Part shown: piece after piece, positions 1 through 55,252 of the stretch
Numbering within the stretch: the first letter of the stretch is position 1
Layout of the letters: each line of letters starts with the position of its first letter
Source: a virus
Lineage: Duplodnaviria; Caudoviricetes
IMG/VR virus record: IMGVR_UViG_3300033146_005800
Coordinates: 1-55,252 of that record
DNA: 55,252 nucleotides
Direction: 5' to 3' (one strand)
Position numbers and translations under genes: made by a program
The notes under the pieces: generated by a model
Seen by the model: the letters and a program-made list of their open reading frames with translations, nothing else
The model's database searches: none
Told to the model about the DNA's origin: nothing

Positions 1-400
1 TCGTGATTGGGAATTTTTCACAATAGGTTCTGATAATTATTTATCAGTAGCTAATGATTATAATGGTTCTACCTATAATGTTGATAGTAAGATCTACAAA
101 TGGGATGGCGATAGTTTTGAATTATTTCAAAGTATCCCTACAATTGGAGCTCGTGATTGGGAATTTTTCACAATAGGTTCTGATAATTATTTATCAGTAG
201 CTAATAATTATAACGGTTCTACACGTAATATTAATAGTAAGATCTATAAATGGGATGGTTCTAGTTTTGAATTATTTCAAAGTATACCCACAAATGGAGC
301 TGTTGATTGGAAATTTTTCACAATAGACTCTGATCATTATTTATCAGTAGCTAATCATCATAATGGTTCTACCTATAATGTTGATAGTAAGATCTACAAA
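1..400 (+). repeat. 150-bp intragenic tandem repeat, about 2.7 copies visible
   Basis: Units start at 1, 151 and 301 (tcgtgattgggaatttttcacaatagg / tgttgattggaaatttttcacaataga) and are near-identical. Confidence 0.95.
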
Positions 401-412
401 TTAACTTCTTAA
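2..412 (+). CDS. C-terminal part of an EPTP/EAR (epitempin)-repeat beta-propeller protein, 5' truncated
   Basis: Frame 2 is open to TAA at 410-412 and reads RDWEFFTIGSDNYLSVANDYNGSTYNVDSKIYKWDGDSFELFQSIPTIGA in 50-aa repeats; the S-x-IY-x-W-x4-F-x2-FQ-x-I-x-T-x-GA-x-DWEFF pattern matches EPTP repeats. Absent from the ORF track because there is no start codon in the window. Confidence 0.8.
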   Translation, partial: RDWEFFTIGSDNYLSVANDYNGSTYNVDSKIYKWDGDSFELFQSIPTIGARDWEFFTIGSDNYLSVANNYNGSTRNINSKIYKWDGSSFELFQSIPTNGAVDWKFFTIDSDHYLSVANHHNGSTYNVDSKIYKLTS

Positions 413-458
413 ATCATTCTAAATAAGTTCAAATGTATGTAAATACTAAAATACGTAC

Positions 459-1160
459 ATGAAAAGAACAGTTAAACACAACAATTTAGAGTGCATTTTC
501 GATTCGGATATGCACTCTTACATTGTTGATAATGTATTCCTTGAAAGTGTCACATCATATAAAAAATCATTTTTTCCAGAATTTGATATGCAAAAACAGG
601 CTGAAATATATGCTAGAAAAAATGCTGTTTCTGCGAAATCCGTACTAAAAAATTGGAAACACAAAGGACTAGTTGGAAGAACAAAGGGACAAACTCTTCA
701 TACCTATGCTGAAAAATTGTTACAAAAAGTCCCCTTCGATTATACAACCTATGGTGAATATATTCCAGTTCTGAAAAAACTAACATTTCAACTACTAAAT
801 AAATTTGAAGTTTTTGGGATTGAGTACATTGTTTTTTCATTAAATCTAAAATTAGCAGGAACTTTAGATGCTATTTTAATAGCTGGTAATAGGGTTATGT
901 TACTTGATTGGAAAACGGATAAAGCTATAAAGACATCCAATTCCTGGGACAGAGCCTATCACCCATTTTCTTCTTTAGATGCATGCAATTTTAATGAATA
1001 TGCTGTACAATTAAATTTGTATCAATATATTATAAAAGAAGAAAATTATTTTCCAAAACAAACCATTTTTATGAAAAGAATTGTTCATTTAACAGATAAT
1101 AAAGCCATATGGTATAAAATTCCTGATCTACAACCACAAATAAAAAAGATATTCTCTTAA
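459..1160 (+). CDS. PD-(D/E)XK (Cas4/RecB-like) phage exonuclease
   Basis: N-terminal F-x4-H-x-Y...SVT, G-x2-LH, E-x-IVF...AGTLD...LLDWKT and Y-x2-QLNLY motifs. Confidence 0.85.
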   Translation: MKRTVKHNNLECIFDSDMHSYIVDNVFLESVTSYKKSFFPEFDMQKQAEIYARKNAVSAKSVLKNWKHKGLVGRTKGQTLHTYAEKLLQKVPFDYTTYGEYIPVLKKLTFQLLNKFEVFGIEYIVFSLNLKLAGTLDAILIAGNRVMLLDWKTDKAIKTSNSWDRAYHPFSSLDACNFNEYAVQLNLYQYIIKEENYFPKQTIFMKRIVHLTDNKAIWYKIPDLQPQIKKIFS

Positions 1161-1188
1161 TAAAAAACTAGTAAGGTAATGATATTCT

Positions 1189-2002
1189 ATGGAAAGAAAA
1201 ATAGAAAAATTGGGATATTGTCTTCATTGCGAAAAAAAAAATAAAAAAGAATTCAAAATATTGTAAAGATCCTATTTGTCAAGAAGTAAAAAAACAAAAA
1301 CAAAAAATTGCTGCAAAAAAAAATAAAAAAAGAAAAATAAGATTGTGTCGTACATGTGGCAAGGACTGTACTGATTTATGGCCAAAGGTTACTTGTAATG
1401 AACAGACATGTATAGATAAATGGGAAGAACAGAAGAAGATTAACAGGGCTAAACGTTACCATACATATAGTAGAAATAAACGTTCCATACGTTTTTGTGA
1501 AGTATGTAAAAAAAGAATACCAAAACACATAGATGGACGATCCTGGATATGTGGAGAACAGACATGTATAGATAAATGGAAGATAATATGTGCTGAAAGA
1601 GTAAAAGAACGGCGTCAACGAGAAAAAGATGCTATCAAACAGGAACGATATATCAAAAAACGAAAAAAAGAAATAGCAATTAAGAGATTTGAACTTAAAG
1701 AAAAATTAGATAAAATTGCGGTCAAAAAAGTAAAAATCAAAAAGAAAACAAAGAAAACTGATATCAACAAATCGAAGATACTCAAATTTAATAAGACCTT
1801 AGTAAAAGACGAAGAATATTTTGATGATGCTATGTACAGAAAAGAACAAGAAGAATACAATAAGCCAAATGGTAAAATATGTAAAAAATGTAAGAAAGCG
1901 CTTTGGGGAAACTACTATAGATTATGTCCAGAATGTTTCAGAGCGGTTAGTAACAATGCTCCTTCAATCGATATCCACAATGTATTTATTAAAAAACGTT
2001 AA
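1189..2002 (+). CDS. Basic multi-Zn-finger protein interrupted by a +1 frameshift in an A10 run
   Basis: ATG at 1189 (MERKIEKLGYCLHCEKK) stops at 1264-1266. Deleting one A from A10 (1232-1241) joins it to the frame of ORF 1343..2002. Four CxxC...C modules, with CxEQTCIDKW repeated. Confidence 0.6.
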
Positions 2003-2005
2003 CGT

Positions 2006-2048
2006 AAAAACTCCACACATAAAATTTATAAGTATGTGTGGAGTTTTT
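2006..2048. terminator. Bidirectional intrinsic terminator
   Basis: AAAAACTCCACACATA-N11-TATGTGTGGAGTTTTT perfect inverted repeat between convergent genes. Confidence 0.85.
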
Positions 2049-2075
2049 CTTTATTAAATTATTCCATTCCGTAAA

Positions 2076-2807
2076 CTACAATCCGACCATCACCATCGGC
2101 GAAAATTGAAGGTCAATGTTACCTTCTGATTCGGCCTTATCAGCTACACCAATCAGTTGACAAACACCAACATTCGGAGGTGAACTAGTTGCTTTACCAG
2201 ATTCTTTAGTTGAAACCCACACATTGTCACCTGTAGCAACTGTTGCCTCAGAGTCTGCTTTGATATTAGTGTATATGGTTTGAACGCTCTTAACTCTTAC
2301 TGCAGAATCTAAATCCAAGGTTATAACACCAATAGCAGGCATTGTTGCTTCTGCATCTGCTTTTGCAAGAGCAACAGTATCAAGGGTGGTTGTTTTATGT
2401 ACTAATTTACCTACCCTAGAACCTCCTGCACCACTTGCCGCCATAGAATAATTTCTGAAGTCATCTATAGCATTAAATCTTGCCATAGATTCAGCTTTAT
2501 CAGCGACAGATTCACCAATTACAGCTATTGACTTAGCTTCGGAACTATCATTAGCAGCAACACCACCACCAAATGTGTCCCAATTATTTGGCATTGCCTT
2601 TTTATACCACTGTGTACCATCATCTTCCTGATATCTGGTACCAGTTGGTGCCATGTAGATAAGGGTTTCACCGTCTGTGTTACCATTAACTACATTATTG
2701 GGATCAGCATTCCACCCTAGTTGACTTGCATCGGGCATTGTAGTGCCGGACTTGAAGAGAATTACTCTTCTTTCTGTCTCAAATAATAGATCTTCTATTT
2801 GTCCCAT
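2076..2807 (-). CDS. Probable virion surface/decoration protein (C-terminal capsid-cement/DUF2190-like domain)
   Basis: C-terminal LAKAD...PAIGVI...GDNVWVS..SGKATSSPP...QLIGVA pattern resembles capsid fibre/cement domains; N-terminal APTGTRY...G-x2-WYKK motif resembles phage fibre proteins. Confidence 0.5.
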   Translation of the reverse strand: MGQIEDLLFETERRVILFKSGTTMPDASQLGWNADPNNVVNGNTDGETLIYMAPTGTRYQEDDGTQWYKKAMPNNWDTFGGGVAANDSSEAKSIAVIGESVADKAESMARFNAIDDFRNYSMAASGAGGSRVGKLVHKTTTLDTVALAKADAEATMPAIGVITLDLDSAVRVKSVQTIYTNIKADSEATVATGDNVWVSTKESGKATSSPPNVGVCQLIGVADKAESEGNIDLQFSPMVMVGL

Positions 2808-2808
2808 A

Positions 2809-4482
2809 TTAGACGGCCTCCTCTATTGTAATTGTTGATTCCTGACTTGAAGCCGCAACAGCAGAAGTATCCAATATCCTAATGGTTGTTGGATTTGTAT
2901 CCGTAGCAACCACACACCAATTGTCTACAATAGGAGGTGTACTATTCAACGCTGCTCTTATTGTTAACGAAGGTTTAAAGGACCATGACAATGTTGTTTT
3001 AGAATAAGTATCCACTGCAACATTCATGTTAGCTTCTGCTATAAATGCTGCTAAAGCAATGGATCGAGAAACAAAGCCACCGAGTGTATAAGAAGCTCCA
3101 GAGTTAATAACTGTTTGCTCCATGTTACTCAAATTCATTGCTGAAAGACTGCTAAAAGAAAAGGAACCTTTAGTATCGTCATCATCAATTTGAATATTTC
3201 TAGTCCAAGTGGATGGTCCACCGGTAAAAGAGTTGGTGAGAGTTCCTCCACCAGCATTTAAAGTTGGTGCCGAAATTAATCTTTGATTGGAATTCAAAGT
3301 TACTGTGTAATTTTGGGCACTGGTTCCATCGTTTCCACCACTTCTTAGTCTGCTATAAGGGAGGGAAAGATTAATTACAGGCAATACATTGGCTATAAAC
3401 ACAACGGTGGAAACTGCTGTAACCGCGTTGTTTGGAGTTCGAGTTGCTGTTATAGTAAAATTGTTAGCACTAATATTGTAATTTCCACCATTTCTAGTAA
3501 CCGTTTTAGACGGTTCGTAGGCTGTGGAATTACTAATTAGTAGGTCACCATTTCCAGAAGTGTATGAAATAGTGCTTTGATTAGACACCGTATTGGCTAC
3601 TGTTGCCGTTTCTGAATCTTTCAATGCTGACTGAGTCACAGGATAGGTTATTGTTCCAATATTTACACTTGGAAACAAATTATTCAATTTGACCGTGTGT
3701 GTTCCATCGGTAGATCCCGCACTAGTTGTCAAAAACCAAGCACTCCAGGAACCCGTAGACTTTTGTACCCTAACCCTGGCACCAAGATTTTGAACACTAG
3801 TTCCCCGATTTGCTATCGTTCCTGTGATTGTATGATTAAGTCCAGATGCAACTCCAAATGTATCAGCTTGGAATGCTCCAAAATTATCAACTTCAATCGT
3901 TACAATTGCAATATCTGAAACCACATTTAAGTCAAAATAATCGTTGACTTTCAATTCCGTCTGTGTTCCTGGATATCCACCAGTAAAAACTGCTGTTTGT
4001 ACTACAGGAGGTGTATCCGCCGTAATTTGACAGGTATGTGATGCTCCATCTTCATGTATTACAGTTATTGAAGTGGCACCAGCCAAATCAATGTTTAAAG
4101 TTCCTCTAAACAGAGGTTCATCAGATTGTGCTGTCAAGGGAACTTGTACACTATCTATTTCTACATAAGGTTTAAAATTGGTATCTCCGGGTAATGCTAG
4201 AACACTCACGGTCAGCAGATTCGTATCAGTGACACACGAGTCCAGAACATCACCGTCGGATGATGTTACTTTACTTCCAACATTTCCAGATGATTGTGGT
4301 TCAAGATCAGTTATAAAAACTGAACCATTTACCCCTTCCGAACTTGCCAATCGGGCCAATGAAGATGCTCTTTCAGCAATACTTGAAGCCTCCGATGCGT
4401 AATCCATACCTGGAGTAGTATCACCAGTTTGAAGTACTTTTAGATCACCTTCGTATAAGACTATTGGTTTCTTTGATGCCAT
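2809..4482 (-). CDS. Probable virion structural protein, S/T/N/G-rich with beta-sandwich repeats
   Basis: 557 aa with beta-strand-like T/S/V composition; N-terminal KKPIVL...L-x2-GD motif; 1 bp from the downstream decoration-like gene. Confidence 0.5.
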   Translation of the reverse strand: MASKKPIVLYEGDLKVLQTGDTTPGMDYASEASSIAERASSLARLASSEGVNGSVFITDLEPQSSGNVGSKVTSSDGDVLDSCVTDTNLLTVSVLALPGDTNFKPYVEIDSVQVPLTAQSDEPLFRGTLNIDLAGATSITVIHEDGASHTCQITADTPPVVQTAVFTGGYPGTQTELKVNDYFDLNVVSDIAIVTIEVDNFGAFQADTFGVASGLNHTITGTIANRGTSVQNLGARVRVQKSTGSWSAWFLTTSAGSTDGTHTVKLNNLFPSVNIGTITYPVTQSALKDSETATVANTVSNQSTISYTSGNGDLLISNSTAYEPSKTVTRNGGNYNISANNFTITATRTPNNAVTAVSTVVFIANVLPVINLSLPYSRLRSGGNDGTSAQNYTVTLNSNQRLISAPTLNAGGGTLTNSFTGGPSTWTRNIQIDDDDTKGSFSFSSLSAMNLSNMEQTVINSGASYTLGGFVSRSIALAAFIAEANMNVAVDTYSKTTLSWSFKPSLTIRAALNSTPPIVDNWCVVATDTNPTTIRILDTSAVAASSQESTITIEEAV

Positions 4483-4592
4483 ATTGATTTCCTCTTCAAT
4501 ATATAGGTTTTGACCATCTTAATACAATGTTTTACCAAAGTGGTCTAGTACGCATACTAATAATTAAAAATTTTAAATTTCAACAAATTCAC

Positions 4593-4634
4593 AAAAATGC
4601 CCTTCAATTTTCATAATTGAAGGGCATTTTTTTT
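4593..4634. terminator. Intrinsic terminator downstream of the LamG gene
   Basis: AAAAATGCCCTTCAATT-TTCAT-AATTGAAGGGCATTTTT hairpin with A/T tails on both sides. Confidence 0.85.
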
Positions 4635-4656
4635 ATAATTGTAAATAAAGAACTAA

Positions 4657-5688
4657 CTACTTAATCTTAATGTAATCGTAATCCTTATTTCGCATCACAA
4701 CAACATTAGTACTATCTATAAGATTTCCATCACTGGAATACAAATTTACAGAGTGTACCAAATCATTTTTAGCATGCATATAACTCAGAAATGTAAATCG
4801 TCCTTCTGGTAGATCCTCAAATAATTCACCATTAATGCTAATAAAAGAATTCTTGGGTGCATAACCATAAATCTCAACGGCCGCATATTTTTTGGTCTTA
4901 ACTCCCTTATTTTTTATAACATTGGGAAATACCTTAATAAAACCCTCTACGGCACATGCAATTACAGGAGTATCTGCAACCCAAACACCAATCTCATCGA
5001 TATTCTTTATCTCTTGTGCACTGAGCCGTTTGTTGTAAATCCTAAGTTCGTCAATTTTACCTTCAAACATATAAGCCAGATCAGTAGTAACTCCACCAAT
5101 TATTAGAGGTTCATTATTAGCACATGGCACATCACCTCTGTAAATTGAATTTCCTAATTTGCCGTTAACATACATCTCTTGAATACCATCACCGTAAGTT
5201 CCAGTGACTCTATACCAGGCTCCCGGTCTCAAGTCATAACCAAAATGCAATAAATGATCCTCATCGGAATCACAAATCTCATATTGGCTATCTAACCAGT
5301 ATCCTGGGTAGTAGAAAAATCCCCAGTTGTACTTTCCGGTAACTTCACTGTTAACTGAACGTTTTGCTATAACACTGTTCCAATACTGTGGTGGAGCATT
5401 ATCAACAAAAATACGAAAAGAAATCGTCCACTCTTCCAAAGCGAAAGGTTCCCCAGACAACTGTAAAAAAGATTGTCCATCAAAGACAACAGCCTGACCA
5501 ACCTCACTACTAGTAAAGGTTAAATTTCCATTTTTAGTAACTGGATTATTGCCAACAACATCTTCCACCGTACCGTCAAATGGAAAATAGGCAATAAGGT
5601 TTCCCGAGGCCACTTGATCCTGAGCAAATACGTTACCAACAAATGTCAAAACTACGAATAATATAATGGATAAACTTTTTATCATCAC
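4657..5688 (-). CDS. Secreted LamG/concanavalin A-like lectin domain protein
   Basis: Signal peptide ending VFA-Q; LIAYFPFDG, FDGQS, W-x2-V-x-GTY...MYVNG and F-x-G-x-IDELRIYN-x2-LS-x2-EI LamG motifs. Confidence 0.85.
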   Translation of the reverse strand: MMIKSLSIILFVVLTFVGNVFAQDQVASGNLIAYFPFDGTVEDVVGNNPVTKNGNLTFTSSEVGQAVVFDGQSFLQLSGEPFALEEWTISFRIFVDNAPPQYWNSVIAKRSVNSEVTGKYNWGFFYYPGYWLDSQYEICDSDEDHLLHFGYDLRPGAWYRVTGTYGDGIQEMYVNGKLGNSIYRGDVPCANNEPLIIGGVTTDLAYMFEGKIDELRIYNKRLSAQEIKNIDEIGVWVADTPVIACAVEGFIKVFPNVIKNKGVKTKKYAAVEIYGYAPKNSFISINGELFEDLPEGRFTFLSYMHAKNDLVHSVNLYSSDGNLIDSTNVVVMRNKDYDYIKIK

Positions 5689-5787
5689 GATTTCTCCTAT
5701 TTAAAATTTTGAATTCGTTCTTTTATACAGTATGTGATGTTATCCATTCTTCATTAGTTTAAAAATCTCCTTTCTATTGTAAGTATT

Positions 5788-6240
5788 TTAATCATCGTCA
5801 GCATATCTATCGGGATCCAAAAGCATACGAATTATCAGTTTTTGGATTTTCCGACTGTGCTCTTCGTAAAAAGTTCCAACTCTTCGGTGCCAATGTTTGT
5901 CTTTATCAAGACCTTTTGAAGCGTAATACTCCTCTCCATCGAATACCCAATTTACTTTAACACCATGTCCCCAATGAATTTCATCATCAGTGTCTTCATC
6001 AGTGATAATTTCTTTAATAAAATTATTGGTGACTATGCCAACTCCCATAATACACATTCTATCCGAACTAGGACCCAATGCTTTCATGTAAATAATGTCA
6101 CCAACTTTGAGAGTTCGAAACTCAGCATAAATTTCTGGTGTATCTGCCCGTTCATGACCAATACAAGCCATCTTGTGTTCAATAAAAGATTTATTTACCC
6201 ACTGATCGTCGTATCTTGCACCAATTCCAAAAATAGCCAT
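5788..6240 (-). CDS. Hypothetical protein with PUA/EVE-like motif
   Basis: Start re-set to ATG 6240 after GAGGAGG; F-x2-LKVGDIIYMK...I-x-GVGIVT...VKVNW resembles EVE-like and restriction-associated N-terminal domains. Confidence 0.5.
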   Translation of the reverse strand: MAIFGIGARYDDQWVNKSFIEHKMACIGHERADTPEIYAEFRTLKVGDIIYMKALGPSSDRMCIMGVGIVTNNFIKEIITDEDTDDEIHWGHGVKVNWVFDGEEYYASKGLDKDKHWHRRVGTFYEEHSRKIQKLIIRMLLDPDRYADDD

Positions 6241-6491
6241 AATCAATTCCTCCTCAATATTTGAAGGTACGTTGAAATGCTTCCATTGCCAGAACTCCTT
6301 TAACCTCCTTTCTGTAAGATTCAATAAATGTACGATGGGTATTTAGTATATTTAGATTAGAACATTAGAGATACAATTTAAAAATTTCAATAGTAGCTAA
6401 AAATGGGATATAAGAGACATAATACATCAAAAGACCAGATTGAAGATAATGCACAAATTATCTTCAATCTGGTCTCAACTATAACAATATA

Positions 6492-7646
6492 TTACCTACG
6501 TTTTTTAGCCTTTCTTGAAATTACAAACCTTTTCTCAACATCTTCCCACAAGTCTATTGTATCCTCACGCAATTTATCTTCATAGTCATTGGCTTCTATG
6601 AACTTAATTGCTGCATTCATTGCAACGTAACTTTTATCAAAAACATCATACTTGGTATCACCTCTGATTTCTTTTCGCCATTGAAGATTGGCTCTGATAT
6701 CATCGATGCCATGATTGAATATAACATATATTGGACATGTTCTAAAAGGATTATCAATAGAAGATTTAACAGTTGTACAAGTAGCCGATACTCCAATAAT
6801 TCTAGGTTCTTTTTTTCCACTTGGAAGAGCTTTGGTAACCTCTACTTTAGCACCCGGCCACATAGAAACCCGAAGTGAAGAGTAAAAAGGAACTGCATTG
6901 CCTCCTGGTGTCGACGTACCATTGGTCCCTTGTCGCAACTGATTGGAACAGGCAATTATATATCCATTATTTTTGATTAGCCTACATGTCTTTCTAAGAC
7001 CCTCTGAGAACTCCTTTGCACGACGCATACCCATTTTATCTGCAGATTCCATTTCTAGATCTGTAGATAAAGCTGCAAGAGAATCAGAAGCTATTGTGTT
7101 TATTGCATTTGGATTTTTAGGTTGCCAACCCCAAAGAGTCTCAAATAACTCTGAAACTGTATCTGGACGGCTATATTCATCAGCACCAATATTCAAACCA
7201 AAAGTTTGGGCATAATTTTTATCCAGACGGGCTTCTGGATCTGCATAAAGAACACTGCCACCTCTAATTTGTGTGCTAGCAGCAATCTCAGAAAGAATAG
7301 CCGTTTTTCCACATCCACTAGGACCAAAAAATTCACAGAGAATACCTGCAGGTATGCCCCCACCTCTAATCCTACTTCCTGAAATAATAAGATCCAATAA
7401 GGTGCTTCCCGTGGATACCATTCTGTCTGTTTCTAAAGGAATCTCGGCATTTATGTCACTAATAGGTTGTTCTTTGGCAGTTTCAATAACATCTGCTACA
7501 ATTGCAGCATCTAACTCTTTTTTCGTAACCTCTACAACCTCCTTTTTAACCTTGGACATAGCAGTATTGTCAACCTTTTCTTTTTTTAGGACTTTGCCTA
7601 AACCATCTTTTAACTTGGTCCTTTTATCCCTCTTCAATGCAGTCAT
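6492..7646 (-). CDS. recA: RecA/UvsX-like recombinase
   Basis: STGS-x2-LD...GG-x-P, Walker A GPSGCGKT, D-x-E-x2-LD, DSLAAL, NQLR and TPGGNA-x2-FYSS-x-R. Confidence 0.95.
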   Translation of the reverse strand: MTALKRDKRTKLKDGLGKVLKKEKVDNTAMSKVKKEVVEVTKKELDAAIVADVIETAKEQPISDINAEIPLETDRMVSTGSTLLDLIISGSRIRGGGIPAGILCEFFGPSGCGKTAILSEIAASTQIRGGSVLYADPEARLDKNYAQTFGLNIGADEYSRPDTVSELFETLWGWQPKNPNAINTIASDSLAALSTDLEMESADKMGMRRAKEFSEGLRKTCRLIKNNGYIIACSNQLRQGTNGTSTPGGNAVPFYSSLRVSMWPGAKVEVTKALPSGKKEPRIIGVSATCTTVKSSIDNPFRTCPIYVIFNHGIDDIRANLQWRKEIRGDTKYDVFDKSYVAMNAAIKFIEANDYEDKLREDTIDLWEDVEKRFVISRKAKKRR

Positions 7647-7657
7647 TCCATTTTCCC

Positions 7658-8518
7658 CTATCTCAAAAATGGTTTGTCTTTAAGTGATTCTATACATTCC
7701 AATTGTGGGTTCTGTGAGTAATGTGCTTGATCCAAAAATTTATTCGTTTGAGTTATTAAATCCCTATACGAAATATCAAAACTAGCACGTCTTAAAATTT
7801 CAAATAACATATATGTACAAGCCCCCCTATATGCATTACTAATGTATGCGTCAGCACTGGTTTGATTATCCTGACAACCACTTATAAGGATAGCCTCTCC
7901 CTGCTCTGTTGTATCGATTAAGAAACCTCTTTTTTGTGTTTGCAAATCTTTAGAATCTGGAAATACAAAAGTTAAATCATCATCTATCTTAACCCTTGGA
8001 TTGGAAAGAATATTGGAAGGTGGTGGTGGTAAAAATCGATTACGAATATTTGTAGACCCTTCTGAATCCGGACCTTCAAATGAAGCCCTTAAACCTGTAC
8101 CGGAATGACAACAATCCAGAATAACGGTAATTTGTACTCCTTGAGGTACTTTTTTAATCATATCTCCCAAATCATTATCACGAAGAGGATTATTCCAATC
8201 TAAATCTACAGAACATAAAATTTCATCTCTTCCATCGGATTCCGAGGTATTTGTCCAGTCATTTACCACCACTTGAGAACCATGTCCACTAAAATGAAAT
8301 AAAAGATTATCACCTTTCTCAGCCCAATTAACTAAGTTACGTAACTGGGTAGTAATATTCTTTTTTGTAGCCTCAGCGTCGGTTAGAACCTTTATTTTAT
8401 CCGCTTTGAATCCAAAATGTTCTGTAACCATTTTGTGCATTAGTAGAACATCATTTACGCATCCTCTAAGAGGAGCTTGTGGATAATCATTAATACCCAC
8501 TAACAATGCTTTTTTCAT
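7658..8518 (-). CDS. Metacaspase/caspase-like cysteine protease (peptidase C14)
   Basis: KKALLVGIN-x-Y...LRGCVND, catalytic HFSGHG and LDCCHSG, SGCQDNQTSADA, Q-x-PQL; start re-set to ATG 8518 after AAGGAGG. Confidence 0.95.
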   Translation of the reverse strand: MKKALLVGINDYPQAPLRGCVNDVLLMHKMVTEHFGFKADKIKVLTDAEATKKNITTQLRNLVNWAEKGDNLLFHFSGHGSQVVVNDWTNTSESDGRDEILCSVDLDWNNPLRDNDLGDMIKKVPQGVQITVILDCCHSGTGLRASFEGPDSEGSTNIRNRFLPPPPSNILSNPRVKIDDDLTFVFPDSKDLQTQKRGFLIDTTEQGEAILISGCQDNQTSADAYISNAYRGACTYMLFEILRRASFDISYRDLITQTNKFLDQAHYSQNPQLECIESLKDKPFLR

Positions 8519-8583
8519 GTTATCCTCCTTTAAAAGATATGGCGACATATTCCTACTGTCGCCATATCAGTTAAAATGTTGTA

Positions 8584-9711
8584 TTACGAATTTTGATCAT
8601 TTGCCTTTGCACAATCTGGCCACAAAGCACAGGGTTCACATGCTTCGAGTTCATCAGTATGCACTCCAAATTCACCTCCACCAGGACATACAGGTTTAGT
8701 GTCAGGTGCTGCCGGAGCTTCAGGAACAATAGGTGGTGGAGTTGGTGGTGGAGTTTCAGCAACGGGAATAGGTGTTTCCGCTGCTACCGGAGGAGCTACC
8801 GGAGGAGCTACCGGAGGAGCTGCTGCGGCAGGTGGAGGTGTAACTTCAGGAGCGGGAGCAGGAGCAGGATCAGGTGCGGTAGGAGGAGGAGTTGGAGCTG
8901 CAGGAGGAGGAGTTGGAGCTGCAGGAGGAGGAGTTGGAGCTGCAGGAGGAGGAGTTGGAGCTGCAGTGTTCTCTGGAGGACTCTGATGATACATCTCATA
9001 CACTTCATCGTAGGTCGGAATATGTAATAGTGTATCCAGAATTTTAGCCTCATCCAGAACCTCATTTGAAATTGGAACATCCCTATCAACAAATTTGTGA
9101 GCAATAAATTGAGTATTCTGAGCCCCTTTGCCCTCACGACTGAAAGAAATCATTTTTCCTTCATCAGGATCCGCAAAAGGAATGTATGTGGTAGAACCAT
9201 GACCGGGTCTTTTAGCCGTTCGAGCTAACTGTGAAAAATGTCTCTCGGTAAACCACCAAGCAACTTCCCAAACTTGAACACCCTTTTCTTCTTCCTTAGA
9301 AGAATCATAACAAATAATATTGTAAACCATCCTTCTTTTGGGGTAAAGATGTTTCCACATTTCTTTATCATCAGGATACTGAGACCTCAACTCTTTACGA
9401 TGCTCACAAATTGCACAGGGTTTGCCATAGTTCTCTAACATACAAACCACTGAACGTTCATCTGGTCCAACTTGCTGATGAGAGTAAATCTCTAATGCAT
9501 AAGTTGGTTCACCAGGCTGCGTTAATGGATCGAAGTCCCCTGCAAGGTATGGAATAACGTCAATAATATGATCATCTTCCGATACTTTCCAAAAAGTTAC
9601 ACCGTCCAAATCAGATTTGAAATAGGATTTGTTCTGTCCCTCCCTCCGATTATAGCTCTGCTTTACACGATTAGCCAATTTCGCTTTCATTTTATCTCTG
9701 ATTGATGACAT
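8584..9711 (-). CDS. gp32-like single-stranded DNA-binding protein with Pro/Ala linker and C-terminal Cys4 module
   Basis: IIDVIPY, H...C...C-x2-C Zn site, DP-x-EG...R-x-GKG-x2-T-x-F; replication-operon context. Confidence 0.75.
   Translation of the reverse strand: MSSIRDKMKAKLANRVKQSYNRREGQNKSYFKSDLDGVTFWKVSEDDHIIDVIPYLAGDFDPLTQPGEPTYALEIYSHQQVGPDERSVVCMLENYGKPCAICEHRKELRSQYPDDKEMWKHLYPKRRMVYNIICYDSSKEEEKGVQVWEVAWWFTERHFSQLARTAKRPGHGSTTYIPFADPDEGKMISFSREGKGAQNTQFIAHKFVDRDVPISNEVLDEAKILDTLLHIPTYDEVYEMYHQSPPENTAAPTPPPAAPTPPPAAPTPPPAAPTPPPTAPDPAPAPAPEVTPPPAAAAPPVAPPVAPPVAAETPIPVAETPPPTPPPIVPEAPAAPDTKPVCPGGGEFGVHTDELEACEPCALWPDCAKANDQNS
8881..8964. repeat. Four perfect 21-bp tandem repeats encoding AAPTPPP
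   Basis: AGGAGGAGGAGTTGGAGCTGC at 8881, 8902, 8923 and 8944; additional 12-bp GCTACCGGAGGA repeats near 8783-8820. Confidence 0.95.
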
Positions 9712-9766
9712 AATTTACTACCTCCTAGATTTTGCAGCTCTTCAAGTTTTTTAACTATTAAAAAAT

Positions 9767-10294
9767 TCAAGTATTCGCTTTTTGGGACCTAGCCCTCATT
9801 CTATCCGAATCTTTAATGTGTTTTTTAACTTCTGAGCTCTTTGCTTGTTCGACTTGTTCACGGGCTTCAGATTTGATATTTGGTCTAGCAAAAAATCCAC
9901 CCAACATTAACTGGCTAACATATTCCAACGCCCTTTTTTTATGATTCATAGCTTCTTTGGCAATAGAAAGAACATTGACATCTTTATTAGCTGCCAAAAA
10001 ATCCGCAAATGCAGATTTATACTTCTTGGTTGTAATAATGTAAGAATTAACAGCACCCTCCGTTGGCTTACTTGACAAACCATAAATTTTGGGTTCCGCA
10101 CGAATTTTACTGTACAATTCAGCCTTAGCCACATCTACATACTGTTTAGCTCTATCCCTCCTTTCCACAGATTCTGCCCATCTTCCTGCCCATTTATCAA
10201 ATAACATAGGTTGCTTTTCCCACTCTAAATCTAGATTAAACTTATCTATAAATAAATCTTCTCTATAAGTAGATTTATCATACTCATAAGACAT
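9767..10294 (-). CDS. UvsY-like recombination mediator (helical)
   Basis: DL-x-ID-x2-NLD-x-EW-x2-QP pattern and coiled coil with K-x-TE-x-A; located between clamp loader and SSB. Confidence 0.6.
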   Translation of the reverse strand: MSYEYDKSTYREDLFIDKFNLDLEWEKQPMLFDKWAGRWAESVERRDRAKQYVDVAKAELYSKIRAEPKIYGLSSKPTEGAVNSYIITTKKYKSAFADFLAANKDVNVLSIAKEAMNHKKRALEYVSQLMLGGFFARPNIKSEAREQVEQAKSSEVKKHIKDSDRMRARSQKANT

Positions 10295-10297
10295 CTT

Positions 10298-11242
10298 TTA
10301 TTCCTCACCTAGAGTAGTAATCATATAAGAGTCATATACCAAGCCAGCTTTTTTAGTATACATATAAGAAGTTCTGCATTGTTCAATTACCGCAGCCGCC
10401 ATTGGATCATCTCCTCCTAATAAAACTTTTGTCATATAAGCCAAAATTCCGTATCTAATATTTTCAGGTTCGCCTTCTATATTATTTAGTATTTTTCTGA
10501 CATCATTCCACTTACTTTGCTCAAGAAAAGCCCTACAAAGTTCTAAAGTACTTGCGGTTAAAAGTTCACCAATCTCACTGTAAGTTTCAATTAATTCTAG
10601 AATTTCCTCTTCATTTGTCATTGCGTAAATATTGTCTAAAATGACAAGTGCTTGTCTAGGACATCCGTCAGCAACGCTGGCTACTTTTCTAAGAATAGAT
10701 TTTTTAATTTGTAAATTATTTTTCTTAGCGGCCCAAACTAAAAGTCGACTTATAACTGGAAGAGTCTGTTTTTTAACCAAAAAAGGGGTAGATCTAGTTC
10801 TAATGGTTTTTAAAAGTTTTCCTGGTTCTGTTGTACATAAAGTTATAATTACATGTGCAGGAGGTTCTTCTAAAAATTTAAGTAGACTGTTTTGGGCTTC
10901 CGTAGTGAGCATATGTGCTTCATCAAACATATACATTTTAGCTTTTCCATGTAAAGGAGAATATGGAGCAGATTCCAATATCTGTCTCATTTCATTAATT
11001 CCCCTATTCTGAGCAGCATTAATCTCCATAAAATCGCTTTCATGTATATCAAGTTCATTTGATACAATTCTAACCAAAGTAGTTTTGCCGCAACCACTGA
11101 AACCATGAAATAAAAGACATTTGGGCATTTTATCGAAAGGTTTACTTAATGTATTCTTTAAAGAAGAAATGACTGCTTTATTACCTACGAAATCATCAAA
11201 ATTATCGGGTCTACAAGAAATTTGTAAAGGTCCATTGGACAT
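10298..11242 (-). CDS. dnaX: Clamp loader AAA+ ATPase (DnaX/RFC-like)
   Basis: RP-x2-FDD-x-VGN, GFSGCGKTT, EINAA-x2-RG, Walker B FDEAHMLT-x2-AQN-x-LLK-x-LEEPP, TI-x-TR, G-x2-RQAL. Confidence 0.92.
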   Translation of the reverse strand: MSNGPLQISCRPDNFDDFVGNKAVISSLKNTLSKPFDKMPKCLLFHGFSGCGKTTLVRIVSNELDIHESDFMEINAAQNRGINEMRQILESAPYSPLHGKAKMYMFDEAHMLTTEAQNSLLKFLEEPPAHVIITLCTTEPGKLLKTIRTRSTPFLVKKQTLPVISRLLVWAAKKNNLQIKKSILRKVASVADGCPRQALVILDNIYAMTNEEEILELIETYSEIGELLTASTLELCRAFLEQSKWNDVRKILNNIEGEPENIRYGILAYMTKVLLGGDDPMAAAVIEQCRTSYMYTKKAGLVYDSYMITTLGEE

Positions 11243-11243
11243 A

Positions 11244-13976
11244 TCAAGTCTCCTTACTAGTAAGTTGAATGGATGAAAGATCGAAGTCTGCTTTAGTTGA
11301 CCAGGGTTGATCTATTTCAGTTAATTCAAAATCCACTTCCAATGGCACAATAATCCAGGGAAGCTCATTCCTCATTTTAGTATTCATTATATAGTTTAAA
11401 GTATTAATGACATGATGAACTTCATCCGGATCTAAATCGGCAATAATACTATCATGAATTTGTCCTATTAACCTACTTTTCCAACCTTCTTTTTTAGCAA
11501 CCTTGTCAGCTTCAATAAATGACCATAACAAACAATGAAAAGCAGTACTCTGAATAGGATAATTAGTAACATCCTTTTTGCCCATATATCCACCAAGTCG
11601 AAAACCAAAATAAGTTTCAATATAACCTTGTTTTCTATATAATTTATTAATCTTATCTTTCCATTTTTTGTAAACTTTGAAACGAACATTCCAAAATTTA
11701 TCTTCCACATTCTGACAATGTTTAATAAAACTATCCAAAGTCTTAATTCCTTTAGATTTTATATGATCTTCTAAAGTTACATTGTTCTTTGTTTTTAATT
11801 GCAGACAATTAGACCATAAACCTCTTGCACAAGAATCATACCAATCACCATAAAACTGTGGAAAAACCCAACCATTTTTAGCATAAAATCTGATATCCTT
11901 GGAAACCTCATCCGTTTCCAACATCCAAATGTCGGCAGCACTATCCCTATGCATATCAGTGGAAAGGTCATTAATATAAGTCAGCATGTTAGGATCTTTT
12001 GTATAGCATGCAGAAATACGAACTTCTAATGAACCAAAATCTCCTTCCATTAACTGATTCCCAGGACTTGGAATTATACCACCTCTTGTAACTTCTTTTG
12101 CCAATTTACTGCGAACCGGTATATTTTGGAAATTAGGTTCATTGGAACTTGACCTGTAAGTTCTTGGAATATGAAGGTTAAAAACTGGATGTATTCTCCC
12201 ATCCTCATTTACCTCCCTTTTAAATTGAGCCAAATAAGTACCCTTGATTTTTTCAAGCATTCTAAGTTCCAGCAAGGAATTTGTAAATGGCAAATCCCAT
12301 TCTTCCATACAACTCTTATCCAAGGCAGGATTCCCTTTGGTGGTGTATCTAAGAGGTTGCATCTTTAGAATATCGAAAAATAATTTCTTCAAGTCAGTAG
12401 TAGATCTAGGATTTAAATCCCTTTTATGTACTTCAGTAAATTTGGTGCCAAAGTCGCCATGAATCAATGAATGCTCCAAATCTTTTATTTGTTGGGATAG
12501 TTCAACATCCTTCTTCTCATAAAACTTCATGGAAACATTAAAACCAGTCATTTCAGCTCTGGACAATGCCATTATACCTTCTAGAAAAAACTTTTGGGCC
12601 CTTGGAAGTGTCTTTCTATATCTTTTTATTTCTAGATATTGATCAGAATACAACATGAAGGTGAAAAGGCTATCCAAACCACCATATAGTAGAAGATCTT
12701 CAATGGGAGCTTCATATAATCTATTTAACCCATTTGAATCCATAGAAGTCATCAATTTGTCAACACTTTTACCATAACCCCAAATTCCATATCTAATATG
12801 AGTTTGAAATTTCAGACTACTTATGCCGCCCCTGTTATCCAAAATATGCGCACTTAACATTGTACACCAGTGCCAATTGACAGGTTCTGCAAAGAATTTA
12901 CAACTCCATTCATGCTCAAATTTTGCATTATGTGCAACTTTTTTAATATTAGGATCTGTTAGTATCTCACTAAACATATCCCTGATTTTAGCCTTTTCCT
13001 CTTTAGACCAAGCACCAGGATACTGATACGCAAAAGAAAATGCATTATCTCTATCCCACGCCAAAGATATTGACCAAATTCGATGTTTTTTATCGTAAGG
13101 CTTTTTACCAGATGTTTCAAAATCATATGCAACTACAGATTGTTTTTTGGCCCTTTGCAAAACCCTTTTGACTGAAGCAAACTTTGTGAGACACTGCACT
13201 TTAGATTCGTAATCAATAACAGTCACAGGAGGTTTATTTAAACAAGACATAGCAAATTGAATATCCCGTTTGTAAACTGAAGCCAAATTGGCATCATTCC
13301 TTTTCTTCAGAACAAAATTGGGATCATACAAAGGAACAATCCAAGTTTTATAATCAAAATCTGGAACACATAATCTACGCCAACGATTTATTGCAAGGAC
13401 ATTTTTACTTCCAGATATCTTATGAAAAAATGACTGTAAACCGATAACACCTAATAAAATAATAACTTTTGGTTGCAATGTTCTAATTGTAGGTTCAACT
13501 ATAAAATTCCAACAGGCTCTAATTTGCTTGGTGGAAACTTCCTTATTCGCAGGAGGTTTACAATTGATGGCATTTATTTTCCAAAAATCCTTATCTAAAT
13601 CATATCCAAGTAGACGTAAATGTTTCCTGATAAGTTGTCCACCTTTACCAATAAATTGAGTTGGAACTTTATAACCTAATTTTTTCCATCTAGAATCCGC
13701 GGCTGCACCTGGAACATCACCTATTATTAAAATTTCTTTACGCCCTTCCCCGGTGTATTGCATAAAAGGTGACTCACAACCTTGTTCACTCAAACCACAA
13801 AGTTCACAAGGATTATTTTTCAATTGTTGTTCTATGCTACTCTGTGATTTTTTATTACTAGCTTTTCTTTTTTTCTTTTTAGAAGAGTTCGAAGTGCCAG
13901 TATAATCTCTTTTCCTGACAGCTTTTCGCTCAGCTAAAGTCGGTTCCTTAAAGAAAAATCCTTCAGTGGTTAACAT
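11244..13976 (-). CDS. polA: Family A DNA polymerase with N-terminal family-4 UDG-like domain and 3'-5' exonuclease (SPO1-like architecture)
   Basis: UDG-like CELC...GDVPG...INAINCKPP; Exo YDFETSG, HNAKFE, YGGLDS; polymerase motifs SS-x2-PNFQNIP, DFGSLEVR, R-x3-K...F-x3-YG, NYPIQS, QIHDS. Confidence 0.95.
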   Translation of the reverse strand: MLTTEGFFFKEPTLAERKAVRKRDYTGTSNSSKKKKRKASNKKSQSSIEQQLKNNPCELCGLSEQGCESPFMQYTGEGRKEILIIGDVPGAAADSRWKKLGYKVPTQFIGKGGQLIRKHLRLLGYDLDKDFWKINAINCKPPANKEVSTKQIRACWNFIVEPTIRTLQPKVIILLGVIGLQSFFHKISGSKNVLAINRWRRLCVPDFDYKTWIVPLYDPNFVLKKRNDANLASVYKRDIQFAMSCLNKPPVTVIDYESKVQCLTKFASVKRVLQRAKKQSVVAYDFETSGKKPYDKKHRIWSISLAWDRDNAFSFAYQYPGAWSKEEKAKIRDMFSEILTDPNIKKVAHNAKFEHEWSCKFFAEPVNWHWCTMLSAHILDNRGGISSLKFQTHIRYGIWGYGKSVDKLMTSMDSNGLNRLYEAPIEDLLLYGGLDSLFTFMLYSDQYLEIKRYRKTLPRAQKFFLEGIMALSRAEMTGFNVSMKFYEKKDVELSQQIKDLEHSLIHGDFGTKFTEVHKRDLNPRSTTDLKKLFFDILKMQPLRYTTKGNPALDKSCMEEWDLPFTNSLLELRMLEKIKGTYLAQFKREVNEDGRIHPVFNLHIPRTYRSSSNEPNFQNIPVRSKLAKEVTRGGIIPSPGNQLMEGDFGSLEVRISACYTKDPNMLTYINDLSTDMHRDSAADIWMLETDEVSKDIRFYAKNGWVFPQFYGDWYDSCARGLWSNCLQLKTKNNVTLEDHIKSKGIKTLDSFIKHCQNVEDKFWNVRFKVYKKWKDKINKLYRKQGYIETYFGFRLGGYMGKKDVTNYPIQSTAFHCLLWSFIEADKVAKKEGWKSRLIGQIHDSIIADLDPDEVHHVINTLNYIMNTKMRNELPWIIVPLEVDFELTEIDQPWSTKADFDLSSIQLTSKET

Positions 13977-15007
13977 TACTTCACCTCCTCTACTATGTAT
14001 TTGATCGGAAGTGATAGCAAATGTTTAAATTTTCCTGTTGTAAAAAGGGCTTTACCATTCGAAATTTTAATAGTTCTGGTCTGTTCAAGAATCTCTTTAA
14101 AAAAGATAGGGTTAATAATAAAAGTGATATCCTTATCTATGTCCGTTTCTACCCATCTATTTGCTGACACAGTCGACTTCTCGACAAAGCATGATACTTT
14201 ATTGTCCTTTATAGTAACTGTCATGTGTCGGTCTGTTAAGAACTCTTCTTCTGTGATAACTGCCAATGACTCTACTATTTGTTTCAACTCAGTTGGCAGA
14301 TTAAAGGTTTCACCTTCAAATTCAAATAAACTGCTAACATCAGGAAAATCGGCAACATCTGAAGTTCTACAAAAGAATTGAACTCCTTCAGCAGTTTTAA
14401 AACCAATCCAAGGTTTAAAAAGTGCGTAGGTTTGAACTGGGTATTGCAATAAAGGTCTACACACTACTCCTGGAATAAAAAATTCTTCTTCAATCGGTGA
14501 TTCTAAATCATATTTGGAAATACGAAGATTATCAGAACTTATAATATTGTTAAATGACACATTAATGTAATTTAAGTATAATCTAGTCAAATCCTTTGCC
14601 ACCGAGAAATGACATAATTTAATTGCTTCCATAAAATCCACTGGTAAAGATCTCCAAAGCAACTCTTCCTTAAAAATTTCCGAATAGGCGTTAGTCAAAG
14701 CACCCTCATCAAAGGTGGACATTTTAATACTGGTTCCAGCCCCACGAATTCGTAATTTTCCTTTGACCAATCTAAGTTGAATATCTGCATTTTGAGGAAG
14801 ATTGGAAATGACATCAATAAAATCGTAACCCATAACAGAACACGTAAACTCGGTTTCAAATGGATGTGCGACGCAAATACGCTCATTAAATGTAATAATG
14901 TTGGTTCCTGTAAAACAAATATGTCTAAAATGTTCTATCAAGGATTTTTGTCTATCCAAACCGGGACGCAACTTTTGACATATAGCTTTTAGTTGACTAA
15001 CCTTCAT
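13976..15007 (-). CDS. Sliding clamp (DnaN/beta-clamp-like)
   Basis: About 343 aa from ATG 15007 (GGGAG RBS); three repeats with SSDNLRI, FPDV-x2-LF and I-x-F-x-INP-x-FF-x-EIL patterns; adjacent to polymerase and clamp loader. Confidence 0.75.
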   Translation of the reverse strand: MKVSQLKAICQKLRPGLDRQKSLIEHFRHICFTGTNIITFNERICVAHPFETEFTCSVMGYDFIDVISNLPQNADIQLRLVKGKLRIRGAGTSIKMSTFDEGALTNAYSEIFKEELLWRSLPVDFMEAIKLCHFSVAKDLTRLYLNYINVSFNNIISSDNLRISKYDLESPIEEEFFIPGVVCRPLLQYPVQTYALFKPWIGFKTAEGVQFFCRTSDVADFPDVSSLFEFEGETFNLPTELKQIVESLAVITEEEFLTDRHMTVTIKDNKVSCFVEKSTVSANRWVETDIDKDITFIINPIFFKEILEQTRTIKISNGKALFTTGKFKHLLSLPIKYIVEEVK

Positions 15008-15227
15008 TTTTAACTCCCCTTTCTTTCTTAATGACCTCTCCAGTTTCAGTATATTGTAATTTAGGTGGAACCAATCCATGTAATTGGTCATAAAAAGACT
15101 TCATTTTGATACCAGGATTCTTCCCATTTTGTAGTACCCAATAAGACACCAAAACATTATCGGAACCCGCCCTGTAAAATAAATCGGCATCCTTTGGATT
15201 AAAATCTGTAACGAAATGTACTATCAT
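14997..15227 (-). CDS. Small protein resembling the N-terminal beta-alpha-beta of DpdA/TGT-like barrels
   Basis: GGAGG RBS; MIVHFV...AG-x2-NVLVSYW pattern; lies directly downstream of the DpdA-like gene. Confidence 0.55.
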   Translation of the reverse strand: MIVHFVTDFNPKDADLFYRAGSDNVLVSYWVLQNGKNPGIKMKSFYDQLHGLVPPKLQYTETGEVIKKERGVKNEG

Positions 15228-15242
15228 TTTGATTCATCCTCC

Positions 15243-16010
15243 TTAAAAACCAAAACCTTTATTGACCAATTTTGGTTTAAATGGTCTTGGCCACTTCATT
15301 GTTCTCTCAACACCAAGAAAAAATTCGACATTTACATATCTTCTATTCCAATGACTAGTTTTTAATCCTATTTCCGTGATTCCAATTTTATCTAAGTATT
15401 TCAGAATGTGTGTTCTTACAGCATTAGTGGCTGTAGCAAGATGTACATCATATTCAGCTTTACTCGGACTTTCATCAGAAACAGATATCTTAAAAGGCAT
15501 CAATGTGAAATCAAACTCTTCTTTATCAGATGGTCTGGGAATAAATACATTACCAAAACCCGCCGTTTGAGACCAACTGGTACTATCCACTGAATACCAA
15601 GGATACCGATACATAAGTCTATGTGAAGTCATCCCAAAACCATGCACTTTATTTTTGGGCATATTATCAGGGGTATTACAAATAGTATACCAGCATTTAT
15701 CTAAAAAGCTAAGTCTAAGGTCTTGAGTGGCAGAAGCCATACCACCTAAACAAAAATACTCATATTCCATACATTTATCCAGATATTCAAAAGGATCCTC
15801 AACATGAAAAACCGGGAGGGGAGTAAGACCGGCTTTTTCCATAATTTCTTGATTCTGCCAAGACGCCTCTACATTACCAATTACATCTAGATTAGCATAA
15901 ACATTGATATACTCGGAATTTGTCTGAATAAAATCCATATAAGCTTCTAAGTCTATGGTCCCTCCTTGTGTTAGAGCTGAAAAGGCACCACTATCCAAAA
16001 AGAAATTCAT
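15243..16010 (-). CDS. dpdA: DpdA/TGT-like 7-deazaguanine DNA transglycosylase
   Basis: FLDSGAFS, NLDVIG, PLPVFH, LGG, KVHGFG and PWYSVDSTSW motifs; clustered with folE2, queE and queD. Confidence 0.8.
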   Translation of the reverse strand: MNFFLDSGAFSALTQGGTIDLEAYMDFIQTNSEYINVYANLDVIGNVEASWQNQEIMEKAGLTPLPVFHVEDPFEYLDKCMEYEYFCLGGMASATQDLRLSFLDKCWYTICNTPDNMPKNKVHGFGMTSHRLMYRYPWYSVDSTSWSQTAGFGNVFIPRPSDKEEFDFTLMPFKISVSDESPSKAEYDVHLATATNAVRTHILKYLDKIGITEIGLKTSHWNRRYVNVEFFLGVERTMKWPRPFKPKLVNKGFGF

Positions 16011-16058
16011 TGATTCACTCCTTTTAAATTAAATTAATTATAATAACTTTTAGTATTT

Positions 16059-16856
16059 TTAAGACGTTCCATTAGATCCAGAAAGAATTGCTACAGCATT
16101 ATGCTGATGAATACTTTCCTCCGAACTAACTTTGACATTATAATCAAGAATATCGGAAACTTGTGAAAGATTAAATGCACAATCCCTAACAATGTCTTCC
16201 ACAAATTTTGGATTAGCGTACATATACTCTGTTATTGCCTTTTCATCAACTCTTTTTAAGACACTATACATTTTACCAGAACATGACATTTCAATGAGAT
16301 CTATAAGATCCTCAATCCAAAGGAAACCATCATTTTTAATTTTAGCAGAAACCTCTACGATGGCCCGTTGATTATGTGCAGAATTTTCACTTATCTCCTT
16401 ACTACATGGACACAAACTAGTACCTACAATAATTGCTTCCATAGTAAAAGTTGAAGAATCTTCCGTTTTGGTTAGAGCAAAGGTGATATCGTAAGAAACT
16501 ATACCAGGTTCTTTACTAATTGGTGCTATTTTTTGAATGAAATATGGAAATCTGTAACTAATTTTGCATACATTGACTTCCAATTTTTTACGAATATGTT
16601 CAGCAACTTCATTAGTAACTTTGACATCTAAACTCTGACCAGAAAATTTTTGAATAGCGATTGGAATCCTACTCATATCAATCCCTTTTTTGGTATCAGG
16701 AAGATTTCCATAAACACTAACATCAGCTATTGTGGTCTGATAGGAACCAGATTTAGTTCCAACACTGATTGGCAATTTAAATCCACTTATACCAACAAAA
16801 TCTATTGGGATAGGATGTTTTGGAGTCGATTTTTGTACATCTTTCAATTCGATCAT
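16059..16856 (-). CDS. folE2: GTP cyclohydrolase IB (FolE2)
   Basis: DVQ...I-x2-VGI, KGI-x-MSR, TSLCPCSKEIS-x3-AHNQR, KR-x-DE, NPKFVED-x-VR, ESIH-x-HNA. Confidence 0.95.
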   Translation of the reverse strand: MIELKDVQKSTPKHPIPIDFVGISGFKLPISVGTKSGSYQTTIADVSVYGNLPDTKKGIDMSRIPIAIQKFSGQSLDVKVTNEVAEHIRKKLEVNVCKISYRFPYFIQKIAPISKEPGIVSYDITFALTKTEDSSTFTMEAIIVGTSLCPCSKEISENSAHNQRAIVEVSAKIKNDGFLWIEDLIDLIEMSCSGKMYSVLKRVDEKAITEYMYANPKFVEDIVRDCAFNLSQVSDILDYNVKVSSEESIHQHNAVAILSGSNGTS

Positions 16857-16859
16857 TTC

Positions 16860-17531
16860 CTAACCTCCTATAGTTGGGATAAATTTGACAAAATCTCCAT
16901 TTTCTTCTAACTCAGCCCAATTTTTTTTGTGTACTGTTGTTCTAATATGACCATTTAGTACCGATTTAGCTTTGGATTCTTCCAATCCATAATCTGCAAC
17001 CAGTAGGGATACCAAATCCTTCCTATTTACACCATCTAATAATTTTGAGTCTATAAATCCATACTTACTAGAGATTCTCCTTCCGAATATATTAGTGGCT
17101 TTTGAAACCTTTTTAGCTTCCTTTTTAGCTTCCTTTTTAGCTTCCTTTTTAGCTTCCTTTTTCAACCTTTCTTTAAATCCCAATTCCTTAACAGCTTGTT
17201 CTTGTGCTGAATCAATTAAATTTTCATTTATTAATGTAGATTCTTCTTTGACAATCTCAACCTTTTCAGCTGGTGCAGCTGGTGCAGCTGGTTCTGAATT
17301 AACATTATCCACTAGAGAATGTATACCATCAACTATATCATTATACAATTGACCAACTTTCTTTGGAATTAAATGTTCATTTTCAATTGGAACAAGTTCA
17401 ACTGCATCCAAAAAACTGTCAGTTAACTTTTGAAGATCCAAATTATCCATATCTATCGAATCTTTACTATTAGGCACCAAATTGGTTTCTAGCAATACAG
17501 TGTAACTGTCTTTTACCAAAGCTCTTATCAT
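16860..17531 (-). CDS. Hypothetical protein with KKEA tandem repeat and basic C-terminal (possibly winged-helix) domain
   Basis: 223-aa ORF with AAGGAGG RBS, inside the deazaguanine cluster. Confidence 0.7.
   Translation of the reverse strand: MIRALVKDSYTVLLETNLVPNSKDSIDMDNLDLQKLTDSFLDAVELVPIENEHLIPKKVGQLYNDIVDGIHSLVDNVNSEPAAPAAPAEKVEIVKEESTLINENLIDSAQEQAVKELGFKERLKKEAKKEAKKEAKKEAKKVSKATNIFGRRISSKYGFIDSKLLDGVNRKDLVSLLVADYGLEESKAKSVLNGHIRTTVHKKNWAELEENGDFVKFIPTIGG
17108..17162. repeat. 12-bp tandem repeat, about 4.5 copies, encoding KKEA
   Basis: CCTTTTTAGCTT at 17108, 17120, 17132 and 17144. Confidence 0.9.
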
Positions 17532-17551
17532 TTTAATGTCCTCCTTAAATT

Positions 17552-18232
17552 TTAATGTTCTTCATTTGCAGTTCCGGTTCCCCAAATGTATTTATGCAAT
17601 TGAAGATTTATAATTTCATCACCAGTACCCAACTTCTGTAATAATCTTAGCAAGTCATCAGGCTCCAATTGTCCATGTATTGGAGAGAAAGCATATTTTG
17701 CTTCACAATAATTATTGCGTAAAACTTCACCAATTGATAAAGCCTCTTCAATATCATCAGTATTAGACACCAAAAATTTAACAAAATCATTATTGGTTAA
17801 AGTGCTAAAACTATTTAAGTTCATTCTATTTCTTTGTCCAGAGTTTTTCAATTTAAAATCATAAACCCAACTGACTTCTGGAATACCAATAAATTGTTGT
17901 AATGGTTTTAAAGTTCCATTAGTTTCTATAGATATTTTAACTCCCTTTTCGATTAAAATACTCAAAAGTAAATGTAGATCTTTTTGTAGTAAAGGTTCAC
18001 CACCAGTAATTGTTACCTTTTTTGTCTTATGTCTTAAAAATATTGCATTAACAAGATCTTCTAACGAGATCTCTGAACCATCCGTTTCCTTTAATGCATA
18101 TGGAGTATCACAGTAACTACATTTTGGCAATAAATTACAACCAGAAAATCGGATGAATGTCGTCATTGCACCTTGATGGAATGCATTAACTTCTCCATCA
18201 ATACTATCAAATATACTGTATACTGAAAACAT
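17552..18232 (-). CDS. queE: 7-carboxy-7-deazaguanine synthase (radical SAM)
   Basis: IF-x-SIDGE...G-x3-TFIR-x-SGCNL-x3-CSYCDT, TGGEPLLQ, ETNG, LQLHK-x-IW. Confidence 0.95.
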   Translation of the reverse strand: MFSVYSIFDSIDGEVNAFHQGAMTTFIRFSGCNLLPKCSYCDTPYALKETDGSEISLEDLVNAIFLRHKTKKVTITGGEPLLQKDLHLLLSILIEKGVKISIETNGTLKPLQQFIGIPEVSWVYDFKLKNSGQRNRMNLNSFSTLTNNDFVKFLVSNTDDIEEALSIGEVLRNNYCEAKYAFSPIHGQLEPDDLLRLLQKLGTGDEIINLQLHKYIWGTGTANEEH

Positions 18233-19222
18233 CTACTCCCTCCCACACATTGACAGCAAATCCTGCCTTGTTAGTAAAATGTCACTAGTTGGACTTTCCC
18301 ATAGTTGTATAGATTCTAAACCTTTTAAACGTCCATCAATCATTAACCTTTCCCACATCCATAATACTATATTTTCCGCTGTAGGATTAGGAAAAAAGTC
18401 ATTTAAATAATTATGGTCCAAAAGGTCAACAACATTTTCCGTAACTATTCGTTTTAAATCTTTAAAATCAATAATCATGCCCGTATTTGGATTAATTTTC
18501 TTTCTAACAGAAACAATGAATTTCCATTCGTGTCCATGTAAATTGCTACAAGCCCCATCATAATTTGGAAGTCTATGAGCTCCAGCAAATGAAAACTCCT
18601 TACTTATCGTAGAATATGGTGTAAGTCCTATTAGTTCTGACACTGATCTACAAGAAACGCATAAAGGTTCTAGATTAGAAGGCAAAAAATTAGAATTATC
18701 ACCATCCACAAATGTTGTTTGTAAATTATCATTAGATTCACAGATGGAACATCCATTTATATCATGAAAATGCTGCAATATTTGAAATGGATCCCGATAG
18801 TATTTAGTTATCATATCGTTTAGTGATCTAATCAAATCACCTGGTTGCCATAATTGTTGCACTTTTTCATATTTTTCTTTATTTACAGTAATGGTGTTAG
18901 AATCTGGAACTGTTAAAGTAACATCTTCCATAAACTTAGTAACTCTATCAACACCTAATCTCTTTCTAGCAAATTCTATGATATATTTGTAAGAAATATG
19001 ACTAAACATTGGATCTTCGTTACGTATTACAGTCACCAATTCCCCAACAAAAGGTTTAGTGTTAATAAAAGTCTCTAATGTATCATCGAGTTTTGATATA
19101 AAGTCAATGTGCGCTTCGTCTGAAAATGGTGCTGTTGCTGAAGCCGAAATATGCTTCATTACGTCTGGAACTTTCATGGCGCAAACTGGACATTCAAAAT
19201 TATTATGTATCATCTTCTTCAT
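18233..19222 (-). CDS. queD: 6-carboxytetrahydropterin synthase with N-terminal Zn-finger and degenerate HNH-like extension
   Basis: C-terminal F-x2-AHRL-x2-YDG-x-C-x-NLHGH, G-x2-IDF-x-DLK, LDH-x-YLND, NPTAEN, LWESP; about 200 extra N-terminal residues. Confidence 0.9.
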   Translation of the reverse strand: MKKMIHNNFECPVCAMKVPDVMKHISASATAPFSDEAHIDFISKLDDTLETFINTKPFVGELVTVIRNEDPMFSHISYKYIIEFARKRLGVDRVTKFMEDVTLTVPDSNTITVNKEKYEKVQQLWQPGDLIRSLNDMITKYYRDPFQILQHFHDINGCSICESNDNLQTTFVDGDNSNFLPSNLEPLCVSCRSVSELIGLTPYSTISKEFSFAGAHRLPNYDGACSNLHGHEWKFIVSVRKKINPNTGMIIDFKDLKRIVTENVVDLLDHNYLNDFFPNPTAENIVLWMWERLMIDGRLKGLESIQLWESPTSDILLTRQDLLSMCGRE

Positions 19223-20822
19223 CCTCCTCTTTCTTCTGTTTTTTTGGTGGCATAACCGAATTCACGCAAACCTGACCCATATGTAGAGCTTCGCTAACAA
19301 AAAGTTCCGTAAATGGAGAAAAATCTTTGTGTCTATGCGCTATCGCATTGATTCTCTTTATTCCAGCTTCTTTTTCGAAATTGCTCTGATTTAAAGCCAG
19401 AAAAACGTCTACATGTGCAATTTTTCTGAAATCCTCAGCAATATGCTTTTGGTCTATTCTCTTTTGTTCCAATGCTCCTCTATTGGTTTGACTTGCGGTT
19501 ATTACAACAGAATTAGTAGCTTCTGATAAACCCTTTAAAGTTTTCCATATAATATCAAGATTTTGTCTTTCATCCCTGCCACCGGCCGGAGGTCTTAAAA
19601 TATCCGCATAATCTATTATAATTACATCTGGAATAAATCCCTGACTTTTAGCAATTTCCAAATCCTGCTGTATATCGTCTATACCACCCAAAAAAGATGG
19701 GTATGTAACCAATCGTAAGTATCTACCAAGATGTCTGCCTATGGCAAGTAATTTCCTATGATCAGATTCATATGAATCATCCAAAAGTGCTTCCCAAGCA
19801 ACCTCTATAGTCATTGAAAAATCTGAATCTATACTTCTTACACAGGCAAAACATGGGACAGATTGTAAATCTTCTACACGTTCAACATGAATATTCGATT
19901 TAAAATCTTCCCTTTCTTGTCTTTTACAAGTATTATCTTTATTATGAACACAATCAATATATGGAATTTTAGATAAAACTGTACCATCTGAATCTGTTAT
20001 AAAATTTGAATTGTCTCTATAAGAACCTGCAGGTTTAGATAAAAATCTACTGTAAAATCTTTGTCTTATAGCTTCCGAATTCATTTCTAAACTAACAAAA
20101 AGAACTTTTCTCCCATATACCATTGCTTGACATGCGGTTTCTAGTAACCAACTAGTTTTCCCTCTTTTTGGTGGAGCCAGATAAGCCATTAACCAACCCC
20201 TTTTAATAAAGCCGGTAAGCCTATTTAAACCCTCCAAAGCTCCTGTGAAGGAAAATACGTGTGAAGTATCGGTTCTACTCCAGGCTTGTTCGATACTGAA
20301 TCTAGTAAATATATTCTCTAATTTACCTTCAGATGTTAAATCATTTTGAAAATTTTCGGTTACCAAAGATTCAATAGCCTTATCTATCTTACCTTTATCA
20401 TAGAGCACTCTGGATTTCTTTAAAGCTATGTCCAAATGACGTTTTCTAAAATATTTCAATGTTTCCTTTAAGACCAGATGAAAATCACTAACTCCTGTTC
20501 CCTTTGTACTCTGTGAAAGGGAAAAAAGTAAGTACTCTATTAGTTCTTTACTAGAATCATCTAACTCAGAAGATTTGTATTCGAAAACCTGCTCTATTTT
20601 TTTTCCAGGAGCCTTTTTAAATTCAGTATAATAAGATAGACACCAATCCATTGTTTTTCTAATGAATTCATTTTGAACAAACTCCGGTTTATACTTGATT
20701 CCAACAGAGCGACAAAATTCGTCTGATATAATGGCCGTTAATAACATTAATTTTTCGGAGGTTATATCGGAATCAAGATCTTTATTCTTGGCTCTTCTAA
20801 AACGACTAATATTAGAACTCAT
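19203..20822 (-). CDS. dnaB: DnaB-like replicative helicase
   Basis: Walker A APPKRGKT, VSLEM, IIIDYADIL, LKGL...TASQTNR, AEDF-x-K. Confidence 0.9.
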   Translation of the reverse strand: MSSNISRFRRAKNKDLDSDITSEKLMLLTAIISDEFCRSVGIKYKPEFVQNEFIRKTMDWCLSYYTEFKKAPGKKIEQVFEYKSSELDDSSKELIEYLLFSLSQSTKGTGVSDFHLVLKETLKYFRKRHLDIALKKSRVLYDKGKIDKAIESLVTENFQNDLTSEGKLENIFTRFSIEQAWSRTDTSHVFSFTGALEGLNRLTGFIKRGWLMAYLAPPKRGKTSWLLETACQAMVYGRKVLFVSLEMNSEAIRQRFYSRFLSKPAGSYRDNSNFITDSDGTVLSKIPYIDCVHNKDNTCKRQEREDFKSNIHVERVEDLQSVPCFACVRSIDSDFSMTIEVAWEALLDDSYESDHRKLLAIGRHLGRYLRLVTYPSFLGGIDDIQQDLEIAKSQGFIPDVIIIDYADILRPPAGGRDERQNLDIIWKTLKGLSEATNSVVITASQTNRGALEQKRIDQKHIAEDFRKIAHVDVFLALNQSNFEKEAGIKRINAIAHRHKDFSPFTELFVSEALHMGQVCVNSVMPPKKQKKEEDEEDDT

Positions 20823-21736
20823 ATCGAAAATTCTCGTTTTAAATCCAAAACCTCAGCATCATTAAGTTGTGCTGGATCTAATCCGGAATCTAGTTCAACA
20901 ACTTCAGTATTCACAAAAGGTTTAATTTGATATTGCAACCTCATTGCATCCTCCATAGCTTCGGCATCAAAAACCAAAACTGCTAAATCTAATTGCGCCA
21001 ATTTGAACATCTGTGCTTTACTTAAAGAAGTTCCAAAAGTACAAGTACTGCCATCTCCAATATTCCAAACATCCGTTGGACCTTCCAAAATTAAACCTCT
21101 GGAATTTACAGTATCAAAATTATATAGTAGATTTGATAAATCAACAGTAGGTTTATCATCTTCAATAGAAGCCATTTTGTATCTAGGCTCTCTATCCTTA
21201 ATAATAGTTCTGCTGGTAAAATTTACAATAATCCTATTTTCTATAACAGGAATTATAATTCTATAATTATATTTTCCAATATTATGACAAGCCATCAATT
21301 TATATTTTGGGATTATTACGTCAGTATTAAAGTTTCTATCCCTCAAATATTTTAAGTGTGATTCTGGAAAATTTATGGTAGCACCGGAAGGTGGAAATTT
21401 AAAATCGGATAATTTCCTGATTTCTGTCTTCGTTTTTTCTTTTGAATTGTTTATAACATCATCTATGTTTTGAAATTGATTCACAATTTCCATTGCTTGT
21501 CTTTTAGTACAACTTTCTAGTTCCTGTAACAATTGTACTAATGTTCCATGTTCTCCACATTTCCAACAATGAAAAGCCTTAGACTCTAAATTAATTCCCA
21601 GATGGTTAGAATTATCATCACAATGCGGAAATGGACACCTAATATTTACCCAACCTCTAGAAGTATTGGTTCCACTTTCTGTGTAATCGATTAATCTATC
21701 GTTCAGATATTCATATATATCAAAAAAGTCTAACAT
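20819..21736 (-). CDS. dnaG: DNA primase (Zn finger plus TOPRIM)
   Basis: CPFPHC...FHCWKCG; YL-x2-R, RIIIP, F-x-SR, RYK, LYN; TOPRIM EGPTD, FD and LDP. Confidence 0.88.
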   Translation of the reverse strand: MLDFFDIYEYLNDRLIDYTESGTNTSRGWVNIRCPFPHCDDNSNHLGINLESKAFHCWKCGEHGTLVQLLQELESCTKRQAMEIVNQFQNIDDVINNSKEKTKTEIRKLSDFKFPPSGATINFPESHLKYLRDRNFNTDVIIPKYKLMACHNIGKYNYRIIIPVIENRIIVNFTSRTIIKDREPRYKMASIEDDKPTVDLSNLLYNFDTVNSRGLILEGPTDVWNIGDGSTCTFGTSLSKAQMFKLAQLDLAVLVFDAEAMEDAMRLQYQIKPFVNTEVVELDSGLDPAQLNDAEVLDLKREFSI

Positions 21737-21835
21737 TTACTTATTTTCCAATTGTAATGACAATATTCAAAATATTATTTTCCGTTATAGTATCTCATAT
21801 GAATAAATTAAACATATTAGATTTTAGTATTTTTA

Positions 21836-23191
21836 TTAGAGCCAACCAGATTCTACGTAGGTCTGAATTCTATTAACAGTATGTGTTGATAGATATTTAT
21901 AGGTATCCAAAAAATCTACAATTTCCACTTTATCCTTATCCTTTGTACGACGAAGACCACGACCAATAACTTGTAAAGTCATAGTGTCACTCATCCCACC
22001 ACTAGCATAAATAACGGTATCTAAACTTGGAATATCGATTCCTTCTCTCCAAACGGAACTACAAATAACACACTTTATACTTTTGTCATTCAAGCAATTT
22101 TGAATATATTCCCTGTCAACTAATCCTACTGCACCTCTAACAAATTCCAATTGCATATTATGCAAAGATTTGCCCAACTCCACTAATATATCACCATGTG
22201 TAATCTCTTTTATCATAATTAAAACGCTCATACCTTTAGAAACTCTTTCATAAGCATTTCTAATAACTAATCTATTTCTAGCCCTATTTTCCACAATGGC
22301 AGCCTTGTAAATAGCCGTATAAGTTCTATTTTTATCGGCTATTGTTTTGTTGAACGGAACTGGAACTAATTTTATGGTGGGAACCGCTAAAATATTCAAA
22401 TCTATGCCCTCCTCTATAGTTAATTCACCAATAACTGGACCTATAAGACCTTCCAGTATCAAAGATCTAAGTGCATCCTTTGGTTTTGTTGCAGTAAAAC
22501 CAATTCTAATTGGTGCCAGTAATTTGGAAAGAACTTTTTCATACTGTCCATTTGGAGCAACATGATGACATTCATCAACAATAACTATATCAAATTCCGC
22601 TCCATAACTTTTTGGTTCCATATTAACCAAGGTTTGTATAGTTCCAAAACTAATCCTTCCACTAATATCCTTGCTGCCATCACCAAAAGTAGACACATCA
22701 TTAAAACCATAACTTTTAGCCTTTTTAAATGTCTGTCTAATAATGGAATTGGAATGACATAGCAGCAAAATTCGAGCTTTTGGAAACATAGAAGCTACAC
22801 CTAATGCCAAAATGGTTTTACCGGAACCAGTAGGTGCCAAAATTAAACCTCTTTGTTTTTCTATGACAGCATATATCGATTTTAGCTGATCAGGTCTAAA
22901 AGTAATTTCGGGCAATTTCGGTTTCTTCCTAGAAGGTTTGAGATTCCAATTGTCCGATTTAATCTTAAGACTAATGTCGTTCCTTGCACAATATTCCTGT
23001 ACTCTTGAAATCAAACCTGTGTAAAAAGACTTTCTTGTAACTGCATAACAAACCCTAGATTTACGATAATTAAAACGGGGACCTTTAACCCAGTATTCAG
23101 TCTCATAACGCATACAAGGTCTTATAAGTTTCTGATCACCATGAACTTTGGTTATTACTGGATCTATAACTTCTATAGATAATTCTGTCAC
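21836..23191 (-). CDS. SF2 DExH helicase (UvsW-like)
   Basis: R-x2-Q, APTGSGKT, VDECHH, GFTAT, EGIDIP, QVIGRGLR. Confidence 0.92.
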   Translation of the reverse strand: MTELSIEVIDPVITKVHGDQKLIRPCMRYETEYWVKGPRFNYRKSRVCYAVTRKSFYTGLISRVQEYCARNDISLKIKSDNWNLKPSRKKPKLPEITFRPDQLKSIYAVIEKQRGLILAPTGSGKTILALGVASMFPKARILLLCHSNSIIRQTFKKAKSYGFNDVSTFGDGSKDISGRISFGTIQTLVNMEPKSYGAEFDIVIVDECHHVAPNGQYEKVLSKLLAPIRIGFTATKPKDALRSLILEGLIGPVIGELTIEEGIDLNILAVPTIKLVPVPFNKTIADKNRTYTAIYKAAIVENRARNRLVIRNAYERVSKGMSVLIMIKEITHGDILVELGKSLHNMQLEFVRGAVGLVDREYIQNCLNDKSIKCVICSSVWREGIDIPSLDTVIYASGGMSDTMTLQVIGRGLRRTKDKDKVEIVDFLDTYKYLSTHTVNRIQTYVESGWL

Positions 23192-23835
23192 TTGTGCCTC
23201 CCACTATTTTTGCGTATTAAAGTCAGAATATCAGAAATTTTCTTTCTTTTCTTTTTCCATTCTATAGCAATTTCATTGTCAAATTCTTCTTCAGATCCAA
23301 TAGCCTTCCAAATAGCTAATTTAACTTCCATTTTTTCTTTAATTGCATCTAATTCCTTGTTTAAATAGGACCATCTCAAGTAAAGAACTCCGGGTACATT
23401 AATATCACATTCATCCAAGAAATCGAAATAATTTCCAGAATCATACTTATATTTCATTTCTGCAAACATCTCCTTGGCTGCAGGATTTACATCTGGATGA
23501 TTTTTAATACAAAATCGCTTAAATATATCGTGAAGTTCAGTGGATGCCTTCTCTATCTCTTTATCATCCGGAACAATGTAACAACCACCACTGCTCATTG
23601 CTGACTTTTTTAGTCTAGTTATTTTATTATCTATACTGCCAAAATGATCCTGATAGATTTTAATACCATCGTAAAGCAAACTTCGATAATATTCTAAAAG
23701 AGCTTTTCCAAGAACTATCTCCATTATTGTAACTCTCGGATCATAAGGAACAGGCAAAGCAATTTTAGAGAAGTTAGCTAAAGAAAATTCTAGCAAAGAT
23801 TCTATTTGTTCTTGAGTAAAATTTTGTAATGACAT
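23188..23835 (-). CDS. Protein with internal J-domain-like HPD segment
   Basis: FKRFCIKNHPDVNP...F-x2-M-x3-Y resembles DnaJ helix II-HPD-helix III. Confidence 0.55.
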   Translation of the reverse strand: MSLQNFTQEQIESLLEFSLANFSKIALPVPYDPRVTIMEIVLGKALLEYYRSLLYDGIKIYQDHFGSIDNKITRLKKSAMSSGGCYIVPDDKEIEKASTELHDIFKRFCIKNHPDVNPAAKEMFAEMKYKYDSGNYFDFLDECDINVPGVLYLRWSYLNKELDAIKEKMEVKLAIWKAIGSEEEFDNEIAIEWKKKRKKISDILTLIRKNSGRHK

Positions 23836-24197
23836 TAAAGTTCTCTAATTAATTCTAATTTTTTATGAGCATTTATAAATCTTCTTAGTAAATGTCTATG
23901 ACAAAAAGAATCAGCTTTTTCGTAACATAAAAGGATGCTGTTATCATAGGTTATAAGAAAATCTTCTATGTTAAGAAATTTAAGTTGTTCAAGATAACGT
24001 TTTGTATATACTAGTTCAGAGATTAAACCACGTTTAAAATCGGATAATAAAATTGTTGTTGGTCTTACGCAGGTAAAAGAAGTTAATTCTACATTTTTGA
24101 CACCTTTTGGAATTCCATTGGATATAGCGATCTTTTTGTATCCGGATGGAAATTTTCTCCAATTACCAAAGTATGAAGTCCAAATCATAATAATCAA
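23835..24197 (-). CDS. DUF488-like protein
   Basis: IWTSYF, IAIS-x3-P, P-x3-LL-x2-FK, Y-x2-RY-x3-L, LLCYEK-x3-FCHRHLL. Confidence 0.75.
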   Translation of the reverse strand: MIIMIWTSYFGNWRKFPSGYKKIAISNGIPKGVKNVELTSFTCVRPTTILLSDFKRGLISELVYTKRYLEQLKFLNIEDFLITYDNSILLCYEKADSFCHRHLLRRFINAHKKLELIREL

Positions 24198-24324
24198 CCT
24201 CTCCCAATTTGAATTCTTTTAAATTCAAATAATTAGTACAATTTCGTATAAAAATATAATTTAATTTTAGTATTTACTGTAAGAAATTTTTGAAAAGAAC
24301 TTACGTGATTTTAGCTTCCTGAAT

Positions 24325-26049
24325 TTATGTTATTGCTTTAATCAAATCTCCAACAATTACAAATGTTTCATCTTCCGAAGCATAAACTATACTATCCGAG
24401 GATACAGTCAGTGGAATTCCTGAAATGTCGTTAATTACTGCATCTTTTAAATATAAAGAAGTGAATGGTTCCGCCCTAATGAATAATTGTTTATCTTTAG
24501 GAGTTACATCCGGGATAGGAAGAATAACCTCAACGTTATTTAATTTACCATAACCAGATTGTCTGGTAGACAATCTATTAATTAAAGCATTTTTTATGTA
24601 ACTATCTATATTCTTTCTAAGTTTTAGACACATATAAGAGGAAAATGGACCATGTCTAGTATCACCAATTCTATTATATGGCAAGTAATGTTGATGCAAT
24701 AATTTTGAACCAAACAATTGAATTAAAAAATATAAAAAATTTGGACTCTCTTTGTCTATCTGCACTTTTTTAATATTACGAAAAAGATACTCAATAGATA
24801 ACAAATCGGGATATTCAGAATCTATGAAATCAAATGCTTCTGTTTCACTCATAACCGGTGCCAAAGCTGATAAATATCTAATAAACTCATCCAAATCAGC
24901 AGTATTTCTTAGTATATGCTTCTCTCTACTAGAATAATTAGCCCTGCCAGCCAGGAGATACATCCTCTGATTAACAGTTAAATCTTCCCAATTACTTAGA
25001 TCATTTTCAATTTCTATAGGTGGTGGACACATCTGACATACAGAATCAAAAGTTTCAGAGTCTATATTTTGCAAAACCAAGTATTGATAGAATCTTTTCT
25101 CATTATCACATGATTCCGACTGATTGAATAAACTTCCGGTGTTCAAAAGTGCTCTAGATATTATAATGGACCAGTAATCAGATTTACTAGGGTATATCAT
25201 ATCCGGAAGTAAAGTTAAATTATTAAGCAGATAGTCCTTATCCTGTAGTCCTCCAAATAATAAAGTTTTGGATACCATTAAAATGGTCTTTCTGACATTT
25301 GGATGCAAATAATTAAAAAATCTAGACAATTCTCCGGCAAAACCTGGATGATCCTCCTTACGTATAGTTTTTAATTTATATTCCTCTTGAACAGGTTCCT
25401 TTTGAAATGACTCTTTTTCTAAAGAATCTTGTTCGTTAAATATCCGTGGATACGTCGTTGGATTTTGAAATTGAATTGTTTTTTTAATATTTAACGCAAA
25501 AGGACTTTTTTTAATATTCCAAGGTCGCACTCTAGAATTATTTGTTGGAACCTTTGGTTTTATAACCCTTTCCATAACCGGCTCTATAACTTTTTTAGGG
25601 GGTATCGACTCATAAACATCCTGATTATACTTCAAAGAGGGTTGAATATAAGTTTTCAAAGTAACTTCAACAATTTTATTCTTTGTAAGATAGTAGGCAT
25701 AGAGATTCTGAAATAATCGTTGTCTTTTGTGTCTGTAAGTTTCCAATATGTCTGATCTAGTATATCTATTGTAAATAACCGGAATACTTCTTGGACTTTT
25801 GGAAAAGAGACTTTGTGTGAGTTCTTTAACATTTTTACTGCTCAAAAACTTGCGTAAAAGCTTATGTCCTGGAATTCTGGTAAGATATGGTAGGGTATTT
25901 AATTCTGCTTCCTGTATCATTTTCTTAACTTTTTCTATGTCAACATGATATTTTCTAACAAAAACACCATTAGGACCCCTAACCGCACGTAAAACTGGAA
26001 CCAATCCAGGACTGGAAGGATCAAAACCTTTAAGAAGATCTTCTGACAT
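24325..26049 (-). CDS. Hypothetical tagged protein with possible degenerate C-terminal ART-like domain
   Basis: N-terminal LVPVLRAVRGPNGVFVRKYHV tag in register with the tags of the ART array; weak C-terminal similarity to the 512-aa and 685-aa ART proteins. Confidence 0.55.
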   Translation of the reverse strand: MSEDLLKGFDPSSPGLVPVLRAVRGPNGVFVRKYHVDIEKVKKMIQEAELNTLPYLTRIPGHKLLRKFLSSKNVKELTQSLFSKSPRSIPVIYNRYTRSDILETYRHKRQRLFQNLYAYYLTKNKIVEVTLKTYIQPSLKYNQDVYESIPPKKVIEPVMERVIKPKVPTNNSRVRPWNIKKSPFALNIKKTIQFQNPTTYPRIFNEQDSLEKESFQKEPVQEEYKLKTIRKEDHPGFAGELSRFFNYLHPNVRKTILMVSKTLLFGGLQDKDYLLNNLTLLPDMIYPSKSDYWSIIISRALLNTGSLFNQSESCDNEKRFYQYLVLQNIDSETFDSVCQMCPPPIEIENDLSNWEDLTVNQRMYLLAGRANYSSREKHILRNTADLDEFIRYLSALAPVMSETEAFDFIDSEYPDLLSIEYLFRNIKKVQIDKESPNFLYFLIQLFGSKLLHQHYLPYNRIGDTRHGPFSSYMCLKLRKNIDSYIKNALINRLSTRQSGYGKLNNVEVILPIPDVTPKDKQLFIRAEPFTSLYLKDAVINDISGIPLTVSSDSIVYASEDETFVIVGDLIKAIT

Positions 26050-26056
26050 AATTTAC

Positions 26057-26437
26057 CTACATATTACAAAAAAATTGTTTAGCAGATTCTGGATCGATGC
26101 CCTCTTTACCAAAATCTTCAAAATCTTTAACATTTTTGAAACTACGTGAATCATCTGGAACCATTCTATTATCAGTATCACTGTCATCCTGTTTTTTCTT
26201 GTTTTCGCCAGTTTTATCAACTTTTGGGCGTTTCCTTGATCTTGTTCCCTCGGATTCAGTAGTTTTTTTCTGTCCTGTTGTGTCCTCACCTTTGCCAGGT
26301 TTCCTTGGTTTGGATTGCTTTTTAAGAGGATCTACGTAGAATGTCTGTGAAAATGTTCCCTGATCGGGTTTAGTAACCGTTTTTTTGACAGGAATCAATT
26401 TTTCAATTTTCTTTTTTCCCCAACCTTTTTTAGCCAT
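26057..26437 (-). CDS. Small charged, disordered protein carrying the N-terminal hairpin tag
   Basis: ATG 26437 after GGAG; MAKKGWGKKKIEKLIPVKKTVTKPDQGTFSQTFYVDP followed by a K/D/T-rich tail. Confidence 0.65.
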   Translation of the reverse strand: MAKKGWGKKKIEKLIPVKKTVTKPDQGTFSQTFYVDPLKKQSKPRKPGKGEDTTGQKKTTESEGTRSRKRPKVDKTGENKKKQDDSDTDNRMVPDDSRSFKNVKDFEDFGKEGIDPESAKQFFCNM

Positions 26438-26480
26438 TGACGACTCCAATTTAATGTGTAATTTAAGAATGTTTTATCGA

Positions 26481-27272
26481 TTAGGTTTTCATTATAAAAT
26501 TAAAAACAAAATCCGAGTTCACATTTGTTACATCAATCGATTTTTGATTATTGTATAATGTACATTCAAATGACATTCTATTATTATGATGTAACAAATA
26601 CGTTTTAACAGAATGATGTCCAGAATAAACCGAAAGACCATTAACCAATCCCACAAAAAATGTGCATCGTGACATTAGAAAATGAATTTGTGCCAAAGAT
26701 AAATCAAAATATCGATAATTTGCATCAGTTAATCCAAAATCTGAACTAGTACCAATCTGTACCACATCATATCCTTCCCTAGAAAATAAAGTGCATAATG
26801 AATTCAAATTACTATAACCCCAATCTTTATGTTTTGACAATTTGGTATTTTTTCCACAAGAGGGCATCAAAATAAATTTACGCGGAACTTTCAAAGTCTT
26901 CACTGTGCCAATATAATGAGAGTACAAACCAGAATTATAATCAATTTGCAATCCTGTTTTGGCATTTACAGAATTCACCATACTATGTATGAGATTATTA
27001 CTTGTCCTAAAATTATAAATAATATGTCCAGTAACTATGTCATAGAATTTTTTCAACTCTAATGAATTAGTATTAAAAAATATTTTATTAAATTTAACAT
27101 CAAAATTTTCAACTATATCAATAATCAATTGAGATGCAGAACCTGTCTTTCCAGCCAAATTCAAATCCAATATACAATCAGGGTAGGACTTTTTTAACAT
27201 TTTAAGTACCGACATTGTCATAATCCAATCACCAACACCAAAAGCATCCCTGTATGCAAGTATTTTTAACAT
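26481..27272 (-). CDS. GT9-like (heptosyltransferase-like) glycosyltransferase
   Basis: GVGDWIM, K-x-W, VVQIG, L-x6-M-x2-C-x-FFVG-x-V-x-GL motifs. Confidence 0.75.
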   Translation of the reverse strand: MLKILAYRDAFGVGDWIMTMSVLKMLKKSYPDCILDLNLAGKTGSASQLIIDIVENFDVKFNKIFFNTNSLELKKFYDIVTGHIIYNFRTSNNLIHSMVNSVNAKTGLQIDYNSGLYSHYIGTVKTLKVPRKFILMPSCGKNTKLSKHKDWGYSNLNSLCTLFSREGYDVVQIGTSSDFGLTDANYRYFDLSLAQIHFLMSRCTFFVGLVNGLSVYSGHHSVKTYLLHHNNRMSFECTLYNNQKSIDVTNVNSDFVFNFIMKT

Positions 27273-27304
27273 AAAAATCCCCTAGAGAAAAATAAAATAA
27301 TGTC

Positions 27305-27326
27305 ATAAATACTAATTAGTATTTAT
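27305..27326. promoter_or_regulatory. Perfect 22-bp palindrome in a divergent intergenic region
   Basis: ATAAATACTAATTAGTATTTAT equals its own reverse complement and contains back-to-back ATACTAA motifs. Confidence 0.6.
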
Positions 27327-27416
27327 AATTAAAAAATAATTTCATAAATTTTAAAAACTAATTGACTTTAATTACAATTAAGTGTAATACTATAATTTTT
27401 TACCTATTTTATAAGG

Positions 27417-28484
27417 ATGATTCATGGAGGATACAGAATGCTGCCAAAAGTAAACGGAGACCAACGATTTATTTTTATACAAACCAAATCCAACAATAAA
27501 AGAAAGAAAAGAGTCGGGAAAAAAAGAAATAAGCATACATTGCCCATACGAGAACGTGCAATGCACATACTTGTGACAGGAAAAATTAAAGACTACACAC
27601 ATCCAAAAGAAGTCGATCCCTTCTGGGATACACTATACAGACAATACGAACATCTAATCTACTCGGAAATATATCTAAGATCGACAATAAAGCAGTATTG
27701 TATTGATGGGATAGACTTCAATTCGGAATCAATTGCCGTTTTATTAAAAACTCTACAGGTAATAACAGAAAGAAAATTGCAATTAATCACATATATGTCT
27801 AATTTTATGTTCATAATGTATGGTTCGGTTATGAAATCTAGATTCTATGGATGGATGCAGTATTCACAAAAATTCACCTCTAAATTTAATGAAGTGTCGA
27901 TTCAATTATTAAATAAACTAAAATTTGACGCAAATAAAACCCGATGTTCCGTTTATTACTATCAAGCATTTTGGTTGTGTGGACTTTCCATAATCGGTGA
28001 TATAAGAAAGCAATTAACCACCACCTGCAATTTAGAAATGGATATGGATAGAGGCACATTAAATATTCCTATAGACTCAAAACGGGAGACAAAGAAAAGA
28101 ATAGAAGGTGAAAATACATATACGGATTCTATATATGAGGAATTGCAAAGTATGCAAAAGATATATCATAATATGAAAATAGAAAACGATGCAGATCAAG
28201 TACAAAAAAGTACTATTGGTATAGACAATGGTGAAGAAAAAAGTCCTGAAATAATTTTTATAGAGAATGATGGTGTTCTAGACAGACAAAGTAGAGCAAA
28301 ACTAATTATTGCAAATCTGTTAGAGCAGATAGATTTGACCACAGATTCACTTTACAAAAGCACAGAAAGATCATTATTAAAAATAGGAAGATTTTTAAAG
28401 AATAAAATAAAAAAGGGGGTTATAAATATAAAGGAGGAAGATTTATTATTTTTAAAGGAGCAATATTTGAAGGGTGAATTATAA
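27417..28484 (+). CDS. Divergent sigma-factor-like protein
   Basis: LY-x2-YE-x-LIY and EVSIQLLNKLKFDANKTRCSVYYYQ...IIGDIRK resemble sigma70 region 2; true start may be ATG 27438 after GGAGG. Confidence 0.5.
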   Translation: MIHGGYRMLPKVNGDQRFIFIQTKSNNKRKKRVGKKRNKHTLPIRERAMHILVTGKIKDYTHPKEVDPFWDTLYRQYEHLIYSEIYLRSTIKQYCIDGIDFNSESIAVLLKTLQVITERKLQLITYMSNFMFIMYGSVMKSRFYGWMQYSQKFTSKFNEVSIQLLNKLKFDANKTRCSVYYYQAFWLCGLSIIGDIRKQLTTTCNLEMDMDRGTLNIPIDSKRETKKRIEGENTYTDSIYEELQSMQKIYHNMKIENDADQVQKSTIGIDNGEEKSPEIIFIENDGVLDRQSRAKLIIANLLEQIDLTTDSLYKSTERSLLKIGRFLKNKIKKGVINIKEEDLLFLKEQYLKGEL

Positions 28485-28991
28485 GATTTTAAATCTTTTA
28501 ACATTCGATTCATTGGAATAACTTAAAATCTCACTCATCTGATCATTAACATCAGTTGTGCCTGCTGAAAGTAAAAGTTCGGATATACATTCGGAGTCAC
28601 TCAATTTACAATGTCCAAAAATAACGTCAGGATTTAAAATGGCACCTTCTGCAAAAAGTAGCAATGATAAATCCGATAAAACTCTTTCGGAATATTCCTC
28701 ATTTGTTACAATTGTTCTTAAATAATCCTTAGATACAGAAGTTCCAATTTGTTTTATAGTCCAATATAACCAAGTAGATGGATCTTCAGGTGAACCCTCT
28801 GTACTAAAATAGGAAGTTTGTCGTCTCCAAAAATATCTAGAAAAATTGAATGGATCTTTAAGTCCAGTAAATATTTGTCCTTCATATGGATAAACCAAAA
28901 AATATAAATCTTTAATACTATAAGATTCTGGAAGTATTGACTTAGCATATTTGACGTTTTCATTTGGTTCTAATTTATTTAGTCCAGACAT
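28479..28991 (-). CDS. Hypothetical protein
   Basis: 170-aa ORF abutting its upstream gene. Confidence 0.65.
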   Translation of the reverse strand: MSGLNKLEPNENVKYAKSILPESYSIKDLYFLVYPYEGQIFTGLKDPFNFSRYFWRRQTSYFSTEGSPEDPSTWLYWTIKQIGTSVSKDYLRTIVTNEEYSERVLSDLSLLLFAEGAILNPDVIFGHCKLSDSECISELLLSAGTTDVNDQMSEILSYSNESNVKRFKIL

Positions 28992-29435
28992 TTAAATCCT
29001 CATCAAATTATGTAAATTGTTGGAAAACAATTTTTCATGTTCTTCGAAAGAGAACAATTCAATCTTATTTAAAGACGTTCTCTTTTTCTTAAGAACTGAA
29101 GCATAAATTCTGTGTGAAATTTTTTTCCAATTACTTCTATTAAAAGGCATACTAAATGGAAAAAGTCTATATACAAGAACCCCCATTTTGTCAAGATCTT
29201 TTAATGAGGATTCTAATTCATATTTTATATCGGAATCAGTCTTATATGGATCCGATTGCGAACCAACAAGAATCAAATCAGATAACCATTTTGCAAATGG
29301 CATAGACATATTAGTACCAGACTGAACAAAAAAATCCGAAATAATGGACATTGGCTTTTCGTCTATCCTGACTTGCTCAGTTGGAAGCATGTAAAAATCA
29401 TTTATCAATATTGTATCACAAGGGTTAGTAATCAT
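28992..29435 (-). CDS. Hypothetical protein
   Basis: 147-aa ORF in the operon, with AAGG RBS. Confidence 0.65.
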   Translation of the reverse strand: MITNPCDTILINDFYMLPTEQVRIDEKPMSIISDFFVQSGTNMSMPFAKWLSDLILVGSQSDPYKTDSDIKYELESSLKDLDKMGVLVYRLFPFSMPFNRSNWKKISHRIYASVLKKKRTSLNKIELFSFEEHEKLFSNNLHNLMRI

Positions 29436-29456
29436 ATATTACCTTGTCCTTTCAAT

Positions 29457-30893
29457 TTATCTACGTGCACCATGAAAAGATGGTGACTGACTTTTCAAAC
29501 AAGTTTTATTTATCATCAACATAAATTTTTTCTGTGCAGGATCTGTTATACCTAGGGCATCAGTAAATGAATTGAACCAATCTCTCATAACATCGGAATC
29601 TGGAGTATTTTCATGTAAAGCACGTAATGGACTCCGAGAATAGGCACTTGGACCACTAGTAGAAGATCTTCTATAACGAGGAGTCCCAGGTAATTGTATA
29701 AGTCCGCTATTTCTGTTTCGATTTGGTGCAATCGGAAAATTATCTAAATCTTTACCAAACCCAACTAAATCATTAGTCATTTTACCAACCAAAGATAACT
29801 GATTAGCTAAAAAAGCTGAATTGGAAATTGCTCCTGGATGTCTATACTCCATTCTTTTCGTAGCACTATCCATACGAAAATTATTTCTACCTTCATCATA
29901 TGAACCAGAAACACCCAAATAATCCTGACTATTGTACCTATCACCATGTCTACCCATCATATCCATTATTAATCCAACACTATTCAAATAAGATGAGGCA
30001 TTGGGTCTATTATTGAAATTCAATTCTGGAATAGTCGTACTAATATGCATACCAGCTGACTTGTCCATAATTCTATCATTTGGATGTATAAGTCCTTCTT
30101 TTTCCCATGCAGCGAATTGCATATCTGCCGCCATTATTAAGTTGGATTGCGGTGTAGCACCCAAAACAACTTCCTGTGGATTTCTGCCTGGTCTACTTTG
30201 TATAGATCCATCGTAGTAGGCTTTATATGAGGTTGAACTACGACCCATATCATAACTCATCATACTAGCAATATCTACTCCGAAATGCTTCTTTACAGGA
30301 TTCCTGGTTAAAGAATTAAAACTAATGTCAATTGCATCCTTCTGAAAACGACCCTCATACTCAATAGAAAAATAATTTGGTGACATTCCAAAATTTGGCA
30401 TAAACACACCTTTTCTGGAACTCAATGGAAGAATGGCACCATGACGTAGAGTTCTTTTTAGATTATCTCTACCCAAAGGTTCACCTTTTAAATTGGTTAT
30501 CACCATATTATCCAGATCCAAACCTTTAGTGAATCTAGATCTATTAATATTAGAAATTTCCCCCCTAAAATCCTGTAATCTGGTAGCATTCAGAGCCGAA
30601 CCTTTACCAAAAGCCCATGATTCTGCTCTAAACTTTTTGAATCCAGGTTCATAAGTCATCATGGTTAACTTATCACCTTCTATACCAGTTATATAAGGAA
30701 CTGAGGATACTTTATCGGGCATTTGGTAATCAAGTCCTGCTTTAGCCTCAAAGAACCTTTTATTGGACAAACGATCAACATTTTTCATATTAGTAGTTGA
30801 GGCAGCATCAAAAGCTGCAGGATTAGACTCAACATGGACACTATGTTTCTCTAATAATGCACTGGTGTACATGGACATCTCATAAGTGTTCAT
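29457..30893 (-). CDS. COOH-NH2 ligase type 2 (amidoligase-like), divergent paralog
   Basis: FSIEYEG, YDGSI...QEVV, SAGMHIS and MEYRHPG motifs. Confidence 0.7.
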   Translation of the reverse strand: MNTYEMSMYTSALLEKHSVHVESNPAAFDAASTTNMKNVDRLSNKRFFEAKAGLDYQMPDKVSSVPYITGIEGDKLTMMTYEPGFKKFRAESWAFGKGSALNATRLQDFRGEISNINRSRFTKGLDLDNMVITNLKGEPLGRDNLKRTLRHGAILPLSSRKGVFMPNFGMSPNYFSIEYEGRFQKDAIDISFNSLTRNPVKKHFGVDIASMMSYDMGRSSTSYKAYYDGSIQSRPGRNPQEVVLGATPQSNLIMAADMQFAAWEKEGLIHPNDRIMDKSAGMHISTTIPELNFNNRPNASSYLNSVGLIMDMMGRHGDRYNSQDYLGVSGSYDEGRNNFRMDSATKRMEYRHPGAISNSAFLANQLSLVGKMTNDLVGFGKDLDNFPIAPNRNRNSGLIQLPGTPRYRRSSTSGPSAYSRSPLRALHENTPDSDVMRDWFNSFTDALGITDPAQKKFMLMINKTCLKSQSPSFHGARR

Positions 30894-30920
30894 AATACTA
30901 AAAAATCCTCTATAATGTAA

Positions 30921-33900
30921 CTAACCCTCAAATCTGCCCCCATCCTGACTACATTTTTGTTGCATTTCCCATAAAAATTGTTGACTTTTCGGATTTTTTA
31001 TTCCAAGAAAGTCATTAACAACCTGTGCAAATGCATTTCTATTTCCCCCAAAATTGCTAGAAGTAGGGGGAATAAGTACACCCGTGTGTGCAAAAGCACC
31101 ACTCCTCATGGCTCCTTGATAAATGTCTCCGGCTAATTTAGAACTAATTGCCATAGATGCCAATACATGATCCCCTCCAGGTATATGCATTGGGGCTCTA
31201 TATTCCATAACCCCAGCCAATTGAAGTTTGTGCATACCAATAGATTTATACTTAGCTAATTTTCCCGGATGGTCATCCATGTGCATGGAAACTGGATAGT
31301 AATGTTTTCCTTTGTTTCTATAAAAATCATATTCATTCATTCCACTATTTCCAGCTGGACGAAATCTGGAAATAGATTGTGACCACATTTGTCTGCCATG
31401 TTCGGTGGCAGGGGATTGTCTGGCTTGTCTATTTAATCTTTCCGGCTGAACAGTAAGATTGTAAGGACTAAAGCCCCCTCCATAAGTATCTACAGGACCA
31501 GTCCAGGCTTTGTATCTCCTGTCCGGAGAAGTCATTCTTTTTACAAGATCTTCATTAAGTCGCATGTAGTCTGTAGTAAATTTAAATCCATCCTTCCGAT
31601 GATTCTCCGGTATAGACCCCATATTTACATGAACACCAGACGGATCCCATCTATTAGGACCTCTATGAACTGCAGGAACGTCACCCATAGCTTTCAATCC
31701 TTCACCCATCAGGTATCCTGCTTTAAAAGCCCTAGTACCAGACATTATTGGACTAATATATTCTAATCCACCCCCATATATAGATGGATCTCTAACGGTC
31801 TCGTAATCACCGTTAAAGCCCATTTTATCAATGTCATAACCGTAATCTCGTCTTATATTGTTATGTAATTGACGCATTGATTCAGTTCTGGAACTTTCGA
31901 TCTCTATACCAAATGTAAAATCCGGATTGGTATAACTAGGCAGAAAAATGGCATCTCGTCCTTTAATCGGAACAATATAACCATTACCCATGGCATCATT
32001 CATCGAAAGATTAGTATTAGTCAATCTCCAATTGTCGGGATTAGGATCCATATCTGGAGTTGGTGTACGATGCAAACTTTCACTTATGTTTCGACGACCA
32101 AAATGAGGTCTATTAAAGGAACTTGGCTGATTTCCAGCTAAACCAGACGCAATATTATAAGCAGCTGTCACAGGATTATCTAACATCCATAATTGTCCAC
32201 CTTCACTGGATGTGCCAATAATAGCTCCACCCAACATTGCCCTTTTCTTCATTTCTGGCGATATATTTGGATCATCTAAAGCCATAACTTTGAAATCAAA
32301 ATTATTCTCAGATAAGTATCCCTTACCTACATTATTATAAAACTTTCTATCTGCATCAGAAGTACGACCAAAACTATTTTGAATTTCTCTAAGTTTATTT
32401 ACCGCATCGAGTGTACCCCTAGTAGCAGCTATATTATCGACAGACATTGAATGTTCACTTCCACCTATTGGGAATCTTTTCTCAATACTTTCAAAATCCC
32501 GCTGAGATAATTCATGAACATTATTGGTATTTACCTCGTCAGCAGGTTGTCCATGAAGAAGTCTCTCATCGTATTCACGTCTGGAAGCTTCATCAAAATC
32601 ATCAAAAGTTATATTATAAGCACCATCTTCTGTAAAAGGAGATGGTGAGGAATCGAAAATGTCTGTCTGTGAATCAGACAAACTTTCAACATTGTCTCTA
32701 CTAATAGGAGTATCAGGATCTAGAGACTCGGCAAAATCGCGAATAGCGTCATCCATAGAAGTTTCTATGAATTGTGAACCCCCCTCTACGTTATTTCTAT
32801 TTATACGATCATTCCAAGTCTCCTCAGCAGTCAGATTACCCATATCTGGCTGATTAGAAGTAGATGAACTAAGTTCACTAGCTTCAGGTCGATTTACTGC
32901 GTCACTAGTACGTATACTTCCTAAACTGGAATGTACTCTCTCATTTGAGATTTCTCCGGTATCTCTATCCATATTATGACTAGTAACATCATAACCATGA
33001 ATACTCGCTAATTGACTAGCCATTGTTCCAGATCGTGTTTCTTCCAAGGAACTCATAACATCTTCATCATTAATAAGAGATGATTGAGGTACACCATATC
33101 TATTATCAAGGTCTATACCTTCTAAACCTATTGTACTGGGATTTAATTGTTGTCTATTAATGTAACTATCATCAAAATCCTGCAAACCCTGATAAAGAGT
33201 ATCGGCAGAATGTTTAGTTCTCATTAACGAATCCATAATGGTTCTGTGCATTTCTGGATCCGCATTAGTGCCGGCGGGACCAAGTGCTTCTATAAGATTA
33301 TTCGCAGAAGGACCCATTCTTCTTCTTAAATTGGAATCTTGCCAACTTTGAGGATTATTCTGTATACCACTAAATTCACCGCCTTGAGGTCGCCCATAAA
33401 GGTCATGTAAACCCATGAATTGGGACATATGTAACATGCTTCTATCTGCAAAATCCGTAGACCTATCCGGAGATTGTGCTAAAAATTGTGAGGCAAATTG
33501 AAAATCAGTTTTATTTCTCAATTTGCCATCGGCAAGGGTATTCAACATTTCAGGATTACCCATTGCCATAACACCCATATAAGAATTAAAAGCATGTAAC
33601 GCCCTAATAGATTTTTTATGGGCCAAATTAGATTGATCAGATCCATATAAGTTATCTTTAGAAGTTACTATATGAAATCTTCCAACAGCGGGATTTTGAA
33701 ACTGCATCGAGGGTACACTGGATCGCATTGAGGCATACGTAGCGGCAGAATTCATATGTCGCTCCGCTTGTGCAAAATTATTAGATGCACGACCTACAGT
33801 CATAGAGGTGATTAAAGCATTGGAAGTCTGATTAAAAGCGACAACACTTATGTCACTTGAATTAACCAAAGGTGATGTAAAATGTTCTAATTCCTGTATA

Positions 33901-33974
33901 AATCCCCTTAGGCTATTAGAACTTTGATGTGCTCCTCTTGCATTTTGATAAAAGTAATCAAAAAATCCTGACAT
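30921..33974 (-). CDS. Large protein with C-terminal COOH-NH2 ligase type 2 (amidoligase) domain
   Basis: FTFGIEIE, RDPSI...GLEYISPI, SGVHVN, KY-x2-I and MEYR; about 650-aa M/N/S/D-rich N-terminal region. Confidence 0.82.
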   Translation of the reverse strand: MSGFFDYFYQNARGAHQSSNSLRGFIQELEHFTSPLVNSSDISVVAFNQTSNALITSMTVGRASNNFAQAERHMNSAATYASMRSSVPSMQFQNPAVGRFHIVTSKDNLYGSDQSNLAHKKSIRALHAFNSYMGVMAMGNPEMLNTLADGKLRNKTDFQFASQFLAQSPDRSTDFADRSMLHMSQFMGLHDLYGRPQGGEFSGIQNNPQSWQDSNLRRRMGPSANNLIEALGPAGTNADPEMHRTIMDSLMRTKHSADTLYQGLQDFDDSYINRQQLNPSTIGLEGIDLDNRYGVPQSSLINDEDVMSSLEETRSGTMASQLASIHGYDVTSHNMDRDTGEISNERVHSSLGSIRTSDAVNRPEASELSSSTSNQPDMGNLTAEETWNDRINRNNVEGGSQFIETSMDDAIRDFAESLDPDTPISRDNVESLSDSQTDIFDSSPSPFTEDGAYNITFDDFDEASRREYDERLLHGQPADEVNTNNVHELSQRDFESIEKRFPIGGSEHSMSVDNIAATRGTLDAVNKLREIQNSFGRTSDADRKFYNNVGKGYLSENNFDFKVMALDDPNISPEMKKRAMLGGAIIGTSSEGGQLWMLDNPVTAAYNIASGLAGNQPSSFNRPHFGRRNISESLHRTPTPDMDPNPDNWRLTNTNLSMNDAMGNGYIVPIKGRDAIFLPSYTNPDFTFGIEIESSRTESMRQLHNNIRRDYGYDIDKMGFNGDYETVRDPSIYGGGLEYISPIMSGTRAFKAGYLMGEGLKAMGDVPAVHRGPNRWDPSGVHVNMGSIPENHRKDGFKFTTDYMRLNEDLVKRMTSPDRRYKAWTGPVDTYGGGFSPYNLTVQPERLNRQARQSPATEHGRQMWSQSISRFRPAGNSGMNEYDFYRNKGKHYYPVSMHMDDHPGKLAKYKSIGMHKLQLAGVMEYRAPMHIPGGDHVLASMAISSKLAGDIYQGAMRSGAFAHTGVLIPPTSSNFGGNRNAFAQVVNDFLGIKNPKSQQFLWEMQQKCSQDGGRFEG

Positions 33975-33986
33975 ATTAGTAAACCA

Positions 33987-34883
33987 TTACTCTTTTTTTG
34001 CAGAAATAAAATCCTTCAATTTCTTAATTAGACGCTTTCTCCTCGAACCTATCTTATCAAAAGCAACGTTCTTATCAATGGAAGAATTGGATATCTTATC
34101 AGACAATATTCTTAGAATCATAATAGAAGACAAAGGAATATTGTCACCAAAAACATCATCACCGAGTTCCAAAGTAGACAAATCTACGTGTTCTGTAAGA
34201 AAAAGATCCAAATCCACACGCATCAAAGCAAAATCATTATGTTTTTCAATAATGGAATCAATAAAATTAATTAATTCGTTATTGCGTGCATCTGCTGTTT
34301 GTTGATTAGGAATTTCTAATGTTGAGTCAATGGATTCAACAGAAATTGTATCCTCTTCCGATTCAACAGTATTCTTTTTATGAAAAGTCTCGTCATATAG
34401 ACTTAGTAAAAAAGACTGCTCTATAGTAACGTTCCAAGAAGCCGGAATTCTAATATCCCAAACCGACATTTTCTTATTACATTGAATACTGAAATTTTTA
34501 ACGCATTGTTTGATTCTTAATTTTATGTTTTCTTTAAATAGTTGCTTTCTAATTTCTTGACGTTCTGACTCGATAGATTTCACGTCAATATCCAAAAGAC
34601 TATCTAAATTTGCACCATTAGGTGTTATCTGATTGTTATTGAATGCAAGTTCCGGAGTTCTATTCAACTTTCGATTTAACCAAATTACCATATCTGAAAC
34701 AGAAGAATTTAAGACAGACTCCTCTAAAACTATTCCCTGTCTTAACAAATTACTTTTAATTTTAACAAAAGTTGCTAGTTCTACCGGACTAATGATGTAA
34801 ATATTAGTCCAATAGTGTTTCAATTTTCTAGCAAGAGACTCTACAGACATACCAGACAGATCTAAAGACTCATCAAGACTCAT
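33987..34883 (-). CDS. Hypothetical protein
   Basis: 298-aa ORF with GAGG RBS. Confidence 0.7.
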   Translation of the reverse strand: MSLDESLDLSGMSVESLARKLKHYWTNIYIISPVELATFVKIKSNLLRQGIVLEESVLNSSVSDMVIWLNRKLNRTPELAFNNNQITPNGANLDSLLDIDVKSIESERQEIRKQLFKENIKLRIKQCVKNFSIQCNKKMSVWDIRIPASWNVTIEQSFLLSLYDETFHKKNTVESEEDTISVESIDSTLEIPNQQTADARNNELINFIDSIIEKHNDFALMRVDLDLFLTEHVDLSTLELGDDVFGDNIPLSSIMILRILSDKISNSSIDKNVAFDKIGSRRKRLIKKLKDFISAKKE

Positions 34884-34905
34884 CGAATTCCCTCATAAAA
34901 TTTTT

Positions 34906-35421
34906 TTACTTGCTAATTAAAAATCTAAAAATGGTTTTGATACTAAGATCTCCTCCTGCCAAGTCCACTTTTAACCCTTTTAAATTAGAAGCAGCTACAT
35001 CCGTATTTTCGGAAAACTGAGAACTCGATTGTAGCTGAGTAGACTTAATTACAGAAAGTGGATCCTGTGCACCACCTCTGTTGTATAAAATCTCACCTTG
35101 AATAAGATAAATGGTGTCCGTTAAAGTTACAGAATTGGTAAAAATGGTCTCAGAAATCAGTGCGTCTTCAGTTTCATAAAAATCCGATTCCACCGAAGAT
35201 GTTTCATACTCATTGTTTGAAGAATCCAAGTACTTAACGGAATAATTTGGATTATTTAAAGTAGTTATGCCTAACAGAATATTATGTATCAGTTCCACAT
35301 TAAAAGACTGTCCTGCATCTACATTACCCGTAGAATTTAACATATCAATTTCTACATCCATATAATCATTATCTTGGGTAAATCTGCTTATCATATCGTA
35401 TTCTAGATTTTGTACGTTCAT
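34906..35421 (-). CDS. Acidic hypothetical protein, possibly a virion component
   Basis: 171-aa ORF with AAGGAGG RBS and beta-rich composition. Confidence 0.65.
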   Translation of the reverse strand: MNVQNLEYDMISRFTQDNDYMDVEIDMLNSTGNVDAGQSFNVELIHNILLGITTLNNPNYSVKYLDSSNNEYETSSVESDFYETEDALISETIFTNSVTLTDTIYLIQGEILYNRGGAQDPLSVIKSTQLQSSSQFSENTDVAASNLKGLKVDLAGGDLSIKTIFRFLISK

Positions 35422-35488
35422 AACAATCCTCCTTGTAACTCAATTAAAATAACAAATCTTATTACAGGTTTTATCATTTGTGCAAAAA

Positions 35489-35680
35489 TCAACAGTTAAG
35501 ATTAGCAACATCTAATTTTTGAACATACTTCGAAATACAAGATTTGCAAACAACAAATTTTCTGTCAAAATCCAACATTACAGTTGTTTTGCATCCACAA
35601 TCATCACATTTTAATGACTTATTTTTAAAACCACCATTCTCCGTACGTTCATTGTAAACCAATCCAATAGAAATACTCAT
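35489..35680 (-). CDS. Small Zn-finger protein
   Basis: CDDC...CKSC; likely start MSISIG after AGAGG. Confidence 0.6.
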   Translation of the reverse strand: MSISIGLVYNERTENGGFKNKSLKCDDCGCKTTVMLDFDRKFVVCKSCISKYVQKLDVANLNC

Positions 35681-35691
35681 TGTAATCCTCT

Positions 35692-36003
35692 CTAATGCAA
35701 AATTTTTATTGGTGAATAATTTGGATTCCATTGATACAAATCTATATCGGGAAAATTTGGTAAATCAATATATGATATGTAATCAATATTTTGTTCTACA
35801 AGTACAGATGCATAGTAAAAATCAGAATCCAAAATTCGTCTAACATTAAGATATTTAGTAATACTAGGAATATCTGGAAACAAAAAAGCTTTAGTTATTC
35901 CTTTGGGATCCAGATCAGACCAAATAAAAGTTCTATCAAGTTCACCCAAAAATATACCACCTATAGCATGACACAGAAGATATTTTAAAACTCTATCCTG
36001 CAT
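35692..36003 (-). CDS. Hypothetical protein
   Basis: 103-aa ORF overlapping the upstream gene end. Confidence 0.6.
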   Translation of the reverse strand: MQDRVLKYLLCHAIGGIFLGELDRTFIWSDLDPKGITKAFLFPDIPSITKYLNVRRILDSDFYYASVLVEQNIDYISYIDLPNFPDIDLYQWNPNYSPIKILH

Positions 36004-36259
36004 TTTCCATTTCGTCCAATCGATCCTCTAATCTAGTACACCAATCCCCAACAAATATAGATCTGGCTGATATAATAGCGAGCATCTCCAATAACCATTG
36101 ATCTCTTTTAGGTATCATTAATTTAGTATCTTTATCAAACTCTCCCTTGTTGAATACATCATCCTCAAAATTCTTTGTTAGCAATTTAATTTCTTGTCTG
36201 GTTAAATCTTGCAAGTCACCTTCCAATACATCCACATACCTCTGTGTAAGTGCTGACAT
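35993..36259 (-). CDS. Hypothetical protein
   Basis: 88-aa ORF with AAGGAGG RBS directly after gyrB. Confidence 0.65.
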   Translation of the reverse strand: MSALTQRYVDVLEGDLQDLTRQEIKLLTKNFEDDVFNKGEFDKDTKLMIPKRDQWLLEMLAIISARSIFVGDWCTRLEDRLDEMENAG

Positions 36260-36270
36260 TGTACCTCCTT

Positions 36271-38649
36271 TTAAAAGTCTATAAAACTGGTTGACAAAGT
36301 GTTACTTTCTATAAAATTTCTACGTAATTCCACATTTGAACCCATCAGCATTCTAAAAGACCGATTTGCCGCATCAACATCTGGTATTTGAACTCTATAC
36401 AAATTACGAACATCAGGATTCATTGTTGTTTTCCACAATTGTTCTGGATTCATTTCACCCAAACCTTTGTATCTTTGAACAGAATATCTGGAATACACAA
36501 TATCACTAATACTGGAGAAAAAATTTCTATGGTCAAAAAACTTATCTGTTCCTGGAATTTGAAATTTTAGTTCATTAGAATTTCTTAAAAGAATCTTCAT
36601 AATTTTGATAGCCGACCGATAGACATTTGATCTGAAAAATTCAATTCCAATATTAATAAATTTTCTCCCAAATTTTACCCTAATAAAGTGTCGATCTTCA
36701 CCCTCTACAATTTTGGACTCCAACTCAATCGAAAAACCCATTTCAAGCATATGCTTTGTAAAATCCTTTAAGATGACTGGATTCAAAATCTTCTTTGAAT
36801 TTAAATCATTTTTGATGTAACCAAGAATAGCCGAGAATACAACCTCTGGAATTCCCATATTCACAACTCTAGAAGTATGTAAATTCAAATCTCGAACATT
36901 AATCATTAAAGACTGCAATTTCTTGTTTTTATAAATTTTACCGTTTAAATTAGAAATAGCGATATCAACACCAGATTCAGCTATCAAAAATGATTCCAAA
37001 TCCATTTCATTGGAAATAAATTTTTCGAATCCCCGTTTGTATATTCTATATAGTGGTGGTTCGGAAATATACAAGTGTCCATTTTCTATAATTTCTCTAA
37101 ATTGTCTGAAGAAAAAGGTTAGAAGTAAAGTTCTAATATGAGCACCATCTACATCAGCATCTGTCATGATAATTATTTTGGCGTATCTCAACTTTTTAAT
37201 ATCTATGTCTTCACCGAAACCTATCCCTAAACTAGCAATTAAACTTCGTAATTCCGTATTCTTTAAAATCTTATGTGCTTCAGCCTTCTCAATATTTAAA
37301 ACCTTGCCTCTAAGAGGAAGTATTGCCTGAATATTTGAATCTCTACCCTGCTTTGCAGATCCACCTGCACTATCACCCTCTACTATAAATAATTCTCTTT
37401 TCTTAACATTCCTACTTCTACAATCCGCCAACTTACTAGAAAGCAAAAAACCAGATAAACCCGATTTTTTTCTGAGCATATCTTTTGCTTTGCGCGCCGC
37501 CTCACGTTCTTTAGCAGACTGTATCAATCTTTCAATAATACTTTTGGAATTTTTAAAATTTTCATTTAAATACATGGACAATACTGAACTAACGAAAGAT
37601 TGAACTTCTCCTGCCACCTCATTATTCCCTAATTTAGTTTTAGTTTGTCCCTCGAATTGTGGTTCTGGAACTCCAACATTAATTACAGCGGATAAACCAA
37701 GTAAAATGTCTTCACCTGTAACCTTATATTGCTTGTATTTCTTTGGCAGATTTGGGCTACTTTGTATAAAACTATTGAAACTCCTAGTTAAAGCAGTTTT
37801 AATTCCAGTAGTATGAGTTCCACCCTCTATGGTCTTTATGTTATTGCAAAAAGATAATAGTATGGATTTAGAAGTCACATGATATTGAAAGACAAATTCT
37901 ACATAAACTCCAGATTCCAAAGATTTAGAACCATAAATCAAAGGATGAACCACCTTTTTTCCAGAATTGACCTTCTTAATCAAAGATTGAATACCTCCAT
38001 CAAATTTAAATTCTTTGACTTTATTAGTACGTTCATCTATTAATTGTATAGTAAGTCCACCATTGAGATATGCTAATTCCTCTAATCTCTCTGACAAAAT
38101 ATTAAAATCTATTACATAAGTTCCAAAAATATCCTCATCTGGCCGAAAGGAAACAGTTGTTCCAGTTTCATTAGTCTTTCCACCCTTTTTTACATCTGAG
38201 ATTGGATCACCTTTTTCGTACTGTTGTTTATATAAATTTCCATCTCTTCTAACAATAACATTCAATTGTTCGGATAATGCATTAACGACCGAAATTCCGA
38301 CCCCATGAAGACCTCCAGAAATTTTATAACTATTGTGATCAAACTTGCCCCCAGCATGTAATTTTGTCAACACAACTTGTAAAGACGAAATATTTTGAGT
38401 AGGATGTTTGTCTATAGGAATTCCACGCCCATTATCCGAAACACTAACACTATTGTCAATATGGATTGTCACCTTTATAAGATCACAATAACCTGCCATG
38501 GTTTCATCAATACTATTGTCAACAACCTCATAAACTAAATGATGTATGCCTCTATAATCCGTGCTACCAATATACATGGCCGGACGTTTTCTAACCGCAT
38601 CAAGTCCTTCTAAAACTATTATGTTGTTTCCGTCGTATGTGGGCTCCAT
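36271..38649 (-). CDS. gyrB: DNA gyrase subunit B
   Basis: AVRKRP-x-MYIG, EVVDNS-x-DE, LHAGGKF, GGLHGVG, VEGDSAGG, PLRGK, MTDADVDG, QRYKGLGEMN; long insertion after the TOPRIM region. Confidence 0.97.
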   Translation of the reverse strand: MEPTYDGNNIIVLEGLDAVRKRPAMYIGSTDYRGIHHLVYEVVDNSIDETMAGYCDLIKVTIHIDNSVSVSDNGRGIPIDKHPTQNISSLQVVLTKLHAGGKFDHNSYKISGGLHGVGISVVNALSEQLNVIVRRDGNLYKQQYEKGDPISDVKKGGKTNETGTTVSFRPDEDIFGTYVIDFNILSERLEELAYLNGGLTIQLIDERTNKVKEFKFDGGIQSLIKKVNSGKKVVHPLIYGSKSLESGVYVEFVFQYHVTSKSILLSFCNNIKTIEGGTHTTGIKTALTRSFNSFIQSSPNLPKKYKQYKVTGEDILLGLSAVINVGVPEPQFEGQTKTKLGNNEVAGEVQSFVSSVLSMYLNENFKNSKSIIERLIQSAKEREAARKAKDMLRKKSGLSGFLLSSKLADCRSRNVKKRELFIVEGDSAGGSAKQGRDSNIQAILPLRGKVLNIEKAEAHKILKNTELRSLIASLGIGFGEDIDIKKLRYAKIIIMTDADVDGAHIRTLLLTFFFRQFREIIENGHLYISEPPLYRIYKRGFEKFISNEMDLESFLIAESGVDIAISNLNGKIYKNKKLQSLMINVRDLNLHTSRVVNMGIPEVVFSAILGYIKNDLNSKKILNPVILKDFTKHMLEMGFSIELESKIVEGEDRHFIRVKFGRKFINIGIEFFRSNVYRSAIKIMKILLRNSNELKFQIPGTDKFFDHRNFFSSISDIVYSRYSVQRYKGLGEMNPEQLWKTTMNPDVRNLYRVQIPDVDAANRSFRMLMGSNVELRRNFIESNTLSTSFIDF

Positions 38650-38795
38650 TGATCTCCTTCTATTTTTCTAACATTCGCTTCCCAACATTCTTTACACAAA
38701 TAAGGATAATCACCATTTAATATTGGATGGAAAAAAATTCTGGTTCTTGTCCTTTTCTTACACAAATCACATTTATCTGCATACTCTAATTTCAT
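38619..38795 (-). CDS. Small Zn-finger protein (58 aa, below the ORF-track cutoff)
   Basis: Hand translation MKLEYADKCDLCKK...YLCKECWE...; two CxxC; overlaps the gyrB start. Confidence 0.55.
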   Translation of the reverse strand: MKLEYADKCDLCKKRTRTRIFFHPILNGDYPYLCKECWEANVRKIEGDQWSPHTTETT

Positions 38796-38917
38796 ATTGG
38801 CAATTACTCTTAGTATTTAATTAATTTCTTATGATTACATTCCATGTATGTTTTATTAGTAAAGTTAACATTTACTAAATTAAAGTAACTTAAATTTTTA
38901 ATTCTAGGAGATATACT

Positions 38918-39790
38918 TTGGATAATATAATAGTAGATTGTCATTATGTTTGTTGGTCAAGTTCATTTGCTTTGCCAGATATGACAGCAGAAGATCAACA
39001 AGTTGGGGTTATATATGGGTTTTTAAGGCAAATACTGTCTGTAGCAAAGAAATTAGAAACTAATAAATTTTATTTCTGTTGGGATTCCAAAAAATCACAC
39101 AGAAAACTAATTTTTCCTGATTACAAAAAGAAACGTGCTGCAAAGAAAAAAGAATTATCACCAGAAGATCTGAACAGAATAATGGCTACTCATCAACAAA
39201 TGAATGAATTAAGAACATCAGTACTTTCACGAATTGGATTTAATAATTCGTTCATGCGAACCGGGTACGAAGCAGATGATCTAATGTACCATTTAGCAAG
39301 AGGGCTTCCAGGGGATAAGGCTATAGTTACATCCGATGAAGATCTGTATCAAGTAATAGACGATCACACCAAAATATATACAATAAAATCTGGAAAACTA
39401 TTTGGAAAGAAAGAATTAGCAAAAAAGTACAATGGTGTAACTCCTGAGGAATGGGTTAAGGTCAAAGCACTTGGTGGATGTAGTAGCGATGAAGTTCCAG
39501 GAATACCAGGAGTTGGTGCCACAAAAGCTATAAAGTATCTTCATGGTGACATGAAACCAAATGGAATTGTATTTCAAAGAATAGAATCCGAAGAAGGAAA
39601 AGAGATATATAAACGAAATTTGGAATTGGTAAAACTACCCCTACATGAAAACAAATTTAATACCTGCGATCAAATAACACAGGATAAAATATCTGTGCAG
39701 TCATTAGTAGACACTTTCGATCATTACAAATTTGCATCGTTTTTAAGGGGCAATAATTTTAGCGATTGGAAACGGATTTTTATTCCCTAA
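38918..39790 (+). CDS. 5'-3' exonuclease / flap endonuclease (T4 RNase H-like)
   Basis: IIVD, CWD...R-x5-YK-x2-R, GYEADD, TSDEDL-x-Q, GCSSDEVPGIPGVG-x2-KA. Confidence 0.93.
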   Translation: MDNIIVDCHYVCWSSSFALPDMTAEDQQVGVIYGFLRQILSVAKKLETNKFYFCWDSKKSHRKLIFPDYKKKRAAKKKELSPEDLNRIMATHQQMNELRTSVLSRIGFNNSFMRTGYEADDLMYHLARGLPGDKAIVTSDEDLYQVIDDHTKIYTIKSGKLFGKKELAKKYNGVTPEEWVKVKALGGCSSDEVPGIPGVGATKAIKYLHGDMKPNGIVFQRIESEEGKEIYKRNLELVKLPLHENKFNTCDQITQDKISVQSLVDTFDHYKFASFLRGNNFSDWKRIFIP

Positions 39791-39817
39791 AACCTTATAG
39801 AAAATGGAGGATAAAAA

Positions 39818-40147
39818 ATGAAATCTGGAAAATTAAAAGAACTTATGCAAAATAATAACATCGAAAAAATATCCGTTACAATTGTTAGAATGAATCAATT
39901 AATAAAAATGACTGCTGTGAGTCTAGAATTTGTGACCAGAACCAGAAAAGACTTCATACTATCCATAACTCAAAATCCAAAACCAAGAGAGAACAAAACC
40001 AAAGCCATGTATTCATATCTACTATCTTTTGGAGATAATCACACGATTTATATACATGACCTTGATAAAGATGCGGTCTATGAAATAACAGGGGACTACA
40101 CAATCAATAACAAAGAATTAGAGCTAAATGCTGAGAGGATTAACTAG
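39818..40147 (+). CDS. Hypothetical protein
   Basis: 109-aa ORF with GGAGG RBS. Confidence 0.65.
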   Translation: MKSGKLKELMQNNNIEKISVTIVRMNQLIKMTAVSLEFVTRTRKDFILSITQNPKPRENKTKAMYSYLLSFGDNHTIYIHDLDKDAVYEITGDYTINNKELELNAERIN

Positions 40148-40151
40148 CAAA

Positions 40152-41912
40152 TCATTTTAAAATGGAACTCCTGTATTTTATAGATTTGGAGACCCAATTA
40201 ACCACACTGGATCTAAGATTATCTATTATTTGTTTTCCAGATCTTACATCGAAAAGATTTGGACACAAAAAAGGATGATAGGGAGGTTTTGGTGATAAAG
40301 AGGGATTAGTAATTGTGTTTATCATTCTGTGATGATGTTTTGGCCATAATGCAAAAATTGGATCTCCCATTGTTAAAGCAACAATACCAACACCACATAT
40401 TGGACCTATCCAACCAATCGATTTATGTATAGCAGATAATGTGGTTGACAAATTCTCACCAACTAACATTACCGGGGATCTACCAATAGCCTTTCTAATA
40501 GAACTTTTTAAAAAATTCCAATCAACATTATCATAAGAAGTCCCAGTCAAACCTATATCCAAACCAAAATTACTGGATAAATCTTTAGCCAAATCAGAAA
40601 TCAAATTGGGAGGCAAGTCCGACCACATTTTTCTATTTCCATAAGTAGCACCATGAATTAAAATCAAATTGTTGCCATTGAGTTTATTTATAAGGGGTAA
40701 ATTGGAATTGACCTTTAAATCCAATCTATAATAATTCAAAGGCAATTTCCAAATATCCTGTAGATGATTTCCCTTCTCTAAAAAAGTATTAATACAGGCC
40801 GAAAAACCACTGTCGTTACTAAGGGACTTTATCAGTTGATTCCTATCGTAAGATATTGGTGGTGGTTCATTATAAACCTTTCTATATTCTTCGTCCGAAC
40901 AAGATACATATGTACTAGTGCAATTTGGAAGCATATCTATTAACTGATGTGCTCTTCTAGGTCTTTCCTCTTTAGATTTATCCTCCTTGGAAAATTTGTT
41001 AATCATTATGTCAAAATGAATTTTTTCAGCTAAATCTTTAACCCTATTATAAGACCACCAAATATCACCTATTCCATCTACAACCTTTAGGTCTAATGAC
41101 TTCAATTTTTCATATGATACTTCAGAATGGGGTTTATCAACTCTTTTGACCGATATAGGTATAGTTTTGGGATCTGAAACTGTTGTGTTTACAAATTTAT
41201 CAGCATAGGCATTGGACCGTAATACCAATGTAACAGTATTAGATAAACCAAATTGTCCCGAAAAAGATAAATCATCTTTTCTTATAACATCCTCCAATCG
41301 AATATGATTTATTACTGTTGCATTTAAAATTAATTCCAATGAAGCTTTAGAAAAATAATGTAAGTGCTCTCCTGGCCTATAATGTTTCCATTCTGGAAAA
41401 TTTTGTATATCAGTTGGAGTATTTGGCAAAGTTACAATATATAATTTCGATTTTAATTTACAAACCAAAGATGGATCTTTTAAATGCTCTAAAGAATCAA
41501 ACATAGTCACAACATCAAAATCAAGATTGGAATTGTAATCACATTCGGAAATACCAAAATCAGTATTGTGTACATCAATGCCGTAAGGTTCAAATCCAAA
41601 TTCTTTAATAGCATTCAAAAAATGACCCATGCCATAACCTATATCACATATATTATACGATAAATCATCCTGATCCAAAAGAAAAGATATAGCCGATATC
41701 ACATAACCAGCTCTAAGATATGACATATAGTCCTGAGAACTTTTGTTATCGTATCTATCTGTACAATATAATTCTCCGTAATTTTGAGTAACCTCTAGAC
41801 TAGTTTGCCAGGTATGTTCACAAACCTGACATTTAGAAATATCAATCCGTATATAACAGATTAAGTCGTCACTTCCACAAATTGGACAATTAAGATCTCT
41901 AGAATTAGACAC
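40152..41912 (-). CDS. Fusion of Zn-ribbon, class I SAM methyltransferase and GT9-like glycosyltransferase
   Basis: CPIC...CQVC; DIGYGMG, YGID, FDVVTMFDSLEHL, EHLHYFS; C-terminal half with GIGDIWW and IGP-x-CG-x-G. Confidence 0.8.
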   Translation of the reverse strand: MSNSRDLNCPICGSDDLICYIRIDISKCQVCEHTWQTSLEVTQNYGELYCTDRYDNKSSQDYMSYLRAGYVISAISFLLDQDDLSYNICDIGYGMGHFLNAIKEFGFEPYGIDVHNTDFGISECDYNSNLDFDVVTMFDSLEHLKDPSLVCKLKSKLYIVTLPNTPTDIQNFPEWKHYRPGEHLHYFSKASLELILNATVINHIRLEDVIRKDDLSFSGQFGLSNTVTLVLRSNAYADKFVNTTVSDPKTIPISVKRVDKPHSEVSYEKLKSLDLKVVDGIGDIWWSYNRVKDLAEKIHFDIMINKFSKEDKSKEERPRRAHQLIDMLPNCTSTYVSCSDEEYRKVYNEPPPISYDRNQLIKSLSNDSGFSACINTFLEKGNHLQDIWKLPLNYYRLDLKVNSNLPLINKLNGNNLILIHGATYGNRKMWSDLPPNLISDLAKDLSSNFGLDIGLTGTSYDNVDWNFLKSSIRKAIGRSPVMLVGENLSTTLSAIHKSIGWIGPICGVGIVALTMGDPIFALWPKHHHRMINTITNPSLSPKPPYHPFLCPNLFDVRSGKQIIDNLRSSVVNWVSKSIKYRSSILK

Positions 41913-42018
41913 TGTTTCGATACCCTCCGCAAATAATAATTATAAAAAAAGAAAAAAGAAAAAAGACTTAGAATGTTTTATACTAAAATGTAAATTAAAA
42001 ATACGAAAAGGAGAATAC

Positions 42019-42708
42019 ATGAACCCACAAGAGACAGCAACACAAATTATGAAGTTTTGCAGAGGTTCCTTAACAGAAAGGGGTAGATCCGAAGAACTTT
42101 CGGAGTTTCTATTGGATTCAGACTACTTTACGGCTCCATCATCTACTAAATTCCATGCGGCTTTCTCAGGAGGTCTAGTTCTACATTCATACGGGGTCTA
42201 TAATAGACTACGAATGCTTGTTAAACGATCTCCAGAAGATCTCGGAAATGTCAAAGATGATACATTAATGATGTTAGCTCTATTTCATGATCTTTGTAAA
42301 GTCGGAATGTATACAAAAGAACCAAAATGGCAAAAAATAGATGGTAAATGGGAACAAATAGAGGTATGGATTCATGATGATGCAATTCCTCTTGGACATG
42401 GTGAAAAAAGTTTATATATTTTACAAACATATTTGGATGTAACGCCGGAAGAGGCTTGTGCTATTAGATGGCATACCAATCGTCATGAAACTGGAACCCA
42501 CTTTTTTTATCCGACCGGAGCATCACTATCTTCGGCTTTGGAAAAATATCCACTAACTAAATATTTACATTTAGCAGATCTGTATCAAACTTATGCATAT
42601 GAAACTGTATATGGCATATATCATGATAGTGAATGGATAGAAAGAGAAAATACTAAATTTGAACCTATAATCGATGTGCAAAGTTTGAAAGATGAACTTT
42701 CATTATAA
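42019..42708 (+). CDS. HD-domain phosphohydrolase
   Basis: FTAPSSTKFH-x4-GGL-x2-HS, LFHDLCK, GHGEKS, AIRWH, LHLAD. Confidence 0.9.
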   Translation: MNPQETATQIMKFCRGSLTERGRSEELSEFLLDSDYFTAPSSTKFHAAFSGGLVLHSYGVYNRLRMLVKRSPEDLGNVKDDTLMMLALFHDLCKVGMYTKEPKWQKIDGKWEQIEVWIHDDAIPLGHGEKSLYILQTYLDVTPEEACAIRWHTNRHETGTHFFYPTGASLSSALEKYPLTKYLHLADLYQTYAYETVYGIYHDSEWIERENTKFEPIIDVQSLKDELSL

Positions 42709-42731
42709 AATCAATTGAGAGGAATTAAAAT

Positions 42732-45164
42732 TTGCAACAAGATATAGACATTAAAGAAGAAATAGAGAAATCTTATTTAGATTATGCATTAAGTGTAATA
42801 GTTGGACGAACAATTCCAAATGTAAGGGATGGATTGAAACCTGTACATAGAAGAATTCTTTTCACAATGAAAGAACTTGGAAACAGATATAATCAACCTT
42901 TTAAAAAATCGGCAAGAATAGTTGGTGATTGTATTGGTAAATATCATCCACATGGTGATAGTGCTATATATGACGCTCTAGTTCGAATGGCACAAGATTT
43001 CAATATGCGTGCTACTCTAGTGGATGGTCAAGGAAATATTGGATCTATAGATGGTGATAAAGCTGCCGCCATGCGATATACAGAATGTCGAATGACCAAA
43101 ATGGCCAATGAATTTTTAAAAGATCTAAATGAAAAAACAGTCAAATTTAGACCCAATTACGATAATTCCCTATTTGAACCTGAAATACTTCCCACCAGAA
43201 TACCAAATTTGTTCTTAAATGGAACCTCTGGTATAGCAGTTGGAATGGCCACCAGTATACCTCCCCATAACTTGGAAGAACTAATTAATGGAACCATAAA
43301 AGTTATCGACAATCCGGAGGTATCAATAGAAGAGTTATATAAAATAATCAAAGGTCCCGATTTCCCAACTGGAGGAATTATCTATGAAAATCTTTTAGAA
43401 GCCTACAAAACCGGACGTGGTGGTGTAAAAATTAGGGGGATTGTAAGTACAGAAAAAGATATTAAAGGATTAAAGTCAATAGTTATAAAAGAAATTCCAT
43501 ATATGATCACCAAAACTAATCTTTTAAAAAGAATTAGTAAATTTTTAATAGAAAAAAATATAACCGATGTTTTAGATTTAAGAGATGAATCAAATAGAAA
43601 CGGAATCAGAATAGTTTTAGATCTGAAAAGAAATAGTTCAGAAAAATCCATAATAGAAAGTTTGTATAAAAGTACTCCTCTGGAAACGACTTTCAGCATC
43701 AATATTTTATGTGTAGTTAATAACAAACCAAAACAAATAAATCTCAAAGATTATTTGGAACTGTTTATTGATCACAGAAGAGAAATCGTATTAGAAAGAT
43801 CCAAATTCGAGGTTGATAATTTAAAGAAAAGAGCACATATACTAGAAGGAATAAAAATAGCCCTTAAAAAATCAGATTTGTTATTCAAAAAAATAAAAGA
43901 ATCAAAAAACTCTAAAGAAGCCACAGAAATTATAAAAACAACCTTTAAATTATCCGACACACAAGTCAAAGCCATTCTTGCTCTAACATTTCATAAATTA
44001 ACTAATATGGAAAGAAATAAAGTAGAGGATGAATACGTAACCTCACTGAAGGAAATAAAAAGGCTAAATAAAATAATTACGGAAGAAACAGTATTGGATA
44101 ATATTGTAAAGGATGAATTGTTGGAGGTAAGGAAAGAATATCCAAGTCCTAGAAAAACAAGAATTCTGGAGGGAGATATTGCAGAAATTAGTGAGGAAGA
44201 ACTAATAAATGAGGATAATCTCATTACCTCATTAACCAGTAAAGGTTATATTAAATCTACCCCAATATCTGAGTATCCAGTTCAAAAAAGAGGTGGGAAA
44301 GGTATTATTCAAGGTTCCGATATAATAAGATTAGTGATAACAACGAATCCTAAACAAGAAATAATGGCCTTCACAAACAAAGGACGATACTTCATAATAA
44401 ATATGGATGATATTCCTGTGATTGGAAGAAAAGCTAAGGGAAAACATATATCTAATATAATAGAGGTTGAAAAGGATTGTTCACATCCCTTTGAAAAGGA
44501 AAAAGAATTTGTAAATTCAATGATCAAGTATGACTTTTCTGAACATACAAGAAAAAAGCATCTACTATTTATAACCAAAAATGGAATAGTAAAAAAATCA
44601 CCATTTTCTCTATTCAGAACTAAAAGAATAACCCAAGGAATGGCAGCCATAACATTAAAAGGAAATGACGAACTTTTAAAGGTATTAGAAATAGAATCAA
44701 ATGATAATCTTATGTTTGTCAGTAAAAATGCAATGGGTTTAGTCATAAATGAGAATGTAATTAGACCTTCCAAAACCACCAGAGATGCAATCGGTGTAAT
44801 AGGGATGGGATTAAAGAAAAAGGACGTATTGATTGATTGTTTCAAAGTTTATTATGAAGATGACTTCAAGATTATAACGATATGCAAAAATGGATATGGT
44901 CGAAGAACAGATATGACAGAATTCAAAAGTGTCAATAGAGGGGCACTTGGATTATCAATTTTGAAAGTGAAAAACACACAAATGGAAATAGCTGGTGCAG
45001 CTGGTATTAGAAATAATGAAAATGCCTTGATTTTAACCACCAAGAATTCAGCAATATCTATAAAATCTAAAGATGTACCAATACATAAAAGATATTCATT
45101 AGGTGGAAAGATTGTAAAATTACAAAATGACGAGTTCGTATCTTTAATAGAAACCACAAATTAA
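42732..45164 (+). CDS. gyrA: DNA gyrase subunit A with beta-pinwheel CTD
   Basis: SYLDYA-x-[29 protein letters not shown], catalytic AAMRYTE, GyrA-box QKRGGKG. Confidence 0.97.
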
Positions 45165-45177
45165 AAGGAAAACAAAT

Positions 45178-45552
45178 ATGTCAGCAATAAAAAACTTTCT
45201 AGGTACCAGGGTAGAAGAATTAGATATAGAAAAGCAGTGTTTGAATCGAACTCCTATAGACAGTTTGATATGTGTAAAATTCGACGATGGACATATACAT
45301 TACCAACTTCCATCGAACACTTCAGTAACAGAGTTTATATCGGTCCTATACAATGAATGTCAAAAAGAGGAAGTGCAGTCGAGAGAAAGAATAGCTGTAA
45401 GTGGATTTAAGGAAAATACTTTACAAAAAACCAAACACAATCAGGTAATTGATATTAAAGCTGAACCCATTCCGATAAAACCTAAGGAAATCAAAAAAGA
45501 AATTGAGGAAGCAAAAAATGAAAATAGAAAAACCGAAGAGATCAATAAATAA
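45178..45552 (+). CDS. Hypothetical protein
   Basis: 124-aa ORF with AAGG RBS, between gyrA and the endolysin. Confidence 0.6.
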   Translation: MSAIKNFLGTRVEELDIEKQCLNRTPIDSLICVKFDDGHIHYQLPSNTSVTEFISVLYNECQKEEVQSRERIAVSGFKENTLQKTKHNQVIDIKAEPIPIKPKEIKKEIEEAKNENRKTEEINK

Positions 45553-46222
45553 AATTTTTATTCATTGTACTGCTTACCCCCATCAGGATATATTTGGGGA
45601 TTCATTAGTAGAAACTATAACTAAATGGCACAAAGCTAGGGGATGGAGCACTATTGGTTATCATGGAGTTATAGATTGTCAAGGACTTTACATTCCAGGT
45701 AGAGATTTTGAAAAAACACCTGCGGCCCAAGGAGGTCACAATACTGGAACCCTGGCATTCTCATTGGACGGGTTACATATACATCAGTTCAACCAAAAAC
45801 AATTTACAACATTACTTTTTCTGGCAGACCAATTAGATTCACTTTATGGAAATACCATAACATATCATGGACATTGTGAAGTCAACCCTAATAAATCATG
45901 TCCAGTATTCAATTATAAAAAAGTTCTTGGTATAAGTACGGATGGAAAAAGACAACACAATGCTTCCAGCATAAATATACCTGCAGATGATACAATATAT
46001 CAATTTCCTAATTATGACATACAAGAAAAAAGAACCTTATCCAAAACTAGTATAGGAAATGATGTTCGATTTATTCAAGAACTTCTCAAAATTAAAGTAG
46101 ATGGAATTTTTGGATCTGAAACTTGTAAAGCTGTCATAAAATTTCAAATAAAAAACAAATTAATCCCTGATGGAATTGTTGGACCAAATACATGGCTATC
46201 ACTTCTAAAATCAAAGGAATAA
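45518..46222 (+). CDS. Endolysin: N-acetylmuramoyl-L-alanine amidase (T7 lysozyme-like) with C-terminal peptidoglycan-binding domain
   Basis: IFIHCTA, WH-x2-RGW-x2-IGYH, GR, HGH...K-x-CP; DG-x-FG-x2-T-x2-AV-x2-FQ...DGIVG-x2-TW. Confidence 0.92.
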   Translation: MKIEKPKRSINKIFIHCTAYPHQDIFGDSLVETITKWHKARGWSTIGYHGVIDCQGLYIPGRDFEKTPAAQGGHNTGTLAFSLDGLHIHQFNQKQFTTLLFLADQLDSLYGNTITYHGHCEVNPNKSCPVFNYKKVLGISTDGKRQHNASSINIPADDTIYQFPNYDIQEKRTLSKTSIGNDVRFIQELLKIKVDGIFGSETCKAVIKFQIKNKLIPDGIVGPNTWLSLLKSKE

Positions 46223-46342
46223 TGCTTACAATTTTCCTTTTACTTAAAAATGGATTCAATTTAAGAAAAACCAATAGAGATCTGAAGAAAAAGATACTAA
46301 AAGTTAATAATAAAATCACAAATATTATAGGAAATAAGTAAA

Positions 46343-46615
46343 ATGAATGAAGAAATCATAACATTTTGTCCCGACGTTGGTGGTGCATGTATGGGTAATA
46401 AATGCAGTGCATACTCAAAGGGTTTGCAGATTGATATTATAACAAATACAAATACCATAAATCAAATGATCTCTATAACCGACACAGAAGAAAACGATCT
46501 GATAAATCTAAGATTAGGAATGGATTGTAATATATGTAAAAAGTATGATAAATTCGTGACTCAAGAATCTCATGACATGTTCAATGATGTTATAGACAAT
46601 TTTAAGAAAAGATAA
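46343..46615 (+). CDS. Small Cys-rich hypothetical protein
   Basis: CP-x5-C-x4-C...C-x2-C; preceded by ATACTAAA and an RBS. Confidence 0.65.
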   Translation: MNEEIITFCPDVGGACMGNKCSAYSKGLQIDIITNTNTINQMISITDTEENDLINLRLGMDCNICKKYDKFVTQESHDMFNDVIDNFKKR

Positions 46616-46706
46616 CATAGTGTATCTAATGTGTACATATCTTTCTAATAATTAAGTTTTAGGAAGAAAGAGTATTGTTTCTAAAATAACAACGTCTTGA
46701 AACATT

Positions 46707-46907
46707 CTAATCTTCACTCCTAAGTCCTCCATTGAAATATTCACAATTTTCCCAATTTTCTATTTGTTTATATTTGGAAGGAATAATTTTTGGATAAGAT
46801 ACACAACCCAATTTATCTGGAAACTTATTGTCGCATTTAGAACACTGATTAAAAACCAGAGAATCTATATTATCCCATGTAAATCTGGAATCATCTCCTC
46901 TTATCAT
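46707..46907 (-). CDS. Small Cys4 protein, candidate ART partner or immunity protein
   Basis: CSKC...C-x2-YP-x2-IP...C-x-YF; starts 14 bp after the ART stop, with AGGGG RBS. Confidence 0.65.
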   Translation of the reverse strand: MIRGDDSRFTWDNIDSLVFNQCSKCDNKFPDKLGCVSYPKIIPSKYKQIENWENCEYFNGGLRSED

Positions 46908-46921
46908 AAGTAACCCCTTTA

Positions 46922-47890
46922 TTATTTTTTAGGTCTTCTGATAACTCTTTTCTTAATCTTAGTCTTAGGTTTAACTCTTTCAGTAGATTTTGGTGCTGCC
47001 ATTTGTGATTCATTTGGCATAGCCCGTAAATGAATGGATCTCATTTTAAACATGTCAGGATTATGATTGCCGTCGGTCATCATTGCGGCCATAGCAGTAT
47101 AATCCTGCATTGCTTTTGGCAATTTATTCGAATCCTTCTGCATATCTATAATTTCATTCTGCAAAACTTCGAATTGCATACCTCTAGGCAGCAAAAGCTC
47201 AAATTCGGAAATATTAACAGGAAGAGCTTTTGTCCCTTTTGGAAGCTCAACCTTAAACATACTTCCAAATCTCAACAAACCATCAGTTTTACTATCTCTC
47301 CACATAAAATTAGTAGAAATATCAGGTTTAACCGTTGTAGACATATACCCATTATCCTGAAAAATCTCACCAACCTTCAATTCTCTTCCTAAAGTCTCGT
47401 GAAAATCTCGTTTAGTGCCTCTAACAGCGATAGTGTCCTTTGTTAAGCCATCAGCCTTATCTATAGCCGAATCTAAGAGTCTTATATCAGGATCATCGAC
47501 ATGTTGCTTAAGATTATCTCGTAATTTTTCATTAAAACCAATTTCATTAACATAATCTCGCATTACATTATATTCCATATCCGTATAATCACCGGAAATT
47601 GGAAAACCATCCGAGTAATCCTCAAAACCCCAATCTTTGGCATCAGCTTCCCTAAAATCATTATCCATTTTCTCTACTATAGATAATCTTTTCTCATCGG
47701 GGGATTTATTACTTATATTAGAATCGTGATTCTTTCCCGTATTACTTCTATCGGACACATCCTCCATTCTTTGATGTTGTTCAACATCCTCCACTTTATC
47801 TTTTGTAACTCGTAAATGTTGAGATACATCAATCTTTTCTGAAGACTTACTCTTAATAACTTTAGGCTTTAATTTTTTTGAACCTTTCAA
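46922..47890 (-). CDS. VIP2/Alt-like ADP-ribosyltransferase with type-B N-terminal tag
   Basis: Y...N-x2-LR, LDSAI, AVRG, GYMSTT, LPKGT, EFELLLPRG (R-S-ExE); TTG start after GAGGTG. Confidence 0.9.
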   Translation of the reverse strand: MKGSKKLKPKVIKSKSSEKIDVSQHLRVTKDKVEDVEQHQRMEDVSDRSNTGKNHDSNISNKSPDEKRLSIVEKMDNDFREADAKDWGFEDYSDGFPISGDYTDMEYNVMRDYVNEIGFNEKLRDNLKQHVDDPDIRLLDSAIDKADGLTKDTIAVRGTKRDFHETLGRELKVGEIFQDNGYMSTTVKPDISTNFMWRDSKTDGLLRFGSMFKVELPKGTKALPVNISEFELLLPRGMQFEVLQNEIIDMQKDSNKLPKAMQDYTAMAAMMTDGNHNPDMFKMRSIHLRAMPNESQMAAPKSTERVKPKTKIKKRVIRRPKK

Positions 47891-47946
47891 TGAAACACCT
47901 CATTAAAATAATTTAATAATGTTTTAAATTTTAAAAGAGGGTAATA

Positions 47947-49485
47947 TTAAGGTAATTCTTGTACTTTCACTTCCCTTTCACCTTCAGACATAACAATATG
48001 TTCACTCTCTTTACCACCAAATGACCAAAATTGATTAACACCTAAAATATCATCCTTTGGTACACTTGCTTGCATAACTACACCAATACCACCTCTCATA
48101 TCCGCTGAATCCCGACCAAAACTTTTAGCTATAAATTCTGAAGACGTCCAAGAGGATATAGAATTAGAATCCGCAAATTGTGTACCATCAGGATCAGGAC
48201 GTGTTAATTCCTTTTTATTGGTTCCTCTAAACAATTTCACAGATTCAACACCTGGATGTTGTTTGTCTAAAATTGCCCTAGAAAGAGCTTTGCTAAGTAC
48301 TAAACCCCTTTTTAAATTGGACTTAATTTTATCAGGCAAATTGTCTGCTTTACCTTTCAAATTATCTTTATTACTCATTCCATGATTGGAAATAACCTCA
48401 CCACCGTAGGTATTAGCTACAAGCTGCTTTAACACTGATCCTCCATCAGAACTACTAGAATCCAACCAATCCTGCATATAATCAGAGAATGAACCTGCAT
48501 TTTCCGAGAATACATGATCTAATTCGTTCATATGTTTATCCAACAAATTATCTGGTAACGTTTTACCAAAATGATCCACTAGTTCTTTGTGTGTCTTTTT
48601 ATCCTTAATTCCACTCAATAATTCCTTAATCTTGCCCTTTTCTTTAGTCAAAGAATGATCCGGAAATTCTTTCTGTGCCTCCGAATAACTCATCTTCTTG
48701 ATAAGAGAGTTTTTAAACTGATCAGCTCCATCAATACCTTCGGAAATGAGTTGTTTTAAATCCTGTTTATCCATCCTGTTTGCAGCAAATTCAATATCAC
48801 GATGTCTACGTATCTCTCCAGATCGCAAAGCGTCTTTAGTACCATCTGAACCTTCCATATTTCGTATTACAGAAGTCCTGGTAGAATTGTACTGAAAAGG
48901 TGACAAGTCGTCTCTATCTTTATTCTTCTTAATGATATCCAATATCTTTAATCTACCCGTATCATCTGTACTACCAGATAAACTTTCCAACACACTAGAA
49001 GACGTCTCATCGTTATAAATCATTTTATTTGCTAAAGTCTCGTTGGCTCTTTCTGCAACACGTGACCTAACCTCATCAAATTTACTTGTTGACAATTTTT
49101 CTAACGTCGCATTATCTGCCCTATCAGCTATTTGTAAATTGTGTCTGGAAGTTGGAATATTTGCATCTGCATACTTTCCCAACTTATCCACTGGAGCATT
49201 TTTAATATCCTTAAGAAGACGATCACTGGCAATATAAAAAGCGTCCTCACGCGCCATATCTTCTTTAGTCATAGGAGAACTCTTTTCCGCTGATAGATAA
49301 TCCTTTACAGAGGTAATGTCTGTTACAGTTTGCTCAGAAAGAGAATCCTTTTTCTTTTTGGGACGTAGTCTACCTCCATTCTTTTCATTGCTTACATGTT
49401 GCATTCTAATATGTGGTTCTTTCTTAACTGAATTAACCGTAGTTGGTTTAACAGGCAATTTTTTTAAATTTCCCTTTCCAGACAT
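47947..49485 (-). CDS. ART-fold protein with type-A tag and HEAT-like helical repeats
   Basis: KLFRGT, SISSWTSS-x2-IA-x2-F, VPKDDIL, ESEHIV. Confidence 0.8.
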   Translation of the reverse strand: MSGKGNLKKLPVKPTTVNSVKKEPHIRMQHVSNEKNGGRLRPKKKKDSLSEQTVTDITSVKDYLSAEKSSPMTKEDMAREDAFYIASDRLLKDIKNAPVDKLGKYADANIPTSRHNLQIADRADNATLEKLSTSKFDEVRSRVAERANETLANKMIYNDETSSSVLESLSGSTDDTGRLKILDIIKKNKDRDDLSPFQYNSTRTSVIRNMEGSDGTKDALRSGEIRRHRDIEFAANRMDKQDLKQLISEGIDGADQFKNSLIKKMSYSEAQKEFPDHSLTKEKGKIKELLSGIKDKKTHKELVDHFGKTLPDNLLDKHMNELDHVFSENAGSFSDYMQDWLDSSSSDGGSVLKQLVANTYGGEVISNHGMSNKDNLKGKADNLPDKIKSNLKRGLVLSKALSRAILDKQHPGVESVKLFRGTNKKELTRPDPDGTQFADSNSISSWTSSEFIAKSFGRDSADMRGGIGVVMQASVPKDDILGVNQFWSFGGKESEHIVMSEGEREVKVQELP

Positions 49486-49622
49486 TAAGGTTTATACCCC
49501 CAATAAATTTCAAAAGGAGTGAATTCAGCATTACACTCAGTACATGTAAATTGAACTTTCGTAAAACAATCACATTTTATTCTATGATTATGATTACATT
49601 TTTTACAAGTCCACGTTAACAT
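49485..49622 (-). CDS. 45-aa Zn-ribbon protein translationally coupled to the ART gene
   Basis: MLTWTCKKCNHNHRIKCDCFTKVQFTCTECNAEFTPFEIYWGYKP; AGAGG RBS; TAATG overlap with the next ATG. Confidence 0.65.
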   Translation of the reverse strand: MLTWTCKKCNHNHRIKCDCFTKVQFTCTECNAEFTPFEIYWGYKP

Positions 49623-49629
49623 AACACAT

Positions 49630-49688
49630 CCTCTAATAATTTATAATTTTAATATTACAAAGATTACATAAAGTATGTTTTATAATCA
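49630..49688 (-). promoter_or_regulatory. Duplicated promoter/RBS block, copy 1
   Basis: CCTCTAATAATTTAYAATTTT...TATTACA...TAAAKTATGTTTTATARTCA shared with 51730-51780. Confidence 0.7.
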
Positions 49689-49880
49689 ATATTGAACGAT
49701 TTTCTTACGCAATCTTTTGCCCTTTTGTTTTTTAACTTTACCTGATGGCCTCAACGAATCGAAATTATTTATAGTTCCAACGGGTCTAATTCGAGAACTA
49801 TCAACAACCTTCAATTTCGTATCATCCAAAATATACTCAAAATCATGACCCATTTTTGATGGAATAACAAGAATATCCAT
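49686..49880 (-). CDS. Small basic protein
   Basis: 64 aa with AGGGG RBS after the 592-aa ART; RIRP/LRP...KK tail resembles the basic segments in the ART proteins. Confidence 0.55.
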   Translation of the reverse strand: MDILVIPSKMGHDFEYILDDTKLKVVDSSRIRPVGTINNFDSLRPSGKVKKQKGKRLRKKIVQY

Positions 49881-49891
49881 TTAAGTAACCC

Positions 49892-51670
49892 CTAAAAAAT
49901 TGCTAAAACTTCTTCTTCTCCAGTTAAACCAGCGGAATAAAATAAATCTGTGGCATCATGAAATTTATCGTCAAGGTAATGAAATATTCTTCCATCATCT
50001 ATCAATCTCTTGGCATCATAATCCATTTTTATACCAAAAGTAGTTGCTCTTGCCAGATCCTTATCGATATGATTACCAAAATTGTCATACTTAGTTGAAC
50101 TAGCTTGTATACCAGTAATATATTTCTCCATATTGGCAGGAATATTAATATCCATATCATAGTTCTTTTTAAACCAGTCCTTAAACTTATTTAAACTCAT
50201 ACCATTTTTCGCATTCATATATCCAGGATTTTTGGCTTCGTAATTGTGATTATCTCCATTTAATCGCTTATCCATTGCCTCATGAATTTGAATCTGATTA
50301 GAAAAAGAATTGGCTATAACATCAGACTTAGATAAACTCATCATTCCACCATCTAAGGTAATTGATCCTCCTGGATCTCTATCAAAAACAAATCCTCTAT
50401 GCAAAGTATTTTCTGCATTAAGTCTAGAACCATCCTTTCTGGATGCTCCCATTATGTAATCAGGATTTTTGGACAATACATCCTGAGTTTTAGCATAATG
50501 TGATTTCATAGAATCCGTAACAGATTTTGGTATTGATGATTTGCCATTAACTGGATATATTCCTCTAGTGCCATTGGAAAAAGCCTCTAATTTAGATTTA
50601 TTCGCAAAAGAAGTCTTTTGCTTCAAACGTCCCTGAAAAGCCTCATTAGTACGGGAAGTATTACTTTGTAAATGTGGAAACACATCACCAACAGATGCCA
50701 ACATAACGGTGGAATATTCCTCTAAATTTCTATCCCATCCAGAAATCAAAAGATCAGGATTAGCAACATCTGGAAGAGCAGAACCTTGAGGATCATAATG
50801 TTTATTGTCCTCCAAGTCAAACATAGACATTACATCTTCTCCTCTATCATTCCTATAGCCAATCCGAATCTCCATCTCATCCGCTAAATAATACAATCTT
50901 TCCGGATCTTTGGACTCAATGGTCTTCCACCTATGATCAGAGGAACCTTTTTTTGCCTGATCAAGTCTCCTATCAAAAATTTTAGATTCTCTATCAACCA
51001 CCAAAACTTCGTCAGCAATAAAATCCTCATCAACATTATCTAACATGCCATCTAAAATTGCCTGATTAAATTCCCCGACAGTATTGCTAAAAACATCATT
51101 ATCTCCAAATTCCTTGGCTGTCTTCTCATCCATCATCTTCTTATTAAATTTATCCCATGCACCAATCCTCTGATCAATCGGCACCTCCTGAACTTTCTTT
51201 GCCATAGCAACGTAAGCCTGACCTTTAACTTTCACATTAGCACTATTATCTACCAAAAGTTTATTGTCATCTCCAAATGCCAACTTACTCAAAAGATTCA
51301 TGGAATCTTTATCGTTAAGCTCCTTATCCATAACGGCTCCTAAAGATCCCTTAAACAAATCTGAGGAAGTTGCATCATGTGCATCGTAAAGTTGAATCAT
51401 AGCATTTGCTCTTGCCTCAGGACTCATATCTGAATTTTTATCAACGTGATCCTTCAATCCAATTGTAAAATCCTTCAAGTAGGAATTGGAATCTTTATTA
51501 TCTTTAGAAGGGGCTTTAAAAAATCCTTCCTCATTCTTTTTGACTTTCGGTCTAATTCTTTTGTCATCAGAAGTATTTACGTGCTGGTCTCTAATATGTA
51601 CTTTCTTTTTTAGAGGATTTACGACCGTCGGTTTAGTTGGTAACTGCTTTATTTTTCCTTTTCTAGACAT
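49892..51670 (-). CDS. ART-fold protein with type-A tag and an insertion in the catalytic domain
   Basis: TLHRGF, MMSLSKS-x2-IA-x2-F, terminal GEEEVL. Confidence 0.7.
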   Translation of the reverse strand: MSRKGKIKQLPTKPTVVNPLKKKVHIRDQHVNTSDDKRIRPKVKKNEEGFFKAPSKDNKDSNSYLKDFTIGLKDHVDKNSDMSPEARANAMIQLYDAHDATSSDLFKGSLGAVMDKELNDKDSMNLLSKLAFGDDNKLLVDNSANVKVKGQAYVAMAKKVQEVPIDQRIGAWDKFNKKMMDEKTAKEFGDNDVFSNTVGEFNQAILDGMLDNVDEDFIADEVLVVDRESKIFDRRLDQAKKGSSDHRWKTIESKDPERLYYLADEMEIRIGYRNDRGEDVMSMFDLEDNKHYDPQGSALPDVANPDLLISGWDRNLEEYSTVMLASVGDVFPHLQSNTSRTNEAFQGRLKQKTSFANKSKLEAFSNGTRGIYPVNGKSSIPKSVTDSMKSHYAKTQDVLSKNPDYIMGASRKDGSRLNAENTLHRGFVFDRDPGGSITLDGGMMSLSKSDVIANSFSNQIQIHEAMDKRLNGDNHNYEAKNPGYMNAKNGMSLNKFKDWFKKNYDMDINIPANMEKYITGIQASSTKYDNFGNHIDKDLARATTFGIKMDYDAKRLIDDGRIFHYLDDKFHDATDLFYSAGLTGEEEVLAIF

Positions 51671-51729
51671 GAATAACTCACAATTTTGAAATTACGTAAA
51701 GAATGTAAAGACTACTTAAAATTCCATCC

Positions 51730-51780
51730 CCTCTAATAATTTACAATTTTTAGTATTACATAAATTATGTTTTATAGTCA
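51730..51780 (-). promoter_or_regulatory. Duplicated promoter/RBS block, copy 2 (contains ATACTAAA)
   Basis: Near-identical to 49630-49688 apart from a 9-nt indel and a few substitutions. Confidence 0.7.
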
Positions 51781-52013
51781 TTACAATGTACATCTTTATA
51801 AGTTGCTTGGATAAAAAGTACAATAACCTGCTTTAAACCAGTTTACTAAAATTATGGCAGGCTTTTGACATTTATAAACTAACATCATATCTAAATAATT
51901 ATCGAAATCACAAATTCACCATGTTCATTTTCCAAAAGACTATCAGGAACTTATAATTCTTTAATAATTTGAATTAAAACATAGTACAAAGATATATAAA
52001 ATAGGAATTTTAT

Positions 52014-54071
52014 ATGGGAAAAATCGGTTCAATCAAAAAGAAAATAAAACCAAAGGTTAAAAAAGAAGTTACTGTCATTGGACATACAAGGATTACCAAA
52101 AAAGGTGACGTTCAACAAGTAGATACACATCAGAAAACAATGGATGTATCTATCGAACAAGATGATTTAAAAGTCAAAAGAAAACAACAAACAGGACCCT
52201 TAAAAAAAGGAAAAGGGAAAAAAACAGGATTATCAAAAGAAGAAGTTCAACAGAAAACATTTCAAGATGTTGACATTTCAAAAATTCCAGACAATCTCAA
52301 AAGTACTTATCTATCTATGCAATCTGAAAAAACTATGGACAGAGTTAATGCCGTCGAACAATTAGACGAATTAGGTTTAGAACTGGCTATGAAAGATTCT
52401 GAAAGTATAGTTCGAGACAAAATCCCAAGTAATCGCAATGCTACTCAAGACCAAATAATGAGATTAAGACAAGATTCAGATTTAATGGTAAGACGGGAGG
52501 CATTCTCAAATATAAAAAATAGAGAAGTATTAAAACAACCTTATTGGGTCGACGGGAAAAAATTTAATTCGATAAGAGAAGAAAATAATATGCAACTAAA
52601 TAATGTATACTTGAAGAGATTTCCTGAAGAGGTCCTTTCTCTACGTAACAGTGGAGAAATGGATATTAATGATCGGAAATTAGCATCGGTTATAACACCA
52701 GAAGATGCCATGAAACCCTTAACCACTAAAGGAGGAAAAAAACTTAAGAACATATTTGAACATCCCGATGAATTGGTAATAATAGAAGCGGCCAAAAATA
52801 GAAGACTTGGTTCCATGATTCATAGAATAAATTCCGACATTAAACCAAAGGATGAAGGATATGATATGATAGGCAAGTTGGAATTAAAAGATGCTAAATA
52901 CAAAAATATGGATCCAAAACATCTGGCAGAAGCTATACAAAAGGAACCGTTAAGTTTCTTTAGAGAAGTCATGGCTAAAAGAATGTCAGAACAAGGAAGA
53001 ATAGATCTAATCAAATCCACCGATAATCCTTTAGTAAAGAAGTCATTGTTGGATCAGATATCCAACCGAACATCGAAACAATTAAGCGAAGGTGAGTTCA
53101 AGAATGATCCACTTATTCAAAGAAGAGACGCTTATCGCAAATTGGAAAATACAAATGGTTTAGAAACCGATCAGCAACTTCAAGATCATTTTACAAAAAA
53201 TTTCCCAAATGTTACTAAATTGAATTCCGAAACTGCTGGAAGATTACAAAATGAAGACGACCATCAAGTATTAAAATGGGCCTCAGAAAATGGCGGAGAT
53301 TTTGATGAACCAATGAGTAAAATAGAATGGAAAATAGAAGGTTGGCACAAAAAAGCCATAAATGATTTCAACGATCCTAAAAAAGCTATGGAAAAAGCTA
53401 TGGAATATAGTGGATCAGATGCAGACAATTTGCAAAAAATCATAGATAAAGCTGCACCAAAATTCACACAAGAATATGTGCAAAATGGTTGGTTAGAATC
53501 TAGTAATGGACATGGCGCAGCTCTATTAAAAATGCAAGCTGGAGGAAAAATACACAAACATCAAAGAAAATTCGACTCTACCTCAACATTAAGTCATGAA
53601 CAAATACAAGAAAAATGGAATCAATTATCATCCAAACAAAAACAAAATCTAGATAGAGGTTACCAAGTCTCTAAGTCATTAACTCAAGTCGTACTTAATA
53701 AAGCCTTTCCCAATCAAGATTCTATAAAACTATATAGAGGAACAAGTATGAAAGAAGTTGTAGGATCTGGAAATAATATTTCTGCACAATCTAATCCTTT
53801 AAGTAGTTGGACAGAAAAACCTAAAATAGCTGGCAATTTTGCTAAATTTAATGCAGGTGGTGATGAAAAAAATCCAAATGTTGCTATAATGTCTGCCGAT
53901 ATACCAAAAAAAGATATCTTTCTTTCAAATATATTTGGTGCTATGTTCAAAACTTTTTCCAACGGTGAATATGTATTGGAAGCTAAAAATAAATTAAGAA
54001 AAATTAAAGCTGAATATACAGGTCCCTCCGAAGATGTACCAGAAAATATGTATGAAGATGAACAATGGTAA
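52014..54071 (+). CDS. ART-fold protein with type-B tag and HEAT-like repeats
   Basis: D-x4-VR repeats; KLYRGT, NPLSSWTE-x3-IA-x2-F, IPKKDIF, NGEYVL; C-terminal ~200 aa clearly paralogous to ORF 47947..49485. Confidence 0.8.
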   Translation: MGKIGSIKKKIKPKVKKEVTVIGHTRITKKGDVQQVDTHQKTMDVSIEQDDLKVKRKQQTGPLKKGKGKKTGLSKEEVQQKTFQDVDISKIPDNLKSTYLSMQSEKTMDRVNAVEQLDELGLELAMKDSESIVRDKIPSNRNATQDQIMRLRQDSDLMVRREAFSNIKNREVLKQPYWVDGKKFNSIREENNMQLNNVYLKRFPEEVLSLRNSGEMDINDRKLASVITPEDAMKPLTTKGGKKLKNIFEHPDELVIIEAAKNRRLGSMIHRINSDIKPKDEGYDMIGKLELKDAKYKNMDPKHLAEAIQKEPLSFFREVMAKRMSEQGRIDLIKSTDNPLVKKSLLDQISNRTSKQLSEGEFKNDPLIQRRDAYRKLENTNGLETDQQLQDHFTKNFPNVTKLNSETAGRLQNEDDHQVLKWASENGGDFDEPMSKIEWKIEGWHKKAINDFNDPKKAMEKAMEYSGSDADNLQKIIDKAAPKFTQEYVQNGWLESSNGHGAALLKMQAGGKIHKHQRKFDSTSTLSHEQIQEKWNQLSSKQKQNLDRGYQVSKSLTQVVLNKAFPNQDSIKLYRGTSMKEVVGSGNNISAQSNPLSSWTEKPKIAGNFAKFNAGGDEKNPNVAIMSADIPKKDIFLSNIFGAMFKTFSNGEYVLEAKNKLRKIKAEYTGPSEDVPENMYEDEQW

Positions 54072-54155
54072 TTAAACAATTCTTCCAATAATTTATTTAT
54101 GACAAACGGGAAGTACTTACATCGTAATAAAATTTATGTCTAAGGATTTTAATAT

Positions 54156-54173
54156 GGGCCGCAGGCCCTTTTT
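54156..54173 (+). terminator. Intrinsic terminator after the last ART gene
   Basis: GGGCC-GCA-GGCCC followed by TTTTT. Confidence 0.65.
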
Positions 54174-54565
54174 ACAACCCTCCCTTCATAAAGACCATAT
54201 CTTTATATACCTATAAGGATTGACCTCCCTTACTGTCTAAGTAAGAGGACTTGTAGGCCGATTTTTTATTTCCTTGCCATTAAAGTATTTGATATGTGCT
54301 GTTTGTTGGTATTTTGTGGTATTTTGTGGTATTGGTCTTCGACGATTTGCTTATAGGCCGATTTTTTTACAACTAGTTTTTTGGTTTCCAATTCGTATTC
54401 TAGGGGCTGTTGTCCCGTTATTTTGGCTAGGGGGAGGACAATTCATCGCAGTAGGTCTTTTTCATCCAGAAATTGAAAAATTGCTTTTCTTTTTTCGTGA
54501 GCAGAACTTTCAGGTATTAGCAGAAGGTTTGAAGAAAGCTGCAATGCAAACATTTGACTCCGTGA

Positions 54566-54727
54566 GGTGTGTCTGTGATCTCAGTGGTGTGATCTCAGTG
54601 GTCAGTGGGTGTGGTCAGTGGGTGTGGTCAGTGGTTGTGGTCAGTGGTTGTGGTGTGATCAGTGGTGTGATCTCTGTGGTGTGATCTCTGTGGGCAGTGC
54701 CTATAAATGGGGGGTTATGGGGGGTGG
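54566..54727. repeat. GT-rich short-repeat block
   Basis: Repeated GTGATCTC(A/T)GTGGT and CAGTGG(G/T)TGTGGT units, ending in two G6 runs. Confidence 0.9.
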
Positions 54728-54770
54728 TACCTTTAATATAATTTAATAATTAACGTTTTTTATTATAAAT

Positions 54771-55252
54771 TATATTAAAGCCCCCATTATTTTATTTTAT
54801 ATTTTATATTATATTTTATATTTTATATTTTATATTATATTTTATATTTTATATTTTATATTATATTTTATATTTTATATTTTATATTATATTTTATATT
54901 ATATTTTATATTATATTTTATATTTTATATTTTATATTATATTTTATATTTTATATTAAAGCCCCCATTATATTTTATATTAAAGCCCCCATTATATTTT
55001 ATATTAAAGCCCCCATTATATTATATTATATTAAAGCCCCCATTATATTATATTATATTATATTATATTAAAGCCCCCATTATATTATATTATATTATAT
55101 TATATTATATTATATTATATTATATTATATTAAATTAAAACCCCCATTATATTATATTATATTAAAGCCCCCCATTATATTATATTATATTATATTAAAG
55201 CCCCCATTATATTATATTATATTAAAGCCCCCATTATATTATATTATATTAT
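54771..55252. repeat. AT microsatellite (ATATT/ATATTTT) punctuated by ten AAAGCCCCCATTAT-type cores; runs off the window end
   Basis: C-runs at about 54781, 54962, 54986, 55010, 55037, 55074, 55141, 55168, 55201 and 55228. Confidence 0.95.

Follow-up and report, generated by a model that had tools for sequence, protein, structure and literature searches.

Six proteins encoded by an uncultured giant phage begin with one of three short conserved sequences, here named Tags A, B, and C, which may be modular virion-targeting peptides analogous to the capsid-targeting sequence (CTS) on T4 Alt; sequence comparison and this analogy give the proposal a little less than an even chance. The tags would direct late-made cargo into the assembling virion, and the cargo would be delivered together with the DNA at the next infection. 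This cargo would comprise at least three ADP-ribosyltransferases (ARTs), one enzyme-sized protein (p592), a small basic protein, and a conserved 574-aa protein, and new tag-cargo pairs would arise via recombination or duplication of a promoter-leader-tag cassette. From the sequences we infer that the proteins are encapsidated with the tag as the determinant. Proteins injected with phage DNA decide the first minutes of infection. If the tags do act as packaging signals, injected effectors could be recognized directly in the sequence. The tags would also show new effector-delivery combinations evolving by cassette shuffling and, as the T4 CTS already does, would serve as small handles by which foreign proteins are loaded into large capsids.

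The window is the whole 55,252-nt stretch of IMGVR_UViG_3300033146_005800 (Caudoviricetes, Duplodnaviria), in which the tagged loci lie within 24,325-54,071, and a 273-kb relative (G001) was used for comparison. The phage is a jumbo myovirus. Its tail sheath is 47% identical to the PhiPA3 sheath and is phiKZ-group-like, and its DNA polymerase belongs to family A. A 20-kb megablast against phages gave no match. All N-terminal peptides quoted in an earlier note on this DNA were located in the ORFs and at the starts given there. The start codons of the tagged ORFs are backed by RBS-like GGAG, GAGG, or AGGA elements; p322 starts at TTG 47890, and p126 at ATG 26437 rather than at TTG 26449.

Tag A occupies residues 1-47 of p512 (49345-49485, minus strand; ORF 47947-49485), whose body is a DRAT-like ART, and residues 1-47 of p592 (51530-51670, minus strand; ORF 49892-51670), whose body has no assigned family. 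The two proteins are identical at 27 of 47 positions (57%, BLASTP E 1e-11), and their similarity is confined to this segment. Tag B is carried by p322 (residues 1-47, 47750-47890, minus strand; ORF 46922-47890), an ADPrib_exo_Tox ART with a basic C-terminal tail, and by p685 (residues 1-47, 52014-52154, plus strand; ORF 52014-54071), a DRAT-like ART and p512 paralogue; 12 of 29 residues are identical (E 0.025), and only the N-terminus is similar. Tag C is found on p126 (26297-26437, minus strand; ORF 26057-26437), a small and very basic protein whose middle part varies and whose C-terminal motif is conserved, and on p574 (residues 1-47, 25909-26049, minus strand; ORF 24325-26049), a conserved protein without assigned family that begins 8 nt downstream of p126.

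The Tag C sequences of p574 and p126 match in register over 27 columns (E 2e-4, probability 47%), so that there are three pairs instead of two tags. The earlier note had placed all four ORFs of Tags A and C in one family. This family splits, as an HMM of the p512 and p592 tags searched against 412 window ORFs gave p574 at E 35 and p126 at E 18, and hhalign of Tag A with the p126 or p574 tag gave a probability below 1%. The four-member regular expression was dropped as evidence for one family since it had been fitted to those four sequences. The Tag B shared by the ORFs starting at 47890 and 52014, in contrast, was recovered as described. In an all-versus-all local alignment of the first 50 residues of the 52 called window genes (1326 pairs), the top three pairs were 512/592 (score 129), 322/685 (72), and 574/126 (41), against a maximum of 52 and a 99.9th percentile of 39 in 6630 shuffled pairs. 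The conserved tag blocks are ~30-47 residues long.

The bodies are grouped differently from the tags. Pfam DRAT matches p512 at 28.4 bits, above the cut-off of 25, and p685 at 18.6 bits, under it, while p685 has a BLASTP E of 1e-19 to p512; these two proteins have the C-terminal ART domain alone in common (30% over 205 aa). ADPrib_exo_Tox matches p322 at 42.7 bits against a cut-off of 23.4 (E 5e-11). Thus the closest ART paralogs differ in tag, as had been claimed, with Tag A on p512 and Tag B on p685. Since the tag and body groupings conflict, the shuffling is real, and their disagreement supports the tags as discrete, portable modules. The further claim that dissimilar ARTs share a tag stands for p322 and p685, which have only the N-terminus in common, but not for p592. 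The body of p592 has no Pfam or PHROG match, its hhalign probability against a profile of 30 ART-domain rows is 0.3%, and its language-model leads to ART are sub-threshold (0.80-0.83), which leaves its assignment as an ART unsupported. There was no Pfam match for p574, and its Atlas search was uninformative. No MuF, portal, prohead-protease, or other known head-association domain was found in the six proteins with Pfam and PHROG.

A promoter-like motif, TAAAACAT, precedes the tagged genes. On the minus strand it stands at the head of the p126-p574 unit (26469-26476; G001 has the motif at equal distance), 36 nt upstream of p322 (47919-47926), at the head of a small ORF and p512 (49675-49682), and 104 nt upstream of p592 within a block duplicating the p512 leader (51767-51774); on the plus strand it lies 39 nt upstream of p685 (51975-51982). 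The small ORF (49485-49622, minus strand) encodes 45 aa with a CxxC...CxxC pattern, and its stop overlaps the p512 start (TAATG). When TAAAAC[AC]T was sought on the same strand 24-110 nt upstream, it was present 24-104 nt upstream of 9 of the 52 window genes, including those for the sheath, endolysin, p126, p322, p592, and p685; p574 and p512 carry it through their units. Counted by transcription unit, it heads 6/6 tagged genes and 5/46 others (p 2e-5). In G001, the motif stands before 21 of 385 genes, including the major head protein (367 aa, phrog_138, E 1.8e-40), the portal (phrog_213, E 1.6e-19), an 1824-aa Kelch-repeat protein, and the tagged orthologues. This 367-aa head protein presumably differs from the phiKZ-type head protein. 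The G001 ART orthologues are located in a block with 29 sigma70-like early promoters but themselves bear TAAAAC[AC]T. Over the whole sequences, the exact 8-mer is not enriched relative to base composition (9 versus 9.6 expected in the window, 33 versus 32 in G001), and its carriers also include a methyltransferase and several genes without assigned function. From which genes carry the motif, we infer a late promoter. A protease or scaffold was suspected in the 858-aa gene that lies upstream of the head-protein gene in G001, but this was rejected, as it has no Pfam or PHROG match.

Conservation between the window and G001 is high in the tags (51-94% identity) and low in the linker behind three of them (19-30%). 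For p512 the tag is 51% identical, the segment behind it 30-19%, and the body 39%; the corresponding values are 55%, 19%, and 53-44% for p322, and 76%, 27%, and 85% for p126. The p512 orthologue P0002 keeps Tag A, and the G001 orthologue of p322 keeps Tag B. The p574 tag is 94% identical and the rest 52-68%; its residues 1-130 are conserved as a whole, and the tag that opens this region may therefore belong to a domain and not be a free peptide. Different codons are used at 39%-65% of the identical residues, so the constraint acts on the protein. This bears on a quite improbable explanation, in which the common N-termini are remnants of duplicated promoter-leader-5' coding cassettes, kept for good expression and without a targeting role. 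The upstream regions of p512 and p592 do share a ~55-nt block with TAAAACAT and the RBS, so that the duplicated unit took in non-coding sequence. However, the protein conservation persists after synonymous-site divergence, and the tags match or exceed the catalytic domains in conservation, with decay in the linkers next to them. Moreover, the 322/685 and 574/126 pairs share tags with no upstream duplication detectable by eye, and analogous short motifs occur in 21 of 41 distant homologues of the same ART family.

The tags may also act inside the infected cell, as docking peptides that bring different enzymes to one target in common, which could be DNA or RNA, RNA polymerase, the ribosome, or else a compartment or assembly site that the phage builds. 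The strong basic charge (net +10 to +12 over residues 1-50 in p126, p512, and p592) and the conserved His/Arg positions in the tags agree with such docking. One tag on different catalytic bodies would fit a common address of whatever kind, and in some ART homologues SH3- or PUA-like repeats take the place of the N-terminal tag (P0003; only Pfam leads, with E 0.04-0.12). We nevertheless consider this unlikely. The motif shared with the head, portal, sheath, and endolysin genes points to late synthesis, when modification of the host would be of little value unless the enzyme is carried onward. Among the 41 HMMER homologues of p512 there are fusions to MuF (P0038, Phage_Mu_F, E 1.6e-11) and to prohead protease (P0018 and P0024, Peptidase_S78 at or just under the cut-off), and the tagged proteins matched no nucleic-acid-binding family in Pfam and no PDB chain. 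If the tags are docking peptides after all, several phage ARTs would have a target in common.

The tags probably form a strand-turn-strand. AF2 of p574 residues 1-140 placed strands at 16-25 and 28-37 with a mean pLDDT of 48.6, for which reason only the secondary structure was used; AF2 of p322 from a 2-row alignment (mean pLDDT 36) gave no usable model. Of the portable β-hairpins proposed in the earlier note, portability and protein-level constraint hold, and a hairpin over the p574 tag is predicted at low confidence. The KG dipeptide reported near the N-terminus of five of the six proteins lies within the first 9 residues in 5/6 tagged genes versus 0/46 others (Fisher p 2e-6, post hoc), with a background of 11/385 genes in G001. 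It could fit inhibitory or regulatory propeptides, which would silence the enzymes in the cell that makes them until they are cleaved off, perhaps by a protease of the phage. The window and G001 both encode a conserved caspase-family peptidase, and in T4 the prohead protease removes propeptides (PMC5694885). Such a role is very improbable, because the same tags occur on the non-enzymatic p126 and on unrelated bodies, the linker between tag and body is variable, the C14 peptidase gene lacks TAAAAC[AC]T, and the structural models offer no usable confidence. By eye, no conserved protease-type site lies behind the tags; S/A/G-x-E or L/I-x-E triplets occur there, unaligned between orthologues.

Virion targeting, the preferred reading, has several counterparts. 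T4 Alt and the internal proteins (IPI-III) bear N-terminal CTSs (PMC5694885), which like the present tags are portable and are found on an ADP-ribosyltransferase and small basic proteins; they belong to late-class genes, as the tags probably do. All six tags stand at the extreme N-terminus of their putatively head-internal proteins. In contrast to the T4 CTS of 10-20 residues, the tags have 30-47 residues, fall into three unrelated sequence classes, are probably strand-turn-strand, are His/Arg-rich, and have no evident L/I-x-E site behind them. The same source describes diverged ejection-protein paralogues of giant phages (SPN3US gp53/gp54, phiKZ gp93 family) that keep a near-identical N-terminal peptide; gp53 and gp54 are 34% identical overall and have identical N-terminal 15-mers. 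Their bodies are paralogous whereas the bodies here are unrelated, and their S/A/G-x-E cleavage motif is not conserved behind the tags. Head-packaged ARTs are proposed to be common (PMC9503650). MuF-fused and polyvalent effectors also have an N-terminal head-association module before interchangeable effectors, often ARTs (Iyer et al. 2017; Jamet et al. 2017). Some proteins homologous to p512 are fusions of this type, but the module here is a short peptide and not a MuF domain, and the window proteins are single-effector. Encapsulin cargo-loading peptides are short and portable, and address diverse enzymes inside an HK97-fold shell. Unlike the N-terminal tags, they are usually C-terminal, and they are presumably different in sequence.

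The tags are specific in the sets searched. Of 412 window ORFs, the Tag A HMM picked out the tag bearers and no others; it also matched one place in G001, and the Tag B profile found one place in G001 and 3 proteins in a 5.8-billion-protein collection. In these sets, the tag HMM scan proposed in the earlier note did not match basic proteins at random. Neither Tag A nor Tag B gave a tblastn match in 50,697 phage records; as far as searched, their sequences were found only in this phage lineage. There was also no match in tblastn of p512 and p574 against phages, the word-index search with p512 recovered only p512 itself, and related-locus scans of viral contigs with p512 and p592 found nothing. 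The 60-aa N-terminus of p574 gave only E 5-9 matches to unannotated mycobacteriophage frames, taken as noise, and the three tag profiles gave 0, 2, and 5 matches to PDB sequences, all at E 0.4 or worse. In one p126 orthologue of 56 aa (L022), the tag is missing its second half.

It is possible, if somewhat unlikely, that tailed phages in general address virion cargo by an interchangeable code of short strand-turn-strand peptides, with three classes in this lineage and at least four more in distant ART relatives (GPxGGxYY, LVPKKVxV...G...RWV, VWVK...HYR, and QPRDxxGxW). The motifs would be placed N-terminally in single effectors and, in polyvalent proteins, ahead of successive modules. Such a code would explain the capsid entry of effector enzymes without MuF and would allow the injected proteins of uncultured phages to be listed from their sequences. 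In 15 of the 21 motif-bearing homologues, the first motif begins no later than residue 60; the regular expressions, which were composed after reading the homologues, matched 0/437 background proteins and no shuffled homologue. One homologue (P0009) combines GNAT with two ARTs. A text search of PMC5512222 found no description of the short motifs, although the supplements to it and to PMC9503650 may include these ART architectures, and nothing relevant to GPRGG was among the phage literature matches listed. The 37-aa GPxGG motif gave only E 0.6 matches to 'zeta toxin / ParB' proteins of haloarchaeal viruses, a lead only. Tag C weakly resembles the metagenomic LVPKKV...G...RWV motif (hhalign E 0.002/0.013, probability 15%/3%; HMM E 0.5-0.9).

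On sequence comparison, the six N-terminally tagged proteins (named by their length in amino acids) fall into three tag families: A (p512 and p592), B (p322 and p685), and C (p126 and p574). All six ORFs, and the peptides quoted for them in the earlier note, are present in the window. p512 (47947-49485, minus strand) and p592 (49892-51670, minus) have only residues 1-47 in common (57% identity, E 1e-11), p512 and p685 (52014-54071, plus) only the C-terminal ADP-ribosyltransferase (ART) domain (30% over 205 residues, E 1e-19), and p322 (46922-47890, minus) and p685 only an N-terminal stretch (12/29 identical, E 0.025). When the products of the 52 called genes were aligned all-versus-all over their first 50 residues (1326 pairs), the best scores were 129 for p512/p592, 72 for p322/p685, and 41 for p574/p126; the control of 6630 shuffled pairs gave a maximum of 52 and a 99.9th percentile of 39. 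The tags of p126 (26057-26437, minus) and p574 (24325-26049, minus) align in register (27 columns, E 2e-4, probability 47%). Their orthologues also stand out as an N-terminal pair (score 49) in G001, a 273,563-bp IMG/VR contig, estimated to be 97% complete, that is related to the window phage and whose orthologues are 35-62% identical.

The earlier note had described two tags, with p126 and p574 in a four-member Tag A. However, the profile of the p512 and p592 tags gives E values of 18 for p126 and 35 for p574, and hhalign assigns a probability below 1% to either tag forming one family with Tag A. These failures and the in-register match of p126 with p574 lead to the count of three, while the sharing within p512/p592 and p322/p685 stands. 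The KG dipeptide count of that note is also borne out (5/6 tagged genes versus 0/46 others), as a pattern noticed post hoc. No demonstrable assignment of p592 as an ART was obtained, the language-model search yielding sub-threshold ART leads only.

By body, p512 groups with p685, whereas by tag p512 groups with p592 and p322 with p685. The two groupings conflict and therefore require at least one exchange, so that the proposed shuffling of tags between bodies is upheld by paralogous ARTs with different tags (p512/p685) and by tag-only sharing (p512/p592). The bearers of Tags A and B are single-copy in G001, and the p592 and p685 combinations are thus specific to the phage of the window. A stretch of ~55 nt in the leader upstream of p592, including a promoter-like motif and the RBS, is a duplicate of the leader in the p512 unit. 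In the p512 unit, a CxxC...CxxC ORF of 45 aa (49485-49622, minus) has a stop that overlaps the p512 start (TAATG), and these 45 coupled codons correspond to three codons only before p592. It appears that a promoter-leader-tag cassette is what moves. The duplicated leader speaks for the reading of the tags as remnants of cassette duplication, a reading that is considered quite improbable.

The G001 orthologue of p512 (P0002) retains Tag A, that of p322 retains Tag B (E 4e-11 before its addition to the profile), and the p126-p574 pair is syntenic there with Tag C retained. By segment, the tag is conserved and the linker behind it is decayed. Identity between the window and G001 is 51% in the tag, 30% and 19% in the linker, and 39% in the ART body of p512; 55% in the tag, 19% in the linker, and 53% and 44% in the body of p322; 76% in the tag, 27% in the linker, and 85% in the C-terminal motif of p126; and 94% in the tag and 52-68% in the rest of p574, for which there is no linker value. 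Different codons are used at 39-65% of the identical residues, which indicates a constraint on the peptide and not on RNA or DNA. Other readings of such a peptide include an intracellular docking peptide, which is rather unlikely, and an inhibitory propeptide, which is hardly probable at all. Two observations weaken the view of the tags as functional units: residues 1-130 of p574 are conserved block-wise across its four known family members, and one short metagenomic p126 orthologue is devoid of the second half of the tag. For p574, AF2 places strands at 16-25 and 28-37 over the tag in a model of residues 1-140 with low confidence (mean pLDDT 48.6).

The p126 orthologues (26057-26437, minus, in the window; 2777-3232 in L023; 946-1116 in L022) range from 56 to 151 aa, with a basic, repeat-rich, and hypervariable middle and a nearly invariant C-terminal DFEDFGKxGIDPExAxQFxCNM. 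This motif ends 8 nt upstream of p574 in the window, whereas the relatives have either no gap or one that is slightly larger. Upstream of p126, a 263-aa protein (26481-27272, minus) is conserved in all four contigs examined; it has no Pfam or PHROG match, and by eye its N-terminus presumably resembles heptosyltransferase-type glycosyltransferases.

G001 contains exactly one Tag A place and one Tag B place. The Tag B profile recovered only its three known bearers from a 5.8-billion-protein collection, in a search restricted to those with five-residue words in common, and Tags A and B gave no tblastn match in cultured phages and no counterpart in the PDB. The profile scan thus matched bearers and not basic proteins at random, and these restricted results argue against the tags being generic basic sequence. 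Within the searches made, Tags A and B are found only in this phage lineage.

Two classes of upstream motif were distinguished, namely sigma70-like TTGACA-N15-19-TATACT and TAAAAC[AC]T. The sigma70-like element stands before each of 29 mostly small genes (52-347 aa) at 105-157 kb of G001 (loci L012-L014), presumed to be an early block; in the window, this class is represented by the -10-like element only (TATACTAA/ATACTAAA), before replication genes. TAAAAC[AC]T occurs 24-104 nt upstream of 9/52 window genes, which are those for the sheath, endolysin, a methyltransferase, two unknowns, p126, p322, p592, and p685; p574 is 8 nt downstream of p126, and p512 is downstream of a motif-headed small ORF. 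Counted by unit, the motif precedes 6/6 tagged genes versus 5/46 others (p 2e-5). In G001, it precedes 21/385 genes, including those for the major head protein, the portal, a Kelch-repeat protein of 1824 aa, and the tagged orthologues. The major head protein is encoded at L007:8466-9569, next to a gene for an 858-aa protein, and the portal at L008:2848-4599. Both tagged ART orthologues lie within the early block, yet are preceded by TAAAAC[AC]T. Genome-wide, the exact 8-mer is no more frequent than composition would predict, and the argument is drawn from where it lies and which genes follow it, not from its abundance; on this basis, we infer that it acts as a late promoter. TAAAACCT stands at the head of a run of six genes (28479-35421, minus; 171, 298, 1017, 478, 147, and 170 aa); 0/6 have Pfam or PHROG matches, and they may code for virion proteins of the lineage.

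With p512 as the query, an exhaustive HMMER search recovered 41 further proteins with E values of 0.001 or less. P0038 has a Phage_Mu_F domain (E 1.6e-11), P0018 and P0024 a prohead serine protease domain that reaches or narrowly misses the cut-off, P0009 and P0029 a GNAT domain, and P0024 a SAM lyase. One of four other short motifs, by regular expressions composed after inspecting these sequences, occurs in 21/41 homologues, and the first motif starts at or before residue 60 in 15. The same expressions matched 0/437 proteins of both phages and none of the shuffled homologues. In long multi-domain homologues, the short motifs repeat between recognised domains, and further variants are visible by eye in P0026 and P0035. 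The 'LVPKKV...G...RWV' type aligns in register but weakly with Tag C, and a 'zeta toxin / ParB' protein of the haloviruses HVTV-1 and HCTV-5 gave a weak match to another of the wider motifs. The main text of PMC5512222 has no description of these motifs, and a motif string search of the literature returned nothing relevant.

The best-supported reading, a tentative one, is that the tags are modular peptides that would direct effectors expressed late to the virion. In T4, the capsid-targeting sequence of Alt and the internal proteins follows the same logic, as do the conserved N-termini of SPN3US gp53 and gp54 (PMC5694885). The virion-targeting reading agrees with the suggestion that head packaging applies to many of the ARTs of phages (PMC9503650 and PMC5512222), and there is little reason to make an ART together with head proteins if it is not carried to the next host. 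Head-targeting N-terminal peptides and packaged ARTs are already known. The apparent novelty is in three unrelated tag classes of ~30-47 residues, exchanged among unrelated bodies in one genome; in their tie to a shared late-type upstream motif; and in the further short-motif set that the same ART family elsewhere carries in the same positions. The whole case is computational.

The window is an entire virus record of 55,252 bases with a G+C content of ~32%, and megablast among 50,697 phage records gave no close relative. Its tail sheath (phrog_15433, E 7e-139) shares 47% identity with its counterpart in Pseudomonas phage PhiPA3, and it encodes an amidase endolysin, a family-A DNA polymerase, clamp, clamp loader, helicases, gyrase A and B, a UvsX-like recombinase, and a gp32-like SSB. 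The polymerase (11244-13976, minus) has an N-terminal uracil-DNA-glycosylase-superfamily domain (Pfam UDG, E 8e-9). A caspase-family peptidase of 296 aa (7658-8548, minus; Pfam Peptidase_C14, E 2.6e-32) is encoded amid genes for recombination and replication; it is kept in G001 at 55% identity and is devoid of TAAAAC[AC]T upstream. Genes for a FolE2 GTP cyclohydrolase (E 5.7e-78), a radical-SAM protein, and a PTPS/QueD-like protein (E 1.6e-30) are consecutive at 16059-19222 (minus), a row that we take to resemble a 7-deazaguanine-type pathway, possibly for DNA modification.
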